Notes under the pieces: generated by a model | Told to the model about the DNA's origin: nothing | Seen by the model: the letters and a program-made list of their open reading frames with translations, nothing else | Database searches by the model: none | Shown: one piece after another, positions 1 through 64,000 of the stretch | Position numbering within the stretch: position 1 is the first letter of the stretch | Layout of the letters: the number at the start of each line of letters is the position of its first letter | DNA from: a virus | Lineage: Duplodnaviria > Caudoviricetes | Length of the DNA: 64,000 nucleotides | IMG/VR virus record: IMGVR_UViG_3300015050_000842 | Location: 1-64,000 of that record | Reading direction: 5' to 3' (one strand) | Translations under genes and position numbers: made by a program

Positions 1-186
1 GACATAGCACCAAAATCATATAGAACTGTTTCTAAAGAGGATAAGAAGAATAATTACTATTTAGCTAAATGTAGCGAATGTGGATGGTTTGGGAGCAGTA
101 GTCTTTTATGTGGAGGGGGAGCATTGTATGATAGCGGAGATTACTTTGATTGTTATTGCCCTGTATGCAATAGTACAGAATTTTAA
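1..186 (+). CDS. Partial small Zn-finger-like phage protein (5' end outside window)
   Basis: Frame 1 is open to TAA at 184-186: ...AKCSECGWFG...DCYCPVCNSTEF, two CxxC pairs. Not in the ORF track. Confidence 0.6.
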   Translation, partial: DIAPKSYRTVSKEDKKNNYYLAKCSECGWFGSSSLLCGGGALYDSGDYFDCYCPVCNSTEF

Positions 187-203
187 TTAAACGAATTAAC
201 AAC

Positions 204-536
204 ATGGAAAACAAAGAACAAAATACAGGGATGAGTGTTGAGCAGGCAGCAGAACAGACATTCCCAATCCCAGATGATAAAATAGGGGATGTTTATTTTT
301 GCAGTGATATAGCCAATTTAAGAAAAGGATTCAGATTTGGTGCATCATGGCAATCCTCCAAACCCATTAACAGCGGATGGGTGAGTGTGGAAGATAGGTT
401 GCCTGAATCATTAAAAGATGGTAAGGATGTAATAGTTTATTTTACTGATGATAGCATTGGGATATGTCTATCATATCTTGTTTCACATTTAGACCATAAA
501 TCATGGATGCCCTTACCACAACCCCCTAAACAATAA
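204..536 (+). CDS. DUF551-domain phage protein
   Basis: C-terminal WVSVEDRLPE...WMPLPQPP signature. Confidence 0.75.
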   Translation: MENKEQNTGMSVEQAAEQTFPIPDDKIGDVYFCSDIANLRKGFRFGASWQSSKPINSGWVSVEDRLPESLKDGKDVIVYFTDDSIGICLSYLVSHLDHKSWMPLPQPPKQ

Positions 537-539
537 GAA

Positions 540-824
540 ATGGAAAATAAAGAAATAGAGAAAGCAGCACAACAATACGCACATGAGTACTGTGATATGC
601 TTGATTTAAGCCACTATAAAGGATTGCATCAAGGGTTTAAAGCAGGTGCAAGGCTTAGGATATTACAGTTAAATCAATTAGAATCCGAACTCGCCCAGCT
701 AAAGGCAGATAATGAGAGGTTGAAAGCTCACATATCAAAACTTACCCATGTAATAGAGCAAGTAATGATAAATCAGCCAATTGAAGCCACTATTGAAATT
801 AAAAAAGCATTGGATAATCACTAA
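540..824 (+). CDS. Hypothetical coiled-coil phage protein
   Basis: ATG 3 nt after the previous stop; heptad-like LNQLESELAQLKADNERLK. Confidence 0.65.
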   Translation: MENKEIEKAAQQYAHEYCDMLDLSHYKGLHQGFKAGARLRILQLNQLESELAQLKADNERLKAHISKLTHVIEQVMINQPIEATIEIKKALDNH

Positions 825-837
825 CCCATAAAGAAAG

Positions 838-1026
838 ATGAAAACTATAAAAATTGAAATGGAAGTTGCATTTCCAGAAACGCTATCGACTGAGCAGGAA
901 ATAAAAGATTGGTTATATTATGAAATGGGGTATAGTGGTTCAATCAGTATCTTAAACCCAATTATAAAAGAGGGCGAACCCATAAATGTTAAAGAAATGT
1001 TTATTACTGATTTCACCTTAGACTAA
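838..1026 (+). CDS. Hypothetical protein
   Basis: Packed ORF in the plus-strand run, A-rich start. Confidence 0.6.
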   Translation: MKTIKIEMEVAFPETLSTEQEIKDWLYYEMGYSGSISILNPIIKEGEPINVKEMFITDFTLD

Positions 1027-1052
1027 ATAAAACCCCTAACCACTAAACTGAA

Positions 1053-1292
1053 TTGAAAATGAAAGGTAAATTTAAATTAGTAGGATTAAGCAAAAGCAAA
1101 TCCGTAACGTGTGAAACAGATAAAGAAGATATTTTTTGGCCTAAAGTAGAAATGTCGCAAGACCGATTCAATGCTTTATGGGATTATTGTAAAGGTAATT
1201 GGGATGAACCAAAATTTGCAGAAATAGAGTATGATAGGTTAGATGAAACTGGTGAGCCAATTAACCCTGTATTATTAAATATAACATTATGA
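1053..1292 (+). CDS. Hypothetical protein (ATG probably at 1059)
   Basis: Packed ORF; its stop overlaps the next ATG (ATGA). Confidence 0.6.
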   Translation: MKMKGKFKLVGLSKSKSVTCETDKEDIFWPKVEMSQDRFNALWDYCKGNWDEPKFAEIEYDRLDETGEPINPVLLNITL

Positions 1293-1354
1293 AACCCCTA
1301 ATCCTAATCCTCCTACTGCCCTTATGCAGTTACGCTCAACGCCAAATAATTTAA
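1289..1354 (+). pseudogene. Truncated signal-peptide stub MKPLILILLLPLCSYAQRQII
   Basis: ATGA-coupled 21-codon ORF consisting only of a Sec-like signal peptide ending AQR, the same cleavage context as the next gene. Confidence 0.45.
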
Positions 1355-1356
1355 TT

Positions 1357-1884
1357 ATGAAAGAACAACCATACATCAAAAAAGCATTTAATCTTACGAA
1401 AAGGGAATATACTTGTTTTCTATCGGGATTATGGATAGGTGCAATATTTATATTTCTGTTGATGTTTTTTATCCCATTATCTACAAAGGCCCAACGCCAC
1501 ACCACCCTCCTAACCGAAATAGGAACAACAGACTTTCGCAGTCAATCCTATGCCGGGATGATAGGCTTTACTAACTTTCAGGATGATTCCTTTCATGCAG
1601 GGGTATTGTATAAGAATTACGGTTCTGCTAATCGAATTGGTGCAAGAGTTAATGTGAACCTGAATCTAAATCGTGCAATGTTTGTATTCATCCAATCAGA
1701 CATATTCGCTAAAACTGCAAGTCAGGATAATGCTTCATTTATGGAGAATAGTGTAGGATTAGGATTGAAATTTAAGGACTTGTTATTGAGTTTTGGGTAT
1801 CAGATGGAGGATTATAACCCTGTGACTAAAATAAGGTCAGAGGATAGGCTATTGGTTAAATTAGGGTATAAAATAAAAATGTAA
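1357..1884 (+). CDS. Exported outer-membrane beta-barrel-like protein
   Basis: Hydrophobic segment then STKA-QR cleavage site; alternating beta-strand pattern; C-terminal LLVKLGYKIKM resembles a beta-signal. ATG at 1357 is preferred over 1324. Confidence 0.55.
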   Translation: MKEQPYIKKAFNLTKREYTCFLSGLWIGAIFIFLLMFFIPLSTKAQRHTTLLTEIGTTDFRSQSYAGMIGFTNFQDDSFHAGVLYKNYGSANRIGARVNVNLNLNRAMFVFIQSDIFAKTASQDNASFMENSVGLGLKFKDLLLSFGYQMEDYNPVTKIRSEDRLLVKLGYKIKM

Positions 1885-1888
1885 GAAG

Positions 1889-2068
1889 ATGGAAATTAGA
1901 ATATGGGGTCTTGTAGATATTCACTACAACGAAGACGAAACAGATAAAGCACTCAAAGAACGTGCTAAATGGGAAAAGAAAGGCTATAGATTACAAGAAG
2001 AAGATGTCGGTGCATTTACCGACAATACAGACCAATTGCTAAGTCCTACTAAGATTATAAAGAAATAA
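1889..2068 (+). CDS. Hypothetical 59-aa protein (MEIRIWGLVDIHY...)
   Basis: Translated by hand; fills the gap between neighbouring genes. Confidence 0.6.
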   Translation: MEIRIWGLVDIHYNEDETDKALKERAKWEKKGYRLQEEDVGAFTDNTDQLLSPTKIIKK

Positions 2069-2165
2069 CCCTCACCGCCCTATTATTCATCACCCTGGCA
2101 ATATACCTAACCCTCTCCGCTTTGGGGAGTAAGAACGATTAGTAAATTATTTAAACAGTATAAAA

Positions 2166-2363
2166 ATGCAATCATTAATTGAAGTATTCAGAATGTCAGA
2201 GATAACCCCTAAAACAAGGGTTAAAATCATTATTCAACTTGGGAAGGCTATAAATGCTGACCACGGTATGAACATAACCGAGCCATTGGTATATGAACTT
2301 GTGAAGCAATTAGACCCCGATAATCAGGAAGTAGAAAACGACCATTATAAAAGTAAGTTTTGA
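2166..2363 (+). CDS. Hypothetical protein
   Basis: ORF with an A-rich start in the plus-strand run. Confidence 0.6.
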   Translation: MQSLIEVFRMSEITPKTRVKIIIQLGKAINADHGMNITEPLVYELVKQLDPDNQEVENDHYKSKF

Positions 2364-2382
2364 TTAGTAAATTTATGAAGTT

Positions 2383-2607
2383 ATGAAAACACCGAAAGAA
2401 AAAGCGATTGAATTGTTTGATAGGTTTAAAGTTGAGGCATTCTCTGAAATAAAAGGATGGTATATTGAAACCGAGGCATCAAAAGATATGGCAAAATTAG
2501 TAGTTGATGAGATAATTGAAGAAGTTCGAGATTATTGCGATACAAATTTTCATCAGGAAAGAATGATTTTTTGGCAAGAAGTCCGCTTCGAAATCGAGAA
2601 ACTATAA
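2383..2607 (+). CDS. Hypothetical Bacteroidota-phage protein (MKTPKEKAIELF...FWQEVRFEIEKL type)
   Basis: Pattern common in Flavobacteriia phage small proteins. Confidence 0.7.
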   Translation: MKTPKEKAIELFDRFKVEAFSEIKGWYIETEASKDMAKLVVDEIIEEVRDYCDTNFHQERMIFWQEVRFEIEKL

Positions 2608-2636
2608 TAATTGAAAGGTAATTAAGAAGTGAAAAA

Positions 2637-2900
2637 ATGGAAACAATAGGACAATTAGCAAGACTAACTAAAAAACAAACTGATAGAGCGTATTTTTCAA
2701 CTCTACCAATAGGAACCGTATTTATCATAATTGATAATTTAGACTTACCTGCATATGATTTAACAGGTTATTTTATTAATTCTGAGCCTCATAAATTATT
2801 TAATGGAAATTATCACCATACTGGATATATCGAAAGAGGATCATGGGAAATTATAGGCGATATTAAAGACAATATTCATATTTTAAAAGGTCAGGCATAA
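2637..2900 (+). CDS. Hypothetical protein with YopX-like C-terminus
   Basis: Ends WEIIGDIKDN, like the YopX EVIGNI motif; last plus-strand gene before the strand switch. Confidence 0.55.
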   Translation: METIGQLARLTKKQTDRAYFSTLPIGTVFIIIDNLDLPAYDLTGYFINSEPHKLFNGNYHHTGYIERGSWEIIGDIKDNIHILKGQA

Positions 2901-2909
2901 CGCTTGACC

Positions 2910-2996
2910 TTATTTCCTCTGCCTAAAATTCCACCAAGCTATTAACCCCATTATTATAATCAATGAGGCTATTATTAGGATTTGTTCGGGGAGCAT
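2910..2996 (-). CDS. 28-aa single-TM microprotein MLPEQILIIASLIIIMGLIAWWNFRQRK
   Basis: ATG overlaps the holin stop (TAATG); hydrophobic core with a basic tail. Not in the ORF track. Confidence 0.5.
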   Translation of the reverse strand: MLPEQILIIASLIIIMGLIAWWNFRQRK

Positions 2997-3337
2997 TACG
3001 ACCTCGCCTTAGCAGATAGATTCTTTAACCACTCTGATATTTTGTCAAGACTTGCACCAATAACCAAAGCAGTATAGAATGTTACCTCACTACCAAATAT
3101 CAAGCTACTAAATCTGATTCCAACGTATATTAATAGCAATGATGTAAATATCCTGATTGCATTATCTCTGAATAAGAACCATGCAGAAAAGGCATAAGGC
3201 GTATTTTTACTTGACTTATCACGTTTGGCAGCTTCAAACCTAAGCATAATCAATGCCCCGATTACTGCGATTGTGTAAGATACCACGAATCCGATAGTAT
3301 CTTTTGTTCCTAAAAATTGTTCTAAAAATTGTTCCAT
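2996..3337 (-). CDS. Holin-like membrane protein
   Basis: About three hydrophobic segments and a basic C-terminus; next to the endolysin. Confidence 0.6.
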   Translation of the reverse strand: MEQFLEQFLGTKDTIGFVVSYTIAVIGALIMLRFEAAKRDKSSKNTPYAFSAWFLFRDNAIRIFTSLLLIYVGIRFSSLIFGSEVTFYTALVIGASLDKISEWLKNLSAKARS

Positions 3338-3388
3338 CTTATTATAGTTTTAAGCCATTTTCTAAAATAGCGGATTTGTTGTTCTAAT

Positions 3389-3928
3389 TTAAGCCTCGTT
3401 AAGCGATAATTCTCCCGAATATGATAAATATACCTTACGAACATTTTTAGGCTCTCCTATGGCATATTTTGGGCGTCTTGCACCAAGTAATCTACTCTTT
3501 GCAATAAAAGCAAACCCAACTGCATTAGATTGATTACCTCCGTACACTAAAAACGCATTGTCATTCTCTCCAACATAGAATCCTACATGACCACCATTGT
3601 CCCTTGAAAATACTAATACATCCCAAAGCATTTCACGACCTTTAGTAACTTCTGTTCCCCAATTCATCCATTGTCTTGCAGCGAGTAACTTACCTGAATC
3701 AAATTGATAGCCTGACCGTTTAGCGACAACACCTACAAACAAACCGCACCAAGGAATATCATCATCGGTTTACCAACCTGATACACCGACCTCTTTAGCC
3801 CACGCCTTTATATTTGGATTACTGCCCTTACCTTTTAATTCAAGTGTGCCGTAATGACGTATAGCCTCTACAAGCATTTTTGGAGAGGATTCGTTATAAA
3901 GCCAATTATATCTTTGTGGTAGAGTCAT
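3389..3928 (-). pseudogene. TIGR02594-family (CHAP/NlpC-like) endolysin with an in-frame TAA at 3770-3772
   Basis: ATG at 3928 (ATGA overlap) reads MTLPQRYNWL...EVGVSGW*TDDDIPWCGLF...GGHVGFY...GGNQSNAV in one frame; catalytic Cys (PWC) and His (GHV) motifs are present. Confidence 0.8.
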
Positions 3929-4254
3929 TTATCCTTATGATTTAACATAACCTCATCAATTCTCCCATGAACAACCTTGAATTGTTTATCAGTTTCCTCT
4001 CTGTGGTTTTTTAACTCATTACGTATTTCCTTATTAAAGGATTCTAACCCTGCCTGAACTGCCCTTGTTATTGTTTCTGACCGTTCACGCTCTTGACGTA
4101 GAATCTCTGCTTCACGTTCCTCTTTCTTGCTTTTAAAGGAAGCCCGAATCCACGTATTTACCGCTATCAATAAAGCTAATATAAACCCAAGTGCAGGGAT
4201 TGTTTGCGCCCAATAATCTTGTGAATCTTCATTCATCGTCTTTACATAAATCAT
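3925..4254 (-). CDS. Membrane protein, holin/antiholin-like
   Basis: One N-terminal TM segment plus a coiled coil, directly upstream of the lysin. Confidence 0.55.
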   Translation of the reverse strand: MIYVKTMNEDSQDYWAQTIPALGFILALLIAVNTWIRASFKSKKEEREAEILRQERERSETITRAVQAGLESFNKEIRNELKNHREETDKQFKVVHGRIDEVMLNHKDK

Positions 4255-4597
4255 ACTTTTCTGCGTTAATAATTATAATAACGAGATAAGCAAAAGTGAA
4301 ACCATTAATTAATATGAGCCACCATTGAGTCCCCGCCAAAAAATATCCCAAATGATTCAATGTTCTCCATAGGTAAATAGATACAAAGTAAAAAAATCCC
4401 AACTGTAATATTTCTCTTTCTAATTGGGTCTTGCAACTCAATGTCAGTATTCCCAAAGTGCCGACATATATTGTTACTGATAAATCTCTCCAAGCATTAA
4501 GCATAAATACCTCTGCAAAGGGAATGTAAATAGCATATAGTAGTGCTGATGTGTAACTTAATGCAAAGCCACAAACCGTAACTACCGATAAGACTAT
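4229..4597 (-). CDS. Multi-TM membrane protein of the lysis module (start uncertain)
   Basis: About four hydrophobic segments; the track start is a TTG inside the upstream gene. Confidence 0.55.
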   Translation of the reverse strand: MVLSVVTVCGFALSYTSALLYAIYIPFAEVFMLNAWRDLSVTIYVGTLGILTLSCKTQLEREILQLGFFYFVSIYLWRTLNHLGYFLAGTQWWLILINGFTFAYLVIIIINAEKYDLCKDDE

Positions 4598-4878
4598 TCT
4601 TGTATGACCCACGGATGCCAATTGCAATCTTCGTCATAACTTCCTGCCTGACCATAATGAGGGTCGTTAGGGTCGTTCTTATTGCACGTAGGTGAATACA
4701 TTAATCCGTGAACCTTTTCCTTTACTGCATCTCTATCTTCTTTCTCTGCTTTTTTAAGTAGCGATAATATAAATGCCCTATTCTCCCAAATGAATGGCAA
4801 TGCAGTTTTTAGAATCCATTTCCAAAATCTGCCTTTTGCGATTACTTGCGCCTGACCGATGAATTTTTCCTTTGTCAT
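4594..4878 (-). CDS. Hypothetical protein
   Basis: Packed ORF between the fibre gene and the lysis genes. Confidence 0.6.
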   Translation of the reverse strand: MTKEKFIGQAQVIAKGRFWKWILKTALPFIWENRAFILSLLKKAEKEDRDAVKEKVHGLMYSPTCNKNDPNDPHYGQAGSYDEDCNWHPWVIQE

Positions 4879-4885
4879 AGTTGTA

Positions 4886-7222
4886 TTATTGAACTGTGTA
4901 TGTGAATGAATATCTTATAGTGTGAGAACTTGTGCTTGATGAAAGAAACGAAAGCCCTGCTGTGTCTGTCCCTGTATTTTCATACAACATTCCGCTTGTA
5001 AATGTTGAAACTCCATCGAGAACAACACAAGTCCCTGTTAAATCATTTGCCGTTGTTAGGTTTGATGCAATAGGTAATGAAATAGAAACAACAGTAATAG
5101 TTGCTGATGCGGTTGGTGTAACTGTTATAATACCCTGACAACTTACTTGGTTCCCTACTCTTTGATAATGTAGGTTATTAGATGGAGAAGTGCTTGATGC
5201 TGCATTCGTTCCATCTGTTAAAGTCGGTGTTGAAGTCGATGCTGCCATTGAAATCTTCTCAACAAATCCTGTACTTGAATTACGTGTCAAGGCATCATAA
5301 CTCCCTGCGGAAGTAGTAGGTGATGTATCTATTTTAACCTGACCATTACCGTAAACCTTTACACCACCATCTGCACCGTTGGCTGTTATCTCTACATTGC
5401 GTGTAGCTGATGTAGCTGACGGCAGGAATGAAATAGCTGCATCGGAAGTAATTCCATCTGTTAAGTGAATTTCTGCCCTATCACCTGATGCAGTAGATGA
5501 TACCCTTAATTGGTCGCCACCAAAGAATGAAGTAGATGAAGCACCCTCAACGTGCAACTTACTTGACGGAGTAGCGATACCAACACCGACAAGACCTCCG
5601 TTTGGTTGAAGATTTACATAACTTGATGTCCTCGTTGCATCGGTTGTACCCTGAATTGTTATATCTCCATTTGCAGAAGTACTTCCATTTATTGTCGTAG
5701 TTTGAAGTCCACTTGCCAATAATAACGTCTTATCTCCTAAAAATCTACCTGCTTCACCTAACGTACTTCCTGTCATTGTGGAGAACACCAAGTCCCCTGC
5801 CGTAGCAGAAGTAAGTACGCTGTTAATCCTTGCCGATTGAAGTGATGTACCTGTGATAAAATTTATTCGATTTCCTGTGCCTGTGGTTGTTCCACCGTTA
5901 CGTATAGAAATAGCATCCGTTATTGAAGCTGCTGATGTATTAGCAAATGTTATCGTACTTGCTGTGCCTCCTGTTAAAGTTGAAAACGTAGCTGCACCAA
6001 TATTAGGAGTAGTTAAAGTAGGAGAAGTTGAATAAACTAAATTTGTTGAAGCCGTTCCTGTTGTTCCTGTGGCAGCGTTCAAGTAGTTTAATTGCGTTCC
6101 TGTGGTAGTGACTGATGTAGCCCCTAACGTGAACGGAGTAGGCATTGTTACTGTTCCTGTGGCAACAATCTGACCGTGTACTTTAAATATACCTGAACCG
6201 GGATAAGTCGCATCATCGGGTCCAAAAACTGCAATACCATCGTTTCCAAATAACCGCATTTGAATATTGTCTGTTGCACCCGATACCGTAGTTGTATTTA
6301 ATCTTAAAAGTCCTTTCGCTGAACCTGCCGTAACATCATACCACTTAGCTGATATAGAACTTGTTTTCCCTGCTGTGCCTCCTGCATCATTTGCACCCGT
6401 TACAATAAACGATTCATCTGAATTTATTGCACCTATTGCCCGATTATTAAATAGACTTAACCCTGCATTAGTTCCGTAAAGTTCCGTTTGAACATCTGAC
6501 CTGAATACGCCTGTTCCTGAACCGATTGGAGAGGTTATCCTTGTTCCAAATGAACCGTTTGGAGTTATGGATGTTCCTGTACCGAGTGACCAATATTGTG
6601 TTGGTATATCACTTATTTTGGCATAAACGGTATCTAAAACCAATGTGTCAATACCAAATGAGCCACTTGTTGTAATAGCTGTTTGTGGTGTTAAACCATA
6701 AGCAGGAGTAACACTTGTAACTGTTCCACCGCTTGAAGGTGCAGTATTTGTTATCGTAAAGTTAGGGTATGTTCCACTTGTGCTTATCCCTGTTCCTGCG
6801 GTTAGAGCTACTGTTTGGTCAGGTGCAGTATTCGTTATCGTTAAACTGCCCGAACTCGTAATAGGACTACCACTAACACTAATTCCTGTTCCTGCTGTTG
6901 CGCCTACACTTAATACCGTTCCTACATTCCATGTTCTATTAGCACTTAAATCTCGTGTAGCACCGTTAATTGTTAATGTCCTTGTTAAAGGCACATACGT
7001 ACCTCCTGTTATCGGAGCATACAGTCTATCAGCTTGTTGTTTATTCAGGAAATAATTCCATAGATAATTAACACCGTTATAGAAATAGTAGGTGCTATCA
7101 GATGCCCTGAAATAAGCCTGATTAGTGCTTAAAGGGACTAATGTTCCTGACGGTTGCGGCTGTATTTGCCCGAAAACATTGACCGAAATAACAAGTAATA
7201 AAAGTGTAATTAATCTTTTCAT
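4886..7222 (-). CDS. Tail fibre-like protein with an N-terminal Sec-type signal peptide
   Basis: Gly/Thr/Ser-rich, with TRTLTING..DLSANRTW and GTV(T/L)SV fibre motifs; begins MKRLITLLLLVISVNVFG-Q. Confidence 0.7.
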   Translation of the reverse strand: MKRLITLLLLVISVNVFGQIQPQPSGTLVPLSTNQAYFRASDSTYYFYNGVNYLWNYFLNKQQADRLYAPITGGTYVPLTRTLTINGATRDLSANRTWNVGTVLSVGATAGTGISVSGSPITSSGSLTITNTAPDQTVALTAGTGISTSGTYPNFTITNTAPSSGGTVTSVTPAYGLTPQTAITTSGSFGIDTLVLDTVYAKISDIPTQYWSLGTGTSITPNGSFGTRITSPIGSGTGVFRSDVQTELYGTNAGLSLFNNRAIGAINSDESFIVTGANDAGGTAGKTSSISAKWYDVTAGSAKGLLRLNTTTVSGATDNIQMRLFGNDGIAVFGPDDATYPGSGIFKVHGQIVATGTVTMPTPFTLGATSVTTTGTQLNYLNAATGTTGTASTNLVYSTSPTLTTPNIGAATFSTLTGGTASTITFANTSAASITDAISIRNGGTTTGTGNRINFITGTSLQSARINSVLTSATAGDLVFSTMTGSTLGEAGRFLGDKTLLLASGLQTTTINGSTSANGDITIQGTTDATRTSSYVNLQPNGGLVGVGIATPSSKLHVEGASSTSFFGGDQLRVSSTASGDRAEIHLTDGITSDAAISFLPSATSATRNVEITANGADGGVKVYGNGQVKIDTSPTTSAGSYDALTRNSSTGFVEKISMAASTSTPTLTDGTNAASSTSPSNNLHYQRVGNQVSCQGIITVTPTASATITVVSISLPIASNLTTANDLTGTCVVLDGVSTFTSGMLYENTGTDTAGLSFLSSSTSSHTIRYSFTYTVQ

Positions 7223-7800
7223 TAGGTTGAAATTAAAATATATCCTGTCTGTGCTAATCCTAATTCAAACGTAGCACTCTGCAATAAAGTTAATGTAATA
7301 TCGTATTGCAGGTTCTCTGATGCCCCTGTAAACAAAGAGTAACTTCCTGTTGTACCGTTATACAGGTAAACTGCGAATGTCGGGTTGTTGCCAAAGGTAT
7401 TTGCGTAATCTGTTTGGTAGTCTGCAATAGTTGGAGTTGCCTCATTATTAAAGAATAACCGTATAGGTGTTACATACGTTTGGTCAATTGTTATTGTTGT
7501 TGTACCGCCTATATCTTGGTAGTTAGGATTGATTGTAGAGTACGTGGAGTTGAATGAATCTACTGCCTGACACATCCCTATCAACACATTTATTAATGCC
7601 TCATACGTACTTAAACTTGCTCTGTAAGGGTAGTTATCACTCAAAGACTTCCATAATACGTAAATATCTCGCTGCTTATACTGTAATTCAGGATAGATTG
7701 ATGATTGCAGGTACAGAAATTTAGACTGCACCCTATCACTAATGATAAGCATAGCCCTCTGACCTCGTAGTAAAGCGTTTTGTATGTAGGTAGTTGTCAT
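7222..7800 (-). CDS. Putative tail/structural protein
   Basis: Position in the tail operon; coupled to both neighbours. Confidence 0.5.
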   Translation of the reverse strand: MTTTYIQNALLRGQRAMLIISDRVQSKFLYLQSSIYPELQYKQRDIYVLWKSLSDNYPYRASLSTYEALINVLIGMCQAVDSFNSTYSTINPNYQDIGGTTTITIDQTYVTPIRLFFNNEATPTIADYQTDYANTFGNNPTFAVYLYNGTTGSYSLFTGASENLQYDITLTLLQSATFELGLAQTGYILIST

Positions 7801-8321
7801 TATAACACTTGACTGTTAATTACGTTCTGACCTCTTGTTAAAGCGTTCTGCGCCCCTGTTAATGAGCCGTACAATACCGCAGTCTGACTGTTCTGTTGTT
7901 CAATGATTACGTCTATACTGTCGTACTGTGCTTGAACACTTGCAATACCTACTAAGTCGTTCTCTAAGAAACGTGCTTCCTGAATGTTATAAACTCCTTG
8001 TTGGAGGTATCGGTTCATGGCTATTTCCTCTGTAATTTCATACTCCGAGTCGGGGTCTACCACAGTCGGTACAAGAGTCATTTTTACCGAAAGGGCAAGG
8101 TCGACTGTAAAACCTGCTAGGGTAATAATTCCTGTCGGGTAATCCGTGAAATTGAAGTCAATAGGGTTTGTATAATCAGCTAATGCTTCATCGTCACTAT
8201 CTAAAATCGTTAGATAACGGTCTGTATAAGTTTCACTATCCTCATTTAAGGTAGTGTCCTCAATTGTGAGGCTTGACGGGTCTGCTGACTGACTGATTTC
8301 TATGCTTGCTGTTATTGCCAT
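7800..8321 (-). CDS. Putative tail/structural protein
   Basis: Acidic, beta-rich N-terminus; tail operon position. Confidence 0.5.
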   Translation of the reverse strand: MAITASIEISQSADPSSLTIEDTTLNEDSETYTDRYLTILDSDDEALADYTNPIDFNFTDYPTGIITLAGFTVDLALSVKMTLVPTVVDPDSEYEITEEIAMNRYLQQGVYNIQEARFLENDLVGIASVQAQYDSIDVIIEQQNSQTAVLYGSLTGAQNALTRGQNVINSQVL

Positions 8322-8323
8322 AA

Positions 8324-9106
8324 TTATATTGCAATTTTAAGTTGATGTTCAATTATTTTTGAGCCTTTTGATAGATTTTCTTTTGCCCACAAAGGTTGAA
8401 GATTTGTATAATGGAATAACTTTAACAATTCTTCTTCCGTTTTTGCAGAAGACAATGGTATTTTATGGTCGATATGCCATTCACCGTAATTTTCCCATAA
8501 CATTCCTTTTTTAAATTGGTTCTCTATATAAATCTTTAGTTTGTCGTAATCTAACCCTATTAAAGTACTTGTATAACTGTCTTTTTTATATCCACACCGT
8601 TTTAATGCCATCCATATTCTACTCCTAACTGATTTAGATAGCCTATTTATCGGCTTAACCTTATCTTTGATTCTATACTCTTTATTTTTAAGAGCAAATC
8701 GTTCTTTATTTTTATAATAGTATTCTTTTCTTTTTCTCCTTGTTTCTTCTATATCTTTATTTCTAAAAACTTTTTGCTGAAAACTGATTATATCCTTTCT
8801 TTCAGTATTATATATTCTTCTGTTTAGCCTAATTGCATCACCATTTTTAATTCGATACAGTTTTGTTTTTTCACTAATAATTTGCTTATTATCTGAATAC
8901 CGTTTCAACCTTGATGCTTTAGATGCTAATAAATACTTTTCCATATTTTCTTCTCTATATAATAGAGTTTTTTTATTTATACATGGGTTACACCAAGATT
9001 TATATATATGGCTTGTTTTTGACCTTTTTGAAAATAGAGATATTAATACGCTGTCTTTACAACAACTGCATCTTCTTTTACCGTCTATTATTTCAATTTT
9101 TTTCAT
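8324..9106 (-). CDS. HNH homing endonuclease (endonuclease VII-like HIDH...NLQPLW..EN type)
   Basis: N-terminal CxxC..CxxC, Lys/Arg-rich linker, WHIDHKIPL...NLQPLWAKENLSKG; visibly AT-richer than its neighbours. Confidence 0.85.
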   Translation of the reverse strand: MKKIEIIDGKRRCSCCKDSVLISLFSKRSKTSHIYKSWCNPCINKKTLLYREENMEKYLLASKASRLKRYSDNKQIISEKTKLYRIKNGDAIRLNRRIYNTERKDIISFQQKVFRNKDIEETRRKRKEYYYKNKERFALKNKEYRIKDKVKPINRLSKSVRSRIWMALKRCGYKKDSYTSTLIGLDYDKLKIYIENQFKKGMLWENYGEWHIDHKIPLSSAKTEEELLKLFHYTNLQPLWAKENLSKGSKIIEHQLKIAI

Positions 9107-9112
9107 TGTTTA

Positions 9113-9442
9113 TTACGTAGTAACAACACTATTATAGTTTGCAATTGGGTCAGGGCAATCGCAGTATATTACAAGCGTGTCCCCGTTTGCTATCCCACTC
9201 GGTATTGCACTAAAGGTTACAACCTGTACGTTTAACCCTGCTACAAATGAATTGGATGCCGTAGCGGTTACATCGGGCATAGTCGAAGCATCGTATAGGT
9301 ATTTACCTCCTGTTGTGCTATACACCTGAAAAGAACCGCTTGGGATAATGTCGAAGTTATATGCACCTGCGAAAGTTAGCGTTTTAGCTGTGGTGTCTAA
9401 CGTGGTTGATACTGCGTTCCCTGTGCCTATTAATATTTTCAT
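9113..9442 (-). CDS. Small putative structural protein
   Basis: Thr/Ala/Gly-rich beta-type sequence; first gene after a promoter-like box. Confidence 0.5.
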   Translation of the reverse strand: MKILIGTGNAVSTTLDTTAKTLTFAGAYNFDIIPSGSFQVYSTTGGKYLYDASTMPDVTATASNSFVAGLNVQVVTFSAIPSGIANGDTLVIYCDCPDPIANYNSVVTT

Positions 9443-9464
9443 AATAATATGATTTAATGATAAG

Positions 9465-9472
9465 CGAAGATA
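9465..9472 (-). promoter_or_regulatory. Bacteroidota -7 promoter variant TATCTTCG
   Basis: One mismatch to TAnnTTTG, about 22 nt upstream of the ATG at 9442. Confidence 0.4.
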
Positions 9473-9493
9473 AGCACAAATTGGATATTGTTT

Positions 9494-12400
9494 TTAATCG
9501 GGTGCTACTTGTAATGTTTTTGTTTTACTTTCAAGTAATTCTTTCATTTCTTTAGTAGCGTGAGCCTTAGCACCTGACATTAACATCTTGTTTTTTGCTT
9601 CGGGAGTATTTACTACTCTACCATCTTTAACTGCTTGTTTAAAAGATTCATCAAATTCAACTGACCCTTTTTTGTTCCTAATGTATTCTTTAATTAGCTT
9701 GTTTCTTTTATCAATCAGTCTTTTATCAAGGCTATACTTTACATCGTTAATTTCTATCTGTTGCAATTCAGGGTCTTGAAATCCAAATTCCTTTTGAACT
9801 TTTTGTGTTGCTGAATACTCTATTGCACTAATAAAAGATTTTATTTGTTTTTCACTAAGGTCTTTCAGTTTAGGCATATTTGTCTTTATAGACTTATATA
9901 CTTCTTCACTCCATAGTTTATCATATTTCTTAGCTTCTTTGATAGATAGATAAGTTTTAACTCCATCCCTTAATATTGCTTCATCGGAATTTGAATTAAT
10001 GTTTAATCCATTATCTCTTAAAAAACCGATTATTTCTTTATCTTTTGTAGGAATAACCGCTTCAATACTACGCATATAGGTTCTGTCAGGTCTGAAACCT
10101 AAGTAGTCAAATGCCCCATAGTTAAAGAATCCATTTAAGATGCCTACGTTCTCAAAATCTGAACGCATGGAAGGTTGACCTGAAATACCTCTCGTAATAC
10201 CCTCTAAATCTCTTACAAACCTAATAGAGAATAGGGGTAAGTCAAAGTTGCCACCGACAACATTAGCTATCTGACCAAATGCTTTCTCTCTTGCAGGTGG
10301 ATTGTTTTTATTAAACTCTTTTAGTGCTTTTGCTAATTTAGGCATTGCTTCGTACTTCGCAGATTTATCAAATGTATCAGCTATCCACTTAGCAAATTCC
10401 TCCCTATTCATAGCTAATGCCATTAAGGTCATTTGCGGAATTAATGCTGACTCATATCTTTTAAACCACGCATTTCTTTTTCTCCATTCCTCGTACTCAT
10501 CGTCACCACCTGATGCGATTAAACCTAATGTAATCAGTCCTGATGCTACGCCACCTATCAATACCCTCCTTGTAACAGTTTTTCTCCTAAAGTCATCAGT
10601 CAAGTATTCTTCAAGTCTTTTTACATCGTCAGGACTTGATAGGTCTATCTTATTCAATGTTTTTCCCCACCACATTCTTAATGGAGAAATTACATCAAGA
10701 CCTTGTTTCTGTAATCCTAATACTAACCAATTCGTTCCACCTCCGACAAAAGGATTAAGGAAATTTCTATTGAATGTTGCAGTAAGTGTGTACATCGCTG
10801 CTTTATTCCAATCCTTTTCTTTAATCGCTTTCTTAATACGTTCCTCAATAAATGCTTGGTATCTATTCACCATTTCAGATACAATATTGTTTGCTTCGTG
10901 ACCTAATCCATAACCTGCAACTTTATAGGCTGAATCATACGCTGCTTCAATCATTTCTACGGTAACAACATTTCCTGACAATAGATTAGCCTTAACTAAA
11001 TCCATTGCACCACGATATACATTCTCTTTATTGTTGGCTAATACCTCTATACCTGCTTCTGAATTAATCTTGTCTATGATTCTTTCTGACTCTTTTAAAG
11101 CATCCTCGAATTTCTGACCTATAAGTTGTTCATTAATGTACTTAGACGCTTCTTCGGCAGTCATTCTGTTAGGATTAGTTTTATCTGTCATTACTTTTAA
11201 TAATGCAGTCCTAAAGAAAGTTTCTGTCAACGATGCCTTGTTCATACTATCAGCACCTTCTAAATAAGATTTTGCTAATGCAACAGATACAACGTAGTGA
11301 TATGCCCTATTTTTGCTTAATCCGTTAATGTAGTCCTCGATTTGACTTTTGGTTAGGAACGGTGTATTTATCTCACCAAAGTAAAGACCTGCATTTTTAG
11401 TAATATCAGCTTTAATAGTTTTGCTATACTTCTTAATTAACGCATCAAACTCTTTATCACTCAACTCACCGCTTAATAGTCTGCCTACTTCTTGAATTAC
11501 TCTTTCCTGACGACCTGAAATTTGGTTATCTAAGAACTGTTTTACGGATTGTAGCTTTGTTCTTAACATTAAGTTAAATATCTCCGAAGCGGTTTGAATA
11601 AACTTAAATGTATTTGTTCCTTCTTGCCACGCAACCTTGTTAAGCAACTTAGTTATTTTTAGGTTTATCTCCCTAATGAAATGCTTTGAGAAAAACTCAT
11701 TATCATTCATTGAGTACAAGTCTTTCAAAGACGAAGCGAATCTTTCCGCTTCAAAGAACGCTTCCTGACCAATATCACTTAATCCTAATGCTTTATTCAG
11801 TAAGTATTTAAACTCATCGGGATTCTTGTCAAACAGTCCTAAGTCGTACAATTCAGCCAATCTCCTTGCACTACTCTTTCTTGACGTAGGTGATTTTGGA
11901 GTATTTGCTCGTTCAAGTTCTTTTAATGCTTTGGAAACAATGTCTGCCCTTAAATCTTTAATCTCCTGCATAAACGCTTCTTTCATACGTTCTATCTGAA
12001 CATCAGAAAATCCTTTACCCTTTAAAGTCTTTTCAACTATCTCGGTAATGTTGTCGATACTACCTTCCTCTCCTGCGAGTTTCTTCCAATCCAATACTTG
12101 ACGTTTCTCTTTATCTTGCTTAGTGGTGACAGTAATTTCTCTACCATACCCTGCCTCGATTAGAGCCGTTTTAGTGAACTCTTTTGGATTAGGGTCTATT
12201 TGGTTAAGTAAATCTATCTTAGCCTTTCTAATGGCTTTTAATTGCTCTATTTGAGGTGTTGATAATGGGTCTTTCCTTTCCTTTTGAACTTTCTCTTGTT
12301 TTGATATTTGTTCGTCAAGGTCTTTCAACTCATTCTCTAACTTAGTAACAACCGACTTTTCTTTAGACTCATTAATTCTGTCGATAGATTCTTGCGTTAG

Positions 12401-15400
12401 GTATTGATTAGCGACTGTCTTTAATGCTTTCTCTTGTTGTTGTAATGCAACGAGTTCGGCATCTGTTTCAGGCTTGTTTCTAATCTTTAACTCTTTCTTC
12501 TTATCCGCTATCTCTTGCTCTAATTCAGTAATACGTTCTTTAGTTCGTTCTTTAGCTTTCTCAATTCTGTCTTTTGGAGTTTTGCTTTCACTTGCAATAA
12601 CATCACGAATATCTTGAACTGTAATATCGGGCGCAATATCTTTAACGGCATTTAGTATTTCTGATGAAATTTCATTTATCTTAGTAATTCCTAATTCGGC
12701 AAATAGCTTTGTTAGTTTAATAATATGTGGAGTAGCTACTTTTACCTGCTCTGCATAAGGGATTGAAGACATAGCACCACCACCACCTCTTGCTGACTTA
12801 ATTAGGTCTTTACGTAGCTTTTCAATCTCTGCTTTAATATCAGCCTTTACTACCTTTGAGTCACGTTTAACTTTTGGTGCTTCAATGATAATATCATCTG
12901 ATTCTTGTTCTTGTGATTCAGCTTCTTCATTAATAGCATCCATATCCGACTGAATAGCTTTCTCAACTTTTCTTCTGCCATCTAATTGCTTAGTTGTAAA
13001 GAATTGGTCTGTTACTGCTTCAATGTCGTAACCTACCCTTGCTAATTGACGTAACCTACCTAATCCTAATGCTCTTGCTACGGTACGCTGATATTTGATA
13101 GTAATATTCTGTACTAACTTCTCTTGCTTTTTAAGCGTGAGATTATCAGGGTCGTCAAGCAACTGCTTATTCAGGTCGTTCTCTAATGATAGTAGGATTA
13201 AACTTGTGTTGTCTATTCCGAGTGTGCTTGTGTTGTCACGAATGAAAGCTAACAATCCCTCTACGTATTTGTCGCCAAACTCTTGTTTTGCTTGTTCGAT
13301 AATATCTGCCCCTAATTGGAATGTATCTAATATCTTTTTTACACGATATTCTTTTTCTTGCTTAGATAACTCTCTGCCACTTTCTCTTTCTTTATTGCTT
13401 AAAGTATCTTTGAACTCATTGGAGTCTATGCTTGTGTGAGCAAGTTTAACAAACTCTGGACTTGCTTTTGCATCCGACTTAACTTCATCAAATATTGGTT
13501 CAGTTTCCTCAAAGTCACTTTCTACTTTCTTCTTACCTCCATTTGCTTCGTTCCAAGCATCCTTTACAAAGTCGTTTACATCTTCACCGATTGCTTTAGC
13601 AAAATCTTGAACAGTCTTTACTCCTGCTTCAATATAGGCTAATGCTTCTTCTAATAATGCTTTGTGATAGTTAAATAATGCTTTAGCTTTTTCTTTAGGG
13701 TCTTGTGCTATTCCTAAGTTTCTGTTTAGAGCATCAAGTTTTGCTTTTGCTTCTTTTCTATTTTGAGCAAGTTCTTCAATCTTTGTTAGCGCCTTTTTAG
13801 GTTCTTTTTGCTTATTTTCTTCGTTTTTTGACTTTAAATCAACTTTTGATAAAGCGCCTTTCTCTGCCTTTAAAGCATCAGCTTCGGCACTAAACCGTTC
13901 TCTAATCTTTTCTACTGCATTGGGATTAGCTTTTTCATTTTTAGCTTGTTCGTAGATACCTGCTTCTTTCAAAGCATCGTGGAATTTAGCCATGACCTTA
14001 CGTTGGTCTTTCTCTATCTCTGCTAAAGTTCGAGTTGACTTTTTGGTTTCGGTTTTTGTGCCTTTTGTATCTTTTTGATTTGATACATTCTCTTGGCTTT
14101 CTGTGCTTGTGTTAATTTCATCTTCTGTAAAGTTAAGTTCTTGATTTTTTTCTTCTTCGGATAGGTTATTAAACCACTCGTCATACTCTTTGGCTAACTC
14201 TGCTTCATTGGCGGTTATTTCAGCTATATCCTCGCTTGTAAGGTCGTTATTATACGCATCTGATATAGGAACAAACATTCTGTTATTAATTGCACCTGAA
14301 CCTTGTGTGAAGTTATATCCACCTTCCTCTTTAGCTTTGTTAATAGCTTTAATAAGTCTACGTGCAGGGGCGGTATCTTTTCCTGCTAATATATCTTTCT
14401 GACCTTTACGAATATCAGTCCATTCCATACCCAAATCAGGTCGTGGACTAAATCTATCACCATCCCAAGTAATAGCACCTTTCTCTATTTCCGACTTAGC
14501 AAATTCTACTTCTTGCTTCTCCCTGCTTTCTGTAACGATATTGCTATTGCTTGGCGTTGTTTGGCTTTCTGCGACATTACTTTCTTGGTATTGCCTATCT
14601 TCTTGCTTCCCTTGTTGCTGTTCAGTAACTCCCTCACGTTCTGTGATATTACTTTGTTCGATGTTCCCTTGATTAACGGCATTTTCTTGTTCGTTTAAAA
14701 ATTTATTAATTTTCTGTTCACTCCATTCGTCAGAAGTCATATCAATAGTAGTGACATCTGCTTTTATTTTAGTGTTTCCCTTAACCGCTTCGGTAGATAT
14801 TCTGTGGTGTCCGTCTAAAACAAATAGACCGTCATTAAATCTAACAAGTTTAGGATTACCGATAGTGAGTTTTCCGCCTATTCCTGACTTGTCAACCAAT
14901 TCTTGTGTTGGTGTAATTTCAGATAAGTCAACTGTTTCCTCTTTTGTATTGTCTTTATTTTCAGAAATAAAAGGTTTAAATTGTGGACTATCGACATCTG
15001 GCAAACCTACATTATTTGATTTATTTTTAAAAAACTGCCTTGTTGGATAAACGTCTTTTGCTTTTACGCCTTCCATTTTAGCAAGACCTTCTTCTGAAAA
15101 ATTTAATCTAATAGATTTTGGTTTTTCAATTTCAGATATAGTGACATCTGCTTCTTCGGTGTCAATTGTTGGTTTTTCAAGTGGGGGTATTTCTTGCGCT
15201 TTTTCTTTCGGAACTGATTGAGTTTCTAATTCGTACTGTTGCTTAGATATTTCTTCCAATTCCCCATCCTCTCCTAATTGCTTATACCACTTATCCCTTT
15301 CAGGGTCTTTTGAATACTTAAATTTTTCATCTGCCGTAGCTTCAATAATATTATCGTTAAGACTTTGTTTTTTGGCTTCAAGAATATCTATATCTTGTTG

Positions 15401-16906
15401 TGCTTGTGGTGCTAAAGACTCGTCATAAGCCTTCATTTGTTCTTGCTTAACCTTTATGGCTTCGGCAACATTATCTCTCTCTACAATGGCTTGTATAGCT
15501 TCCTTACGTTTTTTAGCACCTATATCAAAAGGTATAACTTCCGTAGCTTTAATATACTTACCTAAATTTGTTCCTATTTCATTCCACCTATCAGCATCTA
15601 AAGAACCATTATTATACCTATCAGATAATTCTTTTTTTAGTTCAGACGCTATTTCATATAATGTTTCTTTATTTGTAGCTGATGAAACTCGCTCTGCCAC
15701 CATATCATCAACTGATTTCATCCCACGTAAAGCACTCCCTGTAATGCCACCCAATACCGCACCGCCTCCAATTTCATTAATTCTATTTTTCCAAAAATCT
15801 TCTACAACCTCTTGCTCGTTAAATATGCCAAGATTTGATGTTATATTGGTTAAACCTTTTAGAATATCAGTAGATAAACCTGTTATCCCCTCTGTTCCAC
15901 CCTCAACACCTGCCGATGCAATACCTTTTAATCCTACTGATTTGAATTTATTTATTCCTTTTTTAGCTATACGACTTGCAGTTTCTTCGATAACATCTGC
16001 CGTAATCTTTCCTGTTGTTTTTGTTGCAAGTTCTTGTACTGTTTCCTTTAAAATAGCTTCCTTCACTTTTTTAGCAACAGGATTACTCTTGGTCATAAAT
16101 CCTAATGAATATCTATCGGCAATACTACTGATTGTACTATAAGCGATTCCAAAAATTTCTCTTGCATTATCTAATCCAACAGGGTCATCAGTAGTTCTGT
16201 TTCCTACTGCTTTGTCAAACTCTTTAAGACCTTGACTATAACCTTGTGCTAAGTATGATGCGCCTGCTGTTGGAATTGCAAGACCCATATCCCCTGCAAA
16301 CCTTGAAATCATTAATGGAAGTGCTTTAGCGTTTTCTTTTGTAAAAACTCCTTTAGTTAAATCAAAACCCTGTTGAACTTCTTCTTCGTATTTTTTTGAG
16401 GATGAACCTGAACGTAATTTTTCAGTAACTTGCTCTGCTTTTCCTCCAAGTACATCGGCAGTCGCTTTCATTATCGGGTTTCCGTATGGATTAGACTTGG
16501 CAATAAGTCGTGTCATTCCACCTAAAAAATCTGAACCTGAACCTATAAGTTGGTTATACATAGCACCGAGATAATTGTTATCATCTTCTACGGCTTCTGA
16601 AATAGTTTTAGGCTTTACCTTTGGCTTAACGTAGGGGGTAGGTTTAGTATCGACAGGGCTTTGGAAAGGCTCGAAGCCACGATTTGAAGTCTGTGTACCA
16701 CTCGTTGAAACGGGTGTAGTAAGTTCTTTTTTTTTTATTTTGGTTGAAAAAGTATCGAAATCACCCAAATCATATTCCGCACCAACGCCATCGTAAAATG
16801 CTTTACGCTTAGTATCATCTTGTAGCTTTACTTGAAATTCATCAAATGAACCTACATTATAATCCTTAGATACTGCATCGTATAATATTTTTACTTTATC
16901 AGGCAT
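9494..16906 (-). CDS. Giant (2470 aa) internal virion/ejection protein with a ParB/Srx-like domain
   Basis: Largest of three genes after the tail stabilisation gene; helical and charged; N-terminal LYD..S..Y.+G.FDEF repeat; VDLSEITPTQ...VLDGHHR at about 14750-14940. Confidence 0.7.
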   Translation of the reverse strand: MPDKVKILYDAVSKDYNVGSFDEFQVKLQDDTKRKAFYDGVGAEYDLGDFDTFSTKIKKKELTTPVSTSGTQTSNRGFEPFQSPVDTKPTPYVKPKVKPKTISEAVEDDNNYLGAMYNQLIGSGSDFLGGMTRLIAKSNPYGNPIMKATADVLGGKAEQVTEKLRSGSSSKKYEEEVQQGFDLTKGVFTKENAKALPLMISRFAGDMGLAIPTAGASYLAQGYSQGLKEFDKAVGNRTTDDPVGLDNAREIFGIAYSTISSIADRYSLGFMTKSNPVAKKVKEAILKETVQELATKTTGKITADVIEETASRIAKKGINKFKSVGLKGIASAGVEGGTEGITGLSTDILKGLTNITSNLGIFNEQEVVEDFWKNRINEIGGGAVLGGITGSALRGMKSVDDMVAERVSSATNKETLYEIASELKKELSDRYNNGSLDADRWNEIGTNLGKYIKATEVIPFDIGAKKRKEAIQAIVERDNVAEAIKVKQEQMKAYDESLAPQAQQDIDILEAKKQSLNDNIIEATADEKFKYSKDPERDKWYKQLGEDGELEEISKQQYELETQSVPKEKAQEIPPLEKPTIDTEEADVTISEIEKPKSIRLNFSEEGLAKMEGVKAKDVYPTRQFFKNKSNNVGLPDVDSPQFKPFISENKDNTKEETVDLSEITPTQELVDKSGIGGKLTIGNPKLVRFNDGLFVLDGHHRISTEAVKGNTKIKADVTTIDMTSDEWSEQKINKFLNEQENAVNQGNIEQSNITEREGVTEQQQGKQEDRQYQESNVAESQTTPSNSNIVTESREKQEVEFAKSEIEKGAITWDGDRFSPRPDLGMEWTDIRKGQKDILAGKDTAPARRLIKAINKAKEEGGYNFTQGSGAINNRMFVPISDAYNNDLTSEDIAEITANEAELAKEYDEWFNNLSEEEKNQELNFTEDEINTSTESQENVSNQKDTKGTKTETKKSTRTLAEIEKDQRKVMAKFHDALKEAGIYEQAKNEKANPNAVEKIRERFSAEADALKAEKGALSKVDLKSKNEENKQKEPKKALTKIEELAQNRKEAKAKLDALNRNLGIAQDPKEKAKALFNYHKALLEEALAYIEAGVKTVQDFAKAIGEDVNDFVKDAWNEANGGKKKVESDFEETEPIFDEVKSDAKASPEFVKLAHTSIDSNEFKDTLSNKERESGRELSKQEKEYRVKKILDTFQLGADIIEQAKQEFGDKYVEGLLAFIRDNTSTLGIDNTSLILLSLENDLNKQLLDDPDNLTLKKQEKLVQNITIKYQRTVARALGLGRLRQLARVGYDIEAVTDQFFTTKQLDGRRKVEKAIQSDMDAINEEAESQEQESDDIIIEAPKVKRDSKVVKADIKAEIEKLRKDLIKSARGGGGAMSSIPYAEQVKVATPHIIKLTKLFAELGITKINEISSEILNAVKDIAPDITVQDIRDVIASESKTPKDRIEKAKERTKERITELEQEIADKKKELKIRNKPETDAELVALQQQEKALKTVANQYLTQESIDRINESKEKSVVTKLENELKDLDEQISKQEKVQKERKDPLSTPQIEQLKAIRKAKIDLLNQIDPNPKEFTKTALIEAGYGREITVTTKQDKEKRQVLDWKKLAGEEGSIDNITEIVEKTLKGKGFSDVQIERMKEAFMQEIKDLRADIVSKALKELERANTPKSPTSRKSSARRLAELYDLGLFDKNPDEFKYLLNKALGLSDIGQEAFFEAERFASSLKDLYSMNDNEFFSKHFIREINLKITKLLNKVAWQEGTNTFKFIQTASEIFNLMLRTKLQSVKQFLDNQISGRQERVIQEVGRLLSGELSDKEFDALIKKYSKTIKADITKNAGLYFGEINTPFLTKSQIEDYINGLSKNRAYHYVVSVALAKSYLEGADSMNKASLTETFFRTALLKVMTDKTNPNRMTAEEASKYINEQLIGQKFEDALKESERIIDKINSEAGIEVLANNKENVYRGAMDLVKANLLSGNVVTVEMIEAAYDSAYKVAGYGLGHEANNIVSEMVNRYQAFIEERIKKAIKEKDWNKAAMYTLTATFNRNFLNPFVGGGTNWLVLGLQKQGLDVISPLRMWWGKTLNKIDLSSPDDVKRLEEYLTDDFRRKTVTRRVLIGGVASGLITLGLIASGGDDEYEEWRKRNAWFKRYESALIPQMTLMALAMNREEFAKWIADTFDKSAKYEAMPKLAKALKEFNKNNPPAREKAFGQIANVVGGNFDLPLFSIRFVRDLEGITRGISGQPSMRSDFENVGILNGFFNYGAFDYLGFRPDRTYMRSIEAVIPTKDKEIIGFLRDNGLNINSNSDEAILRDGVKTYLSIKEAKKYDKLWSEEVYKSIKTNMPKLKDLSEKQIKSFISAIEYSATQKVQKEFGFQDPELQQIEINDVKYSLDKRLIDKRNKLIKEYIRNKKGSVEFDESFKQAVKDGRVVNTPEAKNKMLMSGAKAHATKEMKELLESKTKTLQVAPD

Positions 16907-16908
16907 AT

Positions 16909-18267
16909 TTAGAATCCTTTAATTGTTTTCTTACCGCTTGTTGGTTGTGTTGTTTTCTGTGGTTGGCTTGTCGCAGGTTTGTTCGCTTGTGAAAGAACTT
17001 TTGCTTTCGCTGCCTTAAACCCTTCATCTGTTTTAACCTTTATAGGTAAGTCTGATTCATTAACTACATACTCAACACCGTTATTTAGCACAAGTGCTTT
17101 TAATTCTTGCTTACCACCTTTTGTTTTTGTTAGACCCAATCCTGCTAATGAAACTTGTCCTCCTGCACCCATTTGTTCGTTTCTACCTGTTCGTAGATTT
17201 AAGACGTTATTTAGTTGCGTAGAAATAAAGTTTTTTTCTGTTGGCTTTATAAAGTAGTCGAACTTTATTGTTTGAACAGGTCTGTCTGCATCTGAACCAT
17301 CTGCTCTTATAACTGCATTACCGTAGAATTTCTTATCAACCTCAACTTCTCCTATCGAACTATCATCTTCACTTTCAGACTTAGCTAACCTGCGTTCTGC
17401 CAATGATAACATTCGCTTTTGATAATCGGTCATATCACGATTAGGGACAACATAGCTTTTTGAACCTTCATCCTTAACTAATGGAGCGTTTGTCACCATA
17501 TCTGTTAATGCCATTTGCATTGACTGACCTTCGTTATTATCCCAATCTAACTGTGGGTAAGATTCTTCAAGGATTGCCTTAAATCCATCGTTTCCACGAT
17601 ATAGCATTTCATACGCCCTAATTTGTGCTTCTTGTGGCACTCTTTTTATCTTAGCAAACTCGGCTACCGTTAAATCTCCTGCTTTCTTTGTTACACCCTC
17701 TACTTCATCGTACTTTCCAAACTTTAACAATTCTTCGTTTAACTTATTTATTTCAGACACAACCTTACTTTTATCGTAACCTAAAGGAATAGTGCTGTAA
17801 TCTACAATGTCGTCTTTGGAGTAGATTGGTGCTGATAATGATTTGTTGTATAATTGTTTACCTTGCTCACTAAAGAAATGTGGCTTACCTAAAACTTTAG
17901 TTCCTACCGCTAAATCTCGTTGCGTCTTAGCTTTAGAATCAAATACGTATTTTTGGGCTTTCTGTCTTTCTTTCTCTGCTTCTGCTTGTAACCTGAATCG
18001 TTCTTTCGGGTCTTTAGCTTTCATCGCTTCGTAGGTCTTATTCTTCCAACCGTCATACACTTGATAGAAACCATCCTTGTCTACTTCACGTAATCCCTCT
18101 GTGTTGAATTGAGATAACTTATCCGCTAATGCTTTCTGTTCTGCTTCACGTTTAGCTTGTTGCTGTACTACTGTACGAGCATACGTATTTACTGCGTTTT
18201 GGGTGCTATTGTAGATTTGGGCTGCACCCTGATTTATACCTCTGCTGACGTTTAATCCCTCTGCCAT
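16909..18267 (-). CDS. Internal virion/ejection protein (start probably ATG 18267, MAEGLNVSRG)
   Basis: TAATG overlap with the upstream gene; Gln/Ala/Lys-rich; position between ejection genes. Confidence 0.6.
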   Translation of the reverse strand: MAEGLNVSRGINQGAAQIYNSTQNAVNTYARTVVQQQAKREAEQKALADKLSQFNTEGLREVDKDGFYQVYDGWKNKTYEAMKAKDPKERFRLQAEAEKERQKAQKYVFDSKAKTQRDLAVGTKVLGKPHFFSEQGKQLYNKSLSAPIYSKDDIVDYSTIPLGYDKSKVVSEINKLNEELLKFGKYDEVEGVTKKAGDLTVAEFAKIKRVPQEAQIRAYEMLYRGNDGFKAILEESYPQLDWDNNEGQSMQMALTDMVTNAPLVKDEGSKSYVVPNRDMTDYQKRMLSLAERRLAKSESEDDSSIGEVEVDKKFYGNAVIRADGSDADRPVQTIKFDYFIKPTEKNFISTQLNNVLNLRTGRNEQMGAGGQVSLAGLGLTKTKGGKQELKALVLNNGVEYVVNESDLPIKVKTDEGFKAAKAKVLSQANKPATSQPQKTTQPTSGKKTIKGF

Positions 18268-19043
18268 TATCTTCTGTAAGGTATTCCTCTCCAATAATTA
18301 GGTTGCATCTGACCCATTCCTGTAATCTTGTTGTAATTACTCATACCTCCGAACCCGCTAAATGGATAGCCACTCATAGGTTGTGTTGATTGTGGATTAG
18401 GCATACCGAATTGAGATAGGTATTGTTGTGAGTTGAAAGGCGACTGTGAAACTCCTGTTGCCATTTGTCCCTGACTATCACCTGACATTTTACCACCGTT
18501 AAGCATAGCCATTTGACCAATTTGAGATAGTTCGCTTAATCCTCCCATTACGTTCTGACGACCTGCACCTTGTAACGCTGCTGCTGCATCAGCTTGTTCG
18601 CCAAATTTTTGGAATTTATCCCATTGTTGTTTCGCTAACTGTTGCTGACCGATTTGACTTCTGTAACCCATAGCTGACCTTTGATTAGCCATTCTTGCAT
18701 TTGCATCTGCTACGTCTAATCCTAAAGTTGCATCGTTTCCTGCTCTTACAATTCCTGCTAAACCTCTTGGATTGCCCATTCTGCCAAACTGACGTAATGC
18801 CGATGCTTGGTTTCTTTGGAAGTTTTGCTGTGCTTGGTTATATTGCTGTTGTGGCAGACCAATCTTTGCCATATTCTCGGCAATAGCTAAGTTCTGATGA
18901 AACTCTTTGGGTATTTCGTAGGTAGGTCTTATGTTTTGCTTGGCAAGTTTATTCCCTTTTGCGCCTTGGAAAATGCCTTGAATGCCTTTCACAACTGACG
19001 GTATCGCTGCTATACCTGCTGATATTAATTGCGGTGGAATCAT
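18267..19043 (-). CDS. Small internal virion/ejection protein
   Basis: Gly/Ala/Gln/Met-rich with an amphipathic N-terminus, typical of podovirus pilot/ejection proteins. Confidence 0.65.
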   Translation of the reverse strand: MIPPQLISAGIAAIPSVVKGIQGIFQGAKGNKLAKQNIRPTYEIPKEFHQNLAIAENMAKIGLPQQQYNQAQQNFQRNQASALRQFGRMGNPRGLAGIVRAGNDATLGLDVADANARMANQRSAMGYRSQIGQQQLAKQQWDKFQKFGEQADAAAALQGAGRQNVMGGLSELSQIGQMAMLNGGKMSGDSQGQMATGVSQSPFNSQQYLSQFGMPNPQSTQPMSGYPFSGFGGMSNYNKITGMGQMQPNYWRGIPYRR

Positions 19044-19061
19044 AATGCTATTCTTTTAAAA

Positions 19062-19069
19062 CAAATGTA
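19062..19069 (-). promoter_or_regulatory. Bacteroidota -7 promoter TACATTTG
   Basis: Exact TAnnTTTG 18 nt upstream of the ATG at 19043. Confidence 0.6.
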
Positions 19070-19083
19070 ACGATATTTACAAC

Positions 19084-19329
19084 TTATTTTTTACCTATTG
19101 ATTGTAACGCTCTGCCACGTTCATCTTCAATCTCTTTTTGTAACTCTACACACCTTACTACAAACAGTAGAAACGGTATCGGGAAACGTGCTATTCTCTC
19201 ATACAACTCAAAAAGTGGTGTCCGTGAGTCGTATAACCTGATACAAGCATCTAAAGTATTCATGTTTATCTTACTTATTGCTTTGTTCTTTTTACACAAA
19301 TCTGCTATGTACTGCCTGTGGTGGTTCAC
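19084..19329 (-). CDS. Hypothetical protein
   Basis: Packed ORF. Confidence 0.55.
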   Translation of the reverse strand: MNHHRQYIADLCKKNKAISKINMNTLDACIRLYDSRTPLFELYERIARFPIPFLLFVVRCVELQKEIEDERGRALQSIGKK

Positions 19330-19332
19330 TTT

Positions 19333-20280
19333 TTACCCTCTTACACCTATAAAACTCTTTTGTGAATTAACTGCAACTGAAAATAACCTCAACTTCGTAG
19401 ACTCCGTAGTAATAATCTCTACTAATATCCAATTGCCCTTTAATACATCACCGTTCACTATTCCACCGACACTATTTATATCTCGCATAAATGAAGCTGA
19501 ATACACGCCCTCTACGCTATTGATTGTTACTGTTGTGACTCCGTCATCCAATGTAGATTTTGTGAAGTCCTCGGCTATTAAATCGCTTACCTGACCTAAA
19601 CTTGTTTCTACTCCTTCCTCTGTGGTTATCATTAGCATATTACTCTGTATCGACATACTCTCAAACGTGCTTACAAAAGTGACGTTCTGATTGAAAGGCA
19701 TATTGATAATCGTATTATACTGCACTCCGTAGAAATTATTACGACTAGCTGAATTATTTTCGTGTAAGTATAACTGTCCCTCTTTAAACGTATAAAGGTT
19801 GATAAACAGTCCAAATCCGCAGTCAGGGTTGTAGGTATAGAATGAACTCCACTTATTGTTTTTCTCGCTATAAACGATATTGTTACGCTGTTTAGCAGTA
19901 GTAACCGTTGCGGTGTTTTTTATGTTGAAGATTGAAACTACGCAGTCCGCAGTAGAATAGAACCGTAGTCGTGGACTTGACCCTGCACAAAGTAAAGTTT
20001 CCTGAAAGAATCCTGTGGTTATGCGTTGCGTTCCTGCCGTTGTACCCATAAATGCCTGTAAGTATAATACCCCTGCACTTCCTGTGATACTTGTTATCGA
20101 ATACGTTATCTCGTAGGTCTGTCCTGCTTCAATCGTATAACCGTTTAAGTAGATACTCCCTGCATTACACGCTTCGTGAGTGGCAATATTATCAGCAAAA
20201 GACCAACCTGTTGTAACAGACTGTGCTACTAAATCAATATCTATTGGCGTATTTTCAAGCGTGGTGAAACTCATACCCAA
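19333..20280 (-). CDS. C-terminal half of the crAss-like tail stabilisation (muzzle) protein, with its own N-terminal beta-sandwich domain
   Basis: IVYSEKNNKWSSFYTYNPD...YTFKEGQLYLHEN...RNNFYG matches the conserved C-terminus of this family. Confidence 0.7.
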   Translation of the reverse strand: MGMSFTTLENTPIDIDLVAQSVTTGWSFADNIATHEACNAGSIYLNGYTIEAGQTYEITYSITSITGSAGVLYLQAFMGTTAGTQRITTGFFQETLLCAGSSPRLRFYSTADCVVSIFNIKNTATVTTAKQRNNIVYSEKNNKWSSFYTYNPDCGFGLFINLYTFKEGQLYLHENNSASRNNFYGVQYNTIINMPFNQNVTFVSTFESMSIQSNMLMITTEEGVETSLGQVSDLIAEDFTKSTLDDGVTTVTINSVEGVYSASFMRDINSVGGIVNGDVLKGNWILVEIITTESTKLRLFSVAVNSQKSFIGVRG

Positions 20281-20286
20281 AGATAG

Positions 20287-21075
20287 TTACATTTTAAAAT
20301 ACTTTTTATAGTAGGTGTAGTTCAGTTTATTGACGTTCTGCATCAGAAAAACAATGTACGGGTTGTATAGTCTTTCAAGTTCAAAGTGATTAATCGGTGT
20401 TAATCTCTCCTTTGCGTAATCCGTAGATTTCTCTTTATGGTTTTCAAAGTTATTAGGGTTGTCTATATCTCCGCTTTGTTTATGTCCTGCAATCTCTTGT
20501 GGGTCTGACCAATTAAAACAGTAACTTGGAACGTAGTTTTTGTTATGTTCATCTAACTCTCCCTCATCTCTTAACTTAGAATACCAACTTAATCCCTCAT
20601 ATCCTGTTAGGTCTGTTCTGAATCCTATTTCTCTTATCCTATCCATTTTAACAATAACACTTGCTTCCATTGTGTTACGTGATAACTCTATTCCGTTGGC
20701 ACTTGCAAATAATGAGTATTCAGGTTTCCACGCATCTTTGCCTGTTTCTTGAATCTCTTTGACTGCTTGTTCAATATGCCACTTGAAATACAAATCGTCA
20801 TCGTCTCCGAGCATGAAATAATCCCCTGTGGCGTGAGTTATAGCATCTGTAAGTATTTCCCCTCTGTTCTTATAATCTTCGTTTGTAGCGTAGTATTTGG
20901 CGTTATTCACTACAATTATAGAGTCATCCTTGAATCCTAACTCAATCGGGTGTTCGGTATCGGTATTAAAGATGATTAGTTCCTTATTTTGGTAGGACTG
21001 TGCCTGATACATGGCTACTATTCTACGTACGCAGTAGAATCTTCTATACGTAGTACAAACGAAGCTGACTTTCAT
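20287..21075 (-). CDS. Glycosyltransferase family 2
   Basis: VSFVCTTYRR...QSYQNKELIIFN...YFMLGDDDDLY (GT-A fold with DxD). Confidence 0.85.
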   Translation of the reverse strand: MKVSFVCTTYRRFYCVRRIVAMYQAQSYQNKELIIFNTDTEHPIELGFKDDSIIVVNNAKYYATNEDYKNRGEILTDAITHATGDYFMLGDDDDLYFKWHIEQAVKEIQETGKDAWKPEYSLFASANGIELSRNTMEASVIVKMDRIREIGFRTDLTGYEGLSWYSKLRDEGELDEHNKNYVPSYCFNWSDPQEIAGHKQSGDIDNPNNFENHKEKSTDYAKERLTPINHFELERLYNPYIVFLMQNVNKLNYTYYKKYFKM

Positions 21076-21684
21076 CTAAATAAATTTATTTGTTTCATTA
21101 CCCCAAGAATACCAACCATTTGAATTTTGACGAGCAAATAATTCTAATTTAATTGCATCAGGGTATAGTTCTTCAATTCTTGACCTTGCATCATTTGGTT
21201 TTCTACTATGCTCTTTGCGTTCTGCTTCAATCAACTGCCTTACATTGTTTGATTTCTTAAAATCTTTCATACTTCCTTTTATGCCAAGCAAACATATTTC
21301 AGTTGATTTTAGAGTATGTGGTGCAAAATTTAAAACTGTTTTACCTGTACTTGTTTTTTTAAGCCAAACAAAAGCAATAGTTTTATACTTAAATCCCCAT
21401 GATTCCATTACTTCAATACCATCTTTTAAGTGACTATCAGTAACCCACATAAAACAAGCACAATTTTTATCAGTAATTTCTTTTACAGGTAGTTCTTTTA
21501 TTTGGTCAATAGTCATTGTAGCATAAATACGTTCAATAGTCCTAAATCTATTTTCTCGTTTATCACTACCTTTTTTTTTATCTCCGTATAACTCCTTACT
21601 TCCATATTGCCAAGCAGGGTCAGCATAAATAACATTGTATTTTCTACCCTTGCAAAACATTAATAAATTATCCGAATCTTCCAT
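21076..21684 (-). CDS. MT-A70 family N6-adenine methyltransferase
   Basis: YNVIYADPAW, FMWVTDSHL..GIEVMESWGFKYKT, EHSRKP, KLELFAR. Confidence 0.9.
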   Translation of the reverse strand: MEDSDNLLMFCKGRKYNVIYADPAWQYGSKELYGDKKKGSDKRENRFRTIERIYATMTIDQIKELPVKEITDKNCACFMWVTDSHLKDGIEVMESWGFKYKTIAFVWLKKTSTGKTVLNFAPHTLKSTEICLLGIKGSMKDFKKSNNVRQLIEAERKEHSRKPNDARSRIEELYPDAIKLELFARQNSNGWYSWGNETNKFI

Positions 21685-21685
21685 T

Positions 21686-22276
21686 TTACCTAAATAATAA
21701 TACTTGGCTATCCATAAAATACAATACTCTGAATCCGTTTTTAATCAGATAAGGTATGCTTAACTTTCCTTTACCGTTCCACTCATCATCAAAAACATCG
21801 TCAATAAGCACAAAACAGTTATCATTTAACTTATTCCAAACTGCCTTTAGTTCGTTCAACTGATGTTCGTGGCATTTACGTACATTTTCTTCATCACCAC
21901 AGTAATCAAAGCTATCTAAGAACAGAAAGTCTATTGGTCTGTGAAAGTTTTTAAGAAACTCGATGCTATCTTGCTTTTTGTAGGTTACGTATTGACTTTC
22001 AGGAACGACTTCTTTGGCTTTAGATAAATGATTGTCGTCTATATCCACTACGTACACACTTGAATTGGTTAGTTTAGCATACCACTCCCAATTTAATGTA
22101 CTCCAACCATCACCGAATCTGCTTTCCTCTGTTGTGTTTCGGATGCAACCCGTTTCAACAATGACTATTGGTCGGCTATACGTGGCTAATAATAGGTTTA
22201 ATACGTTAGTAAAGGACTTATGACGACCTGTTATCGGTCTATCAGAACTGATTTCTTGCCAACTTCCTGAATCCAT
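21686..22276 (-). CDS. Class I SAM-dependent methyltransferase (Methyltransf_24-like); start uncertain
   Basis: IVETGC...VYVVDID...DSIEFL...IDFLFLDS...VLIDD. Confidence 0.8.
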   Translation of the reverse strand: MDSGSWQEISSDRPITGRHKSFTNVLNLLLATYSRPIVIVETGCIRNTTEESRFGDGWSTLNWEWYAKLTNSSVYVVDIDDNHLSKAKEVVPESQYVTYKKQDSIEFLKNFHRPIDFLFLDSFDYCGDEENVRKCHEHQLNELKAVWNKLNDNCFVLIDDVFDDEWNGKGKLSIPYLIKNGFRVLYFMDSQVLLFR

Positions 22277-23169
22277 TGATAGTATTTTTTTGATGCTGTT
22301 TCCGCTTTGATATGTAAAGGTACATTATATGGTAGACAATTCATATAGTCGCACTTATAAAATAATTCACTTTTATTATCAACTACTCCTGCGTTGTGAA
22401 AAATGTTGTACTGATTATACACTTCCTCACTACTTGTACCCCAACTGAAATCAAAATTTTCATGTACCACGGTTTCATATCCACGTTTCCAACCGTTCCA
22501 TAATACCGAAAACATATCGCTACACCAAATTTGCAATTCGTGATAATCGGGCTTTTCTTTTTTGATTTCGTTGTTTAAGTCCGTAATTTCTTTGAACAAT
22601 CGCTCTGAATCTCTTTCACATTCAGCCCAATAATCAGCATCTATTCCTTTCATTAGATACTGCGCCCCGATACAGTTTAATTCATTCGATATAACGAGTT
22701 CTTTGTCTATTCCGACAATATCACACATCGCATCCAATATCTGCTCTCCTTTGCCTCGTATGTACTCCGCAGAGATATAGAATCGTGTGTTTGAACCGTA
22801 CCACTTATTATCAGTCAGCATTTCTTCCGTAATCCAACTTGTAGGTGGCTTAGTAAATATTATATCGCAGTCGTGATAGAAAATAACCTCGTCTTTTAAT
22901 TCAGGGAATCTCTGCCAATGTTGCTTTAAGATATTTGGTCTTATTGAGGAAATGTAGTGTCGTGTTTCTCTCGTATCGTTGTAGAACAAGAATCGTGCAG
23001 GGTAGTGATTAGCTAACTTACTCCACGTATTAGGAATTACACCGTTCTCTTTATAGCATACAATGTCTATTTGATTAGGGTTAATACCCATAGCCATGAA
23101 ATTTTGTAGCATTACTTCCGTTTGCCAAACATAGTAAGCAGTACAAGGTTGTGCAGAAACAAATCTCAT
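22231..23169 (-). CDS. GT96/GT95-like (SERGT1/HPAT-type) protein O-glycosyltransferase
   Basis: MRFVSAQPCTAYYVWQT..F...G and YISSIRP....HW...IFYHDCDIIFTKP parallel the plant SERGT1 (C..YFDWQT; INKP; D.DMI) and HPAT (NRP; DH.F..P) motifs. ATG at 23169 lies 1 nt after the upstream stop. Confidence 0.65.
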   Translation of the reverse strand: MRFVSAQPCTAYYVWQTEVMLQNFMAMGINPNQIDIVCYKENGVIPNTWSKLANHYPARFLFYNDTRETRHYISSIRPNILKQHWQRFPELKDEVIFYHDCDIIFTKPPTSWITEEMLTDNKWYGSNTRFYISAEYIRGKGEQILDAMCDIVGIDKELVISNELNCIGAQYLMKGIDADYWAECERDSERLFKEITDLNNEIKKEKPDYHELQIWCSDMFSVLWNGWKRGYETVVHENFDFSWGTSSEEVYNQYNIFHNAGVVDNKSELFYKCDYMNCLPYNVPLHIKAETASKKYYQWIQEVGKKSVLIDR

Positions 23170-23170
23170 A

Positions 23171-26100
23171 TTACATGAACGATGTCGTTGTTGTACTTGT
23201 GGTTGTCGGTGTTGAAGCACAAACTACAATATTGGTTACATTTCCATTCACATCCACGTTTCCTACATATCTGATTGCTAAATCATCAGCCGTACTGAAA
23301 CTTACAAAGTCACCGTCATTTGGAACTCCTGTCCACTCTCCAACTAATATTGAAGTGTTGAAGAATTGTGTTACTGTCATAGGGTCGTTAGACGCTGCGT
23401 AAACAGTTATCGGTTGTCCGTAAAGCGGAGTCATAACAGCACACGCATCAGGTCTACTTGCAGGGTCACTTCCATACAGTCTGTACTCTCTCGGTGCAGC
23501 AGTAGTGGTAGTTGTTGTTGTCGTAGTCGTTGTGGTCGGCTCTGGCTCGGTTGTCGTAGTCGTAGTCGGTGCTGCGGTTGTGGTCGTAGTTGTAGGTGCA
23601 ATTGTTGTTGTAGTCGTAGGCGCAACCGTTGTAGTGGTTGTGGTTGTTGGTGCAATCGTAGTCGTTGTAGTCGGTGCGATTGTGGTTGTAGTTGTTGTAC
23701 TTGTAGTAGTGGTTGTAGTTGTGGTAGCAACCGCAGTAGTCACAGTATAAGTATCAGATACGCAACCAACAGTTAATGTAGTCGATACAGCAGTACTTGG
23801 ACTTGCAGATGCAGTAACCCTTACCTCTACATAATCATTATTTACAACTGTTCCTGCAACACTTGTCCAACTGCCTGTTCCGTTCACACGATATTCACCA
23901 CCGCCTCCTGAAATACTAATTGCAGTCGGAATGTCAATGTCGATAATCAATACTTGATTGGAAGTATAAACCTCTCCCCATTGTGCATCAGTAACGTCTA
24001 AGAAGTTAATTACGTTAGGGCAGTCATCCCCTGCAACAATAGTTAAACAAACTCTTTTTGTCGTTAAAACACCACCACTCGGAGTAAAGCTAAACGTGAA
24101 GTTGTCTGTGCCTGTTTCCCCTGTATTTGGAGTGTAGGTCGCAATCCCTGTTCCTGTATTGTACGTAGCAACCCCCTTTGTTCCTTGCGCCGTTAAGCTA
24201 ATATCAGCAGGCGGAATAACATACGTATCGTCTAACTGCCAATTCAATTCATTGAACGGAGTATCAAACAGTATATCACCCTCTGTTTCGGTAGTTAATA
24301 GATACTCGTTGTAGAAAATATCGTAGTAGCCGATAATCTTTTTCCCTGCCTCATAAGCCTCTTGAAGCACTCTCTTGAAGTATTTGCTGTTCTTGCCTGA
24401 AATCGTGTCTACACCGTCTAATCCTGCCCGTATAGGCTCACTTCTGAAAGGGTCAACAAAGTAAATGTTGTTATTCCACTCTGCATAGCTTTCTTTGGCG
24501 TTACCCATTCCGATATTCTTACCGTTGTACCGTACACTATTGAATATTTGAGTGCTTAACGCATATTGTTCTGCCGAAGATTGGTCTTCCACGATTGTTT
24601 GGAATACAGGAACATAACCTACCTTTAACTCCTGCAACACCACTAAGACGTTGTTTCTTTGGCGTATCTTTCTAATCCAACCGTAATTGGATGAAGTTTC
24701 TCCGTCACCATCACCATAAATACTTTCAGGATAAAATCGTGTCAATCCATTTACCAATGAATCACGTTGGAATACCTCTGAATATCTGATACTCGCTTTA
24801 CGTTCTATTCTCCCTCTCTCATCGTTGTACGTTCTTGGCTTTCCATAAGAAGCATAAGCACTTGCATAGAAGTCGCTAAAGTTAAAGTCCTCAACAACTA
24901 AGCTATCCAACTGATTCAGGTCAACACCGTTTGCCATTTCACGGCTTTTCATGTACACATCACCTGCACGAATATCTCCCGAAGTAACGGTATGTACTCC
25001 GTTAGTTATTGGATAGGAAATGCCTACCTCATACATTAACTGTTCGGTGTACTCTGTTGTGCCACTAACTGTTTCTGTTCTCTGTTTAGGCGTGTAAATC
25101 TCTAATAATACGTTATTGTTCTCTAATGTAGCCTGTGATACACCTGACGGAATATTGACCTTTAGAATGTAGTCGATTATTGTCGGGTCTACCGTGTCAA
25201 TAACAATCTCAAAATCCACAACCTCCACATCAATCTTATCCAACCATACTTTCGGTGAAGTGTTATCCGCTAATATGTAATACACAAACGTACACCTATC
25301 TCCTGCTGAATATTCATAACTCAACACGCTTGACGGATAGGCTTCGTTGAATTTCTTTAACGGATTGATGTTAAACGCAAAATAAGTTGAAGTGGTAAGT
25401 GCTGCGTCTAAAGTCCCCTGAACCCACAATGTCGTTTGATGCGTGTTGTTTAACGATAATCCCCAACCGTAATACGCTGCGTCAGCAGGTGGGTCGTGGT
25501 ATATCTCCCAATGAATCATGGATGCTAAACCCTGTATTTGAGAATACGAAGGAGTTTTTACCACATAGTTTTCATCAGTACAAATAGGGAAGTATCTACC
25601 CCACTTATCCTTATACCACAAAAATGTCTGATAGCTTGAATTGGATTTTAATGCTGACCTTGATATTGATGCACCTGTTCCTGCCAAAGCTAAGTCAACA
25701 TTGACTAATAATGCTTTCTCTGTTCCACCGTCAGGGGTTTCGCTACTTCTTCTTGTAGTGAACTGTAAAACCCAATAGAGTGAATCGAATAAATACACCG
25801 TGGTAGGATAAGGCATTGTCGCAGCGAAAGCACGTACCGCAGCCTCCGTATCTCCGTCTTGTCCTGCCGTAACAGTATAAGTCATTGTTTCGTAAACAAC
25901 ATCGGCTAAATTGGAGGTTACTATCGTGAACTCATCACCTGTCTGTGCTGTCCCTGCATAGTAAATTCTTACCTTACGATACGATGTACCGCTTACTCTT
26001 TCTTGTTGCCAATTCTCTACTCGTAATGCTACCGTAGGGTCAGGTGGAACAACGGCTATGTCAGGGTTGTAATTCACTACCTGAACTAACACATCTGTTT

Positions 26101-27160
26101 CAGGTCTGTCATACCCCTCTGTAATTCCGCCTAATGCTAACTGATTGCCATTAATATTCTCTAAAGTTTCACACTTTAAAGGAACGTGGTCGTAATCTAA
26201 GTCGGTTTCTAAGGGGTCGACATTGCTATATAGTCCGTCATTATAGAAACAGAAATAGTACGTATTCGTAGTCGGGTCATACGCCTCTCTAATCTCTGCA
26301 TCTAAATCTATTGCAGTATCAGTAATTGTTAATATGTAATCCCTGTCAACGGTTAGTATATCAAAGAAGTCAAGTGTTCCGATTCGTGCTACTGCCTTTA
26401 TTGTTTGCACTCGGTCTGTGCCTATATCCAATCCTACTATCAATGTATTGTTTGATGTTACGCTTGTTCCAACGGAAGGAGTAGATTCGTTTGTCGGAAC
26501 TTCTCGCTTACTCATTATAGAATATACGCTGTACTCATTGTCTAAGTAGACGTACTGATACATGAATTGGAATAGGCTACCTTTTAATAGGTTTACAGAC
26601 CTTGTATCGTCACTTCCGAACTCTACCGTAGGCACAATCATTGGTTGCGCTTTGATAATTAAAAAGTCATTTTCGGTAAGTACATCGTAACCACCTGCCT
26701 CTAATCGTGTTAGATTAGTCATACAAGGCTGATAGTTTCCGTCAGTCCACGCTAATAGGTAGTCGTTGATTAACTTTATATCGTTGACGTAGTATTCAGG
26801 TGTTAAAGGAAGTATGTTTTCGTTATCAGAGTCAGTCAAATTCTCGAATACATTGGTTTGAGTATTCGCATCGTAATCTAACTTAGCGATAACGTGATAG
26901 AGTTGCGAGTTGAAAATAAAAGAATAGGCGGTACGAGTGATTTCAAAACCTGCTGCCCCGATTGCTTTGTTTATTCCTGTCGGGAGTGTGTTTGCTATTA
27001 ATGAATTGCTTTCAGGGTTGGTTGCAAGACCTTCTTCGCCATCCTCTGTGCCATTTACCCTTAAATTATACGAATCTACAAAATCTGACTGCCCGACAAA
27101 CTCAATGGCATCGTCAAGATTAAGACCTCCGTTATTAAATATTTTAATGTTTTCAGGCAT
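23171..27160 (-). CDS. Tail stabilisation (muzzle) protein, N-terminal half, extended by Ig/cadherin-like domains and a mucin-like poly-Thr stalk
   Basis: GGLNLDD..N start; VLQELKVGY..YFVDPFR..IR..GLD..IS...GYYD..YNEYLLT core; then a Big/cadherin-like domain, a second beta domain, the Thr tract and a Cys-flanked tip domain. Confidence 0.8.
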   Translation of the reverse strand: MPENIKIFNNGGLNLDDAIEFVGQSDFVDSYNLRVNGTEDGEEGLATNPESNSLIANTLPTGINKAIGAAGFEITRTAYSFIFNSQLYHVIAKLDYDANTQTNVFENLTDSDNENILPLTPEYYVNDIKLINDYLLAWTDGNYQPCMTNLTRLEAGGYDVLTENDFLIIKAQPMIVPTVEFGSDDTRSVNLLKGSLFQFMYQYVYLDNEYSVYSIMSKREVPTNESTPSVGTSVTSNNTLIVGLDIGTDRVQTIKAVARIGTLDFFDILTVDRDYILTITDTAIDLDAEIREAYDPTTNTYYFCFYNDGLYSNVDPLETDLDYDHVPLKCETLENINGNQLALGGITEGYDRPETDVLVQVVNYNPDIAVVPPDPTVALRVENWQQERVSGTSYRKVRIYYAGTAQTGDEFTIVTSNLADVVYETMTYTVTAGQDGDTEAAVRAFAATMPYPTTVYLFDSLYWVLQFTTRRSSETPDGGTEKALLVNVDLALAGTGASISRSALKSNSSYQTFLWYKDKWGRYFPICTDENYVVKTPSYSQIQGLASMIHWEIYHDPPADAAYYGWGLSLNNTHQTTLWVQGTLDAALTTSTYFAFNINPLKKFNEAYPSSVLSYEYSAGDRCTFVYYILADNTSPKVWLDKIDVEVVDFEIVIDTVDPTIIDYILKVNIPSGVSQATLENNNVLLEIYTPKQRTETVSGTTEYTEQLMYEVGISYPITNGVHTVTSGDIRAGDVYMKSREMANGVDLNQLDSLVVEDFNFSDFYASAYASYGKPRTYNDERGRIERKASIRYSEVFQRDSLVNGLTRFYPESIYGDGDGETSSNYGWIRKIRQRNNVLVVLQELKVGYVPVFQTIVEDQSSAEQYALSTQIFNSVRYNGKNIGMGNAKESYAEWNNNIYFVDPFRSEPIRAGLDGVDTISGKNSKYFKRVLQEAYEAGKKIIGYYDIFYNEYLLTTETEGDILFDTPFNELNWQLDDTYVIPPADISLTAQGTKGVATYNTGTGIATYTPNTGETGTDNFTFSFTPSGGVLTTKRVCLTIVAGDDCPNVINFLDVTDAQWGEVYTSNQVLIIDIDIPTAISISGGGGEYRVNGTGSWTSVAGTVVNNDYVEVRVTASASPSTAVSTTLTVGCVSDTYTVTTAVATTTTTTTTSTTTTTTIAPTTTTTIAPTTTTTTTVAPTTTTTIAPTTTTTTAAPTTTTTTEPEPTTTTTTTTTTTTAAPREYRLYGSDPASRPDACAVMTPLYGQPITVYAASNDPMTVTQFFNTSILVGEWTGVPNDGDFVSFSTADDLAIRYVGNVDVNGNVTNIVVCASTPTTTSTTTTSFM
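23490..23730 (-). repeat. Mucin-like (I/V/A)AP-T5-7 repeat region
   Basis: About 75 aa of mostly Thr punctuated by AP/EP; Thr codons are mixed (ACT/ACA/ACC/ACG). Confidence 0.95.
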
Positions 27161-27165
27161 ATTGG

Positions 27166-27936
27166 TCAGGCTTTTCCAACAAGTTTTGTTCCAATTCTGG
27201 CGGCGTCAGCAAGCTCATTAAGCACAAACTGATTAATGCGCATAGCTGCTAATCTTCTCTCTCTGTAATACTCTATCTTAAACATTCTCACATCACCCTG
27301 ACTGAATTTCTTACGTAAATCAATTGCATTTTTCCACCTTAAAAAAGCCATAAATGCTTGTTCTGCCTTAGAATCAATTTCGTAGTCATCTGCGTTTTCG
27401 TCATATCCGTCACTCATATACTCCAATACTAATTGACTGTAATGGTTGTGAATATCTAAGATGATTAGTCCGTTGCTTTCATCTACCTTATACGAGCCTA
27501 CTTTTGGTGTTCCGCTATCTGCACCAAACAGATTATAAGACGTTCCGTTATAATAGTAATTGTAGTAGTAATTCGGATAGGTGTCTTGGTCAAAGAACGG
27601 TGTTAATGTATTCAATACAGGCGCACCCTCTTTCCGTAGACTTTGAGTAGTGTAAATACTGTTCCACGTAGATAGTTGGTCGTTACGTTTATAAGTAACC
27701 ACTTCACCCTTATCGTTCAATACTCCGATTTTAGAGTAGGATATATAGTCTTGTGGCAGATTAACTGTTTTGTTCGCATTTACGTCTAATACAACGGTCT
27801 TTATGTTCCCTGTTATGTCAAGGTTAAACTCCCTGCATCCCTGCACTCCGATATTGTATAAACGCCTGAATCCATGAACAGACTCATCGGCACTATTCAG
27901 GAATTGCGATACTAATTTTTTTAATGCTATCTTCAT
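27166..27936 (-). CDS. Tail ring/tubular protein
   Basis: V.LPQDYISYSKIG motif; follows the ring genes in crAss-like order. Confidence 0.65.
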   Translation of the reverse strand: MKIALKKLVSQFLNSADESVHGFRRLYNIGVQGCREFNLDITGNIKTVVLDVNANKTVNLPQDYISYSKIGVLNDKGEVVTYKRNDQLSTWNSIYTTQSLRKEGAPVLNTLTPFFDQDTYPNYYYNYYYNGTSYNLFGADSGTPKVGSYKVDESNGLIILDIHNHYSQLVLEYMSDGYDENADDYEIDSKAEQAFMAFLRWKNAIDLRKKFSQGDVRMFKIEYYRERRLAAMRINQFVLNELADAARIGTKLVGKA

Positions 27937-28580
27937 TGTACTGTCGGTAAATCTCGTGCATCATTCATTACATCTTGCGGAACATTGCCTAACTGCCTTA
28001 ATTTAGTCGTTACCCTGTCAATAATTGACGTTTCCACATTCTTAGGTACGTTCAACTCTCCGTCTAATAAACTTCCTGTGGTTGAAATAGCCCCGACCAT
28101 AGAAATATTGACTGCGGTAAACATATACTGATTGATGTTGTCGTAGTATATCCTGTTATTCTCTCTGTACGCTAAGATTGCGCCCCTTACAGGGTCTAAT
28201 AAGTCCTGCATGAACTTATCCTTGTTCTGCATTGGAATAATCTGTCTACGCCTCCCTATAATGCCTAATGGAGTAATTGACGCTATCTCTTGTCCTTTAG
28301 GTAATGAGATTGGTGTGCTTGGCATGATTGAGTACTTCTGATTTAGCGTACTGTCATACAATACGGCAACATTTGTGAACGTAGAAATAAAGGCATCATT
28401 AGCGAAAGTTGTTTCCCCTGCATTACTATTCTCAAAAGCATCCTTTCTCGCTTCAAAAGCTACTTCCTGTGCAACTAATTCTGCAATGTAACGTAATGAG
28501 AAATTTGCATCATCACTTGGTACGCCTTTGTAGTACAATGTACGTATCTGTTCACTTATCTTTTTATAGGTCGTTGCCAT
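27933..28580 (-). CDS. Tail ring/adaptor protein
   Basis: Position and size typical of crAss-like ring proteins. Confidence 0.6.
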   Translation of the reverse strand: MATTYKKISEQIRTLYYKGVPSDDANFSLRYIAELVAQEVAFEARKDAFENSNAGETTFANDAFISTFTNVAVLYDSTLNQKYSIMPSTPISLPKGQEIASITPLGIIGRRRQIIPMQNKDKFMQDLLDPVRGAILAYRENNRIYYDNINQYMFTAVNISMVGAISTTGSLLDGELNVPKNVETSIIDRVTTKLRQLGNVPQDVMNDARDLPTVQ

Positions 28581-29485
28581 TATCTTTCCTCCTTCGCTTG
28601 TACTTGACTAAATTGTTGTAGCATAGTATCACGGTTGTTCATAGCCAAATCTTGCAGGACATAATAAACTAACTCGTCAACTTCGTCATCGCTAAATTGT
28701 GTTTGAACCGAAGTAACTGAATTATAAACAGGTCTACTACCACTTACTTGTGATACGGTTATTGTAAATCCACTTCCTGTTCCACCGATATTTACTGCAC
28801 TTGCAGATAATACATCGCCTACAACATACCCATTCCCTGCGGTTGTCACCGTTACACTCGTTACGTTACCTCCTGAAACGACAATAGTTGCTTTTGCCCC
28901 TGTTCCTGTCCCACCTGTAAGTGTTACTCCTGTATATGTTCCTGTGGTATATAATGTTCCGTTTACAAGCGTATTTAAAGCCGTGATTCCATTTAAAGTA
29001 TAGCCATAGACACTTGTTCTCGGCTTCTTTAAATAAACCAACGTAGCGGTTGCTAATGTGATTGGATAGAACTGTAAGAATGTTGAATACTGTGTGTATA
29101 TCGGAAACTCTAAACTCGGTGCTTCGATAACACTTGATAAATGATTCGCTAATCTGTCTTTCTCTACACGCATTATTTCGTATTGGATTCCGCTTATCGT
29201 GTGTGTAAGGCTATCTACGTGAAATAAATCTGTCGGAAATGTATATTGTCCTGCTGTTGCACCGCTTGTTGGAATACCTGTAATTGCCGTAGCGTCACTC
29301 ATAAATGGAGATAACGCATCTGAAATTCGTTGGCTCTTATAGTAGTCGTTGTAAAGTCGGTTGAATAGTTTTACTTCGGCTCTTGGAAACAATAAGTTGA
29401 AATCAACAGGGCTGAATACTCCATTAAATCCGCTTTTAGTAGCCTTATACTTAATTAAATTGAAGATTTCAGATATTGTTGCCAT
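28580..29485 (-). CDS. Head-tail adaptor/ring protein with an inserted Gly/Thr-rich beta domain
   Basis: GFNGVFSP.DFN..F..AE...YLKKP...YGY...VY..S.Q.......DELVY..L core; insert of about 85 aa between YGYT and RPVY. Confidence 0.65.
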   Translation of the reverse strand: MATISEIFNLIKYKATKSGFNGVFSPVDFNLLFPRAEVKLFNRLYNDYYKSQRISDALSPFMSDATAITGIPTSGATAGQYTFPTDLFHVDSLTHTISGIQYEIMRVEKDRLANHLSSVIEAPSLEFPIYTQYSTFLQFYPITLATATLVYLKKPRTSVYGYTLNGITALNTLVNGTLYTTGTYTGVTLTGGTGTGAKATIVVSGGNVTSVTVTTAGNGYVVGDVLSASAVNIGGTGSGFTITVSQVSGSRPVYNSVTSVQTQFSDDEVDELVYYVLQDLAMNNRDTMLQQFSQVQAKEER

Positions 29486-29501
29486 TCCAAATTACTTTAA
29501 A

Positions 29502-29509
29502 CAAATATA
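29502..29509 (-). promoter_or_regulatory. Bacteroidota -7 promoter TATATTTG
   Basis: Exact TAnnTTTG 16 nt upstream of the ATG at 29485. Confidence 0.6.
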
Positions 29510-29537
29510 ATGCTATTTATAAAGGGTTTTTTAACAC

Positions 29538-29566
29538 AAAAAGCCGTCACCCGAAGATGAACGGCT
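29538..29566 (-). terminator. Rho-independent terminator
   Basis: AGCCGTTCATC-TTCG-GGTGACGGCT followed by a T-tract (UUCG loop). Confidence 0.85.
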
Positions 29567-29594
29567 TTCCGACCTTAACACATTATGGAAGAGT

Positions 29595-30527
29595 TTAAGA
29601 TAAAACCTTCTTTAGTTGTGTATATAACAATGACGCTTCTTGGTCATTAGCCATTACTAAGGTCGCTACCTGTTCGGCAATATCGCTATCCTTGTTTACA
29701 GAGAATAATGCCCTGCCTGTTTCTACCATTGTCAATGTACCTGTATGCCCTGAAATGATATTCATGTTCAACGCTTTGGTAATTACGTACTTGATATTGG
29801 TTTTAGGGCTTACAAAGTTTGCTAAGAACGCATCAGGAAGTTGTCTTGCTTTTAAGATAACCTCTTTCTTGATGAAATCACCTCTCTTTTCAGGCTTGTC
29901 TACGTTAATACCAAATAACAATGCAATCGGTAACAACTCGTTAATACTTGCGTTACGTGCTGCGGATTCCGCTTCAAATGCTTTGTCGTTAATCTCCGTA
30001 GCTTTAACTAAGGTTTCACCCTCTTTTATTAACCTGAATTTGTGGTTAGTTGGGAATAGTGGAGTTTTTTGGTCTTCGCATAAGTCCTGAATCAACAACG
30101 CCTGAATCTTGGCTTTCTCTGTTCCACGAACAAATAAGTTACCTTCCTCAAAGATAATGTCGTTACGTTGGTCACGAATCTGTGCATCCGTAGGTTCAGG
30201 ATTTAACTGCTCGTCAACCCAAATAGAGGGATAACCGTACAAATATCTCCATCTACGCATTTCTCCATCATGTAATGCCACTCCCTCGTTAGGGCATAGG
30301 TAGTATGGAGGATAAAGACTGTCTACCCTGCTTCCTGTCTTGCTGTCGATAGGCTTTAGCTTCTCATACGTTTGTGTGAGTTGGAAATGATAAACCTTTT
30401 GAGGGTCAATCTTAAATCCACTTGATTTTACTTGCGGTGCTTCTAATACCATAGTTTCTGAATCTTGTTCCGTTTCTTCTCTTTTTCTGCCGAAGTTCGG
30501 ATTACCTTTTCTTTTTACTTCTTCCAT
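29595..30527 (-). CDS. Conserved crAss-like protein downstream of the capsid gene (start probably MEEVKRKG at 30527)
   Basis: Long ORF directly after the MCP; the track start lies inside the terminator. Confidence 0.6.
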   Translation of the reverse strand: MEEVKRKGNPNFGRKREETEQDSETMVLEAPQVKSSGFKIDPQKVYHFQLTQTYEKLKPIDSKTGSRVDSLYPPYYLCPNEGVALHDGEMRRWRYLYGYPSIWVDEQLNPEPTDAQIRDQRNDIIFEEGNLFVRGTEKAKIQALLIQDLCEDQKTPLFPTNHKFRLIKEGETLVKATEINDKAFEAESAARNASINELLPIALLFGINVDKPEKRGDFIKKEVILKARQLPDAFLANFVSPKTNIKYVITKALNMNIISGHTGTLTMVETGRALFSVNKDSDIAEQVATLVMANDQEASLLYTQLKKVLS

Positions 30528-30548
30528 AATGATTTGTTTGTTTATAAT

Positions 30549-30586
30549 AAAAACCCTCTGCCACCATAAAGATAGCAAAGGGTTTT
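30549..30586 (-). terminator. Rho-independent terminator after the major capsid gene
   Basis: AAAACCCTTTGCTA...TGGCAGAGGGTTTTT stem plus T-tract. Confidence 0.8.
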
Positions 30587-30601
30587 CGGTTTAGTTTTGA
30601 C

Positions 30602-31960
30602 TTATTGTCCTTTCATAATCATGTACTGACTTGCTCCATACACCTTACTTCCGAAGTAACCGATAGTAGTGTAAACACTTTCTGCGGTTGTTGAAGTCGG
30701 AGTTGAAGCGAACAATCCTGTATTTGCAGTATGCCACTTCATTCCACCACCTGCGGGATTCTGATAAGTAACACAGAAACGTGGTACAGTAACAGTCTGA
30801 CCGTTAGCATCCATAGCTGATGTTTTCCCAACAGGAATCATTAGCATGAAGTTGTTGCGTAGTCCGTTACCTGATGAACCGTACATCTGTGACTCGTCAA
30901 ACAGTTGGTAGTTGGTCAGGTTGTACTTACGACCATAAACGCTTACTGATTGGAAGTTCAGGCTTAAATCAATTCCGTTGCGGTTTACACCGTTTTCGTA
31001 GATGATAGCACCGTTGTTCACAGTATTGAAGAAAGCGTTCTGCATATTGATATACGAAGTCTTATCAGCAAGAATATCATACTCCTTTGGTGCGCCTACT
31101 GCTGACAAAGCACGTTCTTGCGCTGCCAATGTAGTCTGAATACCCCAATTAGTAAATGTTCCGTTGATACCGTTTGCTTCAACCTGCTTAATAACACCGT
31201 TTGAACCTGACTCGCTGTAACCTAAGTTATCAGTTTGAGTAGACTCCATAATCAGGTACTCTCTCTCCAAAAGTAAAGACATATCATCGTCACGCTTCTG
31301 CTTGTAAGTGAAGTAGTGCTGACCATCAATAGCAAACTCGATTCTTTCTGCCAATGCAAGGTCAGTTAATGTACTGTCCTTTCTTAACTCGGTGTTGTAG
31401 TTTGAGTAACGGTCAATATTACGGATGATAGTTTCTGTTTTAGTAGAACCCTCGCCTAAGTACTTCTGTCCTCTGTTTAACAATTGGTCGCCCGCAAGTA
31501 CAGATACGTTGTCTGCTGAATTTACAGGAGTTAATACAAATGTGTGAGCATAAGGAGTAGCCTTATTAGGCGCACTTACTCTACCCTCAACGCCTGTACG
31601 TGAGTTGTAAAATATAAGTCCTGCGGTTGGTAAAGACTCTGTTCCTGAAAGTGAGTAACTTCCTGTTCCAACAGTAATTGTAGCTGCTGCACCTGCCGAA
31701 ACCGATACTGCACCTGCTGCTGATACAAAGCCCATGTAACGACCATGTGACTCATACCATCTTACTTCTTTGTTGTCTGACTTCTCAATGTTACCTGCCA
31801 ACTCGTTGACCATAACATAAGGTACATAATTGTATTTCTCAATGAACTTGCTCATTGCGATTACGTTCACAATATTAAGCCCTGATGTCAAGAGTCCTGC
31901 TCTCGATACGGAGGCTTCTGCATATTGGGCTGGCGTGGTATTTGGTTGTGTAATTGCCAT
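30602..31960 (-). CDS. Major capsid protein (crAss-like HK97 fold)
   Basis: 452 aa after the scaffold; VRWYESHGR resembles crAss-like W.EQGR; followed by a strong terminator. Confidence 0.85.
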   Translation of the reverse strand: MAITQPNTTPAQYAEASVSRAGLLTSGLNIVNVIAMSKFIEKYNYVPYVMVNELAGNIEKSDNKEVRWYESHGRYMGFVSAAGAVSVSAGAAATITVGTGSYSLSGTESLPTAGLIFYNSRTGVEGRVSAPNKATPYAHTFVLTPVNSADNVSVLAGDQLLNRGQKYLGEGSTKTETIIRNIDRYSNYNTELRKDSTLTDLALAERIEFAIDGQHYFTYKQKRDDDMSLLLEREYLIMESTQTDNLGYSESGSNGVIKQVEANGINGTFTNWGIQTTLAAQERALSAVGAPKEYDILADKTSYINMQNAFFNTVNNGAIIYENGVNRNGIDLSLNFQSVSVYGRKYNLTNYQLFDESQMYGSSGNGLRNNFMLMIPVGKTSAMDANGQTVTVPRFCVTYQNPAGGGMKWHTANTGLFASTPTSTTAESVYTTIGYFGSKVYGASQYMIMKGQ

Positions 31961-31992
31961 TAGTTTTTTAGTTTAAAATTTAGATATTTTTG

Positions 31993-33045
31993 TTAATAAC
32001 CCCATACAGCCGTTGCAGGGTCTACTTTCTGAATATCAGGAGAAACACCGTTACGTGAAAGGTCGATATTCTTAATATTAGAAACGACTTCTTTCGTTGT
32101 GGCATTTTTGGTTTTTGTGGCAATAGAACTCGTAATCTTATCCAAGTTTTTGAACCAATAGACATCCTTCGCTATGTTCTTAACATTGGCATTACCTTCT
32201 TTGTCAAACCATCCTCTTTCAGTTAGATAAGTAACGGCATCAAATGACTTCATTTCGTTTGTAAGTTCTGCTCTCTCACTATCAGGTATTGCGTATTTGA
32301 CTTCCTCGCCATTTACTTTTAATGATAGTTCGGTTAGTTCAGGCATTACAGACTCCACATTGTCCTCCCATTGCTTTGTAATCTCGGCAATCTGTTCGGG
32401 TGTAAGTTCATTCTGTGCAGGTACTTGACCTTCTATTTTTGGTAACTGTATGTTCTTTTTTTGTTCCTCTAAGGAAATCCTGAAATCCCTTGCATCTCTT
32501 GCAAGTAAAATCTCTCTTTCCTCAATCTTATTATTGTACTCTAACGCTTTCTCGTATTCTTCGGGATAAACGTCAGCATCAATCTCACTTAGGTCTTTCT
32601 TCTTACCGAAAGTGCCGTACTTTGACTTTAACTCCAACTCAATATCTTTGTCTGTCCATTTAGGGTTTGATTTTGCCAATCCCTCTTTTACCACATCGTA
32701 GTCAGACAATACATTGTAGTCCTTTCTTTTCTCTGATAGAAAGTTATAAAGACTTTCCTCATCCCCTTTTTGAAACGCTTCAAACAATGCCTTTGCATCG
32801 TCACTCTCAAATTCAGGGTACTTCTCAATTATCTTCTCAACAACCCTTTCAGTAACCTCAACTTTCGGTTCTTCTGTTTGCGATTCTACTTGTGTTTCTA
32901 CTTCTGCTACAACCTCTGTCGGTGTTTCGGCAATAGGTTCGGCAGTTTCAATCGGTGTTTCTACAACTTGTGTAGGCTCTTGTACCATCGTATCTGAAAC
33001 CTCGTCAGACCACACATGGTTATTATCATTAATATTTTCTTCCAT
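31993..33045 (-). CDS. Capsid scaffolding/assembly protein
   Basis: Very acidic N-terminus and helical body, between portal and MCP; ATG at 33045. Confidence 0.7.
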   Translation of the reverse strand: MEENINDNNHVWSDEVSDTMVQEPTQVVETPIETAEPIAETPTEVVAEVETQVESQTEEPKVEVTERVVEKIIEKYPEFESDDAKALFEAFQKGDEESLYNFLSEKRKDYNVLSDYDVVKEGLAKSNPKWTDKDIELELKSKYGTFGKKKDLSEIDADVYPEEYEKALEYNNKIEEREILLARDARDFRISLEEQKKNIQLPKIEGQVPAQNELTPEQIAEITKQWEDNVESVMPELTELSLKVNGEEVKYAIPDSERAELTNEMKSFDAVTYLTERGWFDKEGNANVKNIAKDVYWFKNLDKITSSIATKTKNATTKEVVSNIKNIDLSRNGVSPDIQKVDPATAVWGY

Positions 33046-33050
33046 ATACA

Positions 33051-33058
33051 CAAAGGTA
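33051..33058 (-). promoter_or_regulatory. -7 promoter TACCTTTG, near-leaderless
   Basis: Exact TAnnTTTG ending 5 nt before the ATG at 33045. Confidence 0.6.
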
Positions 33059-33086
33059 TAGTGTTGTTTTTAATGTTTTTTTATCT

Positions 33087-35543
33087 CTATTGTGGCATCA
33101 TTTCTTCCTGTGGTATCATGCCTTGTTCTTCCATAGCCATCTGCTCCTGCATCATCTGTTCCTGTTGCATGGCTTCTTGTTCTTCTTGCATGGCTACGTT
33201 TTGCATCTGTTGGTCTAATAAAGCCCCTGATAAAGCGTTTGTTTGATTAATACCCTCCAATGCCCATGCAGGGATTTGCTCTATACTACCGCCCTCTTTA
33301 TTCAGTATAGACTTAATTACTTCTACTTTGGCTATTTGAGTGAACTTAATAGACTCACTTGATTTCAATGCCTCTATCTCGTCTAATCGTGCTTGTGCTT
33401 GTAGTTGCGATTTAAGCTGTTCCAATTTCATCTCACCGTTGGATTTTGCTTCCGCAGCAGCGACAGCAGCTTTAGTATTTTCTTGTGAATTAACCAACGC
33501 TTCCTCCATCTTTGCCTTCCTGCGTTTCTTTTCTCTCGATGCTAAAAGGTAACTTGCATACTTAATGTTGGACTTGGCAATTAATCTTACGTCTATTGCA
33601 TCTTGTAACGTGATAGTATCATTTGCTAAACATACCTGAATGTTCTGCTCCAACATCTGTGCTTCCTTATCGTCAATAACCGCTTCAATCTTTACATCGA
33701 ACTGTGCTTTCTCAAAGTCGTCTGTTGCCTCTACTCGGATATATTCAACTCTGTCGCTTCCTAATGCTTGTCTGTAACCATCGTAGTACGTGATACCGTC
33801 TTTCTTTCCGTAAACTAATATATCCCACAATCTCATCTGAACAATCTTAGCCGTTCTCTTAAACATATTCAGGTAGGCGTTGTAGATGTAGTTGGATGCA
33901 CTCTCACCAATTTGTCTTGCGTCTTGTAGGACTTGTTTACCTACCGCTTGATTGCTTAACTCACCCTCTGCTAAGTTGTTTGTACCTACAATTCGCATCA
34001 ACTTGTCGTACTCTGCGTTCCAAACTCCCATTAACTGATTTAGTTTATCGCTAAACGGTACATTCTTTGGTTGGATTGGTGCTTGTCTTTGTCCCTCTCC
34101 GTCATCTTCTTTCCTTTTATAATACTGAATACCTGTTTGCTTGTAGATTCTGTAAATATCAAACGGAGATAGGTTTTTAAGGTCTTGCCCTAATGTAATG
34201 TCGGACATTGTGGAAATATCAACCTCAAATCCATCGGGGGCTGCTGCTGCGATTATCTTTTGTTGCTGTAAAGCCACCAATTGCATAATCTTAATACTCG
34301 GTATCATGGTTTCAATCATCGGCTTGTTCACCATGTTATGATTGTTATACATATACACCACGTATGGCAACTTAATCTCGGTCAGGTTTTCTTGTGGCTT
34401 AATCATGTTCTTAGCTAAACCCCACTCTAACACATAAGAAGTATCTACAATGTACCTACCGAAATACTCTACGTAATACGGTTTGCTTTTCTTGTACTTA
34501 ACTCCTTCTTCTTCTTGTGAAAACCACTCTACCTTAGTTAGTTTCTCTGTTCCGAACCTGTCTTCCCAAACCTTATACTTTAGTCCGTACAAGGTCTTTA
34601 ATGAACACTCAACAACCGTAACAGTAAACGAGTCGTAAGGTCTTGCTAAAGCAAACTCCCACATCGGATTCCAGTCCCAACTCCATTCATTCGCATTGCC
34701 GTTCACCCCTTTTTGGCTACGTGCCAACTCAAATAGCTTTTGCTCTGATATTTTATTAGGGTATTGTAGTCTAATATCCATAATACTCATTTGAGTACAC
34801 CTACCCATATATTGAGCATCTTCTAAATCGTCACGATTCGCATAGCCACTAATAATGTTTTCAGGTTTTTCAAATGGAGTCTTAATGCGACCATTCGGGT
34901 CTATGTACGGACATATCATGGATATACCGCAATTAATTAAGTCTGTAAGGATTCGGTCTTTAATTACGTCAGACCAACTGTTATCGTAGAAAACAAGGTC
35001 AATGCCTTGTTCCATAATCACTTCTTCTCTTTCTTTGTAGTTGAATCCAAACTCAATGTCGATTTCTGCTTCGCTTTCAGGGTCATCCTCATTAAATTCT
35101 TCTAACTGTACTCCTGACTCTTGTTGGAGTTGCATGATTTGCTCTTTATTCTTTAACTTGAACAAGGCATCTGCTTTGGCTTTTTCTTTCTTGCTTTGTG
35201 AGAGTGGGTCTACTGCATTACATTGTATCTTTTCAATTCGTTGCAGGTATCTGTCCTTTAATCGGTTGATGAAAGGTATTGCTATCGGTAGTGGGTCGTA
35301 TGCTAAATTAACAACAGACATTTCACCATCTAAGTCCAATATATCCTTGAACTCGGTCATATCCTGCATCCCGAAAGCATAGGAACGGTTGTATTCAAAC
35401 CTGCGCTTCCTATCTCCTGCACTTTCAGCCGAACCTACTCTCCATCTTTCGTATATCGAGGTTAAAAACCTTAATCCGTATGCTTCACTATTTTTATCTG
35501 TATCTGATGCAAGAGGATTTGGTAATGTAGAAGATACTGCCAT
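33087..35543 (-). CDS. Portal protein
   Basis: 818 aa; NLAYDPLPIAIPF resembles the crAss-like portal NLDW.P.PI.PKF; Q/M/E-rich tail; after TerL. Confidence 0.88.
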   Translation of the reverse strand: MAVSSTLPNPLASDTDKNSEAYGLRFLTSIYERWRVGSAESAGDRKRRFEYNRSYAFGMQDMTEFKDILDLDGEMSVVNLAYDPLPIAIPFINRLKDRYLQRIEKIQCNAVDPLSQSKKEKAKADALFKLKNKEQIMQLQQESGVQLEEFNEDDPESEAEIDIEFGFNYKEREEVIMEQGIDLVFYDNSWSDVIKDRILTDLINCGISMICPYIDPNGRIKTPFEKPENIISGYANRDDLEDAQYMGRCTQMSIMDIRLQYPNKISEQKLFELARSQKGVNGNANEWSWDWNPMWEFALARPYDSFTVTVVECSLKTLYGLKYKVWEDRFGTEKLTKVEWFSQEEEGVKYKKSKPYYVEYFGRYIVDTSYVLEWGLAKNMIKPQENLTEIKLPYVVYMYNNHNMVNKPMIETMIPSIKIMQLVALQQQKIIAAAAPDGFEVDISTMSDITLGQDLKNLSPFDIYRIYKQTGIQYYKRKEDDGEGQRQAPIQPKNVPFSDKLNQLMGVWNAEYDKLMRIVGTNNLAEGELSNQAVGKQVLQDARQIGESASNYIYNAYLNMFKRTAKIVQMRLWDILVYGKKDGITYYDGYRQALGSDRVEYIRVEATDDFEKAQFDVKIEAVIDDKEAQMLEQNIQVCLANDTITLQDAIDVRLIAKSNIKYASYLLASREKKRRKAKMEEALVNSQENTKAAVAAAEAKSNGEMKLEQLKSQLQAQARLDEIEALKSSESIKFTQIAKVEVIKSILNKEGGSIEQIPAWALEGINQTNALSGALLDQQMQNVAMQEEQEAMQQEQMMQEQMAMEEQGMIPQEEMMPQ

Positions 35544-35562
35544 AGTTCTTTATTTGTTCATA

Positions 35563-35570
35563 CAAAGTTA
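35563..35570 (-). promoter_or_regulatory. -7 promoter TAACTTTG of the portal operon
   Basis: Exact TAnnTTTG 19 nt upstream of the portal ATG. Confidence 0.6.
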
Positions 35571-35596
35571 TAGTAATAAATACTACTTTTTTTAAC

Positions 35597-35703
35597 TATA
35601 TTTGCTTTGTAATAAATAGATGCCGACACATCTAATGTAAAATATTTTACCCATTTAGGGGGAGGCTGTCGGGCTGAACCCAAAATGGGTTTTTTATTTT
35701 AAT
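35597..35703 (+). promoter_or_regulatory. Promoter plus structured leader (copy 1) of an HNH gene
   Basis: TATATTTG 35597-35604; CCGACA (35623-28) pairs with TGTCGG (35667-72); ACCCATTT (35649-56) pairs with AAATGGGT (35683-90); then a T-tract and ATG. Confidence 0.6.
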
Positions 35704-36405
35704 ATGGTAAAATTATGTAAGGAATGTGGTGAATTAAAACCACACGAATTATTCTATAAAAATCGTACAATGAGTGACGGTCTAACCTATGACTGTAAAT
35801 CATGTAGATTAATAACAAAGAGAAAAAAGATAGCTGAAAACACAAAAGAAGTAATAGATATTGACGGAGAAATTTGGAAAGACGTAGTTGGTTTTGAAGG
35901 TTTTTGCATGGTAAGTAATATTGGCAGAGTAAAGTCATTAGATAGGTATTATGACTCAAAACGTGGTTGCACAAGAAAGGTTAGTTCCCACCTATATGGA
36001 ATTAGAGTAGAAAAAGGATATGATAGGGTTGGTATATGTGATGAATTTGGGCAGAAATCTTATGCAGTACACAGATTAGTCGCAGAAGCGTTTATACCAA
36101 ATCCTGATAATAAACCACACGTAAATCATATAAATTCAATTAGAAATGATAATAGGGTTGAAAATTTGGAGTGGGTTAATCATAGTGAAAACGTAACTCA
36201 CGGTCTTGTATCGAAGTCATCTAAAACATCTATTTATTCGGGAGTTAGCTTCATCTCAAAGGAGAAAAAATGGAAAGCGTCTATAACTATCAATAAAAAA
36301 CAGGTTTACTTAGGAATATTTGGTTCTGAAACTGATGCAGCGTTAGCATATAAACAGTCGTTTATTAAGAATGGATTGGTAAATAGATATGTTGTATTGA
36401 TTTAA
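35704..36405 (+). CDS. NUMOD4-HNH-AP2 homing endonuclease, antisense between terL and portal
   Basis: CxxC Zn knuckle; EIWKDVVGFEG..VSNIGRVKS; HRLVAEAFIPNP...VNH...DNRVENLEW; AP2-like YSGV...WKASI...YLG.F. Confidence 0.92.
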   Translation: MVKLCKECGELKPHELFYKNRTMSDGLTYDCKSCRLITKRKKIAENTKEVIDIDGEIWKDVVGFEGFCMVSNIGRVKSLDRYYDSKRGCTRKVSSHLYGIRVEKGYDRVGICDEFGQKSYAVHRLVAEAFIPNPDNKPHVNHINSIRNDNRVENLEWVNHSENVTHGLVSKSSKTSIYSGVSFISKEKKWKASITINKKQVYLGIFGSETDAALAYKQSFIKNGLVNRYVVLI

Positions 36406-36412
36406 CAGTTTT

Positions 36413-38599
36413 TCAATAGTAAGTTTTGGACTTTCTTACCTGCATGAAATTCATAATCTTTGGCTCGACAACCTTTTTTCTAAAGTCTGATTTCAAACCC
36501 ATTAACGAATAACCCCATGCCATTGCTGCATCGTAGTCATTTCTATCATTGATATTAAAGCCTAACATATCCTTCAATAACCGCAAAAACTTAATCTTGT
36601 GCATATTATTTAACGCATACTCCACCATTTCTGTTAGGTGCTGTTCCCTTGCTTCTTTATCTTGTGGGGCGCAACCGTACACTTCTGAATTGTTTGCACG
36701 TTTGGTAGGAATTAAGTACCCGTGTAGCTTTGGTGCGGTTTCAGGACTTGCAAGACGATTGTTTTGGTGCATGGCGTGGTCTATCCAATCGGTAGGGGCA
36801 CGTTCACCAAGCATTCTAACTCCGTAGTATTCTAATCCCCAATATACCTGATTGAAAAACTCTTGCTTGGTTTCAGGTCTGCCTAAGAACATAGCACATG
36901 GATAGTCTGAATTTTCAGGGTCTAAACTGTCGTACCTCTTATGAATAATACAACAAGCATCCGAACCCTTGTCTACTGTTTGTCGTGAGTTGGCAAAAGG
37001 GTCAAGCCCTGCGCTTCCAAAAGCTGTATTGTCGGGACATTTAATACTTCCTTGATAAACAGACTTGTTGTGGTTCTCAACAAATTCAAGTATGTACCAC
37101 ATTCCCGAATTGCTGTCCTCGAAGTAAACCTCTCCGTTATCTCTTTTCTTAAATCTGCCTCGTCTGCCATTCTCTGTTAGTCCTGTTCCCTCTAACGAAG
37201 TTTCAATACGTTCTATCTGGTTGGTTAAGTCCTCTAAATTAAAGTGGCATAGGTTGTTTACGCCTCTAAATACCTCTATCCACTCGAAAGGAAACTGTCT
37301 TATTTCCTCCGATAATAGTTCGGGGTCATTTGCTAATATGTTACGTTGTTCTTGCAGATAGTCCTTTGCACCTATTCGTGGATTAGGACACGCTTTCTTG
37401 CCTGTTGTTGGGTCACGAACTTCTTCTAAGTATGCTATTTGTTCGGGAGTTGGATTCTCAATGACAGAGTTCCCATACTTGTCAATATAACCGTAATATC
37501 CTCTATACCCCTCTAAGAAAAATCGTTTTAGACGTGACGGGGTTTGACCAATACTGCTTAGTTTTCCTTGCTGATTAGAGGATAGCCAAATCTTTTTAAA
37601 GTTGTCACCTCCTGCATCACCCTTGTTTACGCTACTAAATAGTGATACGTGACCAATTACTGATGCACCGACCACTAAAGTCTTGCTAATCTTTGAAAAA
37701 CATAGCTGAACATCTGCCTCCTGCCATTTTGCTCCCTCGTCAATGGTTATTTTTCTTGCCCTACGACCATCGTATGCGTTCTCTGCCGTTGGCAACCAAT
37801 TCACACGATTGTTCTTGCCCTTATCGTTTGATACTGTTCTGTTATTGGCAGATATTCTTGCTTTTGGTTTAGCGATATGAAACTCTGTTTCGGCTACCTT
37901 TGCTAATTCAGGAACAAGAAATTCGGGTAACTTCTCCAATCCGTTCTTAACCATCAAGTACATTTCCTTAGCATCCGTACCCGTCTTAGATACAATACCC
38001 TGTAAGGTATTTTCCTCTATTATTGCGATTAAAAGGCTTATAGATGCCGACATTGACGACAAACCAACCCTTCGACCTTTTATTCCACAGTCACCTAACG
38101 TGAAGTCGTCATCCTCACATAGCTTGTAGAATATAAAGTATTCAAGTGAAGTGTCTTTGTAGATAGGGTATATGCCCTCTTGGAGCATAAAATATTGATG
38201 GAAAAAATAACAATACTTATTGAAATAGGTCGGAACTCCGTTTATGAATACCCAATCTCCATTATGTAGCTTGTAAATTTCTTGAATGAACCACTCCATT
38301 TGACCACGTTGCGGTGCTTGATGCCAAAGAGTGCCTAATTTTGGGTCGGTATTCCAATCCCATTGTTCGTATGTAGTATCTCTGTACCAAACTTGGTCGT
38401 GTTTCGGTAAGTGGTGTCCTCTGATTTTATGGAACGGAGGTATTGGTGGTGTTTCGTATAAAACGTGCTGAACGTATGATTTGATAGTATTCCCTATCTT
38501 CCACTTTTTTTCTTGTGTGACAGGTGGCACGTATTCTATGCCTAATGCTAATGCCTCTGCTCTTGCTCTTTTCTCTCTTTTCTTAGGGTTACCTGCCAT
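36413..38599 (-). CDS. terL: Terminase large subunit
   Basis: KGRRVGLSS Walker A, AYDG..ITIDE Walker B, AGLDPF and DYDAAMA nuclease acidic motifs. Confidence 0.92.
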   Translation of the reverse strand: MAGNPKKREKRARAEALALGIEYVPPVTQEKKWKIGNTIKSYVQHVLYETPPIPPFHKIRGHHLPKHDQVWYRDTTYEQWDWNTDPKLGTLWHQAPQRGQMEWFIQEIYKLHNGDWVFINGVPTYFNKYCYFFHQYFMLQEGIYPIYKDTSLEYFIFYKLCEDDDFTLGDCGIKGRRVGLSSMSASISLLIAIIEENTLQGIVSKTGTDAKEMYLMVKNGLEKLPEFLVPELAKVAETEFHIAKPKARISANNRTVSNDKGKNNRVNWLPTAENAYDGRRARKITIDEGAKWQEADVQLCFSKISKTLVVGASVIGHVSLFSSVNKGDAGGDNFKKIWLSSNQQGKLSSIGQTPSRLKRFFLEGYRGYYGYIDKYGNSVIENPTPEQIAYLEEVRDPTTGKKACPNPRIGAKDYLQEQRNILANDPELLSEEIRQFPFEWIEVFRGVNNLCHFNLEDLTNQIERIETSLEGTGLTENGRRGRFKKRDNGEVYFEDSNSGMWYILEFVENHNKSVYQGSIKCPDNTAFGSAGLDPFANSRQTVDKGSDACCIIHKRYDSLDPENSDYPCAMFLGRPETKQEFFNQVYWGLEYYGVRMLGERAPTDWIDHAMHQNNRLASPETAPKLHGYLIPTKRANNSEVYGCAPQDKEAREQHLTEMVEYALNNMHKIKFLRLLKDMLGFNINDRNDYDAAMAWGYSLMGLKSDFRKKVVEPKIMNFMQVRKSKTYY

Positions 38600-38951
38600 T
38601 CAATGTTCCCGATTCCTTTAGCTTCTTTGATACTTGTTCAAATATATTGGTGTCTGAAAAACCCTCCGTATGTTCTTCTTTCTCTTTTGATTTTGGCTTT
38701 GTCTTTTCTACCCTTGCTGATATGGTCTTACTCTTATTATCCTCACCCATCAAAGTTACGATTTTAACAAACATTTTATCGTCTGCCAATACCGCACCTG
38801 TTTCCCTTATTGCACCCAACTCCTTTGCTATCTGTTGCTTCATTAGTTGTAACTCATTCGTCAGGTCGTTTGAACCGAATAAAGCACCCTCTAAATACGT
38901 TACGTAGTCAGACTGCTCTTGTGTTAAACTGTCAAGGTTTGGTCTTTTCAT
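38589..38951 (-). CDS. Hypothetical protein upstream of terL (possible small terminase subunit)
   Basis: Position only; overlaps the terL start. Confidence 0.4.
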   Translation of the reverse strand: MKRPNLDSLTQEQSDYVTYLEGALFGSNDLTNELQLMKQQIAKELGAIRETGAVLADDKMFVKIVTLMGEDNKSKTISARVEKTKPKSKEKEEHTEGFSDTNIFEQVSKKLKESGTLNGR

Positions 38952-39559
38952 ACTTGCTCAAATTTAGCTGCGATTTCGTTATGAAACAACTTGATGTAAT
39001 CTCTACCATTGTAATTCAGGTAGTATTGGTGGTCGTCATCCGTACATACTATATCTCCAACACTTATCTCCTTGTACTTTCTATTCTTTGGAACGTGCAG
39101 TATTTTGATTTTTAATGTTTCCTTTTTCTTGTCTGCCGAAGTGAGGTATATTCCGCTATCGGTCTTGACTGCATCTGTGTAGACTTGTTCCCCTAAGTAC
39201 ATATCGTCTGCCATTTCGATTTCTTCCCCTACAATCTTAAAAAATACGTGGTAAGGAAATACTAAGGAATATTCTTGTTCGTCTATCTGAATGACTTCTT
39301 CGGCTTCCTTTGCCATGTAATGAAAGAATAACCTATCACCTTTTTTATATCCTAAGTTTGGTTGGTCAAAGCATACTGTTCCGATTTGTGGATGCACCTC
39401 TTTCATGTTGAAGTTTGTCATCCACTTAGTTGTTTCACCGCCATAATCTCCGTGTTCGGTGTGTTCCCACATATCGGGGCGTATTAATTCAACACCACCT
39501 ACTTCAATGATTTTGTTGTGCCTATCGTCAAACTGTACTATGAGTCTATTGCTATACAT
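38948..39559 (-). CDS. Tandem GroES/Cpn10-like co-chaperonin
   Basis: Two GroES-like units, e.g. KTDSGIYLT...ISVGDIV...NGRDYIKL. Confidence 0.65.
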   Translation of the reverse strand: MYSNRLIVQFDDRHNKIIEVGGVELIRPDMWEHTEHGDYGGETTKWMTNFNMKEVHPQIGTVCFDQPNLGYKKGDRLFFHYMAKEAEEVIQIDEQEYSLVFPYHVFFKIVGEEIEMADDMYLGEQVYTDAVKTDSGIYLTSADKKKETLKIKILHVPKNRKYKEISVGDIVCTDDDHQYYLNYNGRDYIKLFHNEIAAKFEQV

Positions 39560-40538
39560 CGAGTAATCTATCTATTCTTAATTGGTTTATCTTGCTTAGT
39601 AAACGGTTATTCAAAATCCAATCCCACGCTTCATTATTCATTATTTCAAGTGAGTTAAACTCATCTTCATACGCTTTAAACGTATCTTTTACTCCTTCTG
39701 AAATATCAGCAACAAATCCATGCTTAAATTCGGGCAGAGTAGCGTTACCGAAGAACGCTGAACCTGCATACGTGGCTTCGAGTAATGAGATATTACTTTT
39801 ACAGACATTAAACACATTGGTAATCAATGGGAAGAACGCAATATTCGCATTTAGTTCGTGATACTCTTTATAAAACTGCATTAAGGTTACAGGGTCGGTG
39901 TATTCGTGATTCTTGCCTGTTCTTTCCTCGATGTGCTTAAAACGACTACCCTGAAACCTGAAAGTCCAATCCTGATTGTCGTTAATCATATAAACTATGT
40001 CGTTGATATTTTGGTACATATCCGCTTCGTGAGATGCGCCACCCCTATAAGACATAATCTTTGTCTTGTGGTTAAACGGTTTCTTATTCTCTATCGGAAA
40101 TACTGTATCATTGTGGCAATTTGGGATTATGTGAATGTTTTTGTTGTACGGCTTGTATATGTGCTTAATCGCAGGTGTTGTTACCCAAACTTCATCAGCT
40201 AAATGAATAGCCATTTTGATATTTGACTTCTGTTCTGCTAAGGTTATACTTGCGTTGTTGTGGAAAGGTACGTTCAATAGGTCATCGTCATAGTCTAAGA
40301 TTACACGAATGTTCATATCCTTTGCTAACTTGATTAACTCGATATGAGGTTCGTGTGTCGGTCTTTGGAATATAAATGTATCAAAACCAATTAAACTGTT
40401 CCATCCGTATTCATTCTTTGAATTGTATAGGTTGGTTACGCTTATGTCAGGACTGTTTAGAAAGTTAAGTACACCGTTTGTCCTGTAAAATGCCGAAGCA
40501 TTGGTTTCAAGCATACTTAAATAACACACTTTTTTCAT
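39552..40538 (-). CDS. Glycosyltransferase (GT-B/GT4-like)
   Basis: AFYRTNG, FIFQRP, ILDYDDDLL, ADEVWVTTP, YRGG.SH, FN.CKSNISLLE. Confidence 0.8.
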   Translation of the reverse strand: MKKVCYLSMLETNASAFYRTNGVLNFLNSPDISVTNLYNSKNEYGWNSLIGFDTFIFQRPTHEPHIELIKLAKDMNIRVILDYDDDLLNVPFHNNASITLAEQKSNIKMAIHLADEVWVTTPAIKHIYKPYNKNIHIIPNCHNDTVFPIENKKPFNHKTKIMSYRGGASHEADMYQNINDIVYMINDNQDWTFRFQGSRFKHIEERTGKNHEYTDPVTLMQFYKEYHELNANIAFFPLITNVFNVCKSNISLLEATYAGSAFFGNATLPEFKHGFVADISEGVKDTFKAYEDEFNSLEIMNNEAWDWILNNRLLSKINQLRIDRLLDV

Positions 40539-40675
40539 TTATGTAGTTTTATTGAACGATTTTTATATAGTTGTTTCAAGTCCTTATATGCGTTATTTGT
40601 GAAACGATTATCCTCAAAGTTATCGACTTGATAAATTGTTATCTTTCGTAGTTTACGAGCCTTCTTACCATTCAT
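40535..40675 (-). CDS. Small basic hypothetical protein (MNGKKARKLRK)
   Basis: ATG at 40675 just after the upstream stop. Confidence 0.45.
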   Translation of the reverse strand: MNGKKARKLRKITIYQVDNFEDNRFTNNAYKDLKQLYKNRSIKLHK

Positions 40676-40676
40676 G

Positions 40677-41060
40677 CTACTTAAATAAAATCCAATATGT
40701 TGTGAATAATTGTACGTAGTGTAATACTTGGTCAAACCCTACGCTAATAAAGAAGTTATGGCTATTCCCCGATGCCCAAAGTTTACTATTTAGTCTGCTT
40801 GTGTAGTAATCTGTTATCGTGTGAGCAACAAAAGTTATTAACAGGAATAAAGATATATTTTCAATAATCCCATGTACTGAAAACATAGAATACCAACTAT
40901 ATAGAGCACCAACGATAGCAAAAATATAAGTGTAAGTAAATGTATGACCCAATAAATCATCCCAATTCTTACTTTTGCCTTTAGCTTGTTTATCAGTTTG
41001 TAACACAAAGTCTGCAAACCAATGAATAATTAGTATTGCGAATATTTCTGTTAAATTCAT
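40677..41060 (-). CDS. DUF3307 family membrane protein
   Basis: HWFADFVLQT...H...HTITD...GFDQVLH pattern with TM segments. Confidence 0.8.
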   Translation of the reverse strand: MNLTEIFAILIIHWFADFVLQTDKQAKGKSKNWDDLLGHTFTYTYIFAIVGALYSWYSMFSVHGIIENISLFLLITFVAHTITDYYTSRLNSKLWASGNSHNFFISVGFDQVLHYVQLFTTYWILFK

Positions 41061-41061
41061 A

Positions 41062-43485
41062 TCATTTATTTTTATAAACCCAAACTAATTCATCCAAATA
41101 CTTTCTATCCATATCAAATCCAAAGATTTCGTCTACGGCTTCAATAACTCCCTCGTGCGCCTCGCAATAGTCGTGACCTGATATTATGCCGTTCTTTTTA
41201 ATTTTAGGCAACCACGCCCTTATATCGGAGTAAACCCGACTTTTTACATGGTCAGCATCCAAAAATAGAAAATCAATGCTTTCATCTTCAAACTGTTCTG
41301 CACTTAATCCACTATCGCCTTTAATAACATTTACTTTGTCGATTACCGATGCTAAGTTTCTTCTGAATACAACCTCGATGTTTTCATTTGTCTGTTCGTC
41401 ATTAAACGTAAAGCTATCGACTGCATATACATTGAAACTCTTGTTTGCACGTAGCATTTCTACCATGAAGTAAGCAAGACTTTTGCCCTCATAGACACCT
41501 ACTTCTACCACATTACTTCCGTTTGGTAAGGATTGAACAATGTCTTTGTAGAATCTTGGAAATGTAAACCACCCTGTTATTGGTTCGTAGAAGTGCTTTA
41601 TTTCATCTAATGACTTTTTCAGGTATTGCTTACATAGCTTAATAGCCATAGTTGGTCGTACTAATCCAAATTGTGCCTGATACGGTATCATTCGGTATAA
41701 GTGTAATGCACAGTAGAAGTACGCTTTTCTGATAACCAACTCTCTGTCCTGTCCTAAAATCTTCGTGTAGAAGTCTATAATCATATCGAACTCTAACTCT
41801 GAATATTCGGGTGCGGTTTCTGAATCCCAAAACTCATACTTAGTCAAGTACGACTGCATCAGCTTTCCTAAGTCCTGTTCAACTACTCCTGCCTTATTGT
41901 CGTTGTCGAAGTCTATCATCTTAACAGAGAACTTATTAACCAATACATTTTCGTAGGTTAAATCTCCGTGATAGTTTTGATAAGAAATGGTCGGTGACAA
42001 ATCGTGAATACGTACTGACGTTCTTAAAATAGTCAATATCTCATCTGTTTCATTACCTAATCCGATTTCATGTAGCTTATCTTTCTTTGAAAATATCTTT
42101 TCTGAAAGGTAATCGTGTAACCAATACGAAATAATCAAAGACTTATTCCCACTATCATACCACTTGCTTAGGCAATCAAACAACTCATTGAGTGCTAAAA
42201 CTCTGTCCTGAATTGATAGTAAATGAAGTGGTTTGTAACCGCTTAACTTCTCCATTACGTAGCTATCCTCTTTAAACTCACCTATCTTTGGAACTAAGTA
42301 GTGTAGTTTAGAGTCTGATACGGCTTTCATAGATTCGTACTGTGCCTTGAATTTTACTTTCTGATACTCTGTGGCATCTTTCGGTAAATACTTCAACACA
42401 ATGTCGTTATGATAGGATAGCTTCGCTTCACTATGACCTAAAGCAATATCCTTAATACCCTCATCCCTCTTTACTTCGTGTGCCATAGCCATAGGTTTTT
42501 CTGAATACGGTTTTTTGTCGTTTATTAAATATCTTGTCCCAGAGGGTAAACCCATAACCAAATGTTCATATCGTACTCCTGCCTTGCGTAGCATATACTC
42601 CAATTCAGGTCGGAACTGTTCATCCCTGCTTGTTGTTAGTACGATAAAACAATTGTTGTCTTTCCGCCACTCGTCTATCTTTTCTCTTGCACCCTCTAAA
42701 AACTCAATATCTTTAGTGTAGTCAGGGATATTCTCGTGTTTGATTACTGTTCCATCTAAGTCGCAGAATATTGTGGATGCTTTCTTTTCCTCATACATAT
42801 TCTTTAACCGTTCAGGGTCGCCAAAGAACTCTGCTTCTTTTACCTCTACTGCCTTAGTCTTATGATACTGAATATTAATTCCGTCTGCTATTATATCTGA
42901 TATATACTTCATATCATGGGTTGGTTTGAATAGCTTTGAAAAATAGTAGCACCCAATAACTCCATAGCTTAATGTTTTCTCAACCATATTTGGCTTAGAC
43001 TTTTCTGAAATAGACCTGACCATATTATTATCGTCAACCCTAACTACACTCCACTTGTTTATTTCAGATTCACTAATGTTATATACAGGAACAATGCAAT
43101 TAAATTTACCCTTATCAATATCCTTAAATATACCATCCACATTCAATGAGTGGTCGCAGTCACAGAATATTACATCGTTCAATACGTCTTGATGCTCGAA
43201 TAAGGCTGATATGGTTTCAACAGGACTTTTAGTTGGTTGTATCGGTACAATTTGCAGGTTTGCAGGAATGTTAAAGCTACGGAATCTTTCTTCTACGTTA
43301 AACTGAATCAAGTGGTCTTTCCTGACAATAAATACAAAATCTTTTATTCTGTCCTTGTGCTTTAAGAATGGTTGCACGGCAAGTTCAATGAATGTTTTAT
43401 CAAAAATCTTGAAAAACGGCTTAAATTTCCCTCCAAACCGTTGAGATTCTCCTGCCATTGGAAAGACTACTGTTACTTTATTCAT
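41062..43485 (-). CDS. Four-domain fusion: sugar nucleotidyltransferase + HAD phosphatase + APH-like kinase + SAM methyltransferase
   Basis: PMAGESQRF..KP (NTP_transferase); FCDLDGT...TTSR...IND (HAD); HGDLTYEN..MIDFD (kinase); VEVGVYEGKS...LDADH...GHDY (Methyltransf_24). Confidence 0.85.
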   Translation of the reverse strand: MNKVTVVFPMAGESQRFGGKFKPFFKIFDKTFIELAVQPFLKHKDRIKDFVFIVRKDHLIQFNVEERFRSFNIPANLQIVPIQPTKSPVETISALFEHQDVLNDVIFCDCDHSLNVDGIFKDIDKGKFNCIVPVYNISESEINKWSVVRVDDNNMVRSISEKSKPNMVEKTLSYGVIGCYYFSKLFKPTHDMKYISDIIADGINIQYHKTKAVEVKEAEFFGDPERLKNMYEEKKASTIFCDLDGTVIKHENIPDYTKDIEFLEGAREKIDEWRKDNNCFIVLTTSRDEQFRPELEYMLRKAGVRYEHLVMGLPSGTRYLINDKKPYSEKPMAMAHEVKRDEGIKDIALGHSEAKLSYHNDIVLKYLPKDATEYQKVKFKAQYESMKAVSDSKLHYLVPKIGEFKEDSYVMEKLSGYKPLHLLSIQDRVLALNELFDCLSKWYDSGNKSLIISYWLHDYLSEKIFSKKDKLHEIGLGNETDEILTILRTSVRIHDLSPTISYQNYHGDLTYENVLVNKFSVKMIDFDNDNKAGVVEQDLGKLMQSYLTKYEFWDSETAPEYSELEFDMIIDFYTKILGQDRELVIRKAYFYCALHLYRMIPYQAQFGLVRPTMAIKLCKQYLKKSLDEIKHFYEPITGWFTFPRFYKDIVQSLPNGSNVVEVGVYEGKSLAYFMVEMLRANKSFNVYAVDSFTFNDEQTNENIEVVFRRNLASVIDKVNVIKGDSGLSAEQFEDESIDFLFLDADHVKSRVYSDIRAWLPKIKKNGIISGHDYCEAHEGVIEAVDEIFGFDMDRKYLDELVWVYKNK

Positions 43486-44186
43486 AACGTGAAGTTATTA
43501 GCATCGTTAGCAAACATCTGTACCGTTTCAATACTATAATCCCTTAAATTCTTGTCTTTCATCTTTAGCTTTTCCAAGATTGGTTGCGGTATAGTGATAA
43601 TGTCGCAGTACTCTTTTGCTAAGTGAATATCGCCAAGACTTCTTACTCCAGCCCAAAGTAACTTGATATTACCCCTGTCCGTTCCTATCATATCGCTAAT
43701 CTTTTTGATTATCGTGTTTGGAGATATGCCTGTATCAGCTATTCTGCCTGAAAAAACAGATAATACTACATCGTAGTCTTTAGTTACACCTAAGTCTAAC
43801 AACTCTCTGACCTGCTGTGGAGTAAATATTGCCGTTACATTTATTTTGATTCCATCGTCAAGCAAGAATTTGATTACTTCGGCACAAGACTCTCCTTTGT
43901 CGTTTACTATCGGAATCTTAACATATACATTGTGACCCCAACTACTGATTTCTAATGCCTGAAATACAATGTCCTTTAGGTCGTTGGTCAAGACCTGAAT
44001 CGAAACAGGATAACCGTTACTATTGTCAATTATCGCATTGCAGTAATCTTTATAAACAATTGGTAAATATTGTTTCACCAAAGAGGGATTGCAAGTGAAG
44101 CCTGTAACGTCAAAATCTGTAAGTACGTGGTTAATGTACTCTTTGGTTGGCTCAATGCCATCTGCGTAAATTTCTAATTCTCTCAT
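43482..44186 (-). CDS. tal: Transaldolase (TalC/FSA-like small family)
   Basis: YADG, GFTCNPSL, NVYVKIP (Schiff-base Lys), INVTAIF, SVFSGRIADTG, DIITIP. Confidence 0.9.
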   Translation of the reverse strand: MRELEIYADGIEPTKEYINHVLTDFDVTGFTCNPSLVKQYLPIVYKDYCNAIIDNSNGYPVSIQVLTNDLKDIVFQALEISSWGHNVYVKIPIVNDKGESCAEVIKFLLDDGIKINVTAIFTPQQVRELLDLGVTKDYDVVLSVFSGRIADTGISPNTIIKKISDMIGTDRGNIKLLWAGVRSLGDIHLAKEYCDIITIPQPILEKLKMKDKNLRDYSIETVQMFANDANNFTL

Positions 44187-44686
44187 TTCGTTAAGTGTAT
44201 TACTCCTTGTTCGTTTGGATTAAAGTTACTCATGTAGTATTGTTCGATTGTTTTAAAACCCCACCTTTGATAGTTGTCTTTTATTATAGCTAACTTATCT
44301 GCATCGTGGTATTCAATAGCCATTTCCTCTATTCCGTTAAACAATTCTATTGGTATCTCATTCAGTAGGCTTTCAAATCCCTCTATGTCGCATTTTACGG
44401 CTTGTGGTTGAACTGTCATTAGATAGTCAGCCATTTGTTCAGGCGTGTTGATTTCGTCTGTTATAATCGTTAATTTCGGGTCAGGCACATTCTCTGCGTA
44501 CCAAATACGTTCATTATCCCACATTTCAATACCTACAACCTTACTTGCACCCTGACTTAAGAAGTATTCAGGAGTCGTTGGTCTAATTTCCCACATCCTT
44601 CCTGCCCCAAAATCCAAGACAACTCTATCCTTTACGTTTAACATTGACCAATGATGAATTGGATTTTCGCTTTCTATGCTTTTCAT
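44183..44686 (-). CDS. FkbM-like SAM methyltransferase
   Basis: VVLDFGAG...VVGIE...VKCDIEGFE...IEYH. Confidence 0.7.
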   Translation of the reverse strand: MKSIESENPIHHWSMLNVKDRVVLDFGAGRMWEIRPTTPEYFLSQGASKVVGIEMWDNERIWYAENVPDPKLTIITDEINTPEQMADYLMTVQPQAVKCDIEGFESLLNEIPIELFNGIEEMAIEYHDADKLAIIKDNYQRWGFKTIEQYYMSNFNPNEQGVIHLTK

Positions 44687-45264
44687 CTAAGTATTGTGTT
44701 TGTTATGTTTAATCTATTGATAACTACGCCCTGTTTTTTTAGGTTTTCGGTTACGTAAAATTCAGTATGAAAAATTTTGCCATCTCTGAATAGGTTTCCA
44801 TGTTCCAAATATACGCTATAATACTTTTTCATTACCTTGTAACTGCCGAAAGCAAATTGGTCATTAACACCTCCACAATGGTCGTTACCGTAAGGAATGT
44901 AAATGTTTGTGTCGTCAATATTGTAGTCATCAAAGTTTATCTTTCCGCTTAATACTATGTCTGTTCTTGACTTTACATACACATCGTAGTTGTGTGGTAC
45001 TAAACAGAATCCTATGAATAGATTGTGCCACGCCTGTAAAGTGTTATCTGTGCAGGTGACAGGGTTTTTATTGCTATTGTACCAATCCAACGGTTCGGTG
45101 TAGTACGTTCCTTGTATCTTGTTAAACTGCTTGTACGGTGTTTCAGGTTCATCGTATGTGTAGAAATAGGTTTCTGTGGTCGGGGTGTAGAAATTATCAA
45201 TTTGATTCTGTCTACAAGCGTTCCACGTTCTTAGATGCCCTGAATATAATACCGCTACGTTCAT
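44683..45264 (-). CDS. Glycan-modification/glycosyltransferase-like protein
   Basis: VAVLYSGHLRT...YDVYVKSRTDI...NDQFAFGS pattern recurrent in glycan clusters. Confidence 0.55.
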   Translation of the reverse strand: MNVAVLYSGHLRTWNACRQNQIDNFYTPTTETYFYTYDEPETPYKQFNKIQGTYYTEPLDWYNSNKNPVTCTDNTLQAWHNLFIGFCLVPHNYDVYVKSRTDIVLSGKINFDDYNIDDTNIYIPYGNDHCGGVNDQFAFGSYKVMKKYYSVYLEHGNLFRDGKIFHTEFYVTENLKKQGVVINRLNITNTILR

Positions 45265-46064
45265 GCCTCAAACGGGTTATAGTAAATATCTCGTACTCCT
45301 TTTTTGTAGTCCTCTGCTATCTCTGAAAACTCGGCTATTGTTCTTCCTGCTTCTCTGATTTTCTCTTTAACGTGTTCTCCCTCTCCGTTATCTAAGTGAA
45401 CAATAGGAATTGTTGGTAGGAAAGCATTTTCAAATCCTGCAAGTTCGGAACGTAGTGACATCAATGAATCATCCCAAGCGTAAGTGGAAATTTGCCACAT
45501 GTAGCCGACTTTATCTAATAGTTTAGGGCTAAACATAGTGCAAGTGCCTATAATATCTTTGGAGATTTCTAAAACAACCCAACTATCACCTCTTTCGTGA
45601 GGTAAAAACTTTAATTGTGTTCTGTATGCAGGATTTTCATGTTCAGGGTGTTGAATTAACTCTGTTCGCTTTAATCCTAATATTCCTAAGTTCGTGTATC
45701 TCTCAAAACATTCTTCCATTTCCTCTACCCAACCTACCCTACCTATCGTTACGTCTGAATCAATTTTAATTACGTATTGATTAGGTTTTCTTGTACGTAT
45801 GCCTAAGTTTACTGCCTCTGCCGTACCTAAGTTCTTACCGTTATACGATATAGTTAGGTGGTTTGAAGGGAACATTGATTCAAAATGATATGTAAACTCT
45901 TTATAGAAATCAATCATTTCTTGACAAGAGCCGTTATCGCTAATGAAAAGTTCGCTTGGCAAAAAATCTACGGTGTCAAGTAAACCAAACAAAGTCTTTT
46001 TTGCGTACTCTAACCGATTATTTGTTTCGGTTGCGTATGACGCCATAATCACTAAAGCACACAT
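45261..46064 (-). CDS. Glycosyltransferase family 2
   Basis: FISDNGS, NLGTAEAVN, VIKIDSDV, IIGTCTMF, WDD. Confidence 0.85.
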   Translation of the reverse strand: MCALVIMASYATETNNRLEYAKKTLFGLLDTVDFLPSELFISDNGSCQEMIDFYKEFTYHFESMFPSNHLTISYNGKNLGTAEAVNLGIRTRKPNQYVIKIDSDVTIGRVGWVEEMEECFERYTNLGILGLKRTELIQHPEHENPAYRTQLKFLPHERGDSWVVLEISKDIIGTCTMFSPKLLDKVGYMWQISTYAWDDSLMSLRSELAGFENAFLPTIPIVHLDNGEGEHVKEKIREAGRTIAEFSEIAEDYKKGVRDIYYNPFEA

Positions 46065-46198
46065 AGATTACAAATAAAATACCCCAATACCAAGCGATGC
46101 GGAAACATACAGCAACTCGGAAGTTGTGCCTGATATTGGGGATGGATTAAATGTGTCAAGGGTTTTGCTGTTATATGTTTTTCCGCTAACCAAAGTTG
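46065..46198 (-). promoter_or_regulatory. Structured leader (copy 2) in front of the glycosylation operon
   Basis: CAACTTTG box; 46165-86 pairs with 46099-115 (17 bp with bulges); 46131-41 pairs with 46082-92 (11 bp); then a T-rich tract and ATG. Confidence 0.6.
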
Positions 46199-46247
46199 AG
46201 AAAAGTTTTTTATATATGCAAGTAAAAAAAGCACTTTCCTTTTAATT

Positions 46248-46255
46248 TATCTTTG
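46248..46255 (+). promoter_or_regulatory. -7 promoter TATCTTTG
   Basis: Exact TAnnTTTG 29 nt before the ATG at 46285. Confidence 0.6.
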
Positions 46256-46284
46256 AGTCATTAATAAACTTAATTCTTAATGTC

Positions 46285-46557
46285 ATGGCAGTAGCAATTT
46301 CAACCAAAGTACTTCAAATGCCGAATGGTCAAAATTTCGCAAACGAAGGAGCAGCAGACCCTTGTCCTGTGTATCTAATCGGAACGGATTACATTCAGCA
46401 AGTAACCGCAGCATCAACAGCACAACAAGCAGATGTATCAGGTGTGCAATCTATTATTTACGTAAATTATTACGAATTTAATCAGGTTCAGACAGGTACG
46501 TACTATGTTGGTGATTCGGTAGCAACTCTGCTTACCAACATTAACGCAGCTACCTAA
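46285..46557 (+). CDS. Small Ala/Thr/Gln-rich protein, possibly a minor virion/decoration protein
   Basis: Stand-alone transcription unit with its own promoter and terminator; composition like structural proteins. Confidence 0.55.
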   Translation: MAVAISTKVLQMPNGQNFANEGAADPCPVYLIGTDYIQQVTAASTAQQADVSGVQSIIYVNYYEFNQVQTGTYYVGDSVATLLTNINAAT

Positions 46558-46578
46558 GTATGCGTAGTGCAAAATGAG

Positions 46579-46613
46579 AAAAGCCATAGCAAATTAATGT
46601 TATGGCTTTTTTT
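46579..46613. terminator. Bidirectional intrinsic terminator
   Basis: AAAAGCCATAGC-loop-GTTATGGCTTTTTTT between convergent genes. Confidence 0.85.
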
Positions 46614-46628
46614 ATTATAATCGGTTGG

Positions 46629-46886
46629 TTATTTTTTCCTTAATGCTTTCTTGATAATATCGCTTGAATCAGCACCGTACATTGGCTTCTCGCCTTTCTT
46701 CATTATTGGTTTACCAATTGCTTTACCGTAACCTACCTTAGCTAAAGAATCCACTTGTCTTTTTGAGGCTTCTCCACGAGGGTATAGCTTAACTGTTTCT
46801 GGTTTTGGTTTTTGTAGTCTTGTGGCAGTTACCTTTACTTCGGGTAACATCATTGCTCTTGGTTTTGGGTTTACTTTCTTTGCCAT
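46629..46886 (-). CDS. Basic hypothetical protein
   Basis: Lys/Pro-rich ORF coupled to the upstream gene. Confidence 0.55.
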   Translation of the reverse strand: MAKKVNPKPRAMMLPEVKVTATRLQKPKPETVKLYPRGEASKRQVDSLAKVGYGKAIGKPIMKKGEKPMYGADSSDIIKKALRKK

Positions 46887-47272
46887 TACGCTATTCTTAA
46901 ATGTCTGATTACTTCTGTAAAGTTAAAACATAATTGGTTAGGATTATTGACTTGTGTTCTTATGGGCTTTCTGCTTAATTTAAAGACTTGTGTGCGACTT
47001 TCTTGCTTGGGTTGGACAAATGGTAGTCTAAGGTCTAAATTCGTTGGAGGGGGCATATCTCGGAGTTCTTTTTTCACAAGACAATGGTTTGCGCGATGCC
47101 ATTGACCGTAGCAACGGCTTGCAGCCAAACTGCACTTCTCCCACGTGTGAGCTGTTATTTCCATAAATAATCGCTCAAATCCACTCATATCACCGACATT
47201 AGCCTTTTCTAAGGATTCTCTAAAGAACGGATGTTCTAAAATAAGTTTAGTTTGTTCTTTTATAGATGCCAC
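46886..47272 (-). CDS. Hypothetical protein
   Basis: GTG-start ORF. Confidence 0.5.
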   Translation of the reverse strand: MASIKEQTKLILEHPFFRESLEKANVGDMSGFERLFMEITAHTWEKCSLAASRCYGQWHRANHCLVKKELRDMPPPTNLDLRLPFVQPKQESRTQVFKLSRKPIRTQVNNPNQLCFNFTEVIRHLRIA

Positions 47273-47331
47273 GTCACTTAATTTAAGCTACATTTTTAGT
47301 AAAAGTAAAAACCTTTTTTTAAAAAAACAAA

Positions 47332-47916
47332 TTAATACCTCCATTTAAAACCTGCGCAAAAACTTGTTACTCCTCTTGCACAAGCAGATATTGCGCCAAA
47401 ACTTCTATTTACACTTCTTGCTGCTTCAACAACAGAGCCAAATTCTTGAACAAAAACATCATCCATTGTGTATTTTTTTACTGATTTAGATGTAGGGTTT
47501 TCGCCACCGTATTTTCTTTTGTAAACAGATGGCTTTCTACCAAGAACTCTGTATGCGTGTAAATTATTTTCTTGTGATGTACACCATTCAAGGTTTTCGA
47601 CTCTATTGTCTGTCTTAATTCCGTTCTTGTGATTAACAAATGGTTTATTTTCAGGGTTTGGAATAAACGCTTCTGCAACTAACCTATGAATAACAGTAAT
47701 AACAATTCTATCTAAATCATGCAAAGATATTTTCTGATAAGTATTTGTAACTCCTTTTACCAAATGACCACTTCTATATTTTTGTCGAGATTTCCTATTA
47801 TTCATACCCAACCATTTCCCGTGTCTATAAACCCTTCCTAAAGAACTAACCATATAAAAACCACTCCACCCTAATACATCTCTCCATTCCTCTCCTTCTA
47901 AAATTTCAATATCCAT
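47332..47916 (-). CDS. NUMOD4-HNH-NUMOD1 homing endonuclease (true start MDIEILEGEEW at 47916)
   Basis: EEWRDVLGWSGFYMVSSLGRV; HRLVAEAFIPNP..VNHKNG.KTDNRVENLEW; F.SVVEAARS...ISAC. Confidence 0.92.
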   Translation of the reverse strand: MDIEILEGEEWRDVLGWSGFYMVSSLGRVYRHGKWLGMNNRKSRQKYRSGHLVKGVTNTYQKISLHDLDRIVITVIHRLVAEAFIPNPENKPFVNHKNGIKTDNRVENLEWCTSQENNLHAYRVLGRKPSVYKRKYGGENPTSKSVKKYTMDDVFVQEFGSVVEAARSVNRSFGAISACARGVTSFCAGFKWRY

Positions 47917-48030
47917 AATAAAAAACCCCACAAATACAAAGGCTGTCCAGTCTGCCGAGGTAGGCATAAGGCAATGTAGATGCAGGGATATTTTTAAATT
48001 TCTTCATAACTGAACAGCAAAACAAATTTA
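47917..48030 (-). promoter_or_regulatory. Promoter plus structured leader (copy 3) of an HNH gene
   Basis: TAAATTTG 48023-30; 48010-18 pairs with 47942-50; 47975-87 pairs with 47926-38; then T6 and ATG. Confidence 0.65.
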
Positions 48031-48046
48031 ATGTAAAGTTTTTTAA

Positions 48047-48301
48047 TTATACAAATAAATTTTCTATCTCGTTAAATGTTAAATCTTTTTCTATCTTTTG
48101 TATCTCTAAATAATCATCGCTAAATCTTAGGTTTCGGTAACAATCGTAATATTGTTTGCAACAAGCTATGAATAAGTCAGGGTTTTTCGGTGCGTAATCT
48201 TTTACTAATATCATTTGTCCTACTTTTAGTTTGTCTAATATGTTCCAACACTTACGTAAAACTCTGTCTTCAATCAAATCAGAATGGTTCAAAATTATCA
48301 T
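48047..48301 (-). CDS. Hypothetical protein
   Basis: ORF after the primase-helicase; ATG at 48301 preferred. Confidence 0.55.
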   Translation of the reverse strand: MIILNHSDLIEDRVLRKCWNILDKLKVGQMILVKDYAPKNPDLFIACCKQYYDCYRNLRFSDDYLEIQKIEKDLTFNEIENLFV

Positions 48302-50348
48302 CTTCTTGCTCTTTAATACTTTGGTCAAAACTATAATTTGGAGTTATCGCTGATTGTGATATTGGTTTAACTTTATTGTGAAACTCTAATATCGGGTTCA
48401 ATCCTTTTTCTGTAAATATCCTTGTCGTACAATACTCGAAACCGCAGCTACCTTGTATCATCTTTAAACTTATTGGATTAGCATATGGAGTTACTCTACC
48501 ACCTGTTTCGGTTTCTTTAACTTTTCTTACGTGGATTTCAGTAAACATCCATTCAGTAGGGTGTTGCGTAATTCGGTGTACTGTTATGAATTGGTCTGCT
48601 TTGTTTGCAAACATTACACCCATTTCGGTATCTTCTTTTTGCGGTGCTTTTGTATATCCGCTATTGTCTTTATTTCGTGCAGCAGGAGTTCCTACGTGGC
48701 AGTTTAAATATACGGAAAGGTTATTGTTTTTGCAATAAAGTTGAATGTAACTTGCTGCTTCATAGTGGTAATCGTATGTAGCTTGTTTCGTTCCATTTGG
48801 AATATCTAACTTTAATGAATTGTAAGGGTCAATCATTAATCCTTTGTATTTTTTCTTCTTTAAAGCCTTTGTTGTCATATTTAAAATATCCTTGTAGTTG
48901 AATAGACTTTCAGAGCATTTAATAATGTCAAAATTTTCAGTTACCCACTTTTTCCCTAAGTTATATTTTTCATCAGACATTGACTGTATTGATTCAGACC
49001 AATAAAATTCAATTAGTTTACGAACCACAGAACCTAACTTGTTTTCAGAACTAAATATTAACCACTTCCAATCATGTAAAACATTTGATAGTGTAGCTAA
49101 ATACCAAATAATACTCGACTTACCTACATTATCCAATCCGTTTATAATCACTAAATCTCCCTCTTTGAATAGATAATACTTGTCAAGGTCAGGTATTCCT
49201 GTGCTTTTACCTCTTTCAAATGTACCTGTTCTCCATTTTTGCAGGTATTCTTCGTAATCATTTTGAGTGGCAAGAAATGAGTAGTCATCATCTGTGGTAT
49301 CAATTACGCTTGGTATTTCGTTGTTATGGCTCGTTATCTTTTCTAACCTATCTCCATAACCTAATTCGTAAAGTTTTTTTGGCAACTCTTTAAAATCTCC
49401 ATTACATTCCAATACTGCAAAAACTGCGTATGGCTGATATGCTTTTTGAGATTCAAATTCTGTTGATGTACTAAAAACGCTAAACCAATTCTTTTCTTCA
49501 TCAAAATTTCCACTATGGTCGGCTTTGGTATCTCCGGGTCTTTGCATTAAAATCTTTCTGCCTTTTCTTCCGACTTCTTTCCATCCATGTTCAACTAATA
49601 AGCCAACTACATCGCCACGATTATTGTAATCTTCAAGCGGTGTTAAACCCTTTATTTGTTTCTTTTCTACTCGCTGACTCGGAACGTACTCTTTAATTAC
49701 TTCGTTGAACGAATAAGCAACATTAAACATTATAGTTCTTTGTTCAGGGGTTATGGTTTTAATATTGCTTAAATCTCCATAAACCAATTCATAGCCATTT
49801 GTTGGGTAACAAGCAATATATCCTTTCTCTCCCCTTGTTTCAATCAACACCCTAACCTTATCCTCTTTTGCTTCCCTCTCTGCTATTTTTTTAGCGTGGC
49901 TAACTCTTTTATCGTCAGTATCTAATTCAGTTGATTGTAGGGCTTCTAATAAGGCTCTATCGTAAGATTTAGTGTAGGTTGCTTGTTTCTCTGACAAGAT
50001 AGTTTCTCTTGAAGCAAGTTTTTGATTACCTGCTATGGTTTCGCATCGGTAAATAAAATGATAACCGTTGCTTACTGTTTTTTGAACAACCATTTTTGGA
50101 AGTATCGTATTGTCAAGTTCATTTATTGCTTTTTTAAACTCGTTAAACAATGTTCCTGTCAAATCATACTTCAAGTCAATATCAATCGCTTCAACATTTC
50201 CTGAAATAGAACCGCAGACTAATCCGATAGCTTTGGCATTATTGTAATCGTAATCCTTTTTAGTTTGTTCCCATTTTTGATGTATCGGTCTTTTATTTTC
50301 CAATACAGGCATGAATTGTAAACTCTTATCCTTTGATATAGGCTGCAT
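48279..50348 (-). CDS. Bifunctional Prim-Pol primase / SF4 (DnaB-like) helicase
   Basis: IGLVCG..SGNVEAIDID, QKT.SNGYH.IYR, IETRGEKGY; Walker A GLDNVGKS; MIDPYNSL; LNCH. Confidence 0.9.
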   Translation of the reverse strand: MQPISKDKSLQFMPVLENKRPIHQKWEQTKKDYDYNNAKAIGLVCGSISGNVEAIDIDLKYDLTGTLFNEFKKAINELDNTILPKMVVQKTVSNGYHFIYRCETIAGNQKLASRETILSEKQATYTKSYDRALLEALQSTELDTDDKRVSHAKKIAEREAKEDKVRVLIETRGEKGYIACYPTNGYELVYGDLSNIKTITPEQRTIMFNVAYSFNEVIKEYVPSQRVEKKQIKGLTPLEDYNNRGDVVGLLVEHGWKEVGRKGRKILMQRPGDTKADHSGNFDEEKNWFSVFSTSTEFESQKAYQPYAVFAVLECNGDFKELPKKLYELGYGDRLEKITSHNNEIPSVIDTTDDDYSFLATQNDYEEYLQKWRTGTFERGKSTGIPDLDKYYLFKEGDLVIINGLDNVGKSSIIWYLATLSNVLHDWKWLIFSSENKLGSVVRKLIEFYWSESIQSMSDEKYNLGKKWVTENFDIIKCSESLFNYKDILNMTTKALKKKKYKGLMIDPYNSLKLDIPNGTKQATYDYHYEAASYIQLYCKNNNLSVYLNCHVGTPAARNKDNSGYTKAPQKEDTEMGVMFANKADQFITVHRITQHPTEWMFTEIHVRKVKETETGGRVTPYANPISLKMIQGSCGFEYCTTRIFTEKGLNPILEFHNKVKPISQSAITPNYSFDQSIKEQEDDNFEPF

Positions 50349-51054
50349 ATTCTTCGTCTGTCATTGGTTTAACTCGTTCGGTTAGTAAATTTTTCTTTGG
50401 TACTTCGTTTAGGTATTTTTCAAACTTGTTACCAAACAATGTTTCAGGGTTTAGGTAAATACACATCTTTGGGTCATCAGTCCATTGTTGGACTTTGGTA
50501 TCAATCACAGACTTAAAATCTGAAATCTGAAATCCATCTTTCAATCTTGCAGAAATATTCTTTTTTGATATAACAGATTTTTCAGAAAAGTTTTTTGAAG
50601 TTTTTTCGTTTAAATATTTAACTACTAATAGTATATTATTATCATTATCATATTCAGGGATTTGCTTCACTTTTGCTTTCTTTTTGCTTTCTTTTTGCTT
50701 TTCATTTGCTTTATTACCACGACCACCCTCTTTACCACAGTTAGACCTAATTTCAGATAAATTGCTCTCACGTACCATTCTACGGCTAATTATACGGATT
50801 TTATCATCTTCAATAAACTCAAAATTGAGTATATTATTCTCATATAACTCGTTAAATATCTCCTTAGTTTTAGCTAAATCTGACTTAAAAAGTATTGAAA
50901 GTGTGTTAAAATTTGTCACAATTACGCCCTTTTTTTCTGACTTAAATAGCTTAAAAGTCAATTTTAATAAAGCAAATTCTGCGAGTGGAGAAATGCAGTT
51001 TGTGTCCTGTTCCCAATCTCCAATATATAGTGGTATGTAAGGTACTTTTGCCAT
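50326..51054 (-). CDS. Lambdoid-type replication initiator (DUF1376-like N-terminus, Phg_2220_C-like C-terminus)
   Basis: PYIPLYIGDW; YLNEKT.KNF...ARL.DGF...DFK.VID.K..QW....YL.PETLFGNKFEKYLN. Confidence 0.85.
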   Translation of the reverse strand: MAKVPYIPLYIGDWEQDTNCISPLAEFALLKLTFKLFKSEKKGVIVTNFNTLSILFKSDLAKTKEIFNELYENNILNFEFIEDDKIRIISRRMVRESNLSEIRSNCGKEGGRGNKANEKQKESKKKAKVKQIPEYDNDNNILLVVKYLNEKTSKNFSEKSVISKKNISARLKDGFQISDFKSVIDTKVQQWTDDPKMCIYLNPETLFGNKFEKYLNEVPKKNLLTERVKPMTDEEYAAYIKG

Positions 51055-51055
51055 A

Positions 51056-51244
51056 TTAAAATATAAAAATGTTCATACGTCTTTCCCTTATCTGATTAGC
51101 CAATGAATCACATATTTCAGCGCATATTTCTTCATAATCAAAATCTTCTGTTTCAAAATGTTCCATTTGATAGAAGTCATGTAATGCTTTTAAATCTGCT
51201 ATACTTAATTCAGATAGCTTTTCGTGGTTTATTTCTATGCTCAT
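51056..51244 (-). CDS. Small acidic hypothetical protein (ATG at 51244)
   Basis: In-frame ATG MSIEINHEKL; the track start is a TTG overlapping the upstream gene. Confidence 0.5.
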   Translation of the reverse strand: MSIEINHEKLSELSIADLKALHDFYQMEHFETEDFDYEEICAEICDSLANQIRERRMNIFIF

Positions 51245-51284
51245 AATTTCTCTATTTACGAATTGTATAAAGCCGACAAAAGAC

Positions 51285-51464
51285 TTAATCCTTTGGTCTA
51301 TCAAATCTGTTTAATAATGTTACACCGAATTTCTCGTAGGTTGGTAATCTCTTTTCGTTAATCCAATTATATATCGTTCTCTTTGTTTTATCAACAAGAA
51401 CTGCATATTCATCTATGGTAACGAGATTTTGAATTGGTGGTAATTTTTCTTTCGTTGTTTCCAT
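51285..51464 (-). CDS. 59-aa HTH DNA-binding protein (HTH_17/excisionase-like)
   Basis: METTKEKLPPIQNLVTIDEYAVLVDKTKRTIYNWINEKRLPTYEKFG...; LVT..E.A......TIYNW...RL motif. Not in the ORF track. Confidence 0.75.
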   Translation of the reverse strand: METTKEKLPPIQNLVTIDEYAVLVDKTKRTIYNWINEKRLPTYEKFGVTLLNRFDRPKD

Positions 51465-51468
51465 ATAT

Positions 51469-51476
51469 CAAATATA
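51469..51476 (-). promoter_or_regulatory. -7 promoter TATATTTG, near-leaderless, for the HTH/replication operon
   Basis: Box ends 4 nt before the ATG at 51464. Confidence 0.6.
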
Positions 51477-51512
51477 TATACTATTTCACAAATAATGAAA
51501 TTTATTTTCAAA

Positions 51513-51544
51513 TAAAAAAGCCCCATGTCTTTCGACACAGGGCT
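51513..51544 (-). terminator. Rho-independent terminator
   Basis: AGCCCTGTGTC-GAAA-GACATGGGGCT followed by T6 (GNRA loop). Confidence 0.9.
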
Positions 51545-51602
51545 AAACGAAATGAAAAACGAAAGACTAACACAAAGAGCCTGATGAAAAGCGATTGCTC
51601 TA
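51513..51602 (-). ncRNA. Putative ~90-nt small RNA antisense to early-gene start codons
   Basis: Bounded by TACCTTTG (51603-10) and the terminator; 5' hairpin; body complementary to several translation starts. Confidence 0.55.
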
Positions 51603-51627
51603 CAAAGGTATTACTTATTTTTAGATT

Positions 51628-52308
51628 TCAAAATGATTGTAAGAAATTATAAAGTTCTTTATTCCATTTAGCATCATCTAAAGCGTTGTGTTCATTTTCT
51701 TGTTTTGGAAATCCCTGCAATTCTTTAATTGCATCGAGTCTTTCTTTAAAAAAAGAACCTTCTGAAACAATCGAGTCGGTTAATTTTCGATTTTTAATAG
51801 GTAGGTTATATGCTTTTTCGTCTAACGCCTGCTTTAAGTCACGACAATACATCGGAAAACCTTTTGGTAAGTCAATCATCCTTCCGAATAAAGAACAGAA
51901 CACTACCCAATCATAATCAGCGTAATAAGCGTAAAATTCAATATCGTTGTATTTATAAGTTATATCGTAATATTTAGCTTTTTCTATTGTTATATTATCT
52001 TGCGTACAAAACTCAAAAACTTCTTGTGCAATCTGTTTATTTGTCTTTCCGAATATTTTATGGAATTGTTCGGCAGTAAAGCGATTTCTATTATCTCCGT
52101 GAACTAAATCGCAATAAATTTTATGAATAACATTATCCTTTACCCAATTATCTGCCTTTTTGTAATCATACTCACTACTTACTGCGTAATACTCTCTACC
52201 ATCCTCTGCAACGATACCAATGCTGATTATGTCGATAAAGTGTCTACGTTTGCCGAATAAAGGTTTATGAAACCCCTCAATAAATTCTGTGTCGATAAAA
52301 TATTTCAT
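51628..52308 (-). CDS. 3'-5' exoribonuclease, Rv2179c/DUF5051-like DEDDh
   Basis: YFIDTEF...ISIGIVAEDGREYYA...YYADYDWVVF..LFG.M..LP..FP...HNALDDA. Confidence 0.88.
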   Translation of the reverse strand: MKYFIDTEFIEGFHKPLFGKRRHFIDIISIGIVAEDGREYYAVSSEYDYKKADNWVKDNVIHKIYCDLVHGDNRNRFTAEQFHKIFGKTNKQIAQEVFEFCTQDNITIEKAKYYDITYKYNDIEFYAYYADYDWVVFCSLFGRMIDLPKGFPMYCRDLKQALDEKAYNLPIKNRKLTDSIVSEGSFFKERLDAIKELQGFPKQENEHNALDDAKWNKELYNFLQSF

Positions 52309-52318
52309 GTGGTTGTGG

Positions 52319-52768
52319 TTAAAAATTTAAAGTTGATTGTTCGTTAGGTAAAATTAAAACTGACCCTAAATATTCTGCCATCCAACGTGCTATATCGTCT
52401 ATGTAATCCATAAATTCCGTTGTGGTCAATGTTGCCGTACTACCTGTAATGTTTATCACATCGCCTGTAATCTCGCTTACCAAGTCTTTTTTAAGGAACT
52501 TAGCTTTAAGCATTTCGTGTACTATCTCGGCATTTAATTCAGAACGTGGATAGCCATTCTCTACCAAAGCATCTATTACCTGCAATATCAACGAGCCAAA
52601 ATAATATTTGTTCTGTTGTAAAGACCTCTGTTTCTTCCACTTCTCCACAGTAACCTTAACTGATTTACCTGCGAATTGTTTTAGGAAGTCATCGAAGTAC
52701 GTCTTTTGGTGTATCTTCTCTACTTTACCTTGTTCAGATATGTCGAATTTAAAACTTAGCTTCTGCAT
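52319..52768 (-). CDS. NinB/Orf-like recombination protein
   Basis: KQRSLQQNKYYF...HEMLK...STATLTTTEFMDYID. Confidence 0.7.
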   Translation of the reverse strand: MQKLSFKFDISEQGKVEKIHQKTYFDDFLKQFAGKSVKVTVEKWKKQRSLQQNKYYFGSLILQVIDALVENGYPRSELNAEIVHEMLKAKFLKKDLVSEITGDVINITGSTATLTTTEFMDYIDDIARWMAEYLGSVLILPNEQSTLNF

Positions 52769-52998
52769 TATCTTCTTTTACCTATGAATGAGTAAACAGC
52801 GGGTGATTTTTTAGATTCTCTTAAAATAGTTCTCTCGCTTTTTGGTTTTTCCTTACGATATTTATTCTTTGCGGCTTTATTATATGGTCTTGCGTAGTCT
52901 GCGTGGGCTTTTTTACATAAATCGCATCGACAGCCATAATTATATCCCGAGTTTGTTCCGTGTACTGTATTTCTTCCTTGTGGTCGCCCTTTTTTCAT
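52768..52998 (-). CDS. Small basic Cys-containing protein
   Basis: HGT.SGY..GCRC..C motif common in phages. Confidence 0.6.
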   Translation of the reverse strand: MKKGRPQGRNTVHGTNSGYNYGCRCDLCKKAHADYARPYNKAAKNKYRKEKPKSERTILRESKKSPAVYSFIGKRR

Positions 52999-53159
52999 TT
53001 CTTTGTCAGTTTATATCTCCAATAATCTAATTCTATTACTTTGTTTCGTTTCTGCCAACCATCTTCTACTGCCCAATAACCGCATGAACAAGTGTATAGC
53101 TTACCGTATTGTGTAAGACCTTGACCTAAGCACCTGTGGCAGAATAATTCTATGCTCAT
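52995..53159 (-). CDS. 54-aa Zn-finger-like protein (MSIELFCHRC...TCSCG)
   Basis: ATGA-coupled at both ends; translated by hand. Confidence 0.55.
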   Translation of the reverse strand: MSIELFCHRCLGQGLTQYGKLYTCSCGYWAVEDGWQKRNKVIELDYWRYKLTKK

Positions 53160-53566
53160 AATCCTAATCGTTTTTTGAGTCGGTTTATTTTAAAGTTTTC
53201 TTCCTCTAAGCAACTACCGAATAGCATTTCCATTTGTTTTATTGTTATCTTTACATCAGCGATTTCAGATTTAACTGCTTTGAAAAAATCATCTTCGGTT
53301 ACGGTCTTTGACATAAGAATTTCGGTATAATTTCTATATCTACATTTCAGTAATGCTTGCGTAAGTTCAGCCATTTCTTCGATACATTTATCAATCTGTC
53401 TGTCAGCACCGTATTTGTCGATTGCTTTTTGGAGTATTTGGTCGTTTGTCATGTTATTAATTTGTGGCATTTGTCCTACTTCGTCTAAGTATAATTGATT
53501 CTTTTTAAACCTTGACCCATCGTATGATTCTTTTGTAGGTGGCTTGAAGTATAGTTTATCTTTCAT
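53156..53566 (-). CDS. MazG-like NTP pyrophosphohydrolase with an N-terminal extension
   Basis: QIDKCIEEMAELTQAL...SEIADV motif. Confidence 0.8.
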   Translation of the reverse strand: MKDKLYFKPPTKESYDGSRFKKNQLYLDEVGQMPQINNMTNDQILQKAIDKYGADRQIDKCIEEMAELTQALLKCRYRNYTEILMSKTVTEDDFFKAVKSEIADVKITIKQMEMLFGSCLEEENFKINRLKKRLGL

Positions 53567-53910
53567 TTGAAAAGTCTTATTAAATCTTTAATGTCCTCTA
53601 TTGTGGTGGCTGTACTCATAATACCATTTAGGTAAACCACTTTCATGTTTAATGATACATGAATATCGTTTGTAGTTAAGTAAAGTTCATAGTATTCTTT
53701 TCCTTTTTCAAACCCCATCTCAATCAGGGCTTCGGGGGTGATTTTATTGCTCATGGCTATATTTTGTTCTTTTTCACAATCTTGAATATTATTACCTGAT
53801 ACATTACATTCAGAACCTACCGTACAACATTCATCGTCACAATGTAATTTTGTTGCAGGGCAAATCATGTCTTCAACTACTGTAATCTTTTTATTTGGTG
53901 TAGCTTTCAT
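53563..53910 (-). CDS. Hypothetical protein (looks like two fused small ORFs)
   Basis: Cys-rich N-terminal half, then an MSNKITPEALIEMGF-type second half. Confidence 0.5.
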   Translation of the reverse strand: MKATPNKKITVVEDMICPATKLHCDDECCTVGSECNVSGNNIQDCEKEQNIAMSNKITPEALIEMGFEKGKEYYELYLTTNDIHVSLNMKVVYLNGIMSTATTIEDIKDLIRLFK

Positions 53911-54203
53911 ACAATCGTTTTAAACCACGTTAATATTCTGTTAGTATAATTAGTCAAATCGGATAAGATATGCTCTCTTAGGCTCTTATTTGGCTTAATA
54001 ACGTACAATTCCATGTGTACTCGGTTTACGTAGTCAACATAGGAATCAACTTTAGCCCATTGTCCGTTCTGAAACGCTGTGATTACGTTTTGTCTGTGGT
54101 CAAAATAAGGTAAATCAGGGAGTGAGTCTGCAAGGAAAAGTAAATCTTGAACATAGATTGGCTTAATTCCGTGTTTTGAGGGTGCTTTGGTTGTGAATTT
54201 CAT
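53907..54203 (-). CDS. Hypothetical protein
   Basis: Packed ORF. Confidence 0.55.
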   Translation of the reverse strand: MKFTTKAPSKHGIKPIYVQDLLFLADSLPDLPYFDHRQNVITAFQNGQWAKVDSYVDYVNRVHMELYVIKPNKSLREHILSDLTNYTNRILTWFKTIV

Positions 54204-54291
54204 TTCGCTTAGTATTAAATTTATTTTTTAAATATTCTATATCCAACATACACTCCTAAAAAGTATGCAAATAATGTTATTAGTAAACCTT

Positions 54292-54498
54292 TCATGCGTA
54301 GTGTTTAGTAATATTGTTAAATGCTTCTGTTATTTCTTTATCTCCGATGTAAGCGAGTAATAACTCGTCTGCGGTAATATGTGCCAACTCGTAGTCTTTA
54401 GAGTCTTGTAGGGCTTGTAATGAGTCTAAGAGTTCTTGTTTCTTGTCAAGCCTCTCTTTTAGTTCGTTTGAATACTCGAATTTTGTTCTATCTGCCAT
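54292..54498 (-). CDS. Hypothetical protein
   Basis: E.AH..AD.LL...GD pattern common in phages. Confidence 0.6.
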   Translation of the reverse strand: MADRTKFEYSNELKERLDKKQELLDSLQALQDSKDYELAHITADELLLAYIGDKEITEAFNNITKHYA

Positions 54499-54671
54499 AG
54501 TATTGATTATTTAATAAATTCAGTTACCAAAGCACTTATTTGAATACCTAATAGTATTCCTACGATAAAGTAATACCAATTAAATCTGTTCTTACCTTCA
54601 CGTATTCCTAAATCAAAATAGTGCCTGTCGTTTTGTTCTTGTTTCGTTAGTTCTTCCATTTTATTAACTAT

Positions 54672-54932
54672 TTATAGGTTTTCTATCATAAATTCTAAAG
54701 ACTCAACGTATTTTTCATCTTCTGTCTTTACAACTGCTTTTGCAACTAAGATTATAGTTTCATCAGCATTTATTGGGGATGTTTGAAAAGTTTGCCAACT
54801 AAGTATGTGATGTTCATTTCTCCATTCATACAGTTGCTCATTGATACAAGACTGAATATTCAACGGAGCGTGTAGGCTTGTTAACTCCCAAGAAGCAAAA
54901 GTAAATACGTGCTTTAATTTAATAGTGTTCAT
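54672..54932 (-). CDS. Hypothetical protein
   Basis: Packed ORF. Confidence 0.55.
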   Translation of the reverse strand: MNTIKLKHVFTFASWELTSLHAPLNIQSCINEQLYEWRNEHHILSWQTFQTSPINADETIILVAKAVVKTEDEKYVESLEFMIENL

Positions 54933-54940
54933 TATATTAA

Positions 54941-55126
54941 TTATTTAACCCTTCGTTTTGTTACTATTGTTGCTTCACTTTCACACTCAAAGTGATTAGT
55001 AAAATACTCTTTAATAGCTTCATATACTGTTTCACCATCCATTGTGTACCTTACAAACTCTGTGTCTTTAAATGAAATAAAGTTTATTTCAACCTCATCT
55101 GTCATCTTAATCGTTAATTTCCTCAT
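54941..55126 (-). CDS. Hypothetical protein
   Basis: ATGA-coupled to the RepL-like gene. Confidence 0.55.
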   Translation of the reverse strand: MRKLTIKMTDEVEINFISFKDTEFVRYTMDGETVYEAIKEYFTNHFECESEATIVTKRRVK

Positions 55127-55623
55127 AGACCCAATTTCTTATTTGTGATTATCTTAAAATTATCTACTCCATTGTTATCAAATATCAGTTTAGCCACAAT
55201 CCTTTCAATTCGTTTCTTTTTCTCCCCATTAAAGAAATACTTCGGATGAACCAAGAACGCTGACCTGCTAGACTGCTTTATAATTAAACCTGACGAACTT
55301 AACTCCCCCCACGCTTGTTTAATTGTTTGGTCGGCATACTTAACCTTATCATTCGTAATAAGTGCTATAAACTCATTGAAAGCAATCCTGCTATCCTCTG
55401 TGTGGTAAACAATATTCTTATCATTCATTTCCTCACCTAACCAGTCCATTAAATTCCTTGCACAAGGACTTAGTCCTGCCAATAAATACAATGAGTTGTG
55501 AAAACGCTTCGTATGACTTAACTCAATCTTTTCCTCATTAATAACCTGAATCTTAATACCCTCATTCTCATCAAACTTCCACCCTGATATATAACTCAAT
55601 ATTCCTGTATCTTTCTTGCCCAT
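55123..55623 (-). CDS. RepL-like winged-helix replication protein
   Basis: LSPCARNLMDWL...EL...GLI.....FLVHPKYFFNG resembles the RepL Y.VNP.FF.G motif. Confidence 0.65.
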   Translation of the reverse strand: MGKKDTGILSYISGWKFDENEGIKIQVINEEKIELSHTKRFHNSLYLLAGLSPCARNLMDWLGEEMNDKNIVYHTEDSRIAFNEFIALITNDKVKYADQTIKQAWGELSSSGLIIKQSSRSAFLVHPKYFFNGEKKKRIERIVAKLIFDNNGVDNFKIITNKKLGL

Positions 55624-55637
55624 AGTTTATAAAAATC

Positions 55638-55764
55638 GTATACCAATAGTATCTACACAACAAACTTACAGTATTAATTTAAAACTACCAAAAGTATTTT
55701 TAAAAAGATACTAACACTTCCACAGTATACCTACACGATACTGACCAGTATACCCACAGTATAC
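55638..55764. repeat. Cluster of GTATAC-cored repeats (iteron/operator-like)
   Basis: GTATAC at 55638; CAGTATAC at 55723, 55746 and 55757; CCACAGTATAC twice. Confidence 0.6.
55661..55668 (-). promoter_or_regulatory. -7 promoter TAAGTTTG heading the leftward arm
   Basis: Exact TAnnTTTG 37 nt before the ATG at 55623. Confidence 0.55.
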
Positions 55765-55769
55765 TAACT

Positions 55770-56600
55770 TTCACTTAACTTCTTGATAATCAATGAAAAG
55801 TCTAAAATAATCGCTAAGACACTTGAGTGAACTAATCCTTACTGTTACATACTTTACAAGGTTACTTAATTACAATCAAAAAATTTCGCCAAAAAATTAA
55901 GGCATCAAACTATTCAAGTAATCATTACTACAATAATACAATTCGCTATATACCAATCGGGGTGGCTTGGTAAAGTGTTTGTAATTAATAACAGATACTA
56001 CGTGTGTTTATAACCGTGATGTTGTTGTTTGATAGTCTATGTTCATAGGGGGTGGACTATCCCCCCTGTCACCACTCTCTCCAATCACAAAATAAAGTCG
56101 TTTCCTCACATGGGGGTACTATCAAACGTAAAAGTTATCCAGCTATCTCAATCGTTTATCAGTCATCCATTATAAGTAAATCAAATCAGTTACCCTGAAT
56201 GATTGTTATGCTTGTTAAGTGGTAACGGTAACAGGTTAGTGAATGGTATTGTCTTGATTAGGTTATGCAATGGAATTGGATTTGATATGTTGTGTTTTAT
56301 GTGTGTATGTAAAGGAGAGAGGGATAAACAACCAACACAACACAAGTCCGCGTATGATATAGCCAAAAAACTATAATTAATCAATACCAAAGTAATAACT
56401 ATTAAAAACCCTGTTTAATGGTATTTAAACATAGAAAACGATTATTTTGTTAGTGTTGATATATCATACTATACAATGTATAAAGTGTCTTAAAACGTCT
56501 TAAAATAGGCTTAAATTAAATGTACTGTTTTTGGTTATGTATTATTATTTAGACTTATTATAAATTGCAAATATATTATGTATTAATTAAAATACTACTT
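55770..56600. other. Long non-coding divergence region (candidate origin or packaging terminus)
   Basis: No credible ORF; strand switch; G/C-run hairpin at 56047-56067. Confidence 0.5.
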
Positions 56601-56604
56601 ACTA

Positions 56605-56871
56605 TTGTATAAGCAATTAAATAAACACTTAAATATTATGAAAACACACACTTATTTTGAAATTCAAGACGGTTCAGGATGTATTGGTAATGGTAGGGGT
56701 ATTTACAGTTTTAAAACACTTGAAGAAGCTGTAAGGGTAGCAACAGAATTTAAAAGCAATCCACGTAGTCACAATGAAAAGATGTCTGATGAAAATGTAA
56801 AGTTTTGGAGCAGTAGAACATACACTATTGTAAAAAAGATAATTCAGACGGAAGAAATTCAAACTATATAA
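56605..56871 (+). CDS. Early hypothetical protein (ATG at 56638)
   Basis: First plus-strand gene; preceded by a TAAACACTTAAATAT block. Confidence 0.6.
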   Translation: MYKQLNKHLNIMKTHTYFEIQDGSGCIGNGRGIYSFKTLEEAVRVATEFKSNPRSHNEKMSDENVKFWSSRTYTIVKKIIQTEEIQTI

Positions 56872-56947
56872 CCAATCAACAGGGGTTGAAATATACCCCT
56901 CTTTATATTTATATCAGTAATTAATTAAACACTTAAATATAAACATT

Positions 56948-57133
56948 ATGACTACAATAGAATCAATTCAAAGTAACATTCATTACTATAAAACTATGTT
57001 AATAAGACTACGTAATATAGTACCGAATGACCCATTGGAGGAGATTAATAAAAATGAGGGTATTGAGTATTATATAAATACATTATCCGAATTAAAGGAA
57101 TCATTAAAAAACGCGATTAATCAAACATTATGA
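56948..57133 (+). CDS. Early hypothetical protein
   Basis: Same upstream block. Confidence 0.6.
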   Translation: MTTIESIQSNIHYYKTMLIRLRNIVPNDPLEEINKNEGIEYYINTLSELKESLKNAINQTL

Positions 57134-57354
57134 AAAATCTATTGGAAAGTAACGGATTTATAAAAGTTAATAATAAAAATGAATGGTTTATCAATTTTCA
57201 GGGCAGAACATATACCGTAATTAAAAACGGTGGTAAATGGTGGGTAATAATTAATAAAAATGGAATAGAAATAAAAATCAATCAAACAGGATTTACAAAA
57301 TTTAAGCATATCCAAAACTTATTAGAATCAATTACACTTAATAAAATTAACTAA
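57130..57354 (+). CDS. Early hypothetical protein
   Basis: ATGA-coupled. Confidence 0.6.
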   Translation: MKNLLESNGFIKVNNKNEWFINFQGRTYTVIKNGGKWWVIINKNGIEIKINQTGFTKFKHIQNLLESITLNKIN

Positions 57355-57403
57355 ATTTTAAACACTTAATGTCAGGGCAGACAATAACAGCCCCATAACG
57401 ATT

Positions 57404-57718
57404 ATGAAAATACAAAACTATAATGCCGAACAATTAACAGGAATACTAATTGACAGGCTTAAAGAGATTGAACAAAGGGAACGGATAGTATTAAAATTTC
57501 CTTTCAGTCATGCTATAAATAGAATAGAGATATATTGCTCCGAAACAGAGCCAAAGGGTAACGGATATTTTGGTACTACATTTAACGGTATTGTTTCTTT
57601 GCAGGTATTTAATGACTATGGAAATAAGCCAGTTGAAAAATCTTCATACTCCTACCAAAATGAGATGCTAAATTTCATACCAAAGTTAGTACAAAACATT
57701 TATTCCAAACTTAACTAA
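57404..57718 (+). CDS. Early hypothetical protein
   Basis: Packed ORF. Confidence 0.6.
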   Translation: MKIQNYNAEQLTGILIDRLKEIEQRERIVLKFPFSHAINRIEIYCSETEPKGNGYFGTTFNGIVSLQVFNDYGNKPVEKSSYSYQNEMLNFIPKLVQNIYSKLN

Positions 57719-57743
57719 TCAATTCACTTAAACAGATATAACA

Positions 57744-58232
57744 ATGAAACTGTCAGGTAAAAAACTTGAATTAATACATATAACAAGACAAAGTCTATTT
57801 GATTGCGATTATGTAGGATGTTGCGATAATTGTGGTAAGATTATAGTCAATATAGCCACCGTAAAAGACGAAAACGGCAAAACTTATGAGATAGGACTAG
57901 ACTGTAAAAAGACATTGATAGACAAGCCTGTAATTGATAAAATGTTGCTTAGTACTGATTTTATGACAAAGTACAATGTTAAGGAATACAAGCAAATGAC
58001 ATCAGAAGCGGAGAAGTTTTTAAAGTTTTGTTCTTATCCTGATATTGATATTCAGATAAGTAATAGCGAAGTTGTTATTTATGACAATAAGCCAAATACT
58101 CAATTTCCTGATAGCGGATTAATTGGCAATACTATCTATATGCAAAACATAGGCTATTTGAATAAAATAGGACTAAAGAATTTTATCATTAACCTATTAA
58201 ATACTAATAAAGCAAAATTATCTAAATATTAA
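57744..58232 (+). CDS. Early protein with a Zn-binding motif
   Basis: CCDNCGK.I.N.A.V......Y.IG.DC pattern. Confidence 0.65.
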   Translation: MKLSGKKLELIHITRQSLFDCDYVGCCDNCGKIIVNIATVKDENGKTYEIGLDCKKTLIDKPVIDKMLLSTDFMTKYNVKEYKQMTSEAEKFLKFCSYPDIDIQISNSEVVIYDNKPNTQFPDSGLIGNTIYMQNIGYLNKIGLKNFIINLLNTNKAKLSKY

Positions 58233-58282
58233 TTAAACCATTTAAGACCGTTCAGGTGCAGAACTAAAAAGACACAAAGAAA

Positions 58283-58519
58283 ATGAAAAACGACATTTAT
58301 TTAAACTGCAAGGCTCAAATTAAAAAAGAAGCTATTTTATTAAAGCGTGATAATCCTAAAGATAAAGCATATATACGCTATCAATTAAACACTCTTTGCG
58401 ACGAACTTATAAAGCAAATTAATTGGTATGTAATGAAGGACAAAATAACTGAAAAACAAGCTAAATTATACGCTCTTTGGTTATCATCATTTACAGCAAA
58501 CATGCACCCTAAAAACTAA
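58283..58519 (+). CDS. Early hypothetical protein
   Basis: Packed ORF. Confidence 0.6.
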   Translation: MKNDIYLNCKAQIKKEAILLKRDNPKDKAYIRYQLNTLCDELIKQINWYVMKDKITEKQAKLYALWLSSFTANMHPKN

Positions 58520-58523
58520 TAAC

Positions 58524-58775
58524 ATGAAAAATTCACTAAAACATTTTAATACGTCTTTAAAGCAATTGCAACAAGACGAAAAAGACGGTAAGCAATTAAG
58601 CCAAAATCATTATGGGGACTATTTAATGATTGAACAGTCAGAAGATAAAGAGCATTACAGGGTTTGGCTTAATCATCCTGAAAATGTAAAACAAGGATGT
58701 TCAAAATATCAAATTGAATATTGCGGTAAGGGTAATAATTGGAATTGGAAAACAATTAAACAAGGTAATAATTAA
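58524..58775 (+). CDS. Early hypothetical protein
   Basis: Packed ORF. Confidence 0.6.
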   Translation: MKNSLKHFNTSLKQLQQDEKDGKQLSQNHYGDYLMIEQSEDKEHYRVWLNHPENVKQGCSKYQIEYCGKGNNWNWKTIKQGNN

Positions 58776-58779
58776 AGCT

Positions 58780-59502
58780 ATGAAAAAGATTATAAAAGAA
58801 AATGTAAAAATTACGGATGCCTACGAAATGCCAAATGCCTACATTATAGATAAAGACGGTTTATGTTTTGTCTTTGCTTGTGTTGGTATTATATCAAGTT
58901 GTAAATATCAAAAAGCAGAAGATTATTTAAACCCTTTATGGCATAACAAATTCGTTTTGTCTATTCAATACGATTATAGAAGCGGAGATGATTTAAATTC
59001 CTTTAAATGGGTTAAGAATACGGGAACGTATGGAGAAACATTTTTCTGCGATACTTTGGAAGATGCAATTAAAAAGCATGAAGATTTTATAAACAGGACT
59101 TTTGAAAATTACAGGACATTTCACGGGGATAAAATAGAGCAGATTAATAAAGCAACTATTAAACAGGTCGCAAAATCTCAATCATTACATCATTACAGTA
59201 TGTTTCCAAATCTATTAGAGAGAAACGACATATATCTGCAAATTATCAAAAATAGCGGGGAGATGACAGAACTGAATAAATACATTGATAGATATAACAA
59301 CAACAGAGTTGCAGACGAAAAATACCTTAACAAGGTAAAAAACAGGTTTTTGTCAGACTTTGGGCAACCATTAGAACTATTTATACATAATTGGCATTTT
59401 TACATAACAGGGTTTATGAATAAATTCAACTTTAAAAATGTTGATGACCTAAACAAAAAGCAACAAGTAACAATCAGGAAAGTAATACACTTATATAATT
59501 AA
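58780..59502 (+). CDS. Early hypothetical protein (ATG at 58780)
   Basis: In-frame ATG 4 nt after the upstream stop. Confidence 0.6.
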   Translation: MKKIIKENVKITDAYEMPNAYIIDKDGLCFVFACVGIISSCKYQKAEDYLNPLWHNKFVLSIQYDYRSGDDLNSFKWVKNTGTYGETFFCDTLEDAIKKHEDFINRTFENYRTFHGDKIEQINKATIKQVAKSQSLHHYSMFPNLLERNDIYLQIIKNSGEMTELNKYIDRYNNNRVADEKYLNKVKNRFLSDFGQPLELFIHNWHFYITGFMNKFNFKNVDDLNKKQQVTIRKVIHLYN

Positions 59503-59522
59503 CCCCTAACCACAAAATAAAG

Positions 59523-59591
59523 CCATTACAGACACTTTAATATGTTTGTAATGGTAATTACTAACTTGCCCTTTATAATTGATTACAGGGC
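59523..59591 (+). promoter_or_regulatory. Two intergenic hairpins
   Basis: CCATTACAGAC/GTTTGTAATGG (59523-54) and GCCCT/AGGGC (59568-91). Confidence 0.45.
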
Positions 59592-59606
59592 TTAATTTTA
59601 AACGAA

Positions 59607-59852
59607 ATGAAACAACATAACCAGATAGGAAAGTACCCTAAAAAAGAGTTAGTGCTTGACGGCAAAAAGGGCAGAAACTTTGTAACCCCTAAAAATAAAA
59701 CATATCAGTTTGACTACGAAAAAATAGGTAATTCATATAATTTTATTATAATCTATATGGGTAAAAGAATGAGAATGAAAGAATCAGATTTTAACAAGCA
59801 TAATATTGATGATATTCTAATCTCAATAGAAAATTCACTTGCCATAAACTAA
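59607..59852 (+). CDS. Early hypothetical protein
   Basis: Packed ORF. Confidence 0.6.
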   Translation: MKQHNQIGKYPKKELVLDGKKGRNFVTPKNKTYQFDYEKIGNSYNFIIIYMGKRMRMKESDFNKHNIDDILISIENSLAIN

Positions 59853-59857
59853 ACACA

Positions 59858-60040
59858 ATGAAAACAGAACTTAAAAAAGCAATAGTTGATTTTATTTTTG
59901 AAAATGAAAAAGACTTTCAACTAATTAACAGAACTATCCAATATTTCAGGGAGTATATTTACAATAGTGAGGGAGATTATTTGATAGGCGGAGAAGAAGT
60001 AAAAGATTTTATAAAAGATGCTATAAAGTTTTTGCTATGA
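59858..60040 (+). CDS. Early hypothetical protein
   Basis: Packed ORF. Confidence 0.6.
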   Translation: MKTELKKAIVDFIFENEKDFQLINRTIQYFREYIYNSEGDYLIGGEEVKDFIKDAIKFLL

Positions 60041-60234
60041 CAGCACAACAAATAAAAGATGCAGTATTGCAAGGCAATAAGGTATTCTACGGACACAAAG
60101 GCTATGAAGTCATTACCGATAAGCATAATCAATGGTTTATAAGATATATTCCTAATGGGCATTGTATTGGATTAACGTGGCAAGACGGAACAACACTAAA
60201 CGGAGATGAACAAGATTTTTATATTGAAAACTAA
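60037..60234 (+). CDS. Early hypothetical protein (MT..QIK.AV..G.KV..HKGY.V type)
   Basis: ATGA-coupled; recurrent phage pattern. Confidence 0.65.
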   Translation: MTAQQIKDAVLQGNKVFYGHKGYEVITDKHNQWFIRYIPNGHCIGLTWQDGTTLNGDEQDFYIEN

Positions 60235-60246
60235 ACACTAAATAAG

Positions 60247-60489
60247 ATGAAAGCAACACAAAATCATATCCATAGCCTTGAAAGTATTTTATACCGATTG
60301 AAACAAGCAGAAAAGTATATTGAAAAGGATTGCATAGAAATTTGCCTAAAGGGAGATAATACAACTTTTTCCTATACCAATCGTAACGGAGATACATTAG
60401 GCACTCTTACAAAGTTTGTAGGCTCTGAATTAAACCAATTAAAAAACGCAATTAACGAATTAGAAAACTTAATTGAAACAAGCAAATGA
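60247..60489 (+). CDS. Early hypothetical protein
   Basis: Packed ORF. Confidence 0.6.
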   Translation: MKATQNHIHSLESILYRLKQAEKYIEKDCIEICLKGDNTTFSYTNRNGDTLGTLTKFVGSELNQLKNAINELENLIETSK

Positions 60490-60591
60490 AAACACTAACA
60501 CAAATTGATTGGCTGAAATGGATTTTAGCATCAATAACACTAACCTTTATTTTATCGGGTATTTATTCAGCATACTTAAACTTGTAAGGAG

Positions 60592-60864
60592 ATGATAGAA
60601 ATTAAAGGAATTAAATACGAAGAAATTCCACAACACCAACCGATGAGAATGAGTAAAACAGCTATGGAATTAATTGCTATGGCAAGTATGTTTTACACTC
60701 CATATATGGGTTATGGTAATGGAAATTCACAACCGAAAGAAAAATTAAAAATTGATATTGTTAAAGAGTTTGAATTAATTCAGGACAAAAAATCTAACCT
60801 TTCACGTTCTGAAAGAGAATGGGTAGTAAAAATATTTAATCAAAAATACAGGCAAGTAATATGA
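60592..60864 (+). CDS. Hypothetical protein
   Basis: DIVKEFELIQ.KKSNLSRSER..V motif typical of Bacteroidota phages. Confidence 0.65.
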   Translation: MIEIKGIKYEEIPQHQPMRMSKTAMELIAMASMFYTPYMGYGNGNSQPKEKLKIDIVKEFELIQDKKSNLSRSEREWVVKIFNQKYRQVI

Positions 60865-61181
60865 AAGAACTTGAAGAAAAACGCAAAGACGAAATTAAGA
60901 TTGTTTCGGAAAGGCAGATTGAAAAGCAATTAAAGTTTATCGGTAACATATTTGTAAGACCAAATCAGAAATGCTATGAATACAATACACTCACTAAAGA
61001 ACTGCAAATAGCCAAAACAGAATGTATAATCAATCCATTTGCAACAGGTAAGAAGATTGATATTTACAATGGTTGAACAATAGGAGAGAGCAAATTTGAA
61101 CAAAAGGTAATTACCAAAGATGACTGCCTGTATGTTGTAGCTATTAACAAAAGAAACGCAAAACGTAAATTAGGATTATGA
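60861..61181 (+). pseudogene. Hypothetical protein with an in-frame TGA at 61074-61076
   Basis: The frame stays open for 34 more codons (..KVITKDDCLYVVAINKRNAKRKLGL) and ends in an ATGA overlap with the next gene. Confidence 0.6.
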
Positions 61182-61396
61182 AACAAGCAAAAGAACTATT
61201 CACCGAATTAAAGAAACACTATTCAAGTACAGAGATATTTATTAAGCTATTCTCTGCCATTATGGGATGTGTTGGAGGTATTATGATACTCTTAGGAATA
61301 TGGAAATTCTTAGTAGATGTATTGGGAGATAATATTTTAAAATAATTTGATAGTATTAAAATAAATACTATATTTGATAAACGAAACGAGAATATA

Positions 61397-61699
61397 ATGA
61401 AACTTAACAAAGAAAATGCAAGAGCGTTTAACCAATCGTTAAAACTTGCGGTAAGTAACCAAACCCAACAAAAAGTAAGGGTAGAGATAATTAATTCATA
61501 TAAATTTCCTGATTGTTATGTTAGAGTTTATGCCCCAAATGGATTTTCAAACGAATTTAGATTAAGTGTTTTTGATGCTTTTGGTAATTCAAGAGATGGG
61601 CTACTAAATATGGATAATATTTCTTATGGAAATATTCAGAGCGGATTTATTTCTGGCAAAGTATTTCAATGGGAAAATCTTTTTAATCAAAATAACTAA
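61397..61699 (+). CDS. Hypothetical protein
   Basis: Packed ORF. Confidence 0.6.
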   Translation: MKLNKENARAFNQSLKLAVSNQTQQKVRVEIINSYKFPDCYVRVYAPNGFSNEFRLSVFDAFGNSRDGLLNMDNISYGNIQSGFISGKVFQWENLFNQNN

Positions 61700-61700
61700 C

Positions 61701-61871
61701 ATGAAAACGACCTACAAAGTAAAGCTAACACCTCACCCGATAATCATTCGGGTACAAGACAACGCCGAAGAAATAATCTTTGATAAGAAACACCTTAAAA
61801 TCAGTAAGGCAGAAAGAATTGTTGCTGATTTGAATTTAGGGGTAACGATTGATTTTGATAACTTAAACTAA
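61701..61871 (+). CDS. Hypothetical protein (ATG at 61701)
   Basis: In-frame ATG 1 nt after the upstream stop. Confidence 0.55.
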   Translation: MKTTYKVKLTPHPIIIRVQDNAEEIIFDKKHLKISKAERIVADLNLGVTIDFDNLN

Positions 61872-61876
61872 ACACA

Positions 61877-62047
61877 ATGAAAAGCGAACCACTAACAAAC
61901 GAAAAAGCTATTGAACTAATCAATGCTCAAATAAAAGACCTTGCATGGAATGTTGAATACCATGAGCAGAAACTTGCAGAGTACAGACTTAAACTGCAAT
62001 TAGCAGAGCAGAATCTTACAATCTATCTTAAACCCGAAACAGTATGA
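61877..62047 (+). CDS. 56-aa coiled-coil protein (MKSEPLTNEK...)
   Basis: Translated by hand; shares a 20-nt start block with the gene at 59858. Confidence 0.6.
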   Translation: MKSEPLTNEKAIELINAQIKDLAWNVEYHEQKLAEYRLKLQLAEQNLTIYLKPETV

Positions 62048-62112
62048 GAATCAATTTCACAATACAAGGCACTAAATACTCTTTAGATGCCGATGGCAGT
62101 CAGTATTGTTGA
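62044..62112 (+). pseudogene. Truncated 5' copy of the 62837 gene (MRINFTIQGTKYSLDADGSQYC*)
   Basis: 15 of the first 21 residues are identical to MKINFKIQGTPYYIDADGSCY; cut off where the HNH cassette begins. Confidence 0.75.
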
Positions 62113-62121
62113 ATAAATTAT

Positions 62122-62259
62122 TATATTTGTAACGCTTTGTACTTAACTCTTAAACACATGATTATTCATTCTTAAAAATATACCCTGACGGCTGGCGGAA
62201 CATTCCTCTCTATGAGAGTTAAGTTACAAAGCACGTTAGCCTGATGGGTTTTTAAAATC
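62122..62259 (+). promoter_or_regulatory. Promoter plus structured leader (copy 4) of an HNH gene
   Basis: TATATTTG 62122-29; 62134-50 pairs with 62215-32 (17 bp, 1 bulge); 62182-97 pairs with 62234-49 (tandem GA internal loop); then a T-tract and ATG. Confidence 0.7.
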
Positions 62260-62853
62260 ATGGGACATTTCAAAAATATAGACAATCAGTTTTCTATCGA
62301 TGGAGAAATTTGGAGAAAAATAAGACAACATAAACTATATGAAATTTCAAACTACGGTAGATTGCGTAGGTGGCGTAATTCAAAGCAAGAATACTATATC
62401 TGCATAAATCCACTTGTAAGGGTTACAGGATATTACAGAAAGACCATGCAGGTAAATGGTAAAAGTACAGGACAATTTATTCACCGATTAGTCGCAGAAG
62501 CATTTATACATAATCCTGAAAATAAGCCAATGGTAAACCATAAAGATGGCAATAAATGGAATAACCACGTTTCTAATTTAGAATGGGTTACCGCCAAAGA
62601 AAATATTGACCACGCATGGAGGACGGGTTTGCAACACACTAATTCACCCAATCTAAAAGGGTCACGACCAGCAAGAGAAATAAATCAATTAACATTAGAA
62701 GGAAATTTTATAAAAACATGGAAAAATGCAAGACAAATACACAGGGAATTAGGATTTTCAAATACAAGCATCTCTAAGTGTTGCAATAAAGAAAAACATC
62801 ATAAAACAGTCAGAGGATTTAAATGGGAATATAAAGATGAAAATAAACTTTAA
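62260..62853 (+). CDS. NUMOD4-HNH-NUMOD1 homing endonuclease
   Basis: EIWRKI...YEISNYGRLR; IHRLVAEAFIHNP..VNHKDGNKWNN.VSNLEW; INQLTLEG.FIK.W...ISKCC. Confidence 0.92.
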   Translation: MGHFKNIDNQFSIDGEIWRKIRQHKLYEISNYGRLRRWRNSKQEYYICINPLVRVTGYYRKTMQVNGKSTGQFIHRLVAEAFIHNPENKPMVNHKDGNKWNNHVSNLEWVTAKENIDHAWRTGLQHTNSPNLKGSRPAREINQLTLEGNFIKTWKNARQIHRELGFSNTSISKCCNKEKHHKTVRGFKWEYKDENKL

Positions 62854-63118
62854 AATTCAAGGCACACCGTACTACATAGATGCAGACGGCAGTTGCTATA
62901 CTCTTTATGCAATAGGAGTGAACAGAGATAAGGATTCCAAAAAGTTTGGAGAGCCAACAGAACGGTTTATAGGTCACTATACTAAAATAGTCAATGGCTT
63001 AAATAGAGCCGTTCAGACAGAGTTAGGCAATAGTATTGAAGAAATAGACCTGAAAGAGTTTTTGTTAAGATACGAGTCAGCTATGGAGTCTATAAGCAAT
63101 CAAATAGGAGATAAGTAA
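62837..63118 (+). CDS. Hypothetical protein (intact copy downstream of the HNH)
   Basis: Overlaps the HNH stop; its N-terminus is duplicated at 62044. Confidence 0.7.
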   Translation: MKINFKIQGTPYYIDADGSCYTLYAIGVNRDKDSKKFGEPTERFIGHYTKIVNGLNRAVQTELGNSIEEIDLKEFLLRYESAMESISNQIGDK

Positions 63119-63119
63119 G

Positions 63120-63278
63120 ATGGGACAATTAGTATCTGCAATTATAATATTTGCACTCATAACCTTATTAGGTTTAGGAATAGCATACGTTACGGGATGG
63201 AATGGGAAAACCGTATTGTTTGTTCTTTATGGACTAATAGTATTTTTAGGATGTATTCAAGCAGCAGACGAATTATGA
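63120..63278 (+). CDS. 52-aa two-TM membrane protein
   Basis: MGQLVSAIIIFALITLLGLGIAYVTGWNGKTVLFVLYGLIVFLGCIQAADEL; ATGA-coupled. Confidence 0.55.
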   Translation: MGQLVSAIIIFALITLLGLGIAYVTGWNGKTVLFVLYGLIVFLGCIQAADEL

Positions 63279-63490
63279 ATCACTACAACCCATATCAAAC
63301 CCTTAGTTACACCGCTAAGTACGGTAGTCCTAAACCAAAAGTTAAACATACTCACTTTGTAGTGACTTATAATGGGATTGCCTTAACAAAGCCGATGTCT
63401 TATGCTTTATCGCAAATGGAGTTAAAGCAATTTAAGATGCAGGGTATTTTATATCCTGATAAAACAAAGTTTAAAATAGTAGGAGTATAA
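63275..63490 (+). CDS. Hypothetical protein (ATG at 63275)
   Basis: ATGA overlap with the upstream membrane gene. Confidence 0.55.
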   Translation: MNHYNPYQTLSYTAKYGSPKPKVKHTHFVVTYNGIALTKPMSYALSQMELKQFKMQGILYPDKTKFKIVGV

Positions 63491-63505
63491 ACAAAACGAA
63501 ACGAA

Positions 63506-64000
63506 ATGCAATTAAAGACAATTAAAAAGACAATTTCAGCCAAAATGAACGCATGGCTTGAATCAATTACAGATGAAAAACTTAGGTCAGATGTCAAAGA
63601 CAATTTGCTTATTTCAGGTGGTTCAATTACATCATTACTACTTAACGAGGAAGTAAATGACTATGATGTTTATATTCAAGACAGAAATGTTTTGCTTAAA
63701 TTAGTTAATTACTATGTTGGAGATATGGATGACGTAGAGGTTTGGGATGGCAGGAACAAAAAAGACATCATCAAAGACAGAGAGTTCGATGGTTGTGACT
63801 TAGAAAATAGCTACTCACAATTAGGTTGCGCCATTAGGAACTTAGGCACAGACCAAATAAAACTTTATATAGAGGGTAGTAGTACAGGAGGGTTAAAAGT
63901 AGAAAGTGCCTTAGAAGCAGTTAGAAACTCTGCCGAATCAATGACAGAAGTAGCTAAGTATAGAGTTGAATTTTTGTCGCCAAACGCTATCAGCCTATCG
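63506..64000 (+). CDS. Pol-beta-superfamily nucleotidyltransferase-like protein (3' truncated by the window)
   Basis: MQLKTIKK...LISGGSITSLLLNEEVNDYDVY (GG.S...DxD). Not in the ORF track. Confidence 0.7.
   Translation, partial: MQLKTIKKTISAKMNAWLESITDEKLRSDVKDNLLISGGSITSLLLNEEVNDYDVYIQDRNVLLKLVNYYVGDMDDVEVWDGRNKKDIIKDREFDGCDLENSYSQLGCAIRNLGTDQIKLYIEGSSTGGLKVESALEAVRNSAESMTEVAKYRVEFLSPNAISLS

Follow-up and report, generated by a model that had tools for sequence, protein, structure and literature searches.

The window analysed here is a 64,000-nt stretch (positions 1 to 64,000 of the IMG/VR record IMGVR_UViG_3300015050_000842) of a crAss-like phage with a complete genome of 73,893 bp. According to the open reading frames of the window, all genes of the cassette are located on the minus strand. 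In reading direction, the following genes and features were assigned:

23171-27160, minus strand: 1329-aa virion protein, proposed substrate of the glycosylation (phrog_14478, virion structural protein, 4e-47)
23492-23746, minus strand: Thr/Pro-rich stalk, residues 1139-1223 of the virion protein, proposed O-glycosylation acceptor (58 Thr and 8 Pro in 85 residues)
23219-23491, minus strand: tip domain of ~91 aa, residues 1224-1314, with a Cys near each end
23180-23218, minus strand: second short Thr/Ser tract at the C-terminus, residues 1315-1327, ASTPTTTSTTTTS
22231-23169, minus strand: 312-aa GT8-like GT-A glycosyltransferase (GT) of phrog_4417, proposed initiating polypeptide-Thr O-glycosyltransferase
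21686-22276, minus strand: 196-aa class I SAM methyltransferase (Methyltransf_24, Pfam 2.8e-8), proposed glycan O-methyltransferase
21076-21684, minus strand: 202-aa MT-A70 DNA N6-adenine methyltransferase (Pfam MT-A70 7.5e-32, phrog_359 7.8e-67)
20287-21075, minus strand: 262-aa GT2 glycosyltransferase, proposed glycan extender (Pfam Glycos_transf_2 6.4e-6, above the cut-off)
19333-20280, minus strand: 315-aa ORF, C-terminal part of the muzzle protein (BLASTP to residues 1026-1160 of Cellulophaga phage phi40:1 gp097, 3e-12)

The junction between the two first genes reads ...TTCATG TAA T ATG..., confirming the statement of a first-pass annotation of this DNA that the GT gene starts 1 nt past the stop of the 1329-aa ORF. 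It is followed by the Methyltransf_24, MT-A70 and GT2 genes, in this order. The Methyltransf_24 gene and the end of the GT gene share 46 nt, and L088, a close relative, has the same gene with the same overlap. A SAM methyltransferase and a GT2 had been noted behind the GT and both are present, but the intervening MT-A70 gene had gone unmentioned. Its Pfam match is full-length (111 bits, profile positions 1-172 of 172), and phrog_359 stands for DNA methyltransferase. Megablast of the region against phage genomes did not find a close relative. Since promoter and terminator scans of positions 18000-28500 gave no signal above chance, the operon structure is read from gene spacing only. A second sugar-related cluster, composed of a GT2 and an O-methyltransferase, is located at 41062-46064 of the window.

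Judged by sequence homology, the carrier of the stalk is a homologue of the crAss-type muzzle protein rather than the 'tail stabilisation protein' of the earlier description. Homology between the 1329-aa ORF and the crAss-type muzzle protein extends over the first ~955 residues of the former and the N-terminal ~1070 of the latter, and BLASTP to phi40:1 gp097 resulted in two matches of 7e-15 and 6e-13. Gp097 is a structural protein by MS/MS and matches Pfam crAss_MUZ_C with 1.1e-18. The 315-aa ORF exhibits a weak direct match to crAss_MUZ_C (0.0056, under the Pfam cut-off); jointly with the 1329-aa ORF it aligns with this one muzzle-family protein. The cassette appears to split the muzzle gene, standing between its halves, and this layout with the enzyme genes between two muzzle parts is also present in L088. 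The crAss001-type muzzle is described in the literature as containing Ig-like domains and, at its tip, a 'crAss' domain that is assumed to dock onto the cell (PMC10136315). In contrast to that muzzle, the gene appears split here by the enzyme genes, and an extra Ig-like region, a Thr stalk and a tip domain are added. The domain order of the 1329-aa protein is the muzzle-homologous part, the Ig-like (Big_9-like) region, the stalk, the tip domain and the second short tract, the Big_9 match in residues 955-1140 being under the Pfam cut-off (3e-4).

The stalk, composed of units such as TTTTTIAP and TTTTTTAAP, had been taken for a poly-Thr/Pro end of ~75 aa. The tract is real and with 85 residues somewhat longer, but it is not terminal, as the ~91-aa domain and the short tract lie beyond it. 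In the whole 73,893-bp genome the stalk-bearing ORF is the sole ORF with such a Thr/Ser tract, and it adjoins the GT gene upstream; from this uniqueness we conclude that the tract is not due to chance. On the DNA level it consists of mixed ACN codons with imperfect repeats of 24 and 54 nt (64-87% matches), ruling out a slippage-prone simple repeat or clean microsatellite. No match in Pfam or ESM Atlas was obtained for the tip region (residues 1224-1329). At the position of the tip domain L088 carries a different, Cys-rich domain, and the C-terminus of its counterpart is likewise a Thr/Ser tract.

Neither as a single sequence nor as a profile did the 312-aa protein have a significant match in Pfam, NCBIfam or PDB sequences; its fold was found only through structure prediction. 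The model (pLDDT 97) exhibits a GT8-like GT-A (single Rossmann-like) fold. Nearest among solved folds are GT8/GT24 enzymes with glycogenin as top structural match, at sequence identities of just 6-12%. Pfam Glyco_transf_8 matched neither the protein itself (E<=0.1) nor 113 relatives (sets of 45 and 69). According to the model the enzyme is GT8-like in fold only. Its low sequence identity and the missing Pfam match set it apart from the retaining GT-A enzymes of GT8/GT24 such as glycogenin, LgtC, Skp1 alpha-galactosyltransferase, UGGT and GlyE, and phrog_4417 would constitute a new sequence family inside this fold class. At 50% identity phrog_4417 comprises at least 822 representatives. The DxD motif, YHDCDIIF, is located after the central beta-strand. 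In both alignments (45 and 69 diverse homologues) D102, Q170 and K272 do not vary; for D100 and H258 this holds in one alignment, with conservation of at least 90% in the other. By analogy with GT8 structures, Q170, H258 and K272 are presumably catalytic. The model is globular from residue 2, which belongs to the first Rossmann beta-strand, and lacks an N-terminal hydrophobic helix; the predicted enzyme is soluble, without a membrane anchor, and carries no virion-targeting feature.

SERGT1/HPAT-like motifs had been noted in this gene and the enzyme had been called plant-type (GT95/GT96). Neither could be upheld. With the HPAT profile (Pfam PF23452) the window genome gave no hit at E<=10, nor did the control genomes, and just one of 114 members of phrog_4417 matched, at E=0.23. 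No GT95 or GT96 structure was among the PDB structural matches of the model. HPAT annotations on just ~10% of the members of its ESM Atlas neighbour clusters represent a weak lead. Tested directly by HMM, an HPAT/GT95 identity is unsupported, and the motifs have no statistical backing. GT95 is predicted to be GT-A-like and GT96 to adopt a novel fold (PMC8476585). Similar to what we propose for the phage enzyme, the plant enzymes start O-glycosylation of repetitive hydroxyl-rich protein segments. HPAT (GT95) and SGT1 (GT96) are, however, type II membrane proteins of the Golgi with Hyp or Ser as acceptor (PMC8012813), whereas the phage enzyme is predicted to be soluble.

The coupling of the GT to Thr tracts was investigated across phages. 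Among 77 IMG/VR loci, 55 carry a Thr tract in the ORF directly upstream of the GT on the same strand, compared to 11 of 599 other long ORFs of the same loci, an enrichment of roughly 40-fold; downstream of the GT such tracts occur almost never. Grouping the GTs by single linkage at 70% identity resulted in 29 clusters, of which 19 always have the tract, 8 never have it, 1 is mixed and 1 lacks upstream data. Three isolate phages are in accordance with this co-occurrence, which had been proposed as a check. In Enterococcus phage phiFL1A the major tail protein (gp50) ends in poly-Thr, and the last base of its gene is the first of the GT gene (gp51). Chryseobacterium phage MA9V-3 and Lacticaseibacillus phage R3.3 exhibit the pairing as well, and LP65-type Lactobacillus phages are candidates for further cultured carriers. 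Where PHROGs identified the upstream partner, it was a major tail protein or a member of the muzzle family. The gene annotated upstream of the GT in Enterococcus phage VPE25 contains no Thr tract; together with the 8 clusters this indicates that the coupling is not universal, or that the targets are encoded elsewhere in those genomes. In the reverse direction, 5 of 79 viral loci chosen solely by an (ACN)12 run carry the GT, in all 5 cases just downstream on the same strand. As about 93% of the poly-Thr viral loci are without this GT, Thr tracts do not require phrog_4417. No GT match was obtained in any Cellulophaga or Flavobacterium phage, and in gp097 of phi40:1, a relative without the GT, the translated part (the C-terminal 425 residues) is free of a Thr tract.

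A metagenomic protein, P0161, is a natural fusion of Methyltransf_24, GT2 and GT8-like domains. Its N-terminal domain is 54% identical to the Methyltransf_24 of the window and its middle domain 43% identical to the GT2 (8e-59). Because homologues of all three are fused there, we regard the Methyltransf_24, GT2 and GT8-like genes of the window as one unit. MT-A70 is missing from P0161 as well as from the otherwise collinear L088; it is therefore read as an unrelated insertion outside this unit, and was rejected as a part of the glycosylation system. Other members of the GT family are fused to GT2, GT6, GT25, GT32-type or Glyco_transf_7C domains, or to radical SAM/SPASM. Between the GT2 of the window and the C-terminal GT domains of P0177 and P0186, representing common fusions of 550-570 aa, no homology was found.

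In our view the cluster is likely a phage-encoded cytoplasmic system that O-glycosylates the Thr stalk of the tail muzzle protein. The GT-A/GT8-like fold with its DxD motif, the linkage to Thr tracts and the three-enzyme fusion support this reading well by computation. The idea of a self-made, glycosylated, mucin-like appendage built by a GT, a GT2 and a methyltransferase therefore outlives the plant-type label with which it had been put forward. In the proposed sequence of events, the soluble GT8-like enzyme would use a nucleotide sugar and a DxD-bound metal to transfer the first sugar to Thr hydroxyls of the stalk, probably alpha-linked by analogy with GT8 enzymes. The GT2 would extend the glycan and Methyltransf_24 would O-methylate it, potentially resulting in a stiff, protease-resistant, bottle-brush stalk. 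Such a stalk could keep the small, exchangeable tip domain off the tail tip, where the domain may serve in adhesion or host contact. What the data show are the tract, the gene order, the predicted fold with its conserved motifs, the linkage and the fusion; from these we infer that Thr is the acceptor, which enzyme initiates, what sugars and linkages are formed and what the stalk does biologically.

Glucosylation of DNA and modification of O-antigens are the classical activities of phage GTs (literature cited in PMC12801897). The enzymes might accordingly act on phage DNA (sugar hypermodification) or on host surface polysaccharide (seroconversion, superinfection exclusion), the Thr tract then being just a flexible linker without glycans. 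The MT-A70 gene inside the cluster and the second GT2/O-methyltransferase cluster would fit DNA or host glycans as other targets, and the 8 of 29 GT clusters without an upstream tract point in the same direction. We nevertheless consider this unlikely: MT-A70 is the very gene that L088 and P0161 do without, the GT resides in late structural modules of unrelated phages directly behind tail, muzzle and probable capsid genes, and the enrichment of same-strand upstream Thr tracts would be left unexplained.

Alternatively, the stalk could be glycosylated with reversed roles, the GT2 or a host enzyme initiating on Thr and the GT8-like enzyme only extending, similar to GlyE and GlyD, which extend the glycan on streptococcal serine-rich repeat proteins (SRRPs). 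This appears quite improbable to us, since the GT8-like domain is the constant partner of the Thr tracts whereas the second enzyme varies (GT2, GT6, GT25, GT32-type, radical SAM) or, as in phiFL1A, no second GT is annotated among the neighbouring genes; it is simpler to assume one constant initiator combined with variable extenders. Very improbable is a linkage arising as a by-product of modular evolution, with Thr-linker, tip-domain and GT genes travelling as a mobile cassette and the GT being, for example, a primer that glycosylates itself or an enzyme associated with the virion that acts on the host envelope during infection: the apparent insertion into the muzzle gene and the top structural match to glycogenin, which glucosylates itself, would fit, but the carriers of the tracts are non-homologous (major tail, muzzle and probable capsid protein), so that only the tract and no shared cassette protein accompanies the GT, and the GT lacks a feature targeting it to the virion.

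The proposed O-glycosylation of a Thr stalk by a GT8-like enzyme would have parallels in cellular systems. SRRPs in the cytoplasm of Gram-positive bacteria and mucins in the Golgi are densely O-glycosylated on long Ser/Thr repeats, resulting in extended stalks that display a binding domain. The initiating enzymes there are the GT4 pair GtfA/B and the GT27 ppGalNAc-transferases, respectively, and GT8 enzymes such as GlyE contribute to building the SRRP glycan. The phage locus would share the long Ser/Thr-rich repeat as a stalk with a domain on display; in contrast, a distinct GT8-like family is the constant component here and the proposed product is part of a virion.

In the literature searched, glycosylated virions have been shown experimentally in mycobacteriophages, where the glycans shield the particles from antibodies. 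In Che8, Corndog and Myrna (Freeman et al. 2023, as summarised in PMC12363180), GTs encoded in the phage genome act in the cytoplasm on capsid or tail proteins of the phage itself. As in such virion glycosylation systems, the phage-encoded GT described here is genetically coupled to virion structural genes. The differences are a host from another phylum, a crAss-type muzzle protein as carrier and, as proposed acceptor, an extended poly-Thr stalk of mucin-like character that bears a tip domain. The literature searched, covering few subscription journals, contained no description of the phrog_4417 family or of glycosylation in crAss-like phages.

For the family as a whole, we lean cautiously towards phrog_4417 representing unrecognised, widespread phage cytoplasmic polypeptide-threonine O-glycosyltransferases that, with variable extenders, build mucin-like bottle-brush stalks and linkers on capsids and on the tubes and tips of tails. 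Decoration of virions in the manner of mucins would then be a general phage strategy beyond mycobacteriophages. If true, a different and far more widespread enzyme family than that of the mycobacteriophages would act similarly on long poly-Thr stalks, and phage-made sugar-coated appendages may be widespread. This would bear on how stable phages are, how they adhere to mucus or polysaccharide and how they recognise hosts, on immune clearance of therapeutic phages, and on the reading of virion mass spectrometry and cryo-EM maps, in which such stalks are invisible. A large unknown PHROG would gain a function, and a compact soluble enzyme for making O-glycosylated peptides would become available. 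The bacteria whose phages carry the family include gut, dairy, clinical (Enterococcus, Staphylococcus) and environmental ones, and crAss-like phages are among the carriers. Members of phrog_4417 were found in isolate phages of Bacillota hosts, also of Arcanobacterium and Chryseobacterium, in crAss-like phages and on large metagenomic contigs.

The complete virus record comprises 73,893 bp with 123-bp direct terminal repeats, of which the window covers 64 kb. Between about 55 and 2.4 kb, almost all genes are located on the minus strand, where the large terminase is followed by the portal, several virion proteins and then the genes considered here. Since the portal is ~24% identical to portals of Flavobacterium, Cellulophaga and Maribacter phages, the virus is a distant crAss-like phage, and its host probably belongs to the Bacteroidota. 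The following genes were assigned:

23171-27160, minus strand, 1329-aa virion protein
22231-23169, minus strand, 312-aa protein (phrog_4417), without Pfam match
21686-22276, minus strand, 196-aa Methyltransf_24 protein (Pfam)
21076-21684, minus strand, 202-aa MT-A70 DNA methyltransferase (Pfam)
20287-21075, minus strand, 262-aa glycosyltransferase of family GT2 (Pfam)
19333-20280, minus strand, 315-aa ORF aligning with gp097 of Cellulophaga phage phi40:1

Read from 27160 to 19333, successive genes are separated by 1, -46, 1, 0 and 6 nt, and scans of the region 18000-28500 for promoter and terminator consensus sequences remained at chance level. The junction between the first two genes reads TAA-T-ATG, in agreement with the single base between stop and start given by the first-pass annotation. 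The methyltransferase and the GT2 that it placed in the same operon are present as well, but the MT-A70 gene between them had been missed. The latter encodes a DNA N6-adenine methyltransferase that abuts its Methyltransf_24 and GT2 neighbours with 1 and 0 nt.

Residues 1-955 of the 1329-aa protein align with residues 1-1072 of gp097, a 1324-aa protein annotated as structural from MS/MS proteomics that contains the Pfam crAss muzzle C-terminal domain (1.1e-18). The 315-aa ORF aligns with gp097 residues 1026-1160 (3e-12). Because both ORFs match parts of gp097, jointly they are the counterpart of one muzzle protein. In Crassvirales the muzzle forms a hexamer at the tail tip, and its Ig-like and tip domains are proposed to dock on the cell (PMC10136315). 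The window phage shows three additions in the N-terminal piece: an Ig-like (Big_9-like) region, a Thr stalk and a tip domain. The muzzle gene thus appears split, with stalk, tip domain and enzyme cassette between the two pieces. The same split is seen in the metagenomic relative L088 (6011-13484), whereas phi40:1 has a single 1324-aa gene.

With 58 Thr and 8 Pro in 85 residues (1139-1223), the stalk is built of units such as TTTTTIAP and encoded by mixed ACN codons in imperfect repeats, not by a clean microsatellite. No other ORF of the whole genome carries a Thr/Ser tract. The protein does not end in the stalk, as had been assumed, since a domain of ~91 residues, with a Cys close to either terminus, and a 13-residue Thr/Ser tail lie beyond it.

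For the 312-aa protein, sequence methods (Pfam, NCBIfam, PDB sequences) gave nothing significant. The AlphaFold2 model, based on a 45-sequence alignment, was of very high confidence, with a pLDDT of 97.2 and a pTM of 0.93, and its structural matches were glycogenin (15.0), LgtC (14.5), Skp1 alpha-galactosyltransferase (13.9), the UGGT catalytic domain (13.6) and GlyE (13.2). Three residues (D102, Q170 and K272) do not vary in either alignment of diverse homologues, and two more (D100 and H258) are invariant in one alignment and at least 90% conserved in the other. We take this pattern to resemble the DxD motif, His and Lys found in GT8 enzymes. The earlier assignment to the plant GT95/GT96 type finds no support: the HPAT profile has zero matches in the whole genome of the window phage and matches one of 114 family members (E=0.23), and the one hint at an HPAT link comes from an alignment-free embedding search. 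GT95 is predicted to adopt a GT-A-like fold and GT96 a novel fold (PMC8476585). Both are Golgi membrane proteins (PMC8476585, PMC8012813), in contrast to the phage enzyme, which is predicted to be soluble because its chain begins directly at the first beta-strand of the modelled fold.

The phrog_4417 family is large, with 1762 clusters at 90% identity (word-indexed search, E<=1e-3) and at least 822 representatives at 50% identity; it is uncharacterised and present in cultured phages, which makes it of interest. The co-occurrence with poly-Thr genes, suggested earlier as a check, is seen in many phages. A Thr tract was found in the directly upstream same-strand ORF at 55 of 77 IMG/VR loci with an upstream ORF, compared to 11 of 599 other long ORFs of the same loci. 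After grouping the glycosyltransferases (GTs) at 70% identity (n=29), 19 clusters always and eight never have the tract upstream, one is mixed and one lacks upstream data. Upstream proteins named by PHROGs are major tail proteins or belong to the same muzzle family. Enterococcus phage phiFL1A has a major tail protein with a poly-Thr run at its end, and the last base of that gene is where the GT gene begins; in Lacticaseibacillus phage R3.3 two Thr runs close the upstream protein, probably the capsid protein, and Chryseobacterium phage MA9V-3 likewise carries the tract upstream. Conversely, among 79 viral loci selected solely for an (ACN)12 run, five contain the GT, in each case immediately downstream and on the same strand, a frequency far above any plausible background. 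The same count shows that the majority of poly-Thr tracts occur without a phrog_4417 GT. The ~93% of loci without one nearby (among L089-L167) include several giant-virus MAG contigs; their tracts are either served by other enzymes or unglycosylated linkers. In Enterococcus phage VPE25 the GT homologue follows a capsid-like gene without Thr tract. Thr-rich stretches are, however, encoded by a short unannotated ORF between the two (5725-5880) and by the 3' end of the major tail protein gene (9202-9253), suggesting a possible missed extension or frameshift product.

L088, a 64-kb contig, shares the layout of the window and encodes a GT with 81% identity. Behind its Thr tract lies a different, Cys-rich tip domain, and the tip is therefore exchangeable. 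The otherwise collinear contig contains no MT-A70 gene, which is thus an insertion and looks like a recently acquired anti-restriction gene. The L088 GT carries an additional 87-residue N-terminal extension (10001-10260) with a zinc-ribbon-like CxxC...CxxCxC pattern that the window enzyme lacks; several other homologues of 394-399 aa may share it.

In the 779-aa metagenomic protein P0161, Methyltransf_24, GT2 and GT8-like domains form a single chain (the first two 54% and 43% identical to those of the window), and the protein encoded upstream has a Thr/Ser-rich linker. On this evidence, the three enzymes form one unit. Elsewhere in the family the fusion partners are GT2, GT6, GT25, GT32-type, Glyco_transf_7C or radical SAM/SPASM domains. 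The GT8-like domain is constant while the glycan-building enzymes vary, a pattern that fits a conserved initiator with lineage-specific extenders.

Genetic and structural observations underlie the following model, in which we infer acceptor, donors, order of action and role. The soluble GT8-like enzyme would act in the cytoplasm while late genes are being expressed, placing the first sugar on many stalk Thr; extension of the glycan would fall to the GT2, and its capping or decoration to the methyltransferase. Similar to mucins and serine-rich repeat adhesins, dense O-glycosylation would stiffen and protect the stalk. The exchangeable tip domain would then project from the muzzle and could serve in first contact or adhesion. 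The MT-A70 gene and a second sugar-related cluster (41062-46064) suggest DNA or host glycans as targets instead. That reading loses weight because MT-A70 is lacking in L088 and P0161, and it leaves the positional coupling to Thr tracts unexplained. A reversed order of the two GTs is possible; purely modular hitch-hiking of tract and GT is unlikely, given that the proteins carrying the tract are not homologous to one another. Virion glycosylation by a phage-encoded system is documented in mycobacteriophages (Freeman et al. 2023, as cited in PMC12363180). In the full-text literature searched, of incomplete coverage, we found no description of the phrog_4417 enzymes, of glycosylated poly-Thr stalks in phages or of crAss-like phages with glycosylation.

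The second cluster, on the minus strand, comprises a GT2 (45261-46064), two ORFs of unknown function, a transaldolase/F6P-aldolase family protein (43482-44186, 2e-30) and an 807-aa multidomain protein with a C-terminal Methyltransf_24/O-methyltransferase domain and a weak phosphoheptose-isomerase-like PHROG match. Its role could be to supply the glycan, to decorate it further or to act on another target. Downstream of the tail genes, a 2470-aa ORF (9494-16906) without significant Pfam match has a counterpart of more than 3400 aa in L088; it may be the equivalent of the giant proteins that crAss-like phages package in their virions. The mobile endonucleases of these close relatives are not alike: the window holds an HNH/NUMOD4 homing-endonuclease-like gene (47332-47967), and L088 has a NUMOD3-type gene (5242-6009, faint match) just upstream of the muzzle gene, where the window has no equivalent.

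Follow-up and report, generated by a model that had tools for sequence, protein, structure and literature searches.

A tail muzzle probably made of two separately encoded subunits, with a later gene cassette that most likely glycosylates its poly-threonine stalk

In the window analysed here, a stretch of 64,000 nucleotides from a complete podophage genome of 73.9 kb, we find that the tail muzzle, which in crAss-type tails acts as gatekeeper and makes contact with the host surface, is encoded by two ORFs and not as a single polypeptide. The whole explanation that we favour, with a probability of about three in four, is that the muzzle would consist of two subunits, MuzN and MuzC, separated by an old split, and that a cassette of genes acting on a stalk of MuzN would have come to lie between them later.

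Results

Organisation of the muzzle locus

MuzN (1329 aa) and MuzC (ORF 19333-20280) are spaced 2.9 kb apart in the window, the interval being filled by four coding genes, c1 to c4 (Table 1). The muzzle genes and the cassette genes all lie on the minus strand, and packing on this one strand is tight across the locus, with c1 starting 1 nt past the MuzN stop codon. The true start of MuzC is likely the ATG at 20274, which gives the sequence MSFTT seen in its homologues. An Rfam scan of positions 18500-27500 returned no intron and no other RNA family, and promoter and terminator scans at the locus gave results at chance level. A weak SU10_adaptor match was the only one returned by Pfam for the neighbouring structural genes, and the phage is therefore not assigned here to Crassvirales proper.

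Table 1. Features of the muzzle locus, in window coordinates.
Feature	Position	Strand	Evidence
MuzN, N-terminal muzzle/nozzle piece: core, two Ig/cadherin-like domains, poly-Thr stalk, tip domain	23171..27160	-	phrog_14478, E 4e-47
MuzN last conserved core strand GYYDIFYNEYLLT, first strand of the split hairpin	24293..24331	-	aligns to phi38:1 gp097 1061-1072
MuzN two Ig/cadherin-like domains (residues ~976-1142), after the core, kept family-wide	23735..24235	-	alignment A2
MuzN poly-threonine mucin-like stalk	23490..23730	-	Thr fraction 0.75 over 40 aa
MuzN C-terminal tip domain, ~105 aa	23174..23489	-	translation
c1, phrog_4417, 312 aa from ATG at 23169; candidate poly-Thr protein O-glycosyltransferase	22231..23169	-	phrog_4417, E 4.6e-61
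c2, class I SAM methyltransferase (Methyltransf_24)	21686..22276	-	PF13578, E 2.8e-8
c3, MT-A70 family (N6-adenine type) methyltransferase	21076..21684	-	PF05063, E 7.5e-32; phrog_359, DNA methyltransferase
c4, family 2 glycosyltransferase	20287..21075	-	PF00535, E 6.4e-6; weak NCBIfam PglI-like match
MuzC N-terminal beta-sandwich, ~130 aa, CBM-like	19891..20274	-	AF2, Foldseek
MuzC core: hairpin partner strand, last propeller strands, crAss_MUZ_C domain, C-terminal tail	19333..19890	-	PF25729, E 0.0056; 16 fused homologues

MuzN and MuzC align to consecutive parts of intact proteins

The first-pass annotation had proposed that the conserved core of a muzzle protein breaks after GYYDIFYNEYLLT, at about 24290-24330, and that its C-terminal block resumes about 4 kb downstream in a separate ORF. 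This is what the locus contains: GYYDIFYNEYLLT spans MuzN residues 944-956 at 24293-24331, and the block YSEKNNKWSSFY...YTFKEGQLYLH...NNFYG begins 4.4 kb downstream at MuzC residue 137 (about position 19872), behind an N-terminal domain of 130 residues. Its proposal that the two ORFs encode parts of a single muzzle/nozzle protein that complement each other is likewise borne out by alignment to 16 intact one-chain homologues, namely gp097 of Cellulophaga phage phi38:1 and 15 metagenomic proteins of 1024-1433 aa. In gp097, residues 1061-1072 correspond to MuzN 944-955 and those from 1075 onward to MuzC from 130 (E 6e-13 and 4e-12 for the two pieces), and the metagenomic proteins show the same pattern with both blocks. 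All 16 contain each block a single time and in order, as consecutive and non-overlapping MuzN and MuzC parts, the 19333-20280 product matching their C-terminal ends, which is the complementarity expected of a two-subunit nozzle. This match to intact single proteins is well beyond chance. An apparent alignment of MuzC 70-129 to phi38:1 overlaps MuzN's own match and was set aside as a spurious extension.

Because the gap between the two blocks in phi38:1 is about 3 residues, the break falls within a tight propeller beta-hairpin, and because PF25731 extends past the junction in the fused homologues, the split lies within the PF25731 domain. That the break sits at a permissive loop, as had been suggested, agrees with the fused proteins P0128 and P0129 (81-98% identical), one of which has a 74-aa insert exactly at the hairpin, and with a loop length in the fused forms, estimated from match ends, of about 3 to 115 aa. 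Accessory domains are indeed present on both chain ends. We read the hairpin as a permissive site of insertion and fission, and the free ends as attachment points for exchangeable accessory domains.

Folds and domains of the two pieces

An AF2 model of MuzN residues 1-975 (pLDDT 77) has the phicrAss001 muzzle, 7qol_P, as its best structural match (Foldseek E 4e-18), ranking well above the next rows of the fold comparison. VIA-align superposes model residues 56-960 on chain residues 62-1200 (Z 22.1, rmsd 6.4 over 631 residues), at about 12% sequence identity between the MuzN core and gp44, and also matches the core to the podophage nozzles P22 gp10 (8eap_D, Z 18.2, chain 47-384 of 471) and Sf6 gp8 (Z 16.8). 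The model thereby displays both the muzzle-type fold, a ring-joining domain and a nozzle beta-propeller with large inserted distal domains, and the podophage nozzle beta-propeller of the P22 gp10, Sf6 gp8 and T7 gp12 type. The gp44 chain has 1354 residues, and the match ends near residue 1200. It was the fold comparison alone that found the crAss001 muzzle, which PDB sequence and profile searches with MuzN, MuzC and alignments A1 and A2 did not return. The window's MuzN gave no match to PF25731 (crAss_MUZ) at E <= 0.01, and the cut-off of this family is passed by the fused sister homologue P0124 and by P0122 and P0135 (43-87 bits). Beyond the core, alignment A2 is conserved as far as T1142 of MuzN and its profile matches the RTX cadherin-like repeat 36gk_A (E 8.5e-4); the MuzN tails of relatives bear Big_9, Cadherin_4/5 and DUF5977 domains, and the tip domain of the window's MuzN has no Pfam match.

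In the window's MuzC, PF25729 (crAss_MUZ_C) scores 17.5 bits against a gathering cut-off of 27, and the same domain is matched by 23 of 28 members of the MuzC family, at best with E 5e-9. Modelled alone with AF2, MuzC reaches pLDDT 77-90 over residues 23-125 and less than 50 in its core half, so the placing of MuzC at the gp44 end relies on sequence evidence (Pfam and the fused homologues), not on structure. The N-terminal domain yields weak Foldseek matches to CBM4/16/22 (E ~1e-2) and is also present in large proteins, repeated in tandem, and additional domains occur elsewhere in the family, with a Beta_helix fusion in P0137 and DUF5977 repeats in P0154. The MuzC proteins of about 300 aa that are labelled 'hypothetical' are best read as the missing end of the muzzle, which would correct their annotation.

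The split is old and family-wide

Related loci were collected by an alignment-based scan of viral contigs, in which a single-protein scan had matched none. At 19 of 21 related IMG/VR loci, MuzN and MuzC are separate genes that directly neighbour each other with nothing in between, MuzN ending at most about 45 nt from the MuzC start or overlapping MuzC; all three relative frames occur among the loci, and overlaps of start and stop codons are frequent. Standalone full-length MuzC proteins form more than 150 clusters, down to 42% identity. Trees were built with FastTree and with IQ-TREE under LG+G4, and in the latter the two split groups adjoin different fused sisters; the grouping of all split forms in one clan is rejected by an AU test (p 2.8e-28), whose split group had been named with the first FastTree tree already in view. 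Since the second split lineage, which comprises Cellulophaga phage phi13:2 and MW202828, is placed apart by both the tree and the AU test, fission at the hairpin occurred at least twice. In the explanation that we favour, the two-gene muzzle state is ancestral to the whole phage family.

These results go against the first-pass view of the split as special to this genome and tied to capture of the cassette. As relatives without the cassette encode the C piece separately, at the 19 loci and in phi13:2 (gp120/gp121), the supposed link between split and cassette fails; such relatives were what the first-pass annotation had itself named as grounds for refutation.

The cassette tracks a poly-threonine stalk

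The cassette is a later insertion restricted to the window's nearest clade, where it follows the poly-Thr tail of MuzN and not the split. It is limited to the closest relatives and occurs in versions of four genes (c1-c2-c3-c4, in the window), three genes (c1-c2-c4, in L028) and two genes (c1 and one other ORF, in L005), with none in L032 or in L004, the sister of the window in the tree. A poly-Thr stalk was found at three loci of the 20 whose MuzN was scored (the window, L005 and L028), which are exactly those with c1. As the three cassette genomes are close kin, this association within the family may reflect a single event. L028, which also has c2, lacks c3 from an otherwise collinear cassette, c2 and c4 overlapping directly there, and c4 adjoins MuzC in L028, L029, L030 and L033. 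The MT-A70 gene c3 is a separate add-on inserted within the cassette and is at odds with a role in glycosylation.

Outside the family, a c1 homologue directly follows the gene of a virion protein with a poly-Thr tail in eight of ten unrelated phages, and in a ninth it lies at most 1.3 kb from one, against a background of 8 of 623 ORFs. No glycosyltransferase domain was recognised in c1 by Pfam or NCBIfam; the sole glycosyltransferase lead came from the ESM Atlas, where the HPAT family is assigned on 10% of one neighbouring cluster. Glycosyltransferase genes next to a Ser/Thr-rich virion extension are found here in that the family 2 enzyme c4 and the phrog_4417 protein c1 follow the poly-Thr-bearing MuzN. 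Because the cassette tracks the stalk and c1 homologues sit beside poly-Thr proteins, the cassette most likely glycosylates the predicted MuzN stalk and would merely make use of the intergenic gap.

Discussion

Other readings of the split and of the cassette

Fission could be a recent event in the window genome, tied to the capture of enzymes between the new chain ends, and both the position of the cassette exactly between the pieces and the extra domains on both ends would suit such a history. It is made very improbable by the 19 of 21 loci, and phi13:2, that are split without a cassette, by the confinement of the cassette, with its two to four genes, to the nearest clade, and by the fact that no cassette remnants were seen in the cassette-less split relatives examined. 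We give just as little credence to a non-functional split, whether due to gene decay into a pseudogene, to misassembly or to a chain that is rejoined by read-through, frameshifting or splicing: both ORFs are full-length and conserved in many independent assemblies, their relative frame varies among loci with many start and stop codons overlapping, and the window has coding genes over the 2.9 kb that separate them, with no intron in the region scanned with Rfam. What speaks for it is that the phi13:2 ORFs share a frame and are only a stop and one codon apart, and that the pieces of L008, L010 and L018 also share a frame. MuzC might instead be an independent tail protein, a paralogue or adaptor that shares the C-terminal domain, and MuzN a complete muzzle. 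The well-folded N-terminal domain of MuzC and the tail-spike-anchor-like Beta_helix fusion in P0137 point that way, yet MuzN has no second C block and stops short of the gp44 end, the fused homologues carry each block once and in order, and the pieces are always adjacent among the loci, which leaves this reading improbable.

More weight is due to the possibility, which we still regard as unlikely, that the cassette has nothing to do with MuzN and, as a moron or a defence-evasion island in a convenient gap, acts on DNA or the host surface. An MT-A70 methyltransferase is typical of anti-restriction DNA methylation, the GC content of the cassette is 0.35 compared with 0.40 in its flanks, and a second cluster of sugar enzymes elsewhere in the genome could serve modification of the host surface or of DNA. 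Against this stand the co-occurrence of c1 with poly-Thr tails both inside the family and in nine of ten distant phages, and the fact that the MuzN tail and the cassette have been swapped together between close relatives.

A model of the two-subunit muzzle

In the two-subunit muzzle that we favour, MuzN would account for the region that joins the ring, for the greater part of the beta-propeller and for the large distal domain, and would leave the propeller at a single beta-hairpin to continue outward through two Ig-like domains and the poly-Thr stalk to the small tip domain. MuzC would begin with its CBM-like beta-sandwich and then contribute the hairpin partner strand, the propeller strands that MuzN lacks and the crAss_MUZ_C domain; we infer that it completes the propeller in trans, and its strand would sit beside the GYYDIFYNEYLL strand of MuzN. 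The same split would have arisen separately at least once more, in the lineage of Cellulophaga phi13:2, and the four-gene cassette would have entered the MuzN-MuzC gap later and in one lineage, with c1, c2 and c4 travelling with the stalk and most likely acting to O-glycosylate it and methylate the glycan.

A family-wide muzzle of this kind would mean that the propeller tolerates a cut at one defined hairpin and that accessory domains gather at the resulting ends, which would offer a rule for reading tail-tip modules in uncultured phages of Bacteroidota and a natural site for swapping domains. A wider proposal, to which we grant somewhat less than even odds, is that the hairpin is a recurrent break point with swappable appendages and, jointly, that phrog_4417 is an undescribed family of poly-Thr O-glycosyltransferases. 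If so, phages of Bacteroidota have cut the muzzle gene at one hairpin at least twice and plug interchangeable parts for host recognition into the free ends, namely Ig stalks, modules of CBM type, enzymes with a beta-helix, and mucin-like stalks that are glycosylated and come with an enzyme cassette of their own, and phrog_4417 would be common to phages of Bacteroidota and Firmicutes, always beside the gene of its substrate. The cassette result suggests that an uncharacterised enzyme family is widely paired with poly-Thr virion tails, a pairing that can be tested.

Comparison with known systems

In mycobacteriophages, glycosyltransferase genes of the structural region are said, by Freeman et al. 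2023 (Cell Host Microbe), to modify terminal extensions of virion proteins; the enzymes and hosts differ from those considered here, where the presumed target is a poly-Thr stalk at the tail tip and the key enzyme family is phrog_4417. A crassvirus-type muzzle is a hexamer that closes the tail tip of the virion. The muzzle of phicrAss001, gp44 (PDB 7QOK/7QOL; PF25731 and PF25729), has a propeller resembling the T7 nozzle, into which large domains are inserted, and variation in muzzle length has been placed in its crass and IG2 domains (Bayfield et al. 2023, PMC10172136). The MuzN core shares the gp44 fold (Z 22.1) and the MuzC family its C-terminal Pfam domain, PF25729. Unlike gp44, a single chain of about 1360 residues, the chain here is cut at a hairpin that corresponds to about gp44 residue 1200, with extra domains on both of the new ends.

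A split nozzle has been solved structurally in the Pseudomonas podophage A1002, where gp39 (nozzle-rope) and gp42 (nozzle-base) together restore a single nozzle propeller by strand complementation, with long fibre-docking extensions on one of the two proteins (PMC13730344, 2026). That phage belongs to another group, its propeller and platform are partitioned differently, and its nozzle genes are not adjacent halves in canonical order. Parallels also exist in Cellulophaga phi13:2 (gp120/gp121; Pachyviridae) and in MW202828, a metagenomic podovirus, where the same hairpin is divided between two adjacent genes and the C pieces match PF25729 with E 6e-20 and 1e-20 (72-74 bits). They form a separate clan, sister of the fused phi38:1 type, and their C pieces begin at the strand, lacking the CBM-like domain of the window's MuzC. 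In MW202828 one gene, annotated 'putative glycosidase', lies between the halves.

MuzN and MuzC are pieces of one muzzle protein

The virus record containing the window is complete (73,893 bp, with direct terminal repeats), and from 16.9 to 33 kb of the window the minus strand carries every gene, with MuzN (the N-terminal piece of the muzzle protein) followed by four short ORFs (the cassette, c1 to c4), MuzC (the C-terminal piece), and then small proteins and a 2470-aa giant protein. The first-pass annotation had correctly placed and described the conserved block on each side of the break: GYYDIFYNEYLLT forms residues 944-956 of MuzN (window 24293-24331), and the YSEKNNKW... block begins at residue 137 of MuzC. 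MuzC homologues use the ATG at 20274 as their start, yielding MSFTT.

Features of the split muzzle locus, and loci (L) of other phages in which a phrog_4417 homologue lies with a Thr-tract protein
Feature	Coordinates	Strand	Description
MuzN	23171-27160	minus	1329 aa
c1	22231-23169	minus	phrog_4417; without Pfam domain
c2	21686-22276	minus	Methyltransf_24
c3	21076-21684	minus	MT-A70 methyltransferase
c4	20287-21075	minus	GT2
MuzC	19333-20280	minus	315 aa counted from TTG
phrog_4417 + Thr protein	L034:4709-6906
phrog_4417 + Thr protein	L035:4345-5909
phrog_4417 + Thr protein	L036:4649-5879
phrog_4417 + Thr protein	L037:4341-5909
phrog_4417 + Thr protein	L039:3603-4888
phrog_4417 + Thr protein	L040:2882-4879
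phrog_4417 + Thr protein	L042:3238-4852
phrog_4417 + Thr protein	L043:3614-5101

The proposal that the two ORFs correspond to a single polypeptide in homologues held when both were aligned to intact relatives, which gave consecutive matches. The single 1324-aa structural protein gp097 of Cellulophaga phage phi38:1 matches MuzN 1-362 and 666-955 and then, three residues past its MuzN match, MuzC from residue 130 (gp097 1061-1072 aligns with MuzN 944-955, and gp097 from 1075 with MuzC from 130). A search for longer MuzC relatives yielded 15 proteins of 1024-1433 aa, in each of which the match to the MuzN core precedes that to the MuzC core. In P0122, P0124 and P0135, the three of these 15 fused proteins that pass PF25731 (crAss_MUZ), this domain extends some 25-45 residues beyond the junction, with crAss_MUZ_C (PF25729) coming next, which puts the split within the muzzle domain instead of at a domain boundary. 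MuzN and MuzC are thus pieces of one protein.

An AlphaFold model of MuzN 1-975 (pLDDT 77, based on 19 sequences) had its best match in gp44, the muzzle protein of phicrAss001 (Foldseek E 4e-18; VIA-align Z 22.1), with model residues 56-960 falling on residues 62-1200 of the 1354-residue chain, and with the P22 and Sf6 nozzle proteins coming next (VIA-align Z 17-18). Because this alignment ends at residue 1200, MuzN stops about 150 residues short of the phicrAss001 protein; the crAss_MUZ_C domain is predicted from sequence to be supplied by MuzC. Since gp44 beyond residue 1021 comprises propeller blades and the C-terminal part (Bayfield et al., PMC10172136), the cut lies inside the propeller, at a tight hairpin. 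The phicrAss001 muzzle is a single chain (PMC10172136), whereas that of the window is encoded by two genes. The nozzle of Pseudomonas phage A1002, the structure of which has been solved, also consists of two proteins, but it belongs to another phage group and is partitioned differently (PMC13730344).

The hairpin is a permissive site with decorated ends

The break had been suggested to fall at a permissive loop, and this is borne out by P0128 and P0129, which are otherwise 81-98% identical and are separated by a 74-residue insert exactly at the hairpin; in other fused forms the loop length lies between about 3 and about 115 residues, as estimated from match ends. As was also anticipated, the split family carries extra domains on both new chain ends. 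Beyond its core, MuzN has two conserved Ig/cadherin-like domains followed by a hypervariable tail, with DUF5977, Big_9 and cadherin-like domains found in the tails of relatives. MuzC opens with a conserved beta-sandwich that is confidently modelled, gives weak CBM-like matches and has no Pfam family. The same type of sandwich is found repeated in tandem, in as many as 9 copies, in large proteins (P0191, P0207, P0214, P0271 and others), one of which also bears Laminin_G_3 domains. P0137 has a right-handed beta-helix domain ahead of a complete MuzC in the same chain, and P0154 has four DUF5977 repeats after MuzC.

The split architecture is old, family-wide and recurrent

The split had been read as tied to this genome and its cassette, which proved wrong: in 19 of the 21 IMG/VR loci where both MuzN and MuzC are visible, the MuzN ORF (1250-1726 aa) stops at most about 45 nt from the MuzC start, or overlaps it, without any gene in between, and Cellulophaga phi13:2 has the same adjacent arrangement (gp120 then gp121). 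In the metagenomic podovirus MW202828 the halves are separated by one small gene. All three relative frames are found among the 19 loci, which speaks against a general role for read-through or frameshifting. At the phi13:2 junction (L002:8117-8125) the genes share a reading frame, with a stop codon plus a single sense codon between them, such that stop read-through would yield a fused chain; other loci have other frames.

Full-length MuzC proteins that stand alone (300-315 aa, identity down to 42%) form more than 150 clusters, many on 70-76 kb contigs. In a maximum-likelihood tree of concatenated or fused sequences (IQ-TREE, LG+G4, 17 rows, 1056 columns), the window's family adjoins the fused P0123/P0124 (support 98/97), and phi13:2 with MW202828 adjoins the fused phi38:1/P0135 (support 100/100). 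Placing all split forms in a single clan lowers the log-likelihood by 309 units (AU p 2.8e-28), under a simple model and with the split group named only once an initial FastTree tree was available. The tree indicates that the state at this hairpin changed at least twice. The split is real, and is not special to this genome; our literature search found no paper describing a split muzzle in Bacteroidota phages. P0163, P0241 and P0267 (288-481 aa), in which the final 120-190 MuzN core residues run straight into the MuzC core, may be truncated gene calls or splits elsewhere in the chain.

The cassette is a recent passenger linked to a Thr stalk

The cassette is tightly packed, with 1 nt from the MuzN stop to the c1 start and 12 nt from the c4 stop to the MuzC start. 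The locus L028 (MuzC identity 92%) has c1-c2-c4 without MT-A70, c2 and c4 directly overlapping (ATGA); the MT-A70 gene is an additional insert within the cassette. L005 (74%) carries c1 and an unrelated 301-aa ORF, and L004/L032 (77%) have no cassette and a longer, different MuzN tail. c4 adjoins MuzC in L029, L030 and L033. Upstream of its full c4 homologue, L033 (700-2000) holds a 21-residue c4 N-terminal remnant and c2 fragments, which suggests rearrangement inside its cassette.

Of the 20 MuzN sequences scored, those of the window, L028 and L005 bear a poly-Thr stalk (at least 70% Thr across 40 residues), which the other 17 lack. Given this pattern of stalk and cassette, the unit exchanged between relatives appears to be the distal tail of MuzN together with the cassette; the cassette is a recent passenger specific to this lineage, and is linked to the Thr stalk, not to the split.

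As an independent test, we examined c1 homologues in ten phages from other groups (of Enterococcus, Lactobacillus, Lacticaseibacillus, Lactococcus, Staphylococcus, Clostridium and Chryseobacterium). In eight, the c1 homologue lies immediately downstream of a virion protein whose sequence includes a poly-Thr or Thr-rich tract, located C-terminally or nearly so in seven and internally in one, and in a ninth such a protein is no more than 1.3 kb away. Against a background of 8/623 ORFs with such tracts, these positions make it likely that c1 acts on poly-Thr tails, and the GT2 and methyltransferase genes beside it make glycosylation the likely form of this putative action. A language-model lead from c1 to HPAT-type peptide glycosyltransferases is weak, and no paper describing phrog_4417 paired with poly-Thr tails was found in the literature search. 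In the Gram-positive and Chryseobacterium phages, the proteins directly ahead of phrog_4417 homologues are major tail, capsid or small structural proteins with a threonine run, for instance T10 in the major tail protein of Lactococcus 1706 and T14 in Staphylococcus PT94.

The window has a second sugar-enzyme cluster, at 39552-46064 on the same strand (GT2, a transaldolase, DUF3307, and a protein of 807 aa with Methyltransf_24/O-methyltransferase at its end), which could supply or extend the chemistry.

Follow-up and report, generated by a model that had tools for sequence, protein, structure and literature searches.

A phage glycosyltransferase family remotely related to plant GT95/GT96 enzymes is genomically coupled to poly-threonine tracts in virion proteins

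In the late operon of a phage, a gene for a putative sugar transferase directly follows a structural gene that encodes long runs of threonine, and its motifs recall protein O-glycosyltransferases of plants. Does the likeness to the plant enzymes reflect a true relationship, and could such an enzyme act on the phage's own particle? These two questions are taken up here, beginning with the gene and its neighbours and proceeding to the fold, the family and the genomic company that the family keeps.

The transferase gene and its neighbourhood

The window, i.e., the whole stretch of DNA analysed, comprises 64 kb out of a 73,893-bp IMG/VR virus record, which is rated complete and has direct terminal repeats. 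The minus strand of the window carries a long late operon, including the genes for the terminase (36413-38599), the portal (33087-35543) and several virion structural proteins. The transferase gene lies on the same strand at positions 22231-23169, and its stop-free translation, designated P0001, has 312 aa. The ATG at 23169 is separated by one base from the TAA of the upstream gene (23173-23171), and the N-terminus MRFVSAQP corresponds to the family consensus M....AQP. Thus, the coordinates given in an earlier, sequence-only reading of this locus are right. A GTG at 23220, which appears in the ORF list, was considered as the start and rejected; it would create a 50-nt overlap with the upstream gene, whereas the ATG at 23169 fits the consensus.

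The upstream gene (23171-27160, minus strand) encodes a virion structural protein of 1329 aa, whose N-terminus matches phrog_14478 (virion structural protein) and which we propose as the acceptor. It contains a poly-Thr linker of about 82 aa (23495-23740, minus strand; 67% Thr), in which seven blocks of 5 to 15 threonines are separated by the spacers IAP, VAP, AAP or EPEP. Furthermore, the protein ends in the C-terminal tag TPTTTSTTTTSFM (23174-23212, minus strand), with the start codon of the transferase 4 nt further on. Long poly-Thr tracts are confined to this gene, which ends one base before the transferase; neither the rest of the window nor the 9.9 kb by which the 73.9-kb genome exceeds it holds another long poly-Thr run. 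A tract of this kind could also be a plain flexible linker, which we count against an acceptor role.

The genes that follow on the minus strand form a cassette with the transferase. A class I SAM methyltransferase of 196 aa (21686-22276), recognized by a Methyltransf_24 domain match, is possibly a sugar O-methyltransferase. Next come an MT-A70/phrog_359 DNA methyltransferase (21076-21684), whose link to glycosylation is doubtful, and a GT2-family glycosyltransferase of 262 aa (20287-21075), a candidate for adding a second sugar. A 315-aa protein (19333-20280) that weakly matches the crAss muzzle C-terminal domain (E 0.0056) marks the downstream edge of the cassette. The presence of a DNA methyltransferase in the same cassette is a point that we count against the function proposed below.

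Fold, family and relation to the plant enzymes

P0001 matched no model in Pfam-A or NCBIfam, and PDB sequence searches with the protein and with a family profile returned nothing relevant. It is, however, a full-length match to phrog_4417 (function unknown), with residues 1-303 aligned to positions 1-291 of the 293 in the profile (E 3.8e-61). The family is large, and it is prokaryotic or viral. A word-indexed search gave 1762 clusters at 90% identity, and an exhaustive HMMER scan gave 822 representatives at 50% identity (E ≤ 1e-3). Members are present in 77 cultured phage genomes, whose hosts are Lactobacillus, Enterococcus, Staphylococcus, Lactococcus, Clostridium and Chryseobacterium, and at 138 places in bacterial genomes, mainly of Bacteroidota with some Bacillota. 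When LP65 orf49, the most divergent member, served as the query, just four homologues came up, none with a Pfam label. In longer relatives, the domain is fused to GT7C, GT2, GT6, GT25, GT29, GT32 or GT61, and once to Methyltransf_24; the fusions to other glycosyltransferase domains suggest that the domain performs one step in glycan assembly.

An AlphaFold2 model of P0001, computed with 51 homologues, reached a pLDDT of 97.4 and a pTM of 0.93 and shows a GT-A fold. The best solved neighbours of this model are all retaining GT-A enzymes, with 227-245 aligned residues for those of GT8 and GT24: glycogenin (Z 14.5), LgtC (14.2), the Skp1 alpha-galactosyltransferase AgtA (13.8), WbbM (13.7) and the UGGT catalytic domain (13.6). 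LARGE1 is also among the closest solved folds. By this model, P0001 is a GT-A fold in the retaining GT8/GT24/GT77 neighbourhood. The GT8 enzymes glycogenin and LgtC and the GT24 enzyme UGGT are its best solved structural neighbours (Z 13.6-14.5), and GT8 enzymes share with it a DxD motif and a C-terminal His/Lys region. P0001 differs from GT8, however, in giving no match to PF01501 (GT8) at E ≤ 1, and its TM to solved GT8 structures is only 0.40-0.51, the range obtained by Foldseek against solved structures (E about 2e-6).

The layout of P0001 consists of a DxD motif and a C-terminal His/Lys block. The family alignment identifies D100-C101-D102 (codons at 22864-22872, minus strand) as the metal/nucleotide-sugar motif, and the C-terminal block comprises H258, G261 and K272 (IFHNAG...LFYKCDY; codons at 22354-22398, minus strand). 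D102, Q170, H258, G261 and K272 are invariant in the family, and D100 is at least 90% conserved. These catalytic-type residues are invariant over 51-85 sequences at 30-90% identity to P0001. No signal peptide or membrane segment was found in P0001; the model has no N- or C-terminal hydrophobic segment, and its first beta strand starts at residue 2.

HPAT1-3 are the hydroxyproline O-arabinosyltransferases of plants and algae (GT95), and SGT1/SERGT1 is the peptidyl-serine alpha-galactosyltransferase (GT96); both fall under PF23452. The sequence-only reading had lined up two motif blocks of the phage protein with SERGT1 and HPAT. Both are present in the translation, the one as C9-TA-YYVWQT17 ... 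F24 ... G28 and the other as Y72-ISSIRP78-NILKQ-HW85 ... IFYHDCDIIFTKP108. The residues and their order had been read correctly, but the numbers of intervening positions were off by one or two. To provide true HPAT/SGT1 sequences, metagenome contigs were scanned for the motif GW[IV].EMY[GA]Y[SA], and the ORFs obtained were confirmed with Pfam. The confirmed PF23452 set held five canonical HPAT-type sequences with full model coverage (E about 1e-129 to 1e-131), one with a PAN domain (E 3e-116), four of algal type and one two-domain SGT1-type (E 1e-40). These true members score 140-438 bits, the gathering threshold being 23.9 bits. The SGT1-type sequence L187 reads C..Y..WQT......F, Y....KP....HW and [IV]...D.D.I...P, in the same order as in P0001.

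Comparison by hhalign sets the blocks in register with the real PF23452 sequences, which supports the proposed line-up. A narrow family profile (A1) against the PF23452 alignment A4 gave 77.6% (E 1.9e-5, 240 columns), a value that would lack significance library-wide. A broad, 245-sequence family profile against true PF23452 domains (the A4 set plus further ORFs of the motif scan, filtered at 90% identity) gave 89.0% (E 2.3e-6, 219 columns), which is again a remote match and not significant library-wide. Since reversed-sequence controls gave 0.1-2.2%, the PF23452 match lies beyond chance; the fused second GT-A domain of relatives, used as another control, gave 1.2%. Five residues that are invariant in A4 (D, M, H, G and K) stand opposite D102, M219, H258, G261 and K272 of the phage family. 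The DxD of P0001 is aligned to the D of HPAT EPD and of SGT1 DAD, and its C-terminal His/Lys block to the HPAT block IIHYTYG...FDKRSY.

How GT8 compares depends on the profile. The profile search proposed in the sequence-only reading places HPAT above GT8 when the broad profile is used, against which a 10-sequence GT8 profile gave 47% (81 columns); with the narrow profile, in contrast, GT8 is as close (84%). HPAT against GT8 directly gave 1-2% by hhalign. With an HMM made from the true HPAT/SGT1 sequences, P0001 reaches 12.0 bits and family members reach up to 26 bits; with a GT8 HMM, likewise made for this analysis, the values are 4.3 bits and at most 11.9 bits, respectively. By this measure 365 of 432 members score higher with HPAT than with GT8, a rough comparison in that the HMMs rest on unequal sequence numbers.

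An AlphaFold2 model of a plant-type HPAT domain (pLDDT 88.6) has as its best BFVD match a member of the phage family, A0A6J5SW30 (E 7.6e-11, TM 0.68/0.64; next TM ≤ 0.55), and the same entry is the closest BFVD match of the P0001 model (TM 0.93). Among solved structures, the HPAT model has the same GT8/GT24/GT6/GT77 set of neighbours as P0001, and no GT95/96 structure turned up among those searched. The sequence-only reading would take best structural matches to GT8 as evidence against a GT95/96 relationship. P0001 does give GT8 enzymes as its best solved structures, yet the true HPAT model gives the same GT8/GT24 list, and this makes the test uninformative.

The Pfam model itself is silent on the phage family. 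PF23452.1 gave no match at E ≤ 1 on P0001 and none in the whole genome, and on 218 relatives nothing was significant, the sole match having an E of 0.23. P0001 as a PF23452 family member was therefore rejected. PF23452 was also absent from five genomes holding relatives and from 401 Bacillota genomes, which had been searched for comparison members, and counting regex motifs to pick 'plant-like' members was uninformative. In the ESM Atlas, 19 of the 30 nearest named clusters bear the PF23452 label on at least 10% of their members, which we take as a lead only.

From these comparisons, the phage family emerges as truly, though remotely, related to GT95/96 while lying outside the Pfam family; its distance to GT95/96 is somewhat smaller than that to GT8, and it links the two. 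The GT95/GT96 homology claimed in the sequence-only reading holds at this distance (hhalign 78-89%, HPAT HMM up to 26 bits, and the viral-structure match), but does not extend to Pfam membership. Its portrayal of the gene as eukaryote-like in a phage has to be given up: the family is a very large one of phages, Bacteroidota and Bacillota, it lacks the anchor that holds the plant enzymes in the membrane, and there is no sign that the P0001 family came from eukaryotes recently.

The domain measures about 300 aa in both families, and the motif order is shared (Y..WQ..[VI]M; [RK]P....W; D.D/EPD then ..KP; W..[DE]M[WY]; H..G; F.K..Y). The plant enzymes begin glycans on hydroxyl-rich repeats of structural proteins, and the phage enzyme may do likewise. 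In contrast to these likenesses, the identity between HPAT/SGT1 and P0001 is just 11-15%. Furthermore, where the plant enzymes are Golgi-located with a membrane anchor and act on Hyp or Ser, P0001 has no anchor or stem, would be cytoplasmic, and presumably acts on Thr; its family is found in phages and bacteria.

Poly-threonine genes beside the transferase in other phages

The pairing was followed through 80 related IMG/VR loci (48-66% identity), a poly-Thr gene being defined by at least 7 Thr in 10 residues. Such a gene stands at position -1 to the transferase in 54 of 77 loci and at position -2 in 13 of 72; other positions have it in 0-6% each, about 1% overall. Around 30% of the related phage loci are without a poly-Thr gene at -1, and the window's own upstream protein is shared with only 4 of the 80. 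The 54 poly-Thr upstream proteins fall into 9 single-linkage clusters, the largest of which has 41, and therefore the locus counts are not independent events. In 14 of the 80 loci, GT2 homologues follow the transferase at a distance of 1-4 genes. MT-A70 homologues were found beside the enzyme in none of the 80, and thus the MT-A70 gene of the present cassette looks incidental. No poly-Thr gene neighbours the fused forms of 500-590 aa that are encoded on the chromosomes of Chitinophaga, Pedobacter and Sphingobacterium; evidently, the domain is not restricted to poly-Thr acceptors.

The coupling recurs in cultured phages. Ten enzyme-positive Firmicutes phages (phiFL1A, R3.3, iLp84, 4995_1, CHPC836, SA2, bIL285, phiCTP1, VPE25 and LP65) encode capsid, tail-tube or major tail proteins with a poly-Thr tag at the C-terminus. 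The major tail protein of phiFL1A ends GTTTTTSTTTTTTSSTTTTTTTQASSK, and the enzyme gene comes directly after it. Major tail proteins are also tagged in VPE25, SA2, CHPC836, iLp84 and R3.3, and in bIL285 the unannotated orf50, which occupies the position of a major tail protein, ends in a run of nine threonines. In phiCTP1, the tag is on the tail tube protein. Capsid proteins are tagged in 4995_1, CHPC836, iLp84 and R3.3; in the last of these, the tag is on an unannotated protein at the capsid position, directly upstream of the enzyme gene. LP65 has two Thr-rich proteins upstream of the enzyme, one of them annotated as structural. Outside the Firmicutes phages, Chryseobacterium phage MA9V-3 has an internal poly-Thr tract (linker) in the protein directly upstream. 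Thus, the coupling extends across unrelated phages.

For comparison, phages that lack the enzyme but whose major tail proteins are orthologous (50-60% identity) were drawn from the phage collection, namely Javan47, Javan505, Javan311, Bassarid and phiJL-1. Their major tail proteins end at or just past a ...GETTGDY... block and carry no tag. The poly-Thr tag is therefore present in 11 of 11 sampled enzyme-positive cultured phages vs 0 of 5 enzyme-negative ones. The phiFL1A major tail protein had one match in the 401 Bacillota genomes, which was of no use for a gain/loss test. Five unannotated Bacillaceae prophages repeat one gene order, with a poly-Thr protein at -1, the enzyme, a gene of about 120 aa and a gene of about 1000-1400 aa; by position and size, the -1 protein would fit a major tail protein. 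In phages, the transferase gene belongs to late structural operons, where it immediately follows capsid or tail genes, and does not occupy lysogeny or moron positions.

Proposed function and alternative explanations

Considering these results together, the gene probably codes for a soluble DxD sugar transferase that starts O-glycans on poly-Thr tracts of the phage's own virion proteins. The enzyme would be cytoplasmic, metal-dependent through its DxD motif and probably retaining, a GT-A enzyme of the GT8/GT24/GT95-96 neighbourhood. It would move the first sugar from a nucleotide sugar to the threonine hydroxyls of poly-Thr tracts, before or during assembly. In the present phage, the role of acceptor would fall to the 1329-aa protein whose translation directly precedes that of the transferase; the Thr acceptor put forward in the sequence-only reading fits this poly-Thr neighbour. 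The neighbouring GT2 enzyme (20287-21075) could then extend the glycan and the SAM methyltransferase (21686-22276) methylate it. This link to the two neighbours is supported by the GT2 homologues downstream in 14 of the 80 loci and by the Methyltransf_24 domain fused in one relative. As a result, an exposed part of the particle would bear a mucin-like coat, which may serve in shielding, adhesion or stability. A wider proposal is that phages have a widespread, unannotated system in which capsid, tail or fibre proteins bear an encoded poly-Thr tag that a dedicated initiating O-glycosyltransferase recognizes, so that the particle acquires a mucin-like coat, and that the family is the prokaryotic and viral sister of GT95/GT96 and a bridge to GT8. 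For this wider proposal we regard the chances as even.

The enzyme could instead build or modify a glycan and not a protein. Its target might be a host envelope polysaccharide, teichoic acid or O-antigen, with receptor masking or serotype conversion as the result, or it might carry out a later step on an existing glycan, the poly-Thr tracts being flexible linkers. The Bacteroidota chromosomal relatives, which are two-domain glycosyltransferases without a poly-Thr neighbour, agree with such a role, and so do the oligosaccharide-acting enzymes LgtC, WbbM and LARGE1 among the closest solved folds. However, in phages the gene is part of late structural operons and comes after capsid or tail genes, and the tag tracks the enzyme, being present with it and absent from the orthologous tail proteins of enzyme-negative phages. 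Besides, the nearest named relatives are protein O-glycosyltransferases. A glycan target is therefore unlikely in our view. That many poly-Thr upstream proteins share domains, 41 of 54 being in the largest single-linkage cluster, raises a different concern, namely that enzyme and poly-Thr modules co-travel on a mobile structural cassette for historical reasons while the enzyme lacks activity or does something unrelated. Yet the tag is found on non-homologous proteins (capsid, tail tube, major tail, and fibre- or muzzle-like) in phages of both Bacteroidota and Firmicutes, and the catalytic-type residues are invariant over 51-85 sequences. We consider a purely historical pairing quite improbable.

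A DNA glycosyltransferase, hypermodifying phage DNA together with the neighbouring MT-A70 enzyme, is the remaining alternative. The MT-A70 gene lies two genes downstream, and phage GT-A enzymes that glycosylate modified bases offer a precedent (Pyle et al. 2024, as cited in PMC12619734). The related loci speak against such an activity, given that MT-A70 homologues occur in none of the 80, that the family occurs in small temperate siphophages, where its genes lie between those for capsid and tail, and that its distribution follows the poly-Thr tags. Action on DNA thus appears most improbable.

If initiation of O-glycans on poly-Thr tracts is indeed the function, many Bacteroidota and Firmicutes phages glycosylate their own particles via a simple portable tag, among them phages in use or under study for therapy and fermentation, with Enterococcus, Staphylococcus and dairy lactic acid bacteria as their hosts. 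It would bear on antibody recognition, on mucus or surface adhesion and on virion stability, and it would account for a low-complexity feature that is common in the structural proteins of phages. Furthermore, a function would be assigned to a family that spans over 800 sequence clusters and at present has none, the tag and enzyme would provide a pair for glyco-engineering, and the plant-specific GT95/96 enzymes would be placed within a much larger prokaryotic and viral clade.

Our literature search found no paper linking the family or poly-Thr tags to phage glycosylation. Among the nearest known systems is the glycosylation of mycobacteriophage virions, in which phage glycosyltransferases modify the C-termini of capsid and tail-tube proteins (Freeman et al. 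2023, Cell Host Microbe 31:1216, as cited in PMC11600133 and PMC12619734). An encoded pure poly-Thr tag is not mentioned in these two citing articles. The mycobacteriophage glycosylation was shown experimentally, whereas what is shown here is genomic coupling. The two systems nevertheless agree in gene logic: according to PMC11600133 and PMC12619734, the mycobacteriophage glycosyltransferase genes adjoin an O-methyltransferase gene, as in the cassette of transferase, methyltransferase and GT2 enzyme described here, and the C-terminal location of the modification has its counterpart in the C-terminal tags of the Firmicutes phages.

A four-gene cassette and its flanks

The virion structural PHROG match of the 1329-aa protein (23171-27160, minus strand), the proposed acceptor encoded directly upstream of the transferase, is confined to its N-terminus. 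On the other side of the cassette, a 315-aa ORF (19333-20280) gives a weak match to the C-terminal part of the crAss muzzle protein (E 0.0056). Because the first match is N-terminal only and the second, albeit weak, is to a muzzle C-terminus, a split muzzle-type gene may enclose the four genes of the cassette, namely the glycosyltransferase, two methyltransferases, and GT2.

Within the cassette, if the first ATG (22276) of the Methyltransf_24 ORF is taken as its start, this ORF shares 46 nt (22231-22276) with the 3′ end of the transferase gene. Either the two genes are translationally coupled, or the true Methyltransf_24 start lies further downstream.

Poly-Thr runs in cultured phages; fused bacterial relatives

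In Lactococcus phage bIL285, TTTTTT is encoded at about L003:3956 (within L003:3946-4001 of its locus), after the stop codon annotated for the capsid gene and before the start of the transferase gene. This run may come from recoding of the capsid gene or from a C-terminal extension that its annotation misses. Enterococcus phage VPE25 (L006:1382-2560) and Staphylococcus phage SA2 (L308:810-890) also have short T6-T7 runs in proteins of the scaffold or protease region, which is located upstream of the capsid gene. Therefore, the poly-Thr tag may extend beyond the proteins retained in the mature particle.

Fusions of the transferase domain with a GT7C/GT2-like domain (500-590 aa), often in several copies per genome, are encoded in the chromosomes of Chitinophaga, Pedobacter, Sphingobacterium, and Mucilaginibacter (L097-L159). 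No poly-Thr neighbor lies beside the fusions at these loci. They are probably cellular paralogues with a role in polysaccharide synthesis.

Other genes and genome layout

Around 56 kb of the window, the coding strand changes, both GC skew and AT skew reverse their sign, and the GC content falls to ~0.29 to 0.31; this position is probably the border between divergent early and late modules. The operon that carries the transferase also includes a 2470-aa ORF (9494-16906), whose sole match is a 60-residue N-terminal PHROG of unknown function. An 807-aa protein (41062-43485) carries a DNA methyltransferase domain (phrog_2675) at its C-terminus, and its gene is the second DNA methyltransferase-like gene of the genome, the other being MT-A70 (21076-21684).

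Follow-up and report, generated by a model that had tools for sequence, protein, structure and literature searches.

The window analysed here, a stretch of 64,000 nt from a Flavobacterium-type phage, contains four leaders at the head of four genes, three of which code for selfish DNA-cutting enzymes (Table 1). An earlier note on this DNA had expected endonuclease genes behind the leaders; an HNH nuclease is indeed found downstream of three of the four (copies 1, 3 and 4), but copy 2 heads a GT2-like gene, the first of a long minus-strand operon reaching terL. The copy 1 endonuclease gene is antisense to its neighbours, terL and portal, and the portal gene has its own promoter box, divergent to copy 1 (35570-35563, minus strand). 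An in-frame ATG of the copy 3 gene, at 47967, falls within the leader. Beyond the window, at genome positions 69401-69510, there is a partial fifth copy, with ca. 400 nt behind it free of ORFs. The other promoters of the phage are only 5-30 nt from their own ATG, in contrast with the leader sites, and portal, capsid and other late genes have plain promoters.

Table 1. Leader elements and the genes that they head (positions in the window).
Feature	Position	Strand	Remarks
Copy 1 promoter box	35597-35604	+	Bacteroidota-type sigma-A -7 box, exact TAnnTTTG match
Copy 1 5' hairpin (H1)	35618-35633	+	5-bp stem, 6-nt loop; loop 35623-35628 is arm A
Copy 1 helix A/A'	35623-35628 / 35667-35672	+	
Copy 1 terminator hairpin	35649-35695	+	B 35649-35660, B' 35679-35690; terminator-like
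Copy 1 U-tract	35690-35695	+	ATG at 35704
Copy 1 gene	35704-36405	+	HNH_3 + NUMOD4 + AP2 homing-type endonuclease, 233 aa
Copy 2 leader	46065-46199	-	near-consensus box 46198-46191; ATG at 46064
Copy 2 helices	A 46186-46165 / A' 46115-46099; B 46141-46129 / B' 46094-46082	-	
Copy 2 U-tract	46081-46072	-	interrupted
Copy 2 gene	45261-46064	-	GT2-like glycosyltransferase, not a nuclease
Copy 3 leader	47917-48030	-	box 48030-48023; U-tract 47925-47920; ATG at 47916
Copy 3 helix A	A 48018-48009 / A' 47951-47942	-	
Copy 3 helix B	B 47987-47981 + 47978-47975 / B' 47938-47935 + 47932-47926	-	
Copy 3 small inner hairpin	47973-47953	-	
Copy 3 gene	47332-47916	-	HNH_3 + NUMOD4 endonuclease, 194 aa counted from ATG 47916
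Copy 4 leader	62122-62259	+	box 62122-62129; U-tract 62249-62253; ATG at 62260
Copy 4 helix A	A 62134-62150 / A' 62215-62232	+	
Copy 4 helix B	B 62183-62185 + 62190-62197 / B' 62234-62241 + 62246-62248	+	4x4 internal loop
Copy 4 gene	62260-62853	+	HNH_3 + NUMOD4 endonuclease, 197 aa

The coordinates and the common topology that the earlier note gave for the four leaders are confirmed: sequence and helix energies place the helix arms in the interleaved order A-B-A'-B' at every site. The promoter box is found 4-18 nt upstream of the first helix, and the TAnnTTTG type assigned to it holds exactly for copies 1, 3 and 4, while copy 2 has CAACTTTG, with one mismatch. Helix A/A' joins the 5' end of the transcript to the loop of the terminator; the contact is a kissing loop in copy 1 and a long pseudoknot helix in copies 2-4. 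In copy 1, as in the main subfamily of relatives, a small hairpin at the 5' end holds arm A in its loop, while in copies 2-4 this arm is single-stranded; the hairpin beside A, once thought to compete with it, in copy 1 displays A in its loop and does not compete. The linker is A/U-rich and 15-24 nt long, and the TAAAA(A)TAT motif is the A-rich linker (A-tract) directly 5' of the terminator stem, for which RNAalifold gives the U-tract as the pairing partner.

At the 3' side of each leader there is a hairpin with a G+C-rich stem base, followed directly by 4-9 U; GGG closes B' in every copy, then come the T-run and the ATG, the last within ca. 20 nt. The start codon and the bases just upstream stay outside all covarying helices, the ATG being 10-17 nt past the last paired base. 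The likeness of B/B' and the U-tract to a terminator is borne out by all the sequence features of an intrinsic terminator, including a stable G+C-rich stem immediately 5' of the U-run, and we predict that transcription would end here, 10-17 nt before the ATG. The loops of these hairpins are unusually large (18-48 nt, compared with 4-6 nt in other terminators of the genome) because A' sits inside them; the 18-nt loop of copy 1 holds its A' (35667-35672).

The best pair of interleaved helices had a better summed energy than all 150 dinucleotide shuffles at each of the copies, with z values of -3.1, -5.9, -3.3 and -7.3 for copies 1 to 4. When 5,902 windows from both strands of the whole genome were ranked, copy 4 came first and copy 2 second and third, with copies 1 and 3 at about the 0.5th percentile. 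For 22 leaders the mean z was -4.1, while 20 control regions taken from upstream of HNH genes averaged +0.3. For copy 4, which is without close relatives, the support is the helix energy alone, and its best pseudoknot-free fold is A/A' alone.

Conservation of structure without sequence identity is apparent from the z values of the leader set and also from compensatory changes in two larger alignments, the main subfamily (A3, copy 1 type, sequence-based, 42 sequences) and 10 relatives of copy 3 (A4). In A3, 96.1% of cells are paired (69% in shuffles) and the covariation score is 0.652, compared with 0.169 in shuffles, none of 500 reaching the real value, and 0.055-0.097 with partners slid. Covariation extends over the 5' hairpin stem (to which the copy 1 hairpin H1 is homologous), the loop-loop helix and the two parts of the terminator stem. 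The loop-loop helix A/A' is 99% paired with double changes at six of its seven pairs, and its loop positions show 3-4 pair types per column, the paired loop sequences being different in nearly every copy. Along the same lines, A/A' in A4 is 100% paired and 8 of its 10 pairs have changed on both sides. Among paired cells G-U far exceeds A-C (29 vs. 6 in A3, 18 vs. 1 in A4), which shows that the fold is that of an RNA, on the sense strand of the gene. The copy 2 leader is kept with compensatory changes in the orthologues L105-L111 and has been rebuilt with different helix sequences in a distant relative (G003:36167-36369). RNAalifold independently recovered the 5' hairpin, the terminator and the A-tract/U-tract pairs. 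It had been left open whether the interleaved arms form a pseudoknot or mutually exclusive helices; since in the main subfamily all these helices covary and the linker lengths permit coexistence, a single pseudoknotted or kissing fold is the simpler reading, and exclusivity finds no support. Short interleaved helices turn up frequently in any window of 125 nt (over the whole genome they average -7.4 kcal/mol), but that those of the leaders are chance inverted repeats within AT-rich intergenic DNA is contradicted by the shuffles, the genome ranking, the 22-leader comparison and the covariation in both alignments, the last of which rules it out, and we give this view practically no credence.

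None of the four sites matched an Rfam family at E up to 10, nor did the canonical relatives at E up to 1. The leader family is widespread and outside Rfam. A covariance model of the main subfamily, limited to nested pairs (R1), scored 31.3 bits for copy 1, itself a seed member, and 29.9 bits (E 0.043) for copy 3. Copies 2 and 4 were unmatched at E up to 10; these have no 5' hairpin but a long A helix of a kind that the model is unable to describe.

The leaders move with the genes that they head. The stretch carrying copy 1 (ca. 35575-36404) is missing in L003-L005, where the gap between terL and portal is 50-70 nt, and that carrying copy 3 (ca. 48036-47290) is missing in L105, L106, L109 and L110; in both cases the nuclease-less relatives are also without promoter and leader. 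These cassette-sized indels indicate that promoter, leader and gene travel as a single cassette. Different nuclease families can be headed by nearly identical leaders: that of L241 is almost the same as copy 3, yet the gene behind it is a GIY-YIG nuclease. The portability proposed earlier is therefore well founded. A pattern scan independent of HNH genes gave 51 loci followed by an ORF of 50 aa or more. At 36 of them this ORF is a homing-type nuclease, and at least four families are represented; HNH, GIY-YIG and endonuclease VII-like enzymes are among the nucleases served. In most of 64 pattern matches the ATG is 3-8 nt past the U5 run, and because it comes after the U-run a terminated RNA would carry no start codon. 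The family is not restricted to nucleases: the operon behind copy 2 is a conserved glycosyltransferase one, and there are helicase genes with related leaders in front of them.

Taking together the observed structure, conservation, strand, position, mobility with cassettes and gene associations, the leader probably doses or times the expression of the downstream gene. We favour, with roughly even confidence, a cis-acting, promoter-proximal attenuator and insulator, in which termination, its efficiency and the role of A/A' are all read from sequence. Each site would be a self-contained expression module, a host sigma-A promoter followed by a leader RNA of ca. 90-130 nt. Arm A, the first transcribed bases, pairs with A' in the terminator loop to give one kissing-loop or H-type pseudoknot fold. 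Most transcripts, whether from the module's own promoter or incoming from upstream, would halt at the U-tract as a compact small RNA, and a set fraction would pass the terminator and be translated. The contact between 5' end and loop may scaffold the large, weak terminator loop, so that the same hairpin folds in any genomic context. Moving homing-endonuclease cassettes of several unrelated nuclease families bring the module along, and the phage employs it for some of its own operons too. Limiting the expression of toxic endonucleases, the function first proposed, is plausible but is not the whole story, as the same architecture heads the glycosyltransferase operon and helicases. Discrimination between own-promoter and read-through transcripts is unsupported, arm A being present in both, as is a guide-like role, since the pairing is internal and its sequences are different for every copy. 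Several observations count against the attenuator. A strong constitutive terminator would be costly at the GT2 operon and the helicases; copies 3 and 4 and the cassette of the Flavobacterium phage vB_FspS_mumin6-1 are co-oriented with downstream phage genes, where polarity would be expected; the U-tract of copy 2 is interrupted; and a plain hairpin would suffice for attenuation, so the conserved A/A' contact is weakly explained and hints at an extra function.

It is possible, though rather unlikely, that the leader is a conditional switch or timer, with the terminator as the default and a trans factor permitting RNA polymerase read-through at a set time. The factor could be an early phage antiterminator, a small ligand, or a structure-specific protein that reads the geometry of the kissing or pseudoknotted fold, in which case the modules would belong to a single temporal class, either middle or late. 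The leader does precede genes that need to be expressed, i.e., the helicases and the GT2 operon up to terL, and the promoter is of consensus strength for the host enzyme, so that some means of holding these genes back or gating them is needed. Endonucleases of T-even phages are confined to middle or late times (PMC2988022). Alternatively, A/A' itself could oppose completion of the terminator, as in the guanidine-IV riboswitch, in which a kissing loop between 5' hairpin and terminator hinders the full terminator (PMC11611296), and for copy 4 the best fold free of pseudoknots has A/A' alone. However, loops that differ in nearly every copy make a loop-built ligand pocket unlikely, the 15-24-nt linker would let kissing complex and full terminator coexist, no candidate antiterminator gene was identified, and plain promoters serve other late genes, portal and capsid among them.

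We think it distinctly unlikely that the terminated RNA of ca. 85-130 nt is itself the product, compact, nuclease-resistant and with both ends in helices, acting in trans or binding a protein; it would, for example, check the nuclease like a type III antitoxin RNA or decoy a host factor. The order of promoter, structured RNA, terminator and toxic gene is that of type III toxin-antitoxin systems, a helix begins a few bases from the 5' end, the terminator makes up the 3' end, and the partial fifth copy has no ORF following it for ca. 400 nt. Against this, the folds served are unrelated (HNH, GIY-YIG, endonuclease VII-like, helicase, glycosyltransferase), which disfavours a specific RNA-protein partnership, tandem repeats are absent at the four leaders and, A/U-rich linkers aside, there is no single-stranded conservation of seed grade. 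About equally doubtful is that A/A' acts as a programmable "address", a cassette-specific code of 6-19 bp whose forming or breaking decides termination, with a structure-specific phage or host protein, or RNA from the other copies, gating each module separately. If true, this would be a new class of ligand-free kissing-loop transcription switch, carried between phages by mobile nucleases.

A role of the fold in the read-through mRNA, blocking 5'-end-dependent decay or setting ribosome access to the start codon, appears to us quite improbable. In the latter version a stable stem would sit 10-17 nt before the start codon, the host doing without Shine-Dalgarno pairing; initiation in Flavobacteriia hosts is not Shine-Dalgarno-led. 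In its favour are a tight and conserved stem-to-ATG spacing, a base-paired 5' end, and the regulation of T-even endonuclease genes through RNA hairpins at the translation start. But the ATG and the bases immediately upstream are outside the covarying helices, and a U-run after a G+C-rich stem is a termination signature, needless for control of stability or translation.

Among the selfish genes of phages, those of free-standing homing endonucleases rank with the commonest and, to our knowledge, how they are expressed without harm to their carrier is understood in detail only for T4-like phages. The compact promoter and RNA module described here for phages of Flavobacteriia is strongly backed by covariation and common to HNH, GIY-YIG and other nucleases. 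As it lies outside Rfam and is present in cultured Flavobacterium phages, it is amenable to bench tests. If the contact with the terminator loop controls termination, it would represent a simple intramolecular kissing-loop regulator, and the module could become a portable, orthogonal expression part for Bacteroidota.

The arrangement is reminiscent of several known systems. In lambda late control, the PR' promoter gives the short 6S RNA ending at the tR' terminator, which is read through with Q. Both have a constitutive promoter, a terminator within ca. 100-200 nt of it, a short RNA as default and downstream genes that need read-through; the lambda leader lacks pairing between 5' end and terminator loop, and here there is no known Q-like factor or binding site. 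Type III toxin-antitoxin systems (ToxIN), whose antitoxin RNAs are tandem repeats processed by an RNase toxin, share the order of promoter, pseudoknotted RNA, terminator and toxic-protein gene, and their terminator determines how much RNA is made relative to the protein message. Here, by contrast, there is a single unit and the proteins are DNA nucleases of several folds, or non-nucleases; Tandem Repeats Finder found no array at any of the four leaders, and a type III antitoxin RNA was rejected for want of the required direct repeats upstream of the terminator. In the ColE1 RNA I/RNA II system, kissing hairpins make an intermolecular antisense contact that controls replication priming. An HDV-like ribozyme (nested double pseudoknot P1-P2-P3-P1'-P4-P2') was also rejected. 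It would need a P3 hairpin in the interval from B to A', a catalytic C on the strand joining A' to B' and an Rfam match; copy 1 has only 6 nt in each of the two intervals, and there was no Rfam match. With ColE1 the leaders share a 7-bp loop-loop helix between two hairpins with loops of ca. 7-8 nt, but the contact is intramolecular, within one sense transcript. Closer in form is the guanidine-IV riboswitch (mepA motif), in which the loops of a 5' hairpin and a terminator hairpin kiss and a U-tract follows (PMC11611296; bioRxiv 2020.10.21.349134). Its loops are conserved as the ligand site, its short linker makes kissing loop and full terminator exclusive and its gene context is a guanidine exporter, whereas our loops vary in nearly every copy and covary, the linker is longer and the context different; the variable loop positions and the lack of an Rfam match led us to reject this assignment. 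In T-even phages, homing-endonuclease genes carry RNA structures and terminators (hairpins of I-TevI/II/III, segB and Aeh1 mobE), with terminators at the 5' end of T4 mobE and segF, ca. 30% termination reported for mobE, and an intrinsic terminator lowering the number of endonuclease transcripts (PMC2988022, PMC3014915). An I-TevI-type translational hairpin was rejected, the ATG being 10-17 nt past the last paired base and the only promoter box lying upstream of arm A. In both groups, selfish nuclease genes of lytic phages have a restraining RNA structure at their 5' end, but T-even hairpins hide the ribosome-binding site and enclose a late promoter, while here the promoter is upstream of the fold and the ATG outside it. 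What sets the present leaders apart from the T-even ones is the covarying contact between 5' end and terminator loop, and that one homologous leader is common to unrelated nuclease families and moves with them.

The four leaders lie in a phage genome of 73,893 bp with direct terminal repeats. Its first 64 kb form the window, which also encodes a primase-helicase and a giant protein of 2,470 aa. Genes are tightly packed, with only about seven intergenic gaps longer than 100 nt, and TAnnTTTG, in Bacteroidota the -7 box for the primary sigma factor, usually stands 5-30 nt upstream of an ATG. The canonical form of the leader is present in 35 cultured Flavobacterium phages, which makes a host from the Flavobacteriia the most likely one. 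Two of the gaps have features of their own (see table). The divergent region of ca. 1 kb, between the minus-strand and plus-strand gene blocks, contains four copies of an 11-nt repeat (55720-55764) and G-rich and C-rich segments near 56050-56110 that pair strongly. The other has two minus-strand TAnnTTTG boxes (51610 and 51476) and a strong canonical terminator (51543-51520), and by its sequence looks like a small-RNA unit.

Coordinates of the leaders and of other features of the phage genome
Feature	Coordinates	Strand	Remark
Portal	33087-35543	-	
Leader copy 1	35597-35703	+	
Large terminase	36413-38599	-	
Leader copy 2	46065-46199	-	
Leader copy 3	47917-48030	-	
Intergenic gap	51305-51627		
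Divergent intergenic region	55624-56604		candidate origin or early control region
Leader copy 4	62122-62259	+	
Partial fifth copy	69401-69510		beyond the window
Fifth copy and ORF-free stretch	69384-69805		L024:5384-5805; beyond the window

The earlier note had described two interleaved helices (order A-B-A'-B') at four sites, and this layout was seen at all of them. With a custom scorer for the best interleaved helix pair and energies from ViennaRNA, each copy beat 150 of 150 dinucleotide shuffles (z of -3.1, -5.9, -3.3, and -7.3 for copies 1-4). Across the 5,902 windows of a scan covering the two strands of the whole genome, copy 4 ranked first and copy 2 second and third, with copies 1 and 3 near the 0.5th percentile. 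The evidence for copy 4 is entirely energetic, and a pattern search for its close relatives found none. The genome-wide scan also revealed a partial fifth copy. Its box is TATTTTTG, its A/A' hairpin has 13 bp and is lengthened by another 6 bp, and it has the 15-nt A-rich motif of copy 4 and then a short U-run. After it come ca. 400 nt devoid of ORFs, with a G+C content above that of the surroundings, and the whole region may be a longer non-coding RNA. Rfam gave zero matches to it, and a homologue of the ORF-free stretch was absent from the five related contigs searched.

Arm A starts 4-18 nt past the promoter box and is therefore at or near the 5' end of the transcript. In copy 1, as in the main subfamily, it forms the loop of a small hairpin, and its contact with A' is of the kissing-loop kind; the A of copies 2-4 is single-stranded and pairs over 10-19 bp, giving an H-type pseudoknot. 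The base of B/B' is G+C-rich and is immediately followed by 4-9 U, with the ATG 3-8 nt past the U5 run in most pattern matches and 10-17 nt past the stem in copies 1-4. The A/U-rich linker (15-24 nt) should reach across coaxially stacked hairpins, and those linkers next to A' that are very short (0-2 nt, for a 7-bp A') would still meet the deep-groove crossing rule. These lengths appear sufficient, so the coexistence of all helices is sterically plausible, by reasoning and not from a model. A symmetric internal loop of 4x4 nt, with UGAN facing UGAU, recurs within the terminator stem, both in copy 4 (62186-62189 with 62242-62245) and in most rows of the main-subfamily alignment (columns ca. 70-73 with 90-93). 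Tandem sheared G-A pairs could form in this loop, and a protein or a metal ion might bind there. TAAAAATAT is enriched in the leaders, which hold 3 of the 6 genome occurrences of TTAAAAATA. We asked whether it could be a protein site or another promoter inside the leader, but it is better read as the A-tract and linker preceding the terminator stem. A bidirectional terminator was also discarded, as canonical members have a weak U-run on the reverse strand and the sense strand is the one that the G-U pairs point to.

Searching with the three HNH proteins in aligned form brought up 80 viral loci, and those with TAnnTTTG ca. 100 nt upstream had an identical architecture with different helix sequences. 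The mean z was -4.1 for 22 leaders and +0.3 for 20 controls, taken from upstream of HNH genes that lack the box, a comparison biased by the choice of the leaders by eye in which the effect is still large. A pattern independent of HNH (the box, AAATNCCC and GGGTTTTT, with two gaps) matched 64 viral loci, 88-98 nt long in nearly all cases, versus only 42 matches of varied length and scattered taxonomy in 596 Gb of bacterial genomes. Judging by these matches the element is phage-specific, and on the same counts we rejected a host regulatory element. Copy 1 had no match among the phages of GenBank by megablast or blastn, and a tie to the abundant non-coding RNAs of the crAss-like phage phi14:2 was abandoned when a scan of that genome did not find the leader. 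A different leader of ca. 100 nt precedes related HNH genes in other viral contigs (L067, L093-L103); there a GGGA/UCCC helix closes two hairpins, a U-run is present, and the loop of one hairpin, GCUAAC, is the complement of the GUUAGC immediately 5' of the AUG, which suggests loop-to-start-site pairing.

The claim of the earlier note that structure is conserved without sequence identity is borne out by compensatory changes in the main subfamily, the copy 3 type and the relatives of copy 2. The 42 members of the main subfamily were aligned with MAFFT on sequence only and scored on the structure derived from one member; paired cells amounted to 96.1% (69.4% with shuffled partners). The covariation score was 0.652; shuffles gave 0.169, with none of 500 reaching the real value, and slid partners gave 0.055-0.097. 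The positions fixed by the search pattern are not those that covary. Five helices were supported: the 4-bp stem of the 5' hairpin, the lower, middle and upper segments of the 3' hairpin, and a 7-bp helix joining the 8-nt loop of the 5' hairpin to the apical loop, also 8 nt, of the 3' hairpin; this last is 99% paired and has double changes at 6 of 7 pairs. RNAalifold independently recovered the terminator, the 5' hairpin and pairs between A-tract and U-tract. A second pattern scan, made for the copy 3 type, provided 10 alignable members in which the 10-bp helix A was 100% paired and 8 of its 10 pairs had double changes; helix B was only 73% paired, MAFFT having put the CCC block one column off in some rows. 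Among paired cells G-U exceeds A-C (29 to 6 in the main subfamily, 18 to 1 in the copy 3 type), which indicates that the fold is that of RNA on the strand of the gene.

The link to endonucleases made in the earlier note held for copies 1, 3, and 4, which precede HNH_3 + NUMOD4 genes, and failed for copy 2, which precedes a GT2-like glycosyltransferase. Eight relatives keep the leader before this gene, with compensatory changes, and a distant one (G003:36167-36369) has the same architecture with other helix sequences at the equivalent position. The notion of a portable unit is backed by two clean cassette indels. The terL and portal genes flanking copy 1 are only 50-70 nt apart in relatives L003-L005 (terL 82-93% identical), indicating that box, leader and antisense HNH gene are one insertion of ca. 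830 bp; the flanks of copy 3 are 55 nt apart in L105, L106, L109, and L110, so its cassette is also one unit. In four other related contigs (L014-L017) an insertion of ca. 1 kb splits the large-terminase match at about residue 288-290; candidates for it are an intron, an intein and a nuclease cassette within terL. The leader of L241, nearly equal in sequence to copy 3 (HNH), precedes a GIY-YIG gene. A downstream ORF of at least 50 aa was found at 51 of the 64 pattern matches: NUMOD4-HNH (18), GIY-YIG-like (9, one Pfam-confirmed with NUMOD3), other PHROG "HNH endonuclease" families (8), ResIII/DEAD helicases (7), endonuclease VII-like (1), Ant (1), replication-initiator-like (1), and unknown (6). 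The cultured Flavobacterium phage vB_FspS_mumin6-1 (MN812220; L236) has one leader before a NUMOD4 endonuclease and a second (12701-12821), 450 nt downstream of the nuclease cassette, before gp037 and a helicase gene.

The Rfam search proposed for the four copies places the leader outside the catalogued families, with only chance-level matches at gathering thresholds over the whole window and at E up to 10 at the four sites, and nothing for canonical relatives at E up to 1. ARAGORN detected zero tRNA and zero tmRNA. An HDV-like ribozyme shares the topology, but copy 1 is too small for P3 or P4 and Rfam gave no such match. Our literature search found no published description of the family; what is new in this window is the presence of long-helix pseudoknot variants side by side with a kissing variant, a conserved use without nuclease tie (the GT2 operon), the two cassette indels, and one leader serving HNH and GIY-YIG genes almost unchanged.

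By its sequence features, each leader looks like an intrinsic terminator set downstream of a consensus promoter and ahead of the ATG, in which the 5' end of the transcript would clamp the large terminator loop. The reading that we favour, at about even odds, is a cis attenuator or insulator; it would keep expression low irrespective of genomic context, which would suit a mobile nuclease gene. Its main weakness is that the leader also heads genes needing real expression, and for this reason regulated read-through, or a timer, stays alive as an unlikely alternative. A functional small RNA is more doubtful, and an action mainly on mRNA stability or translation is the least probable of these four readings. 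For attenuation there is a parallel in the homing endonucleases of T-even phages, which are restrained by terminators and hairpins (PMC2988022, PMC3014915). The guanidine-IV riboswitch also has a kissing loop, which links its 5' hairpin with the hairpin of the terminator and works against termination (PMC11611296); however, its loops are conserved and its linker short, whereas in the phage leader the loops are variable and the linker is long.
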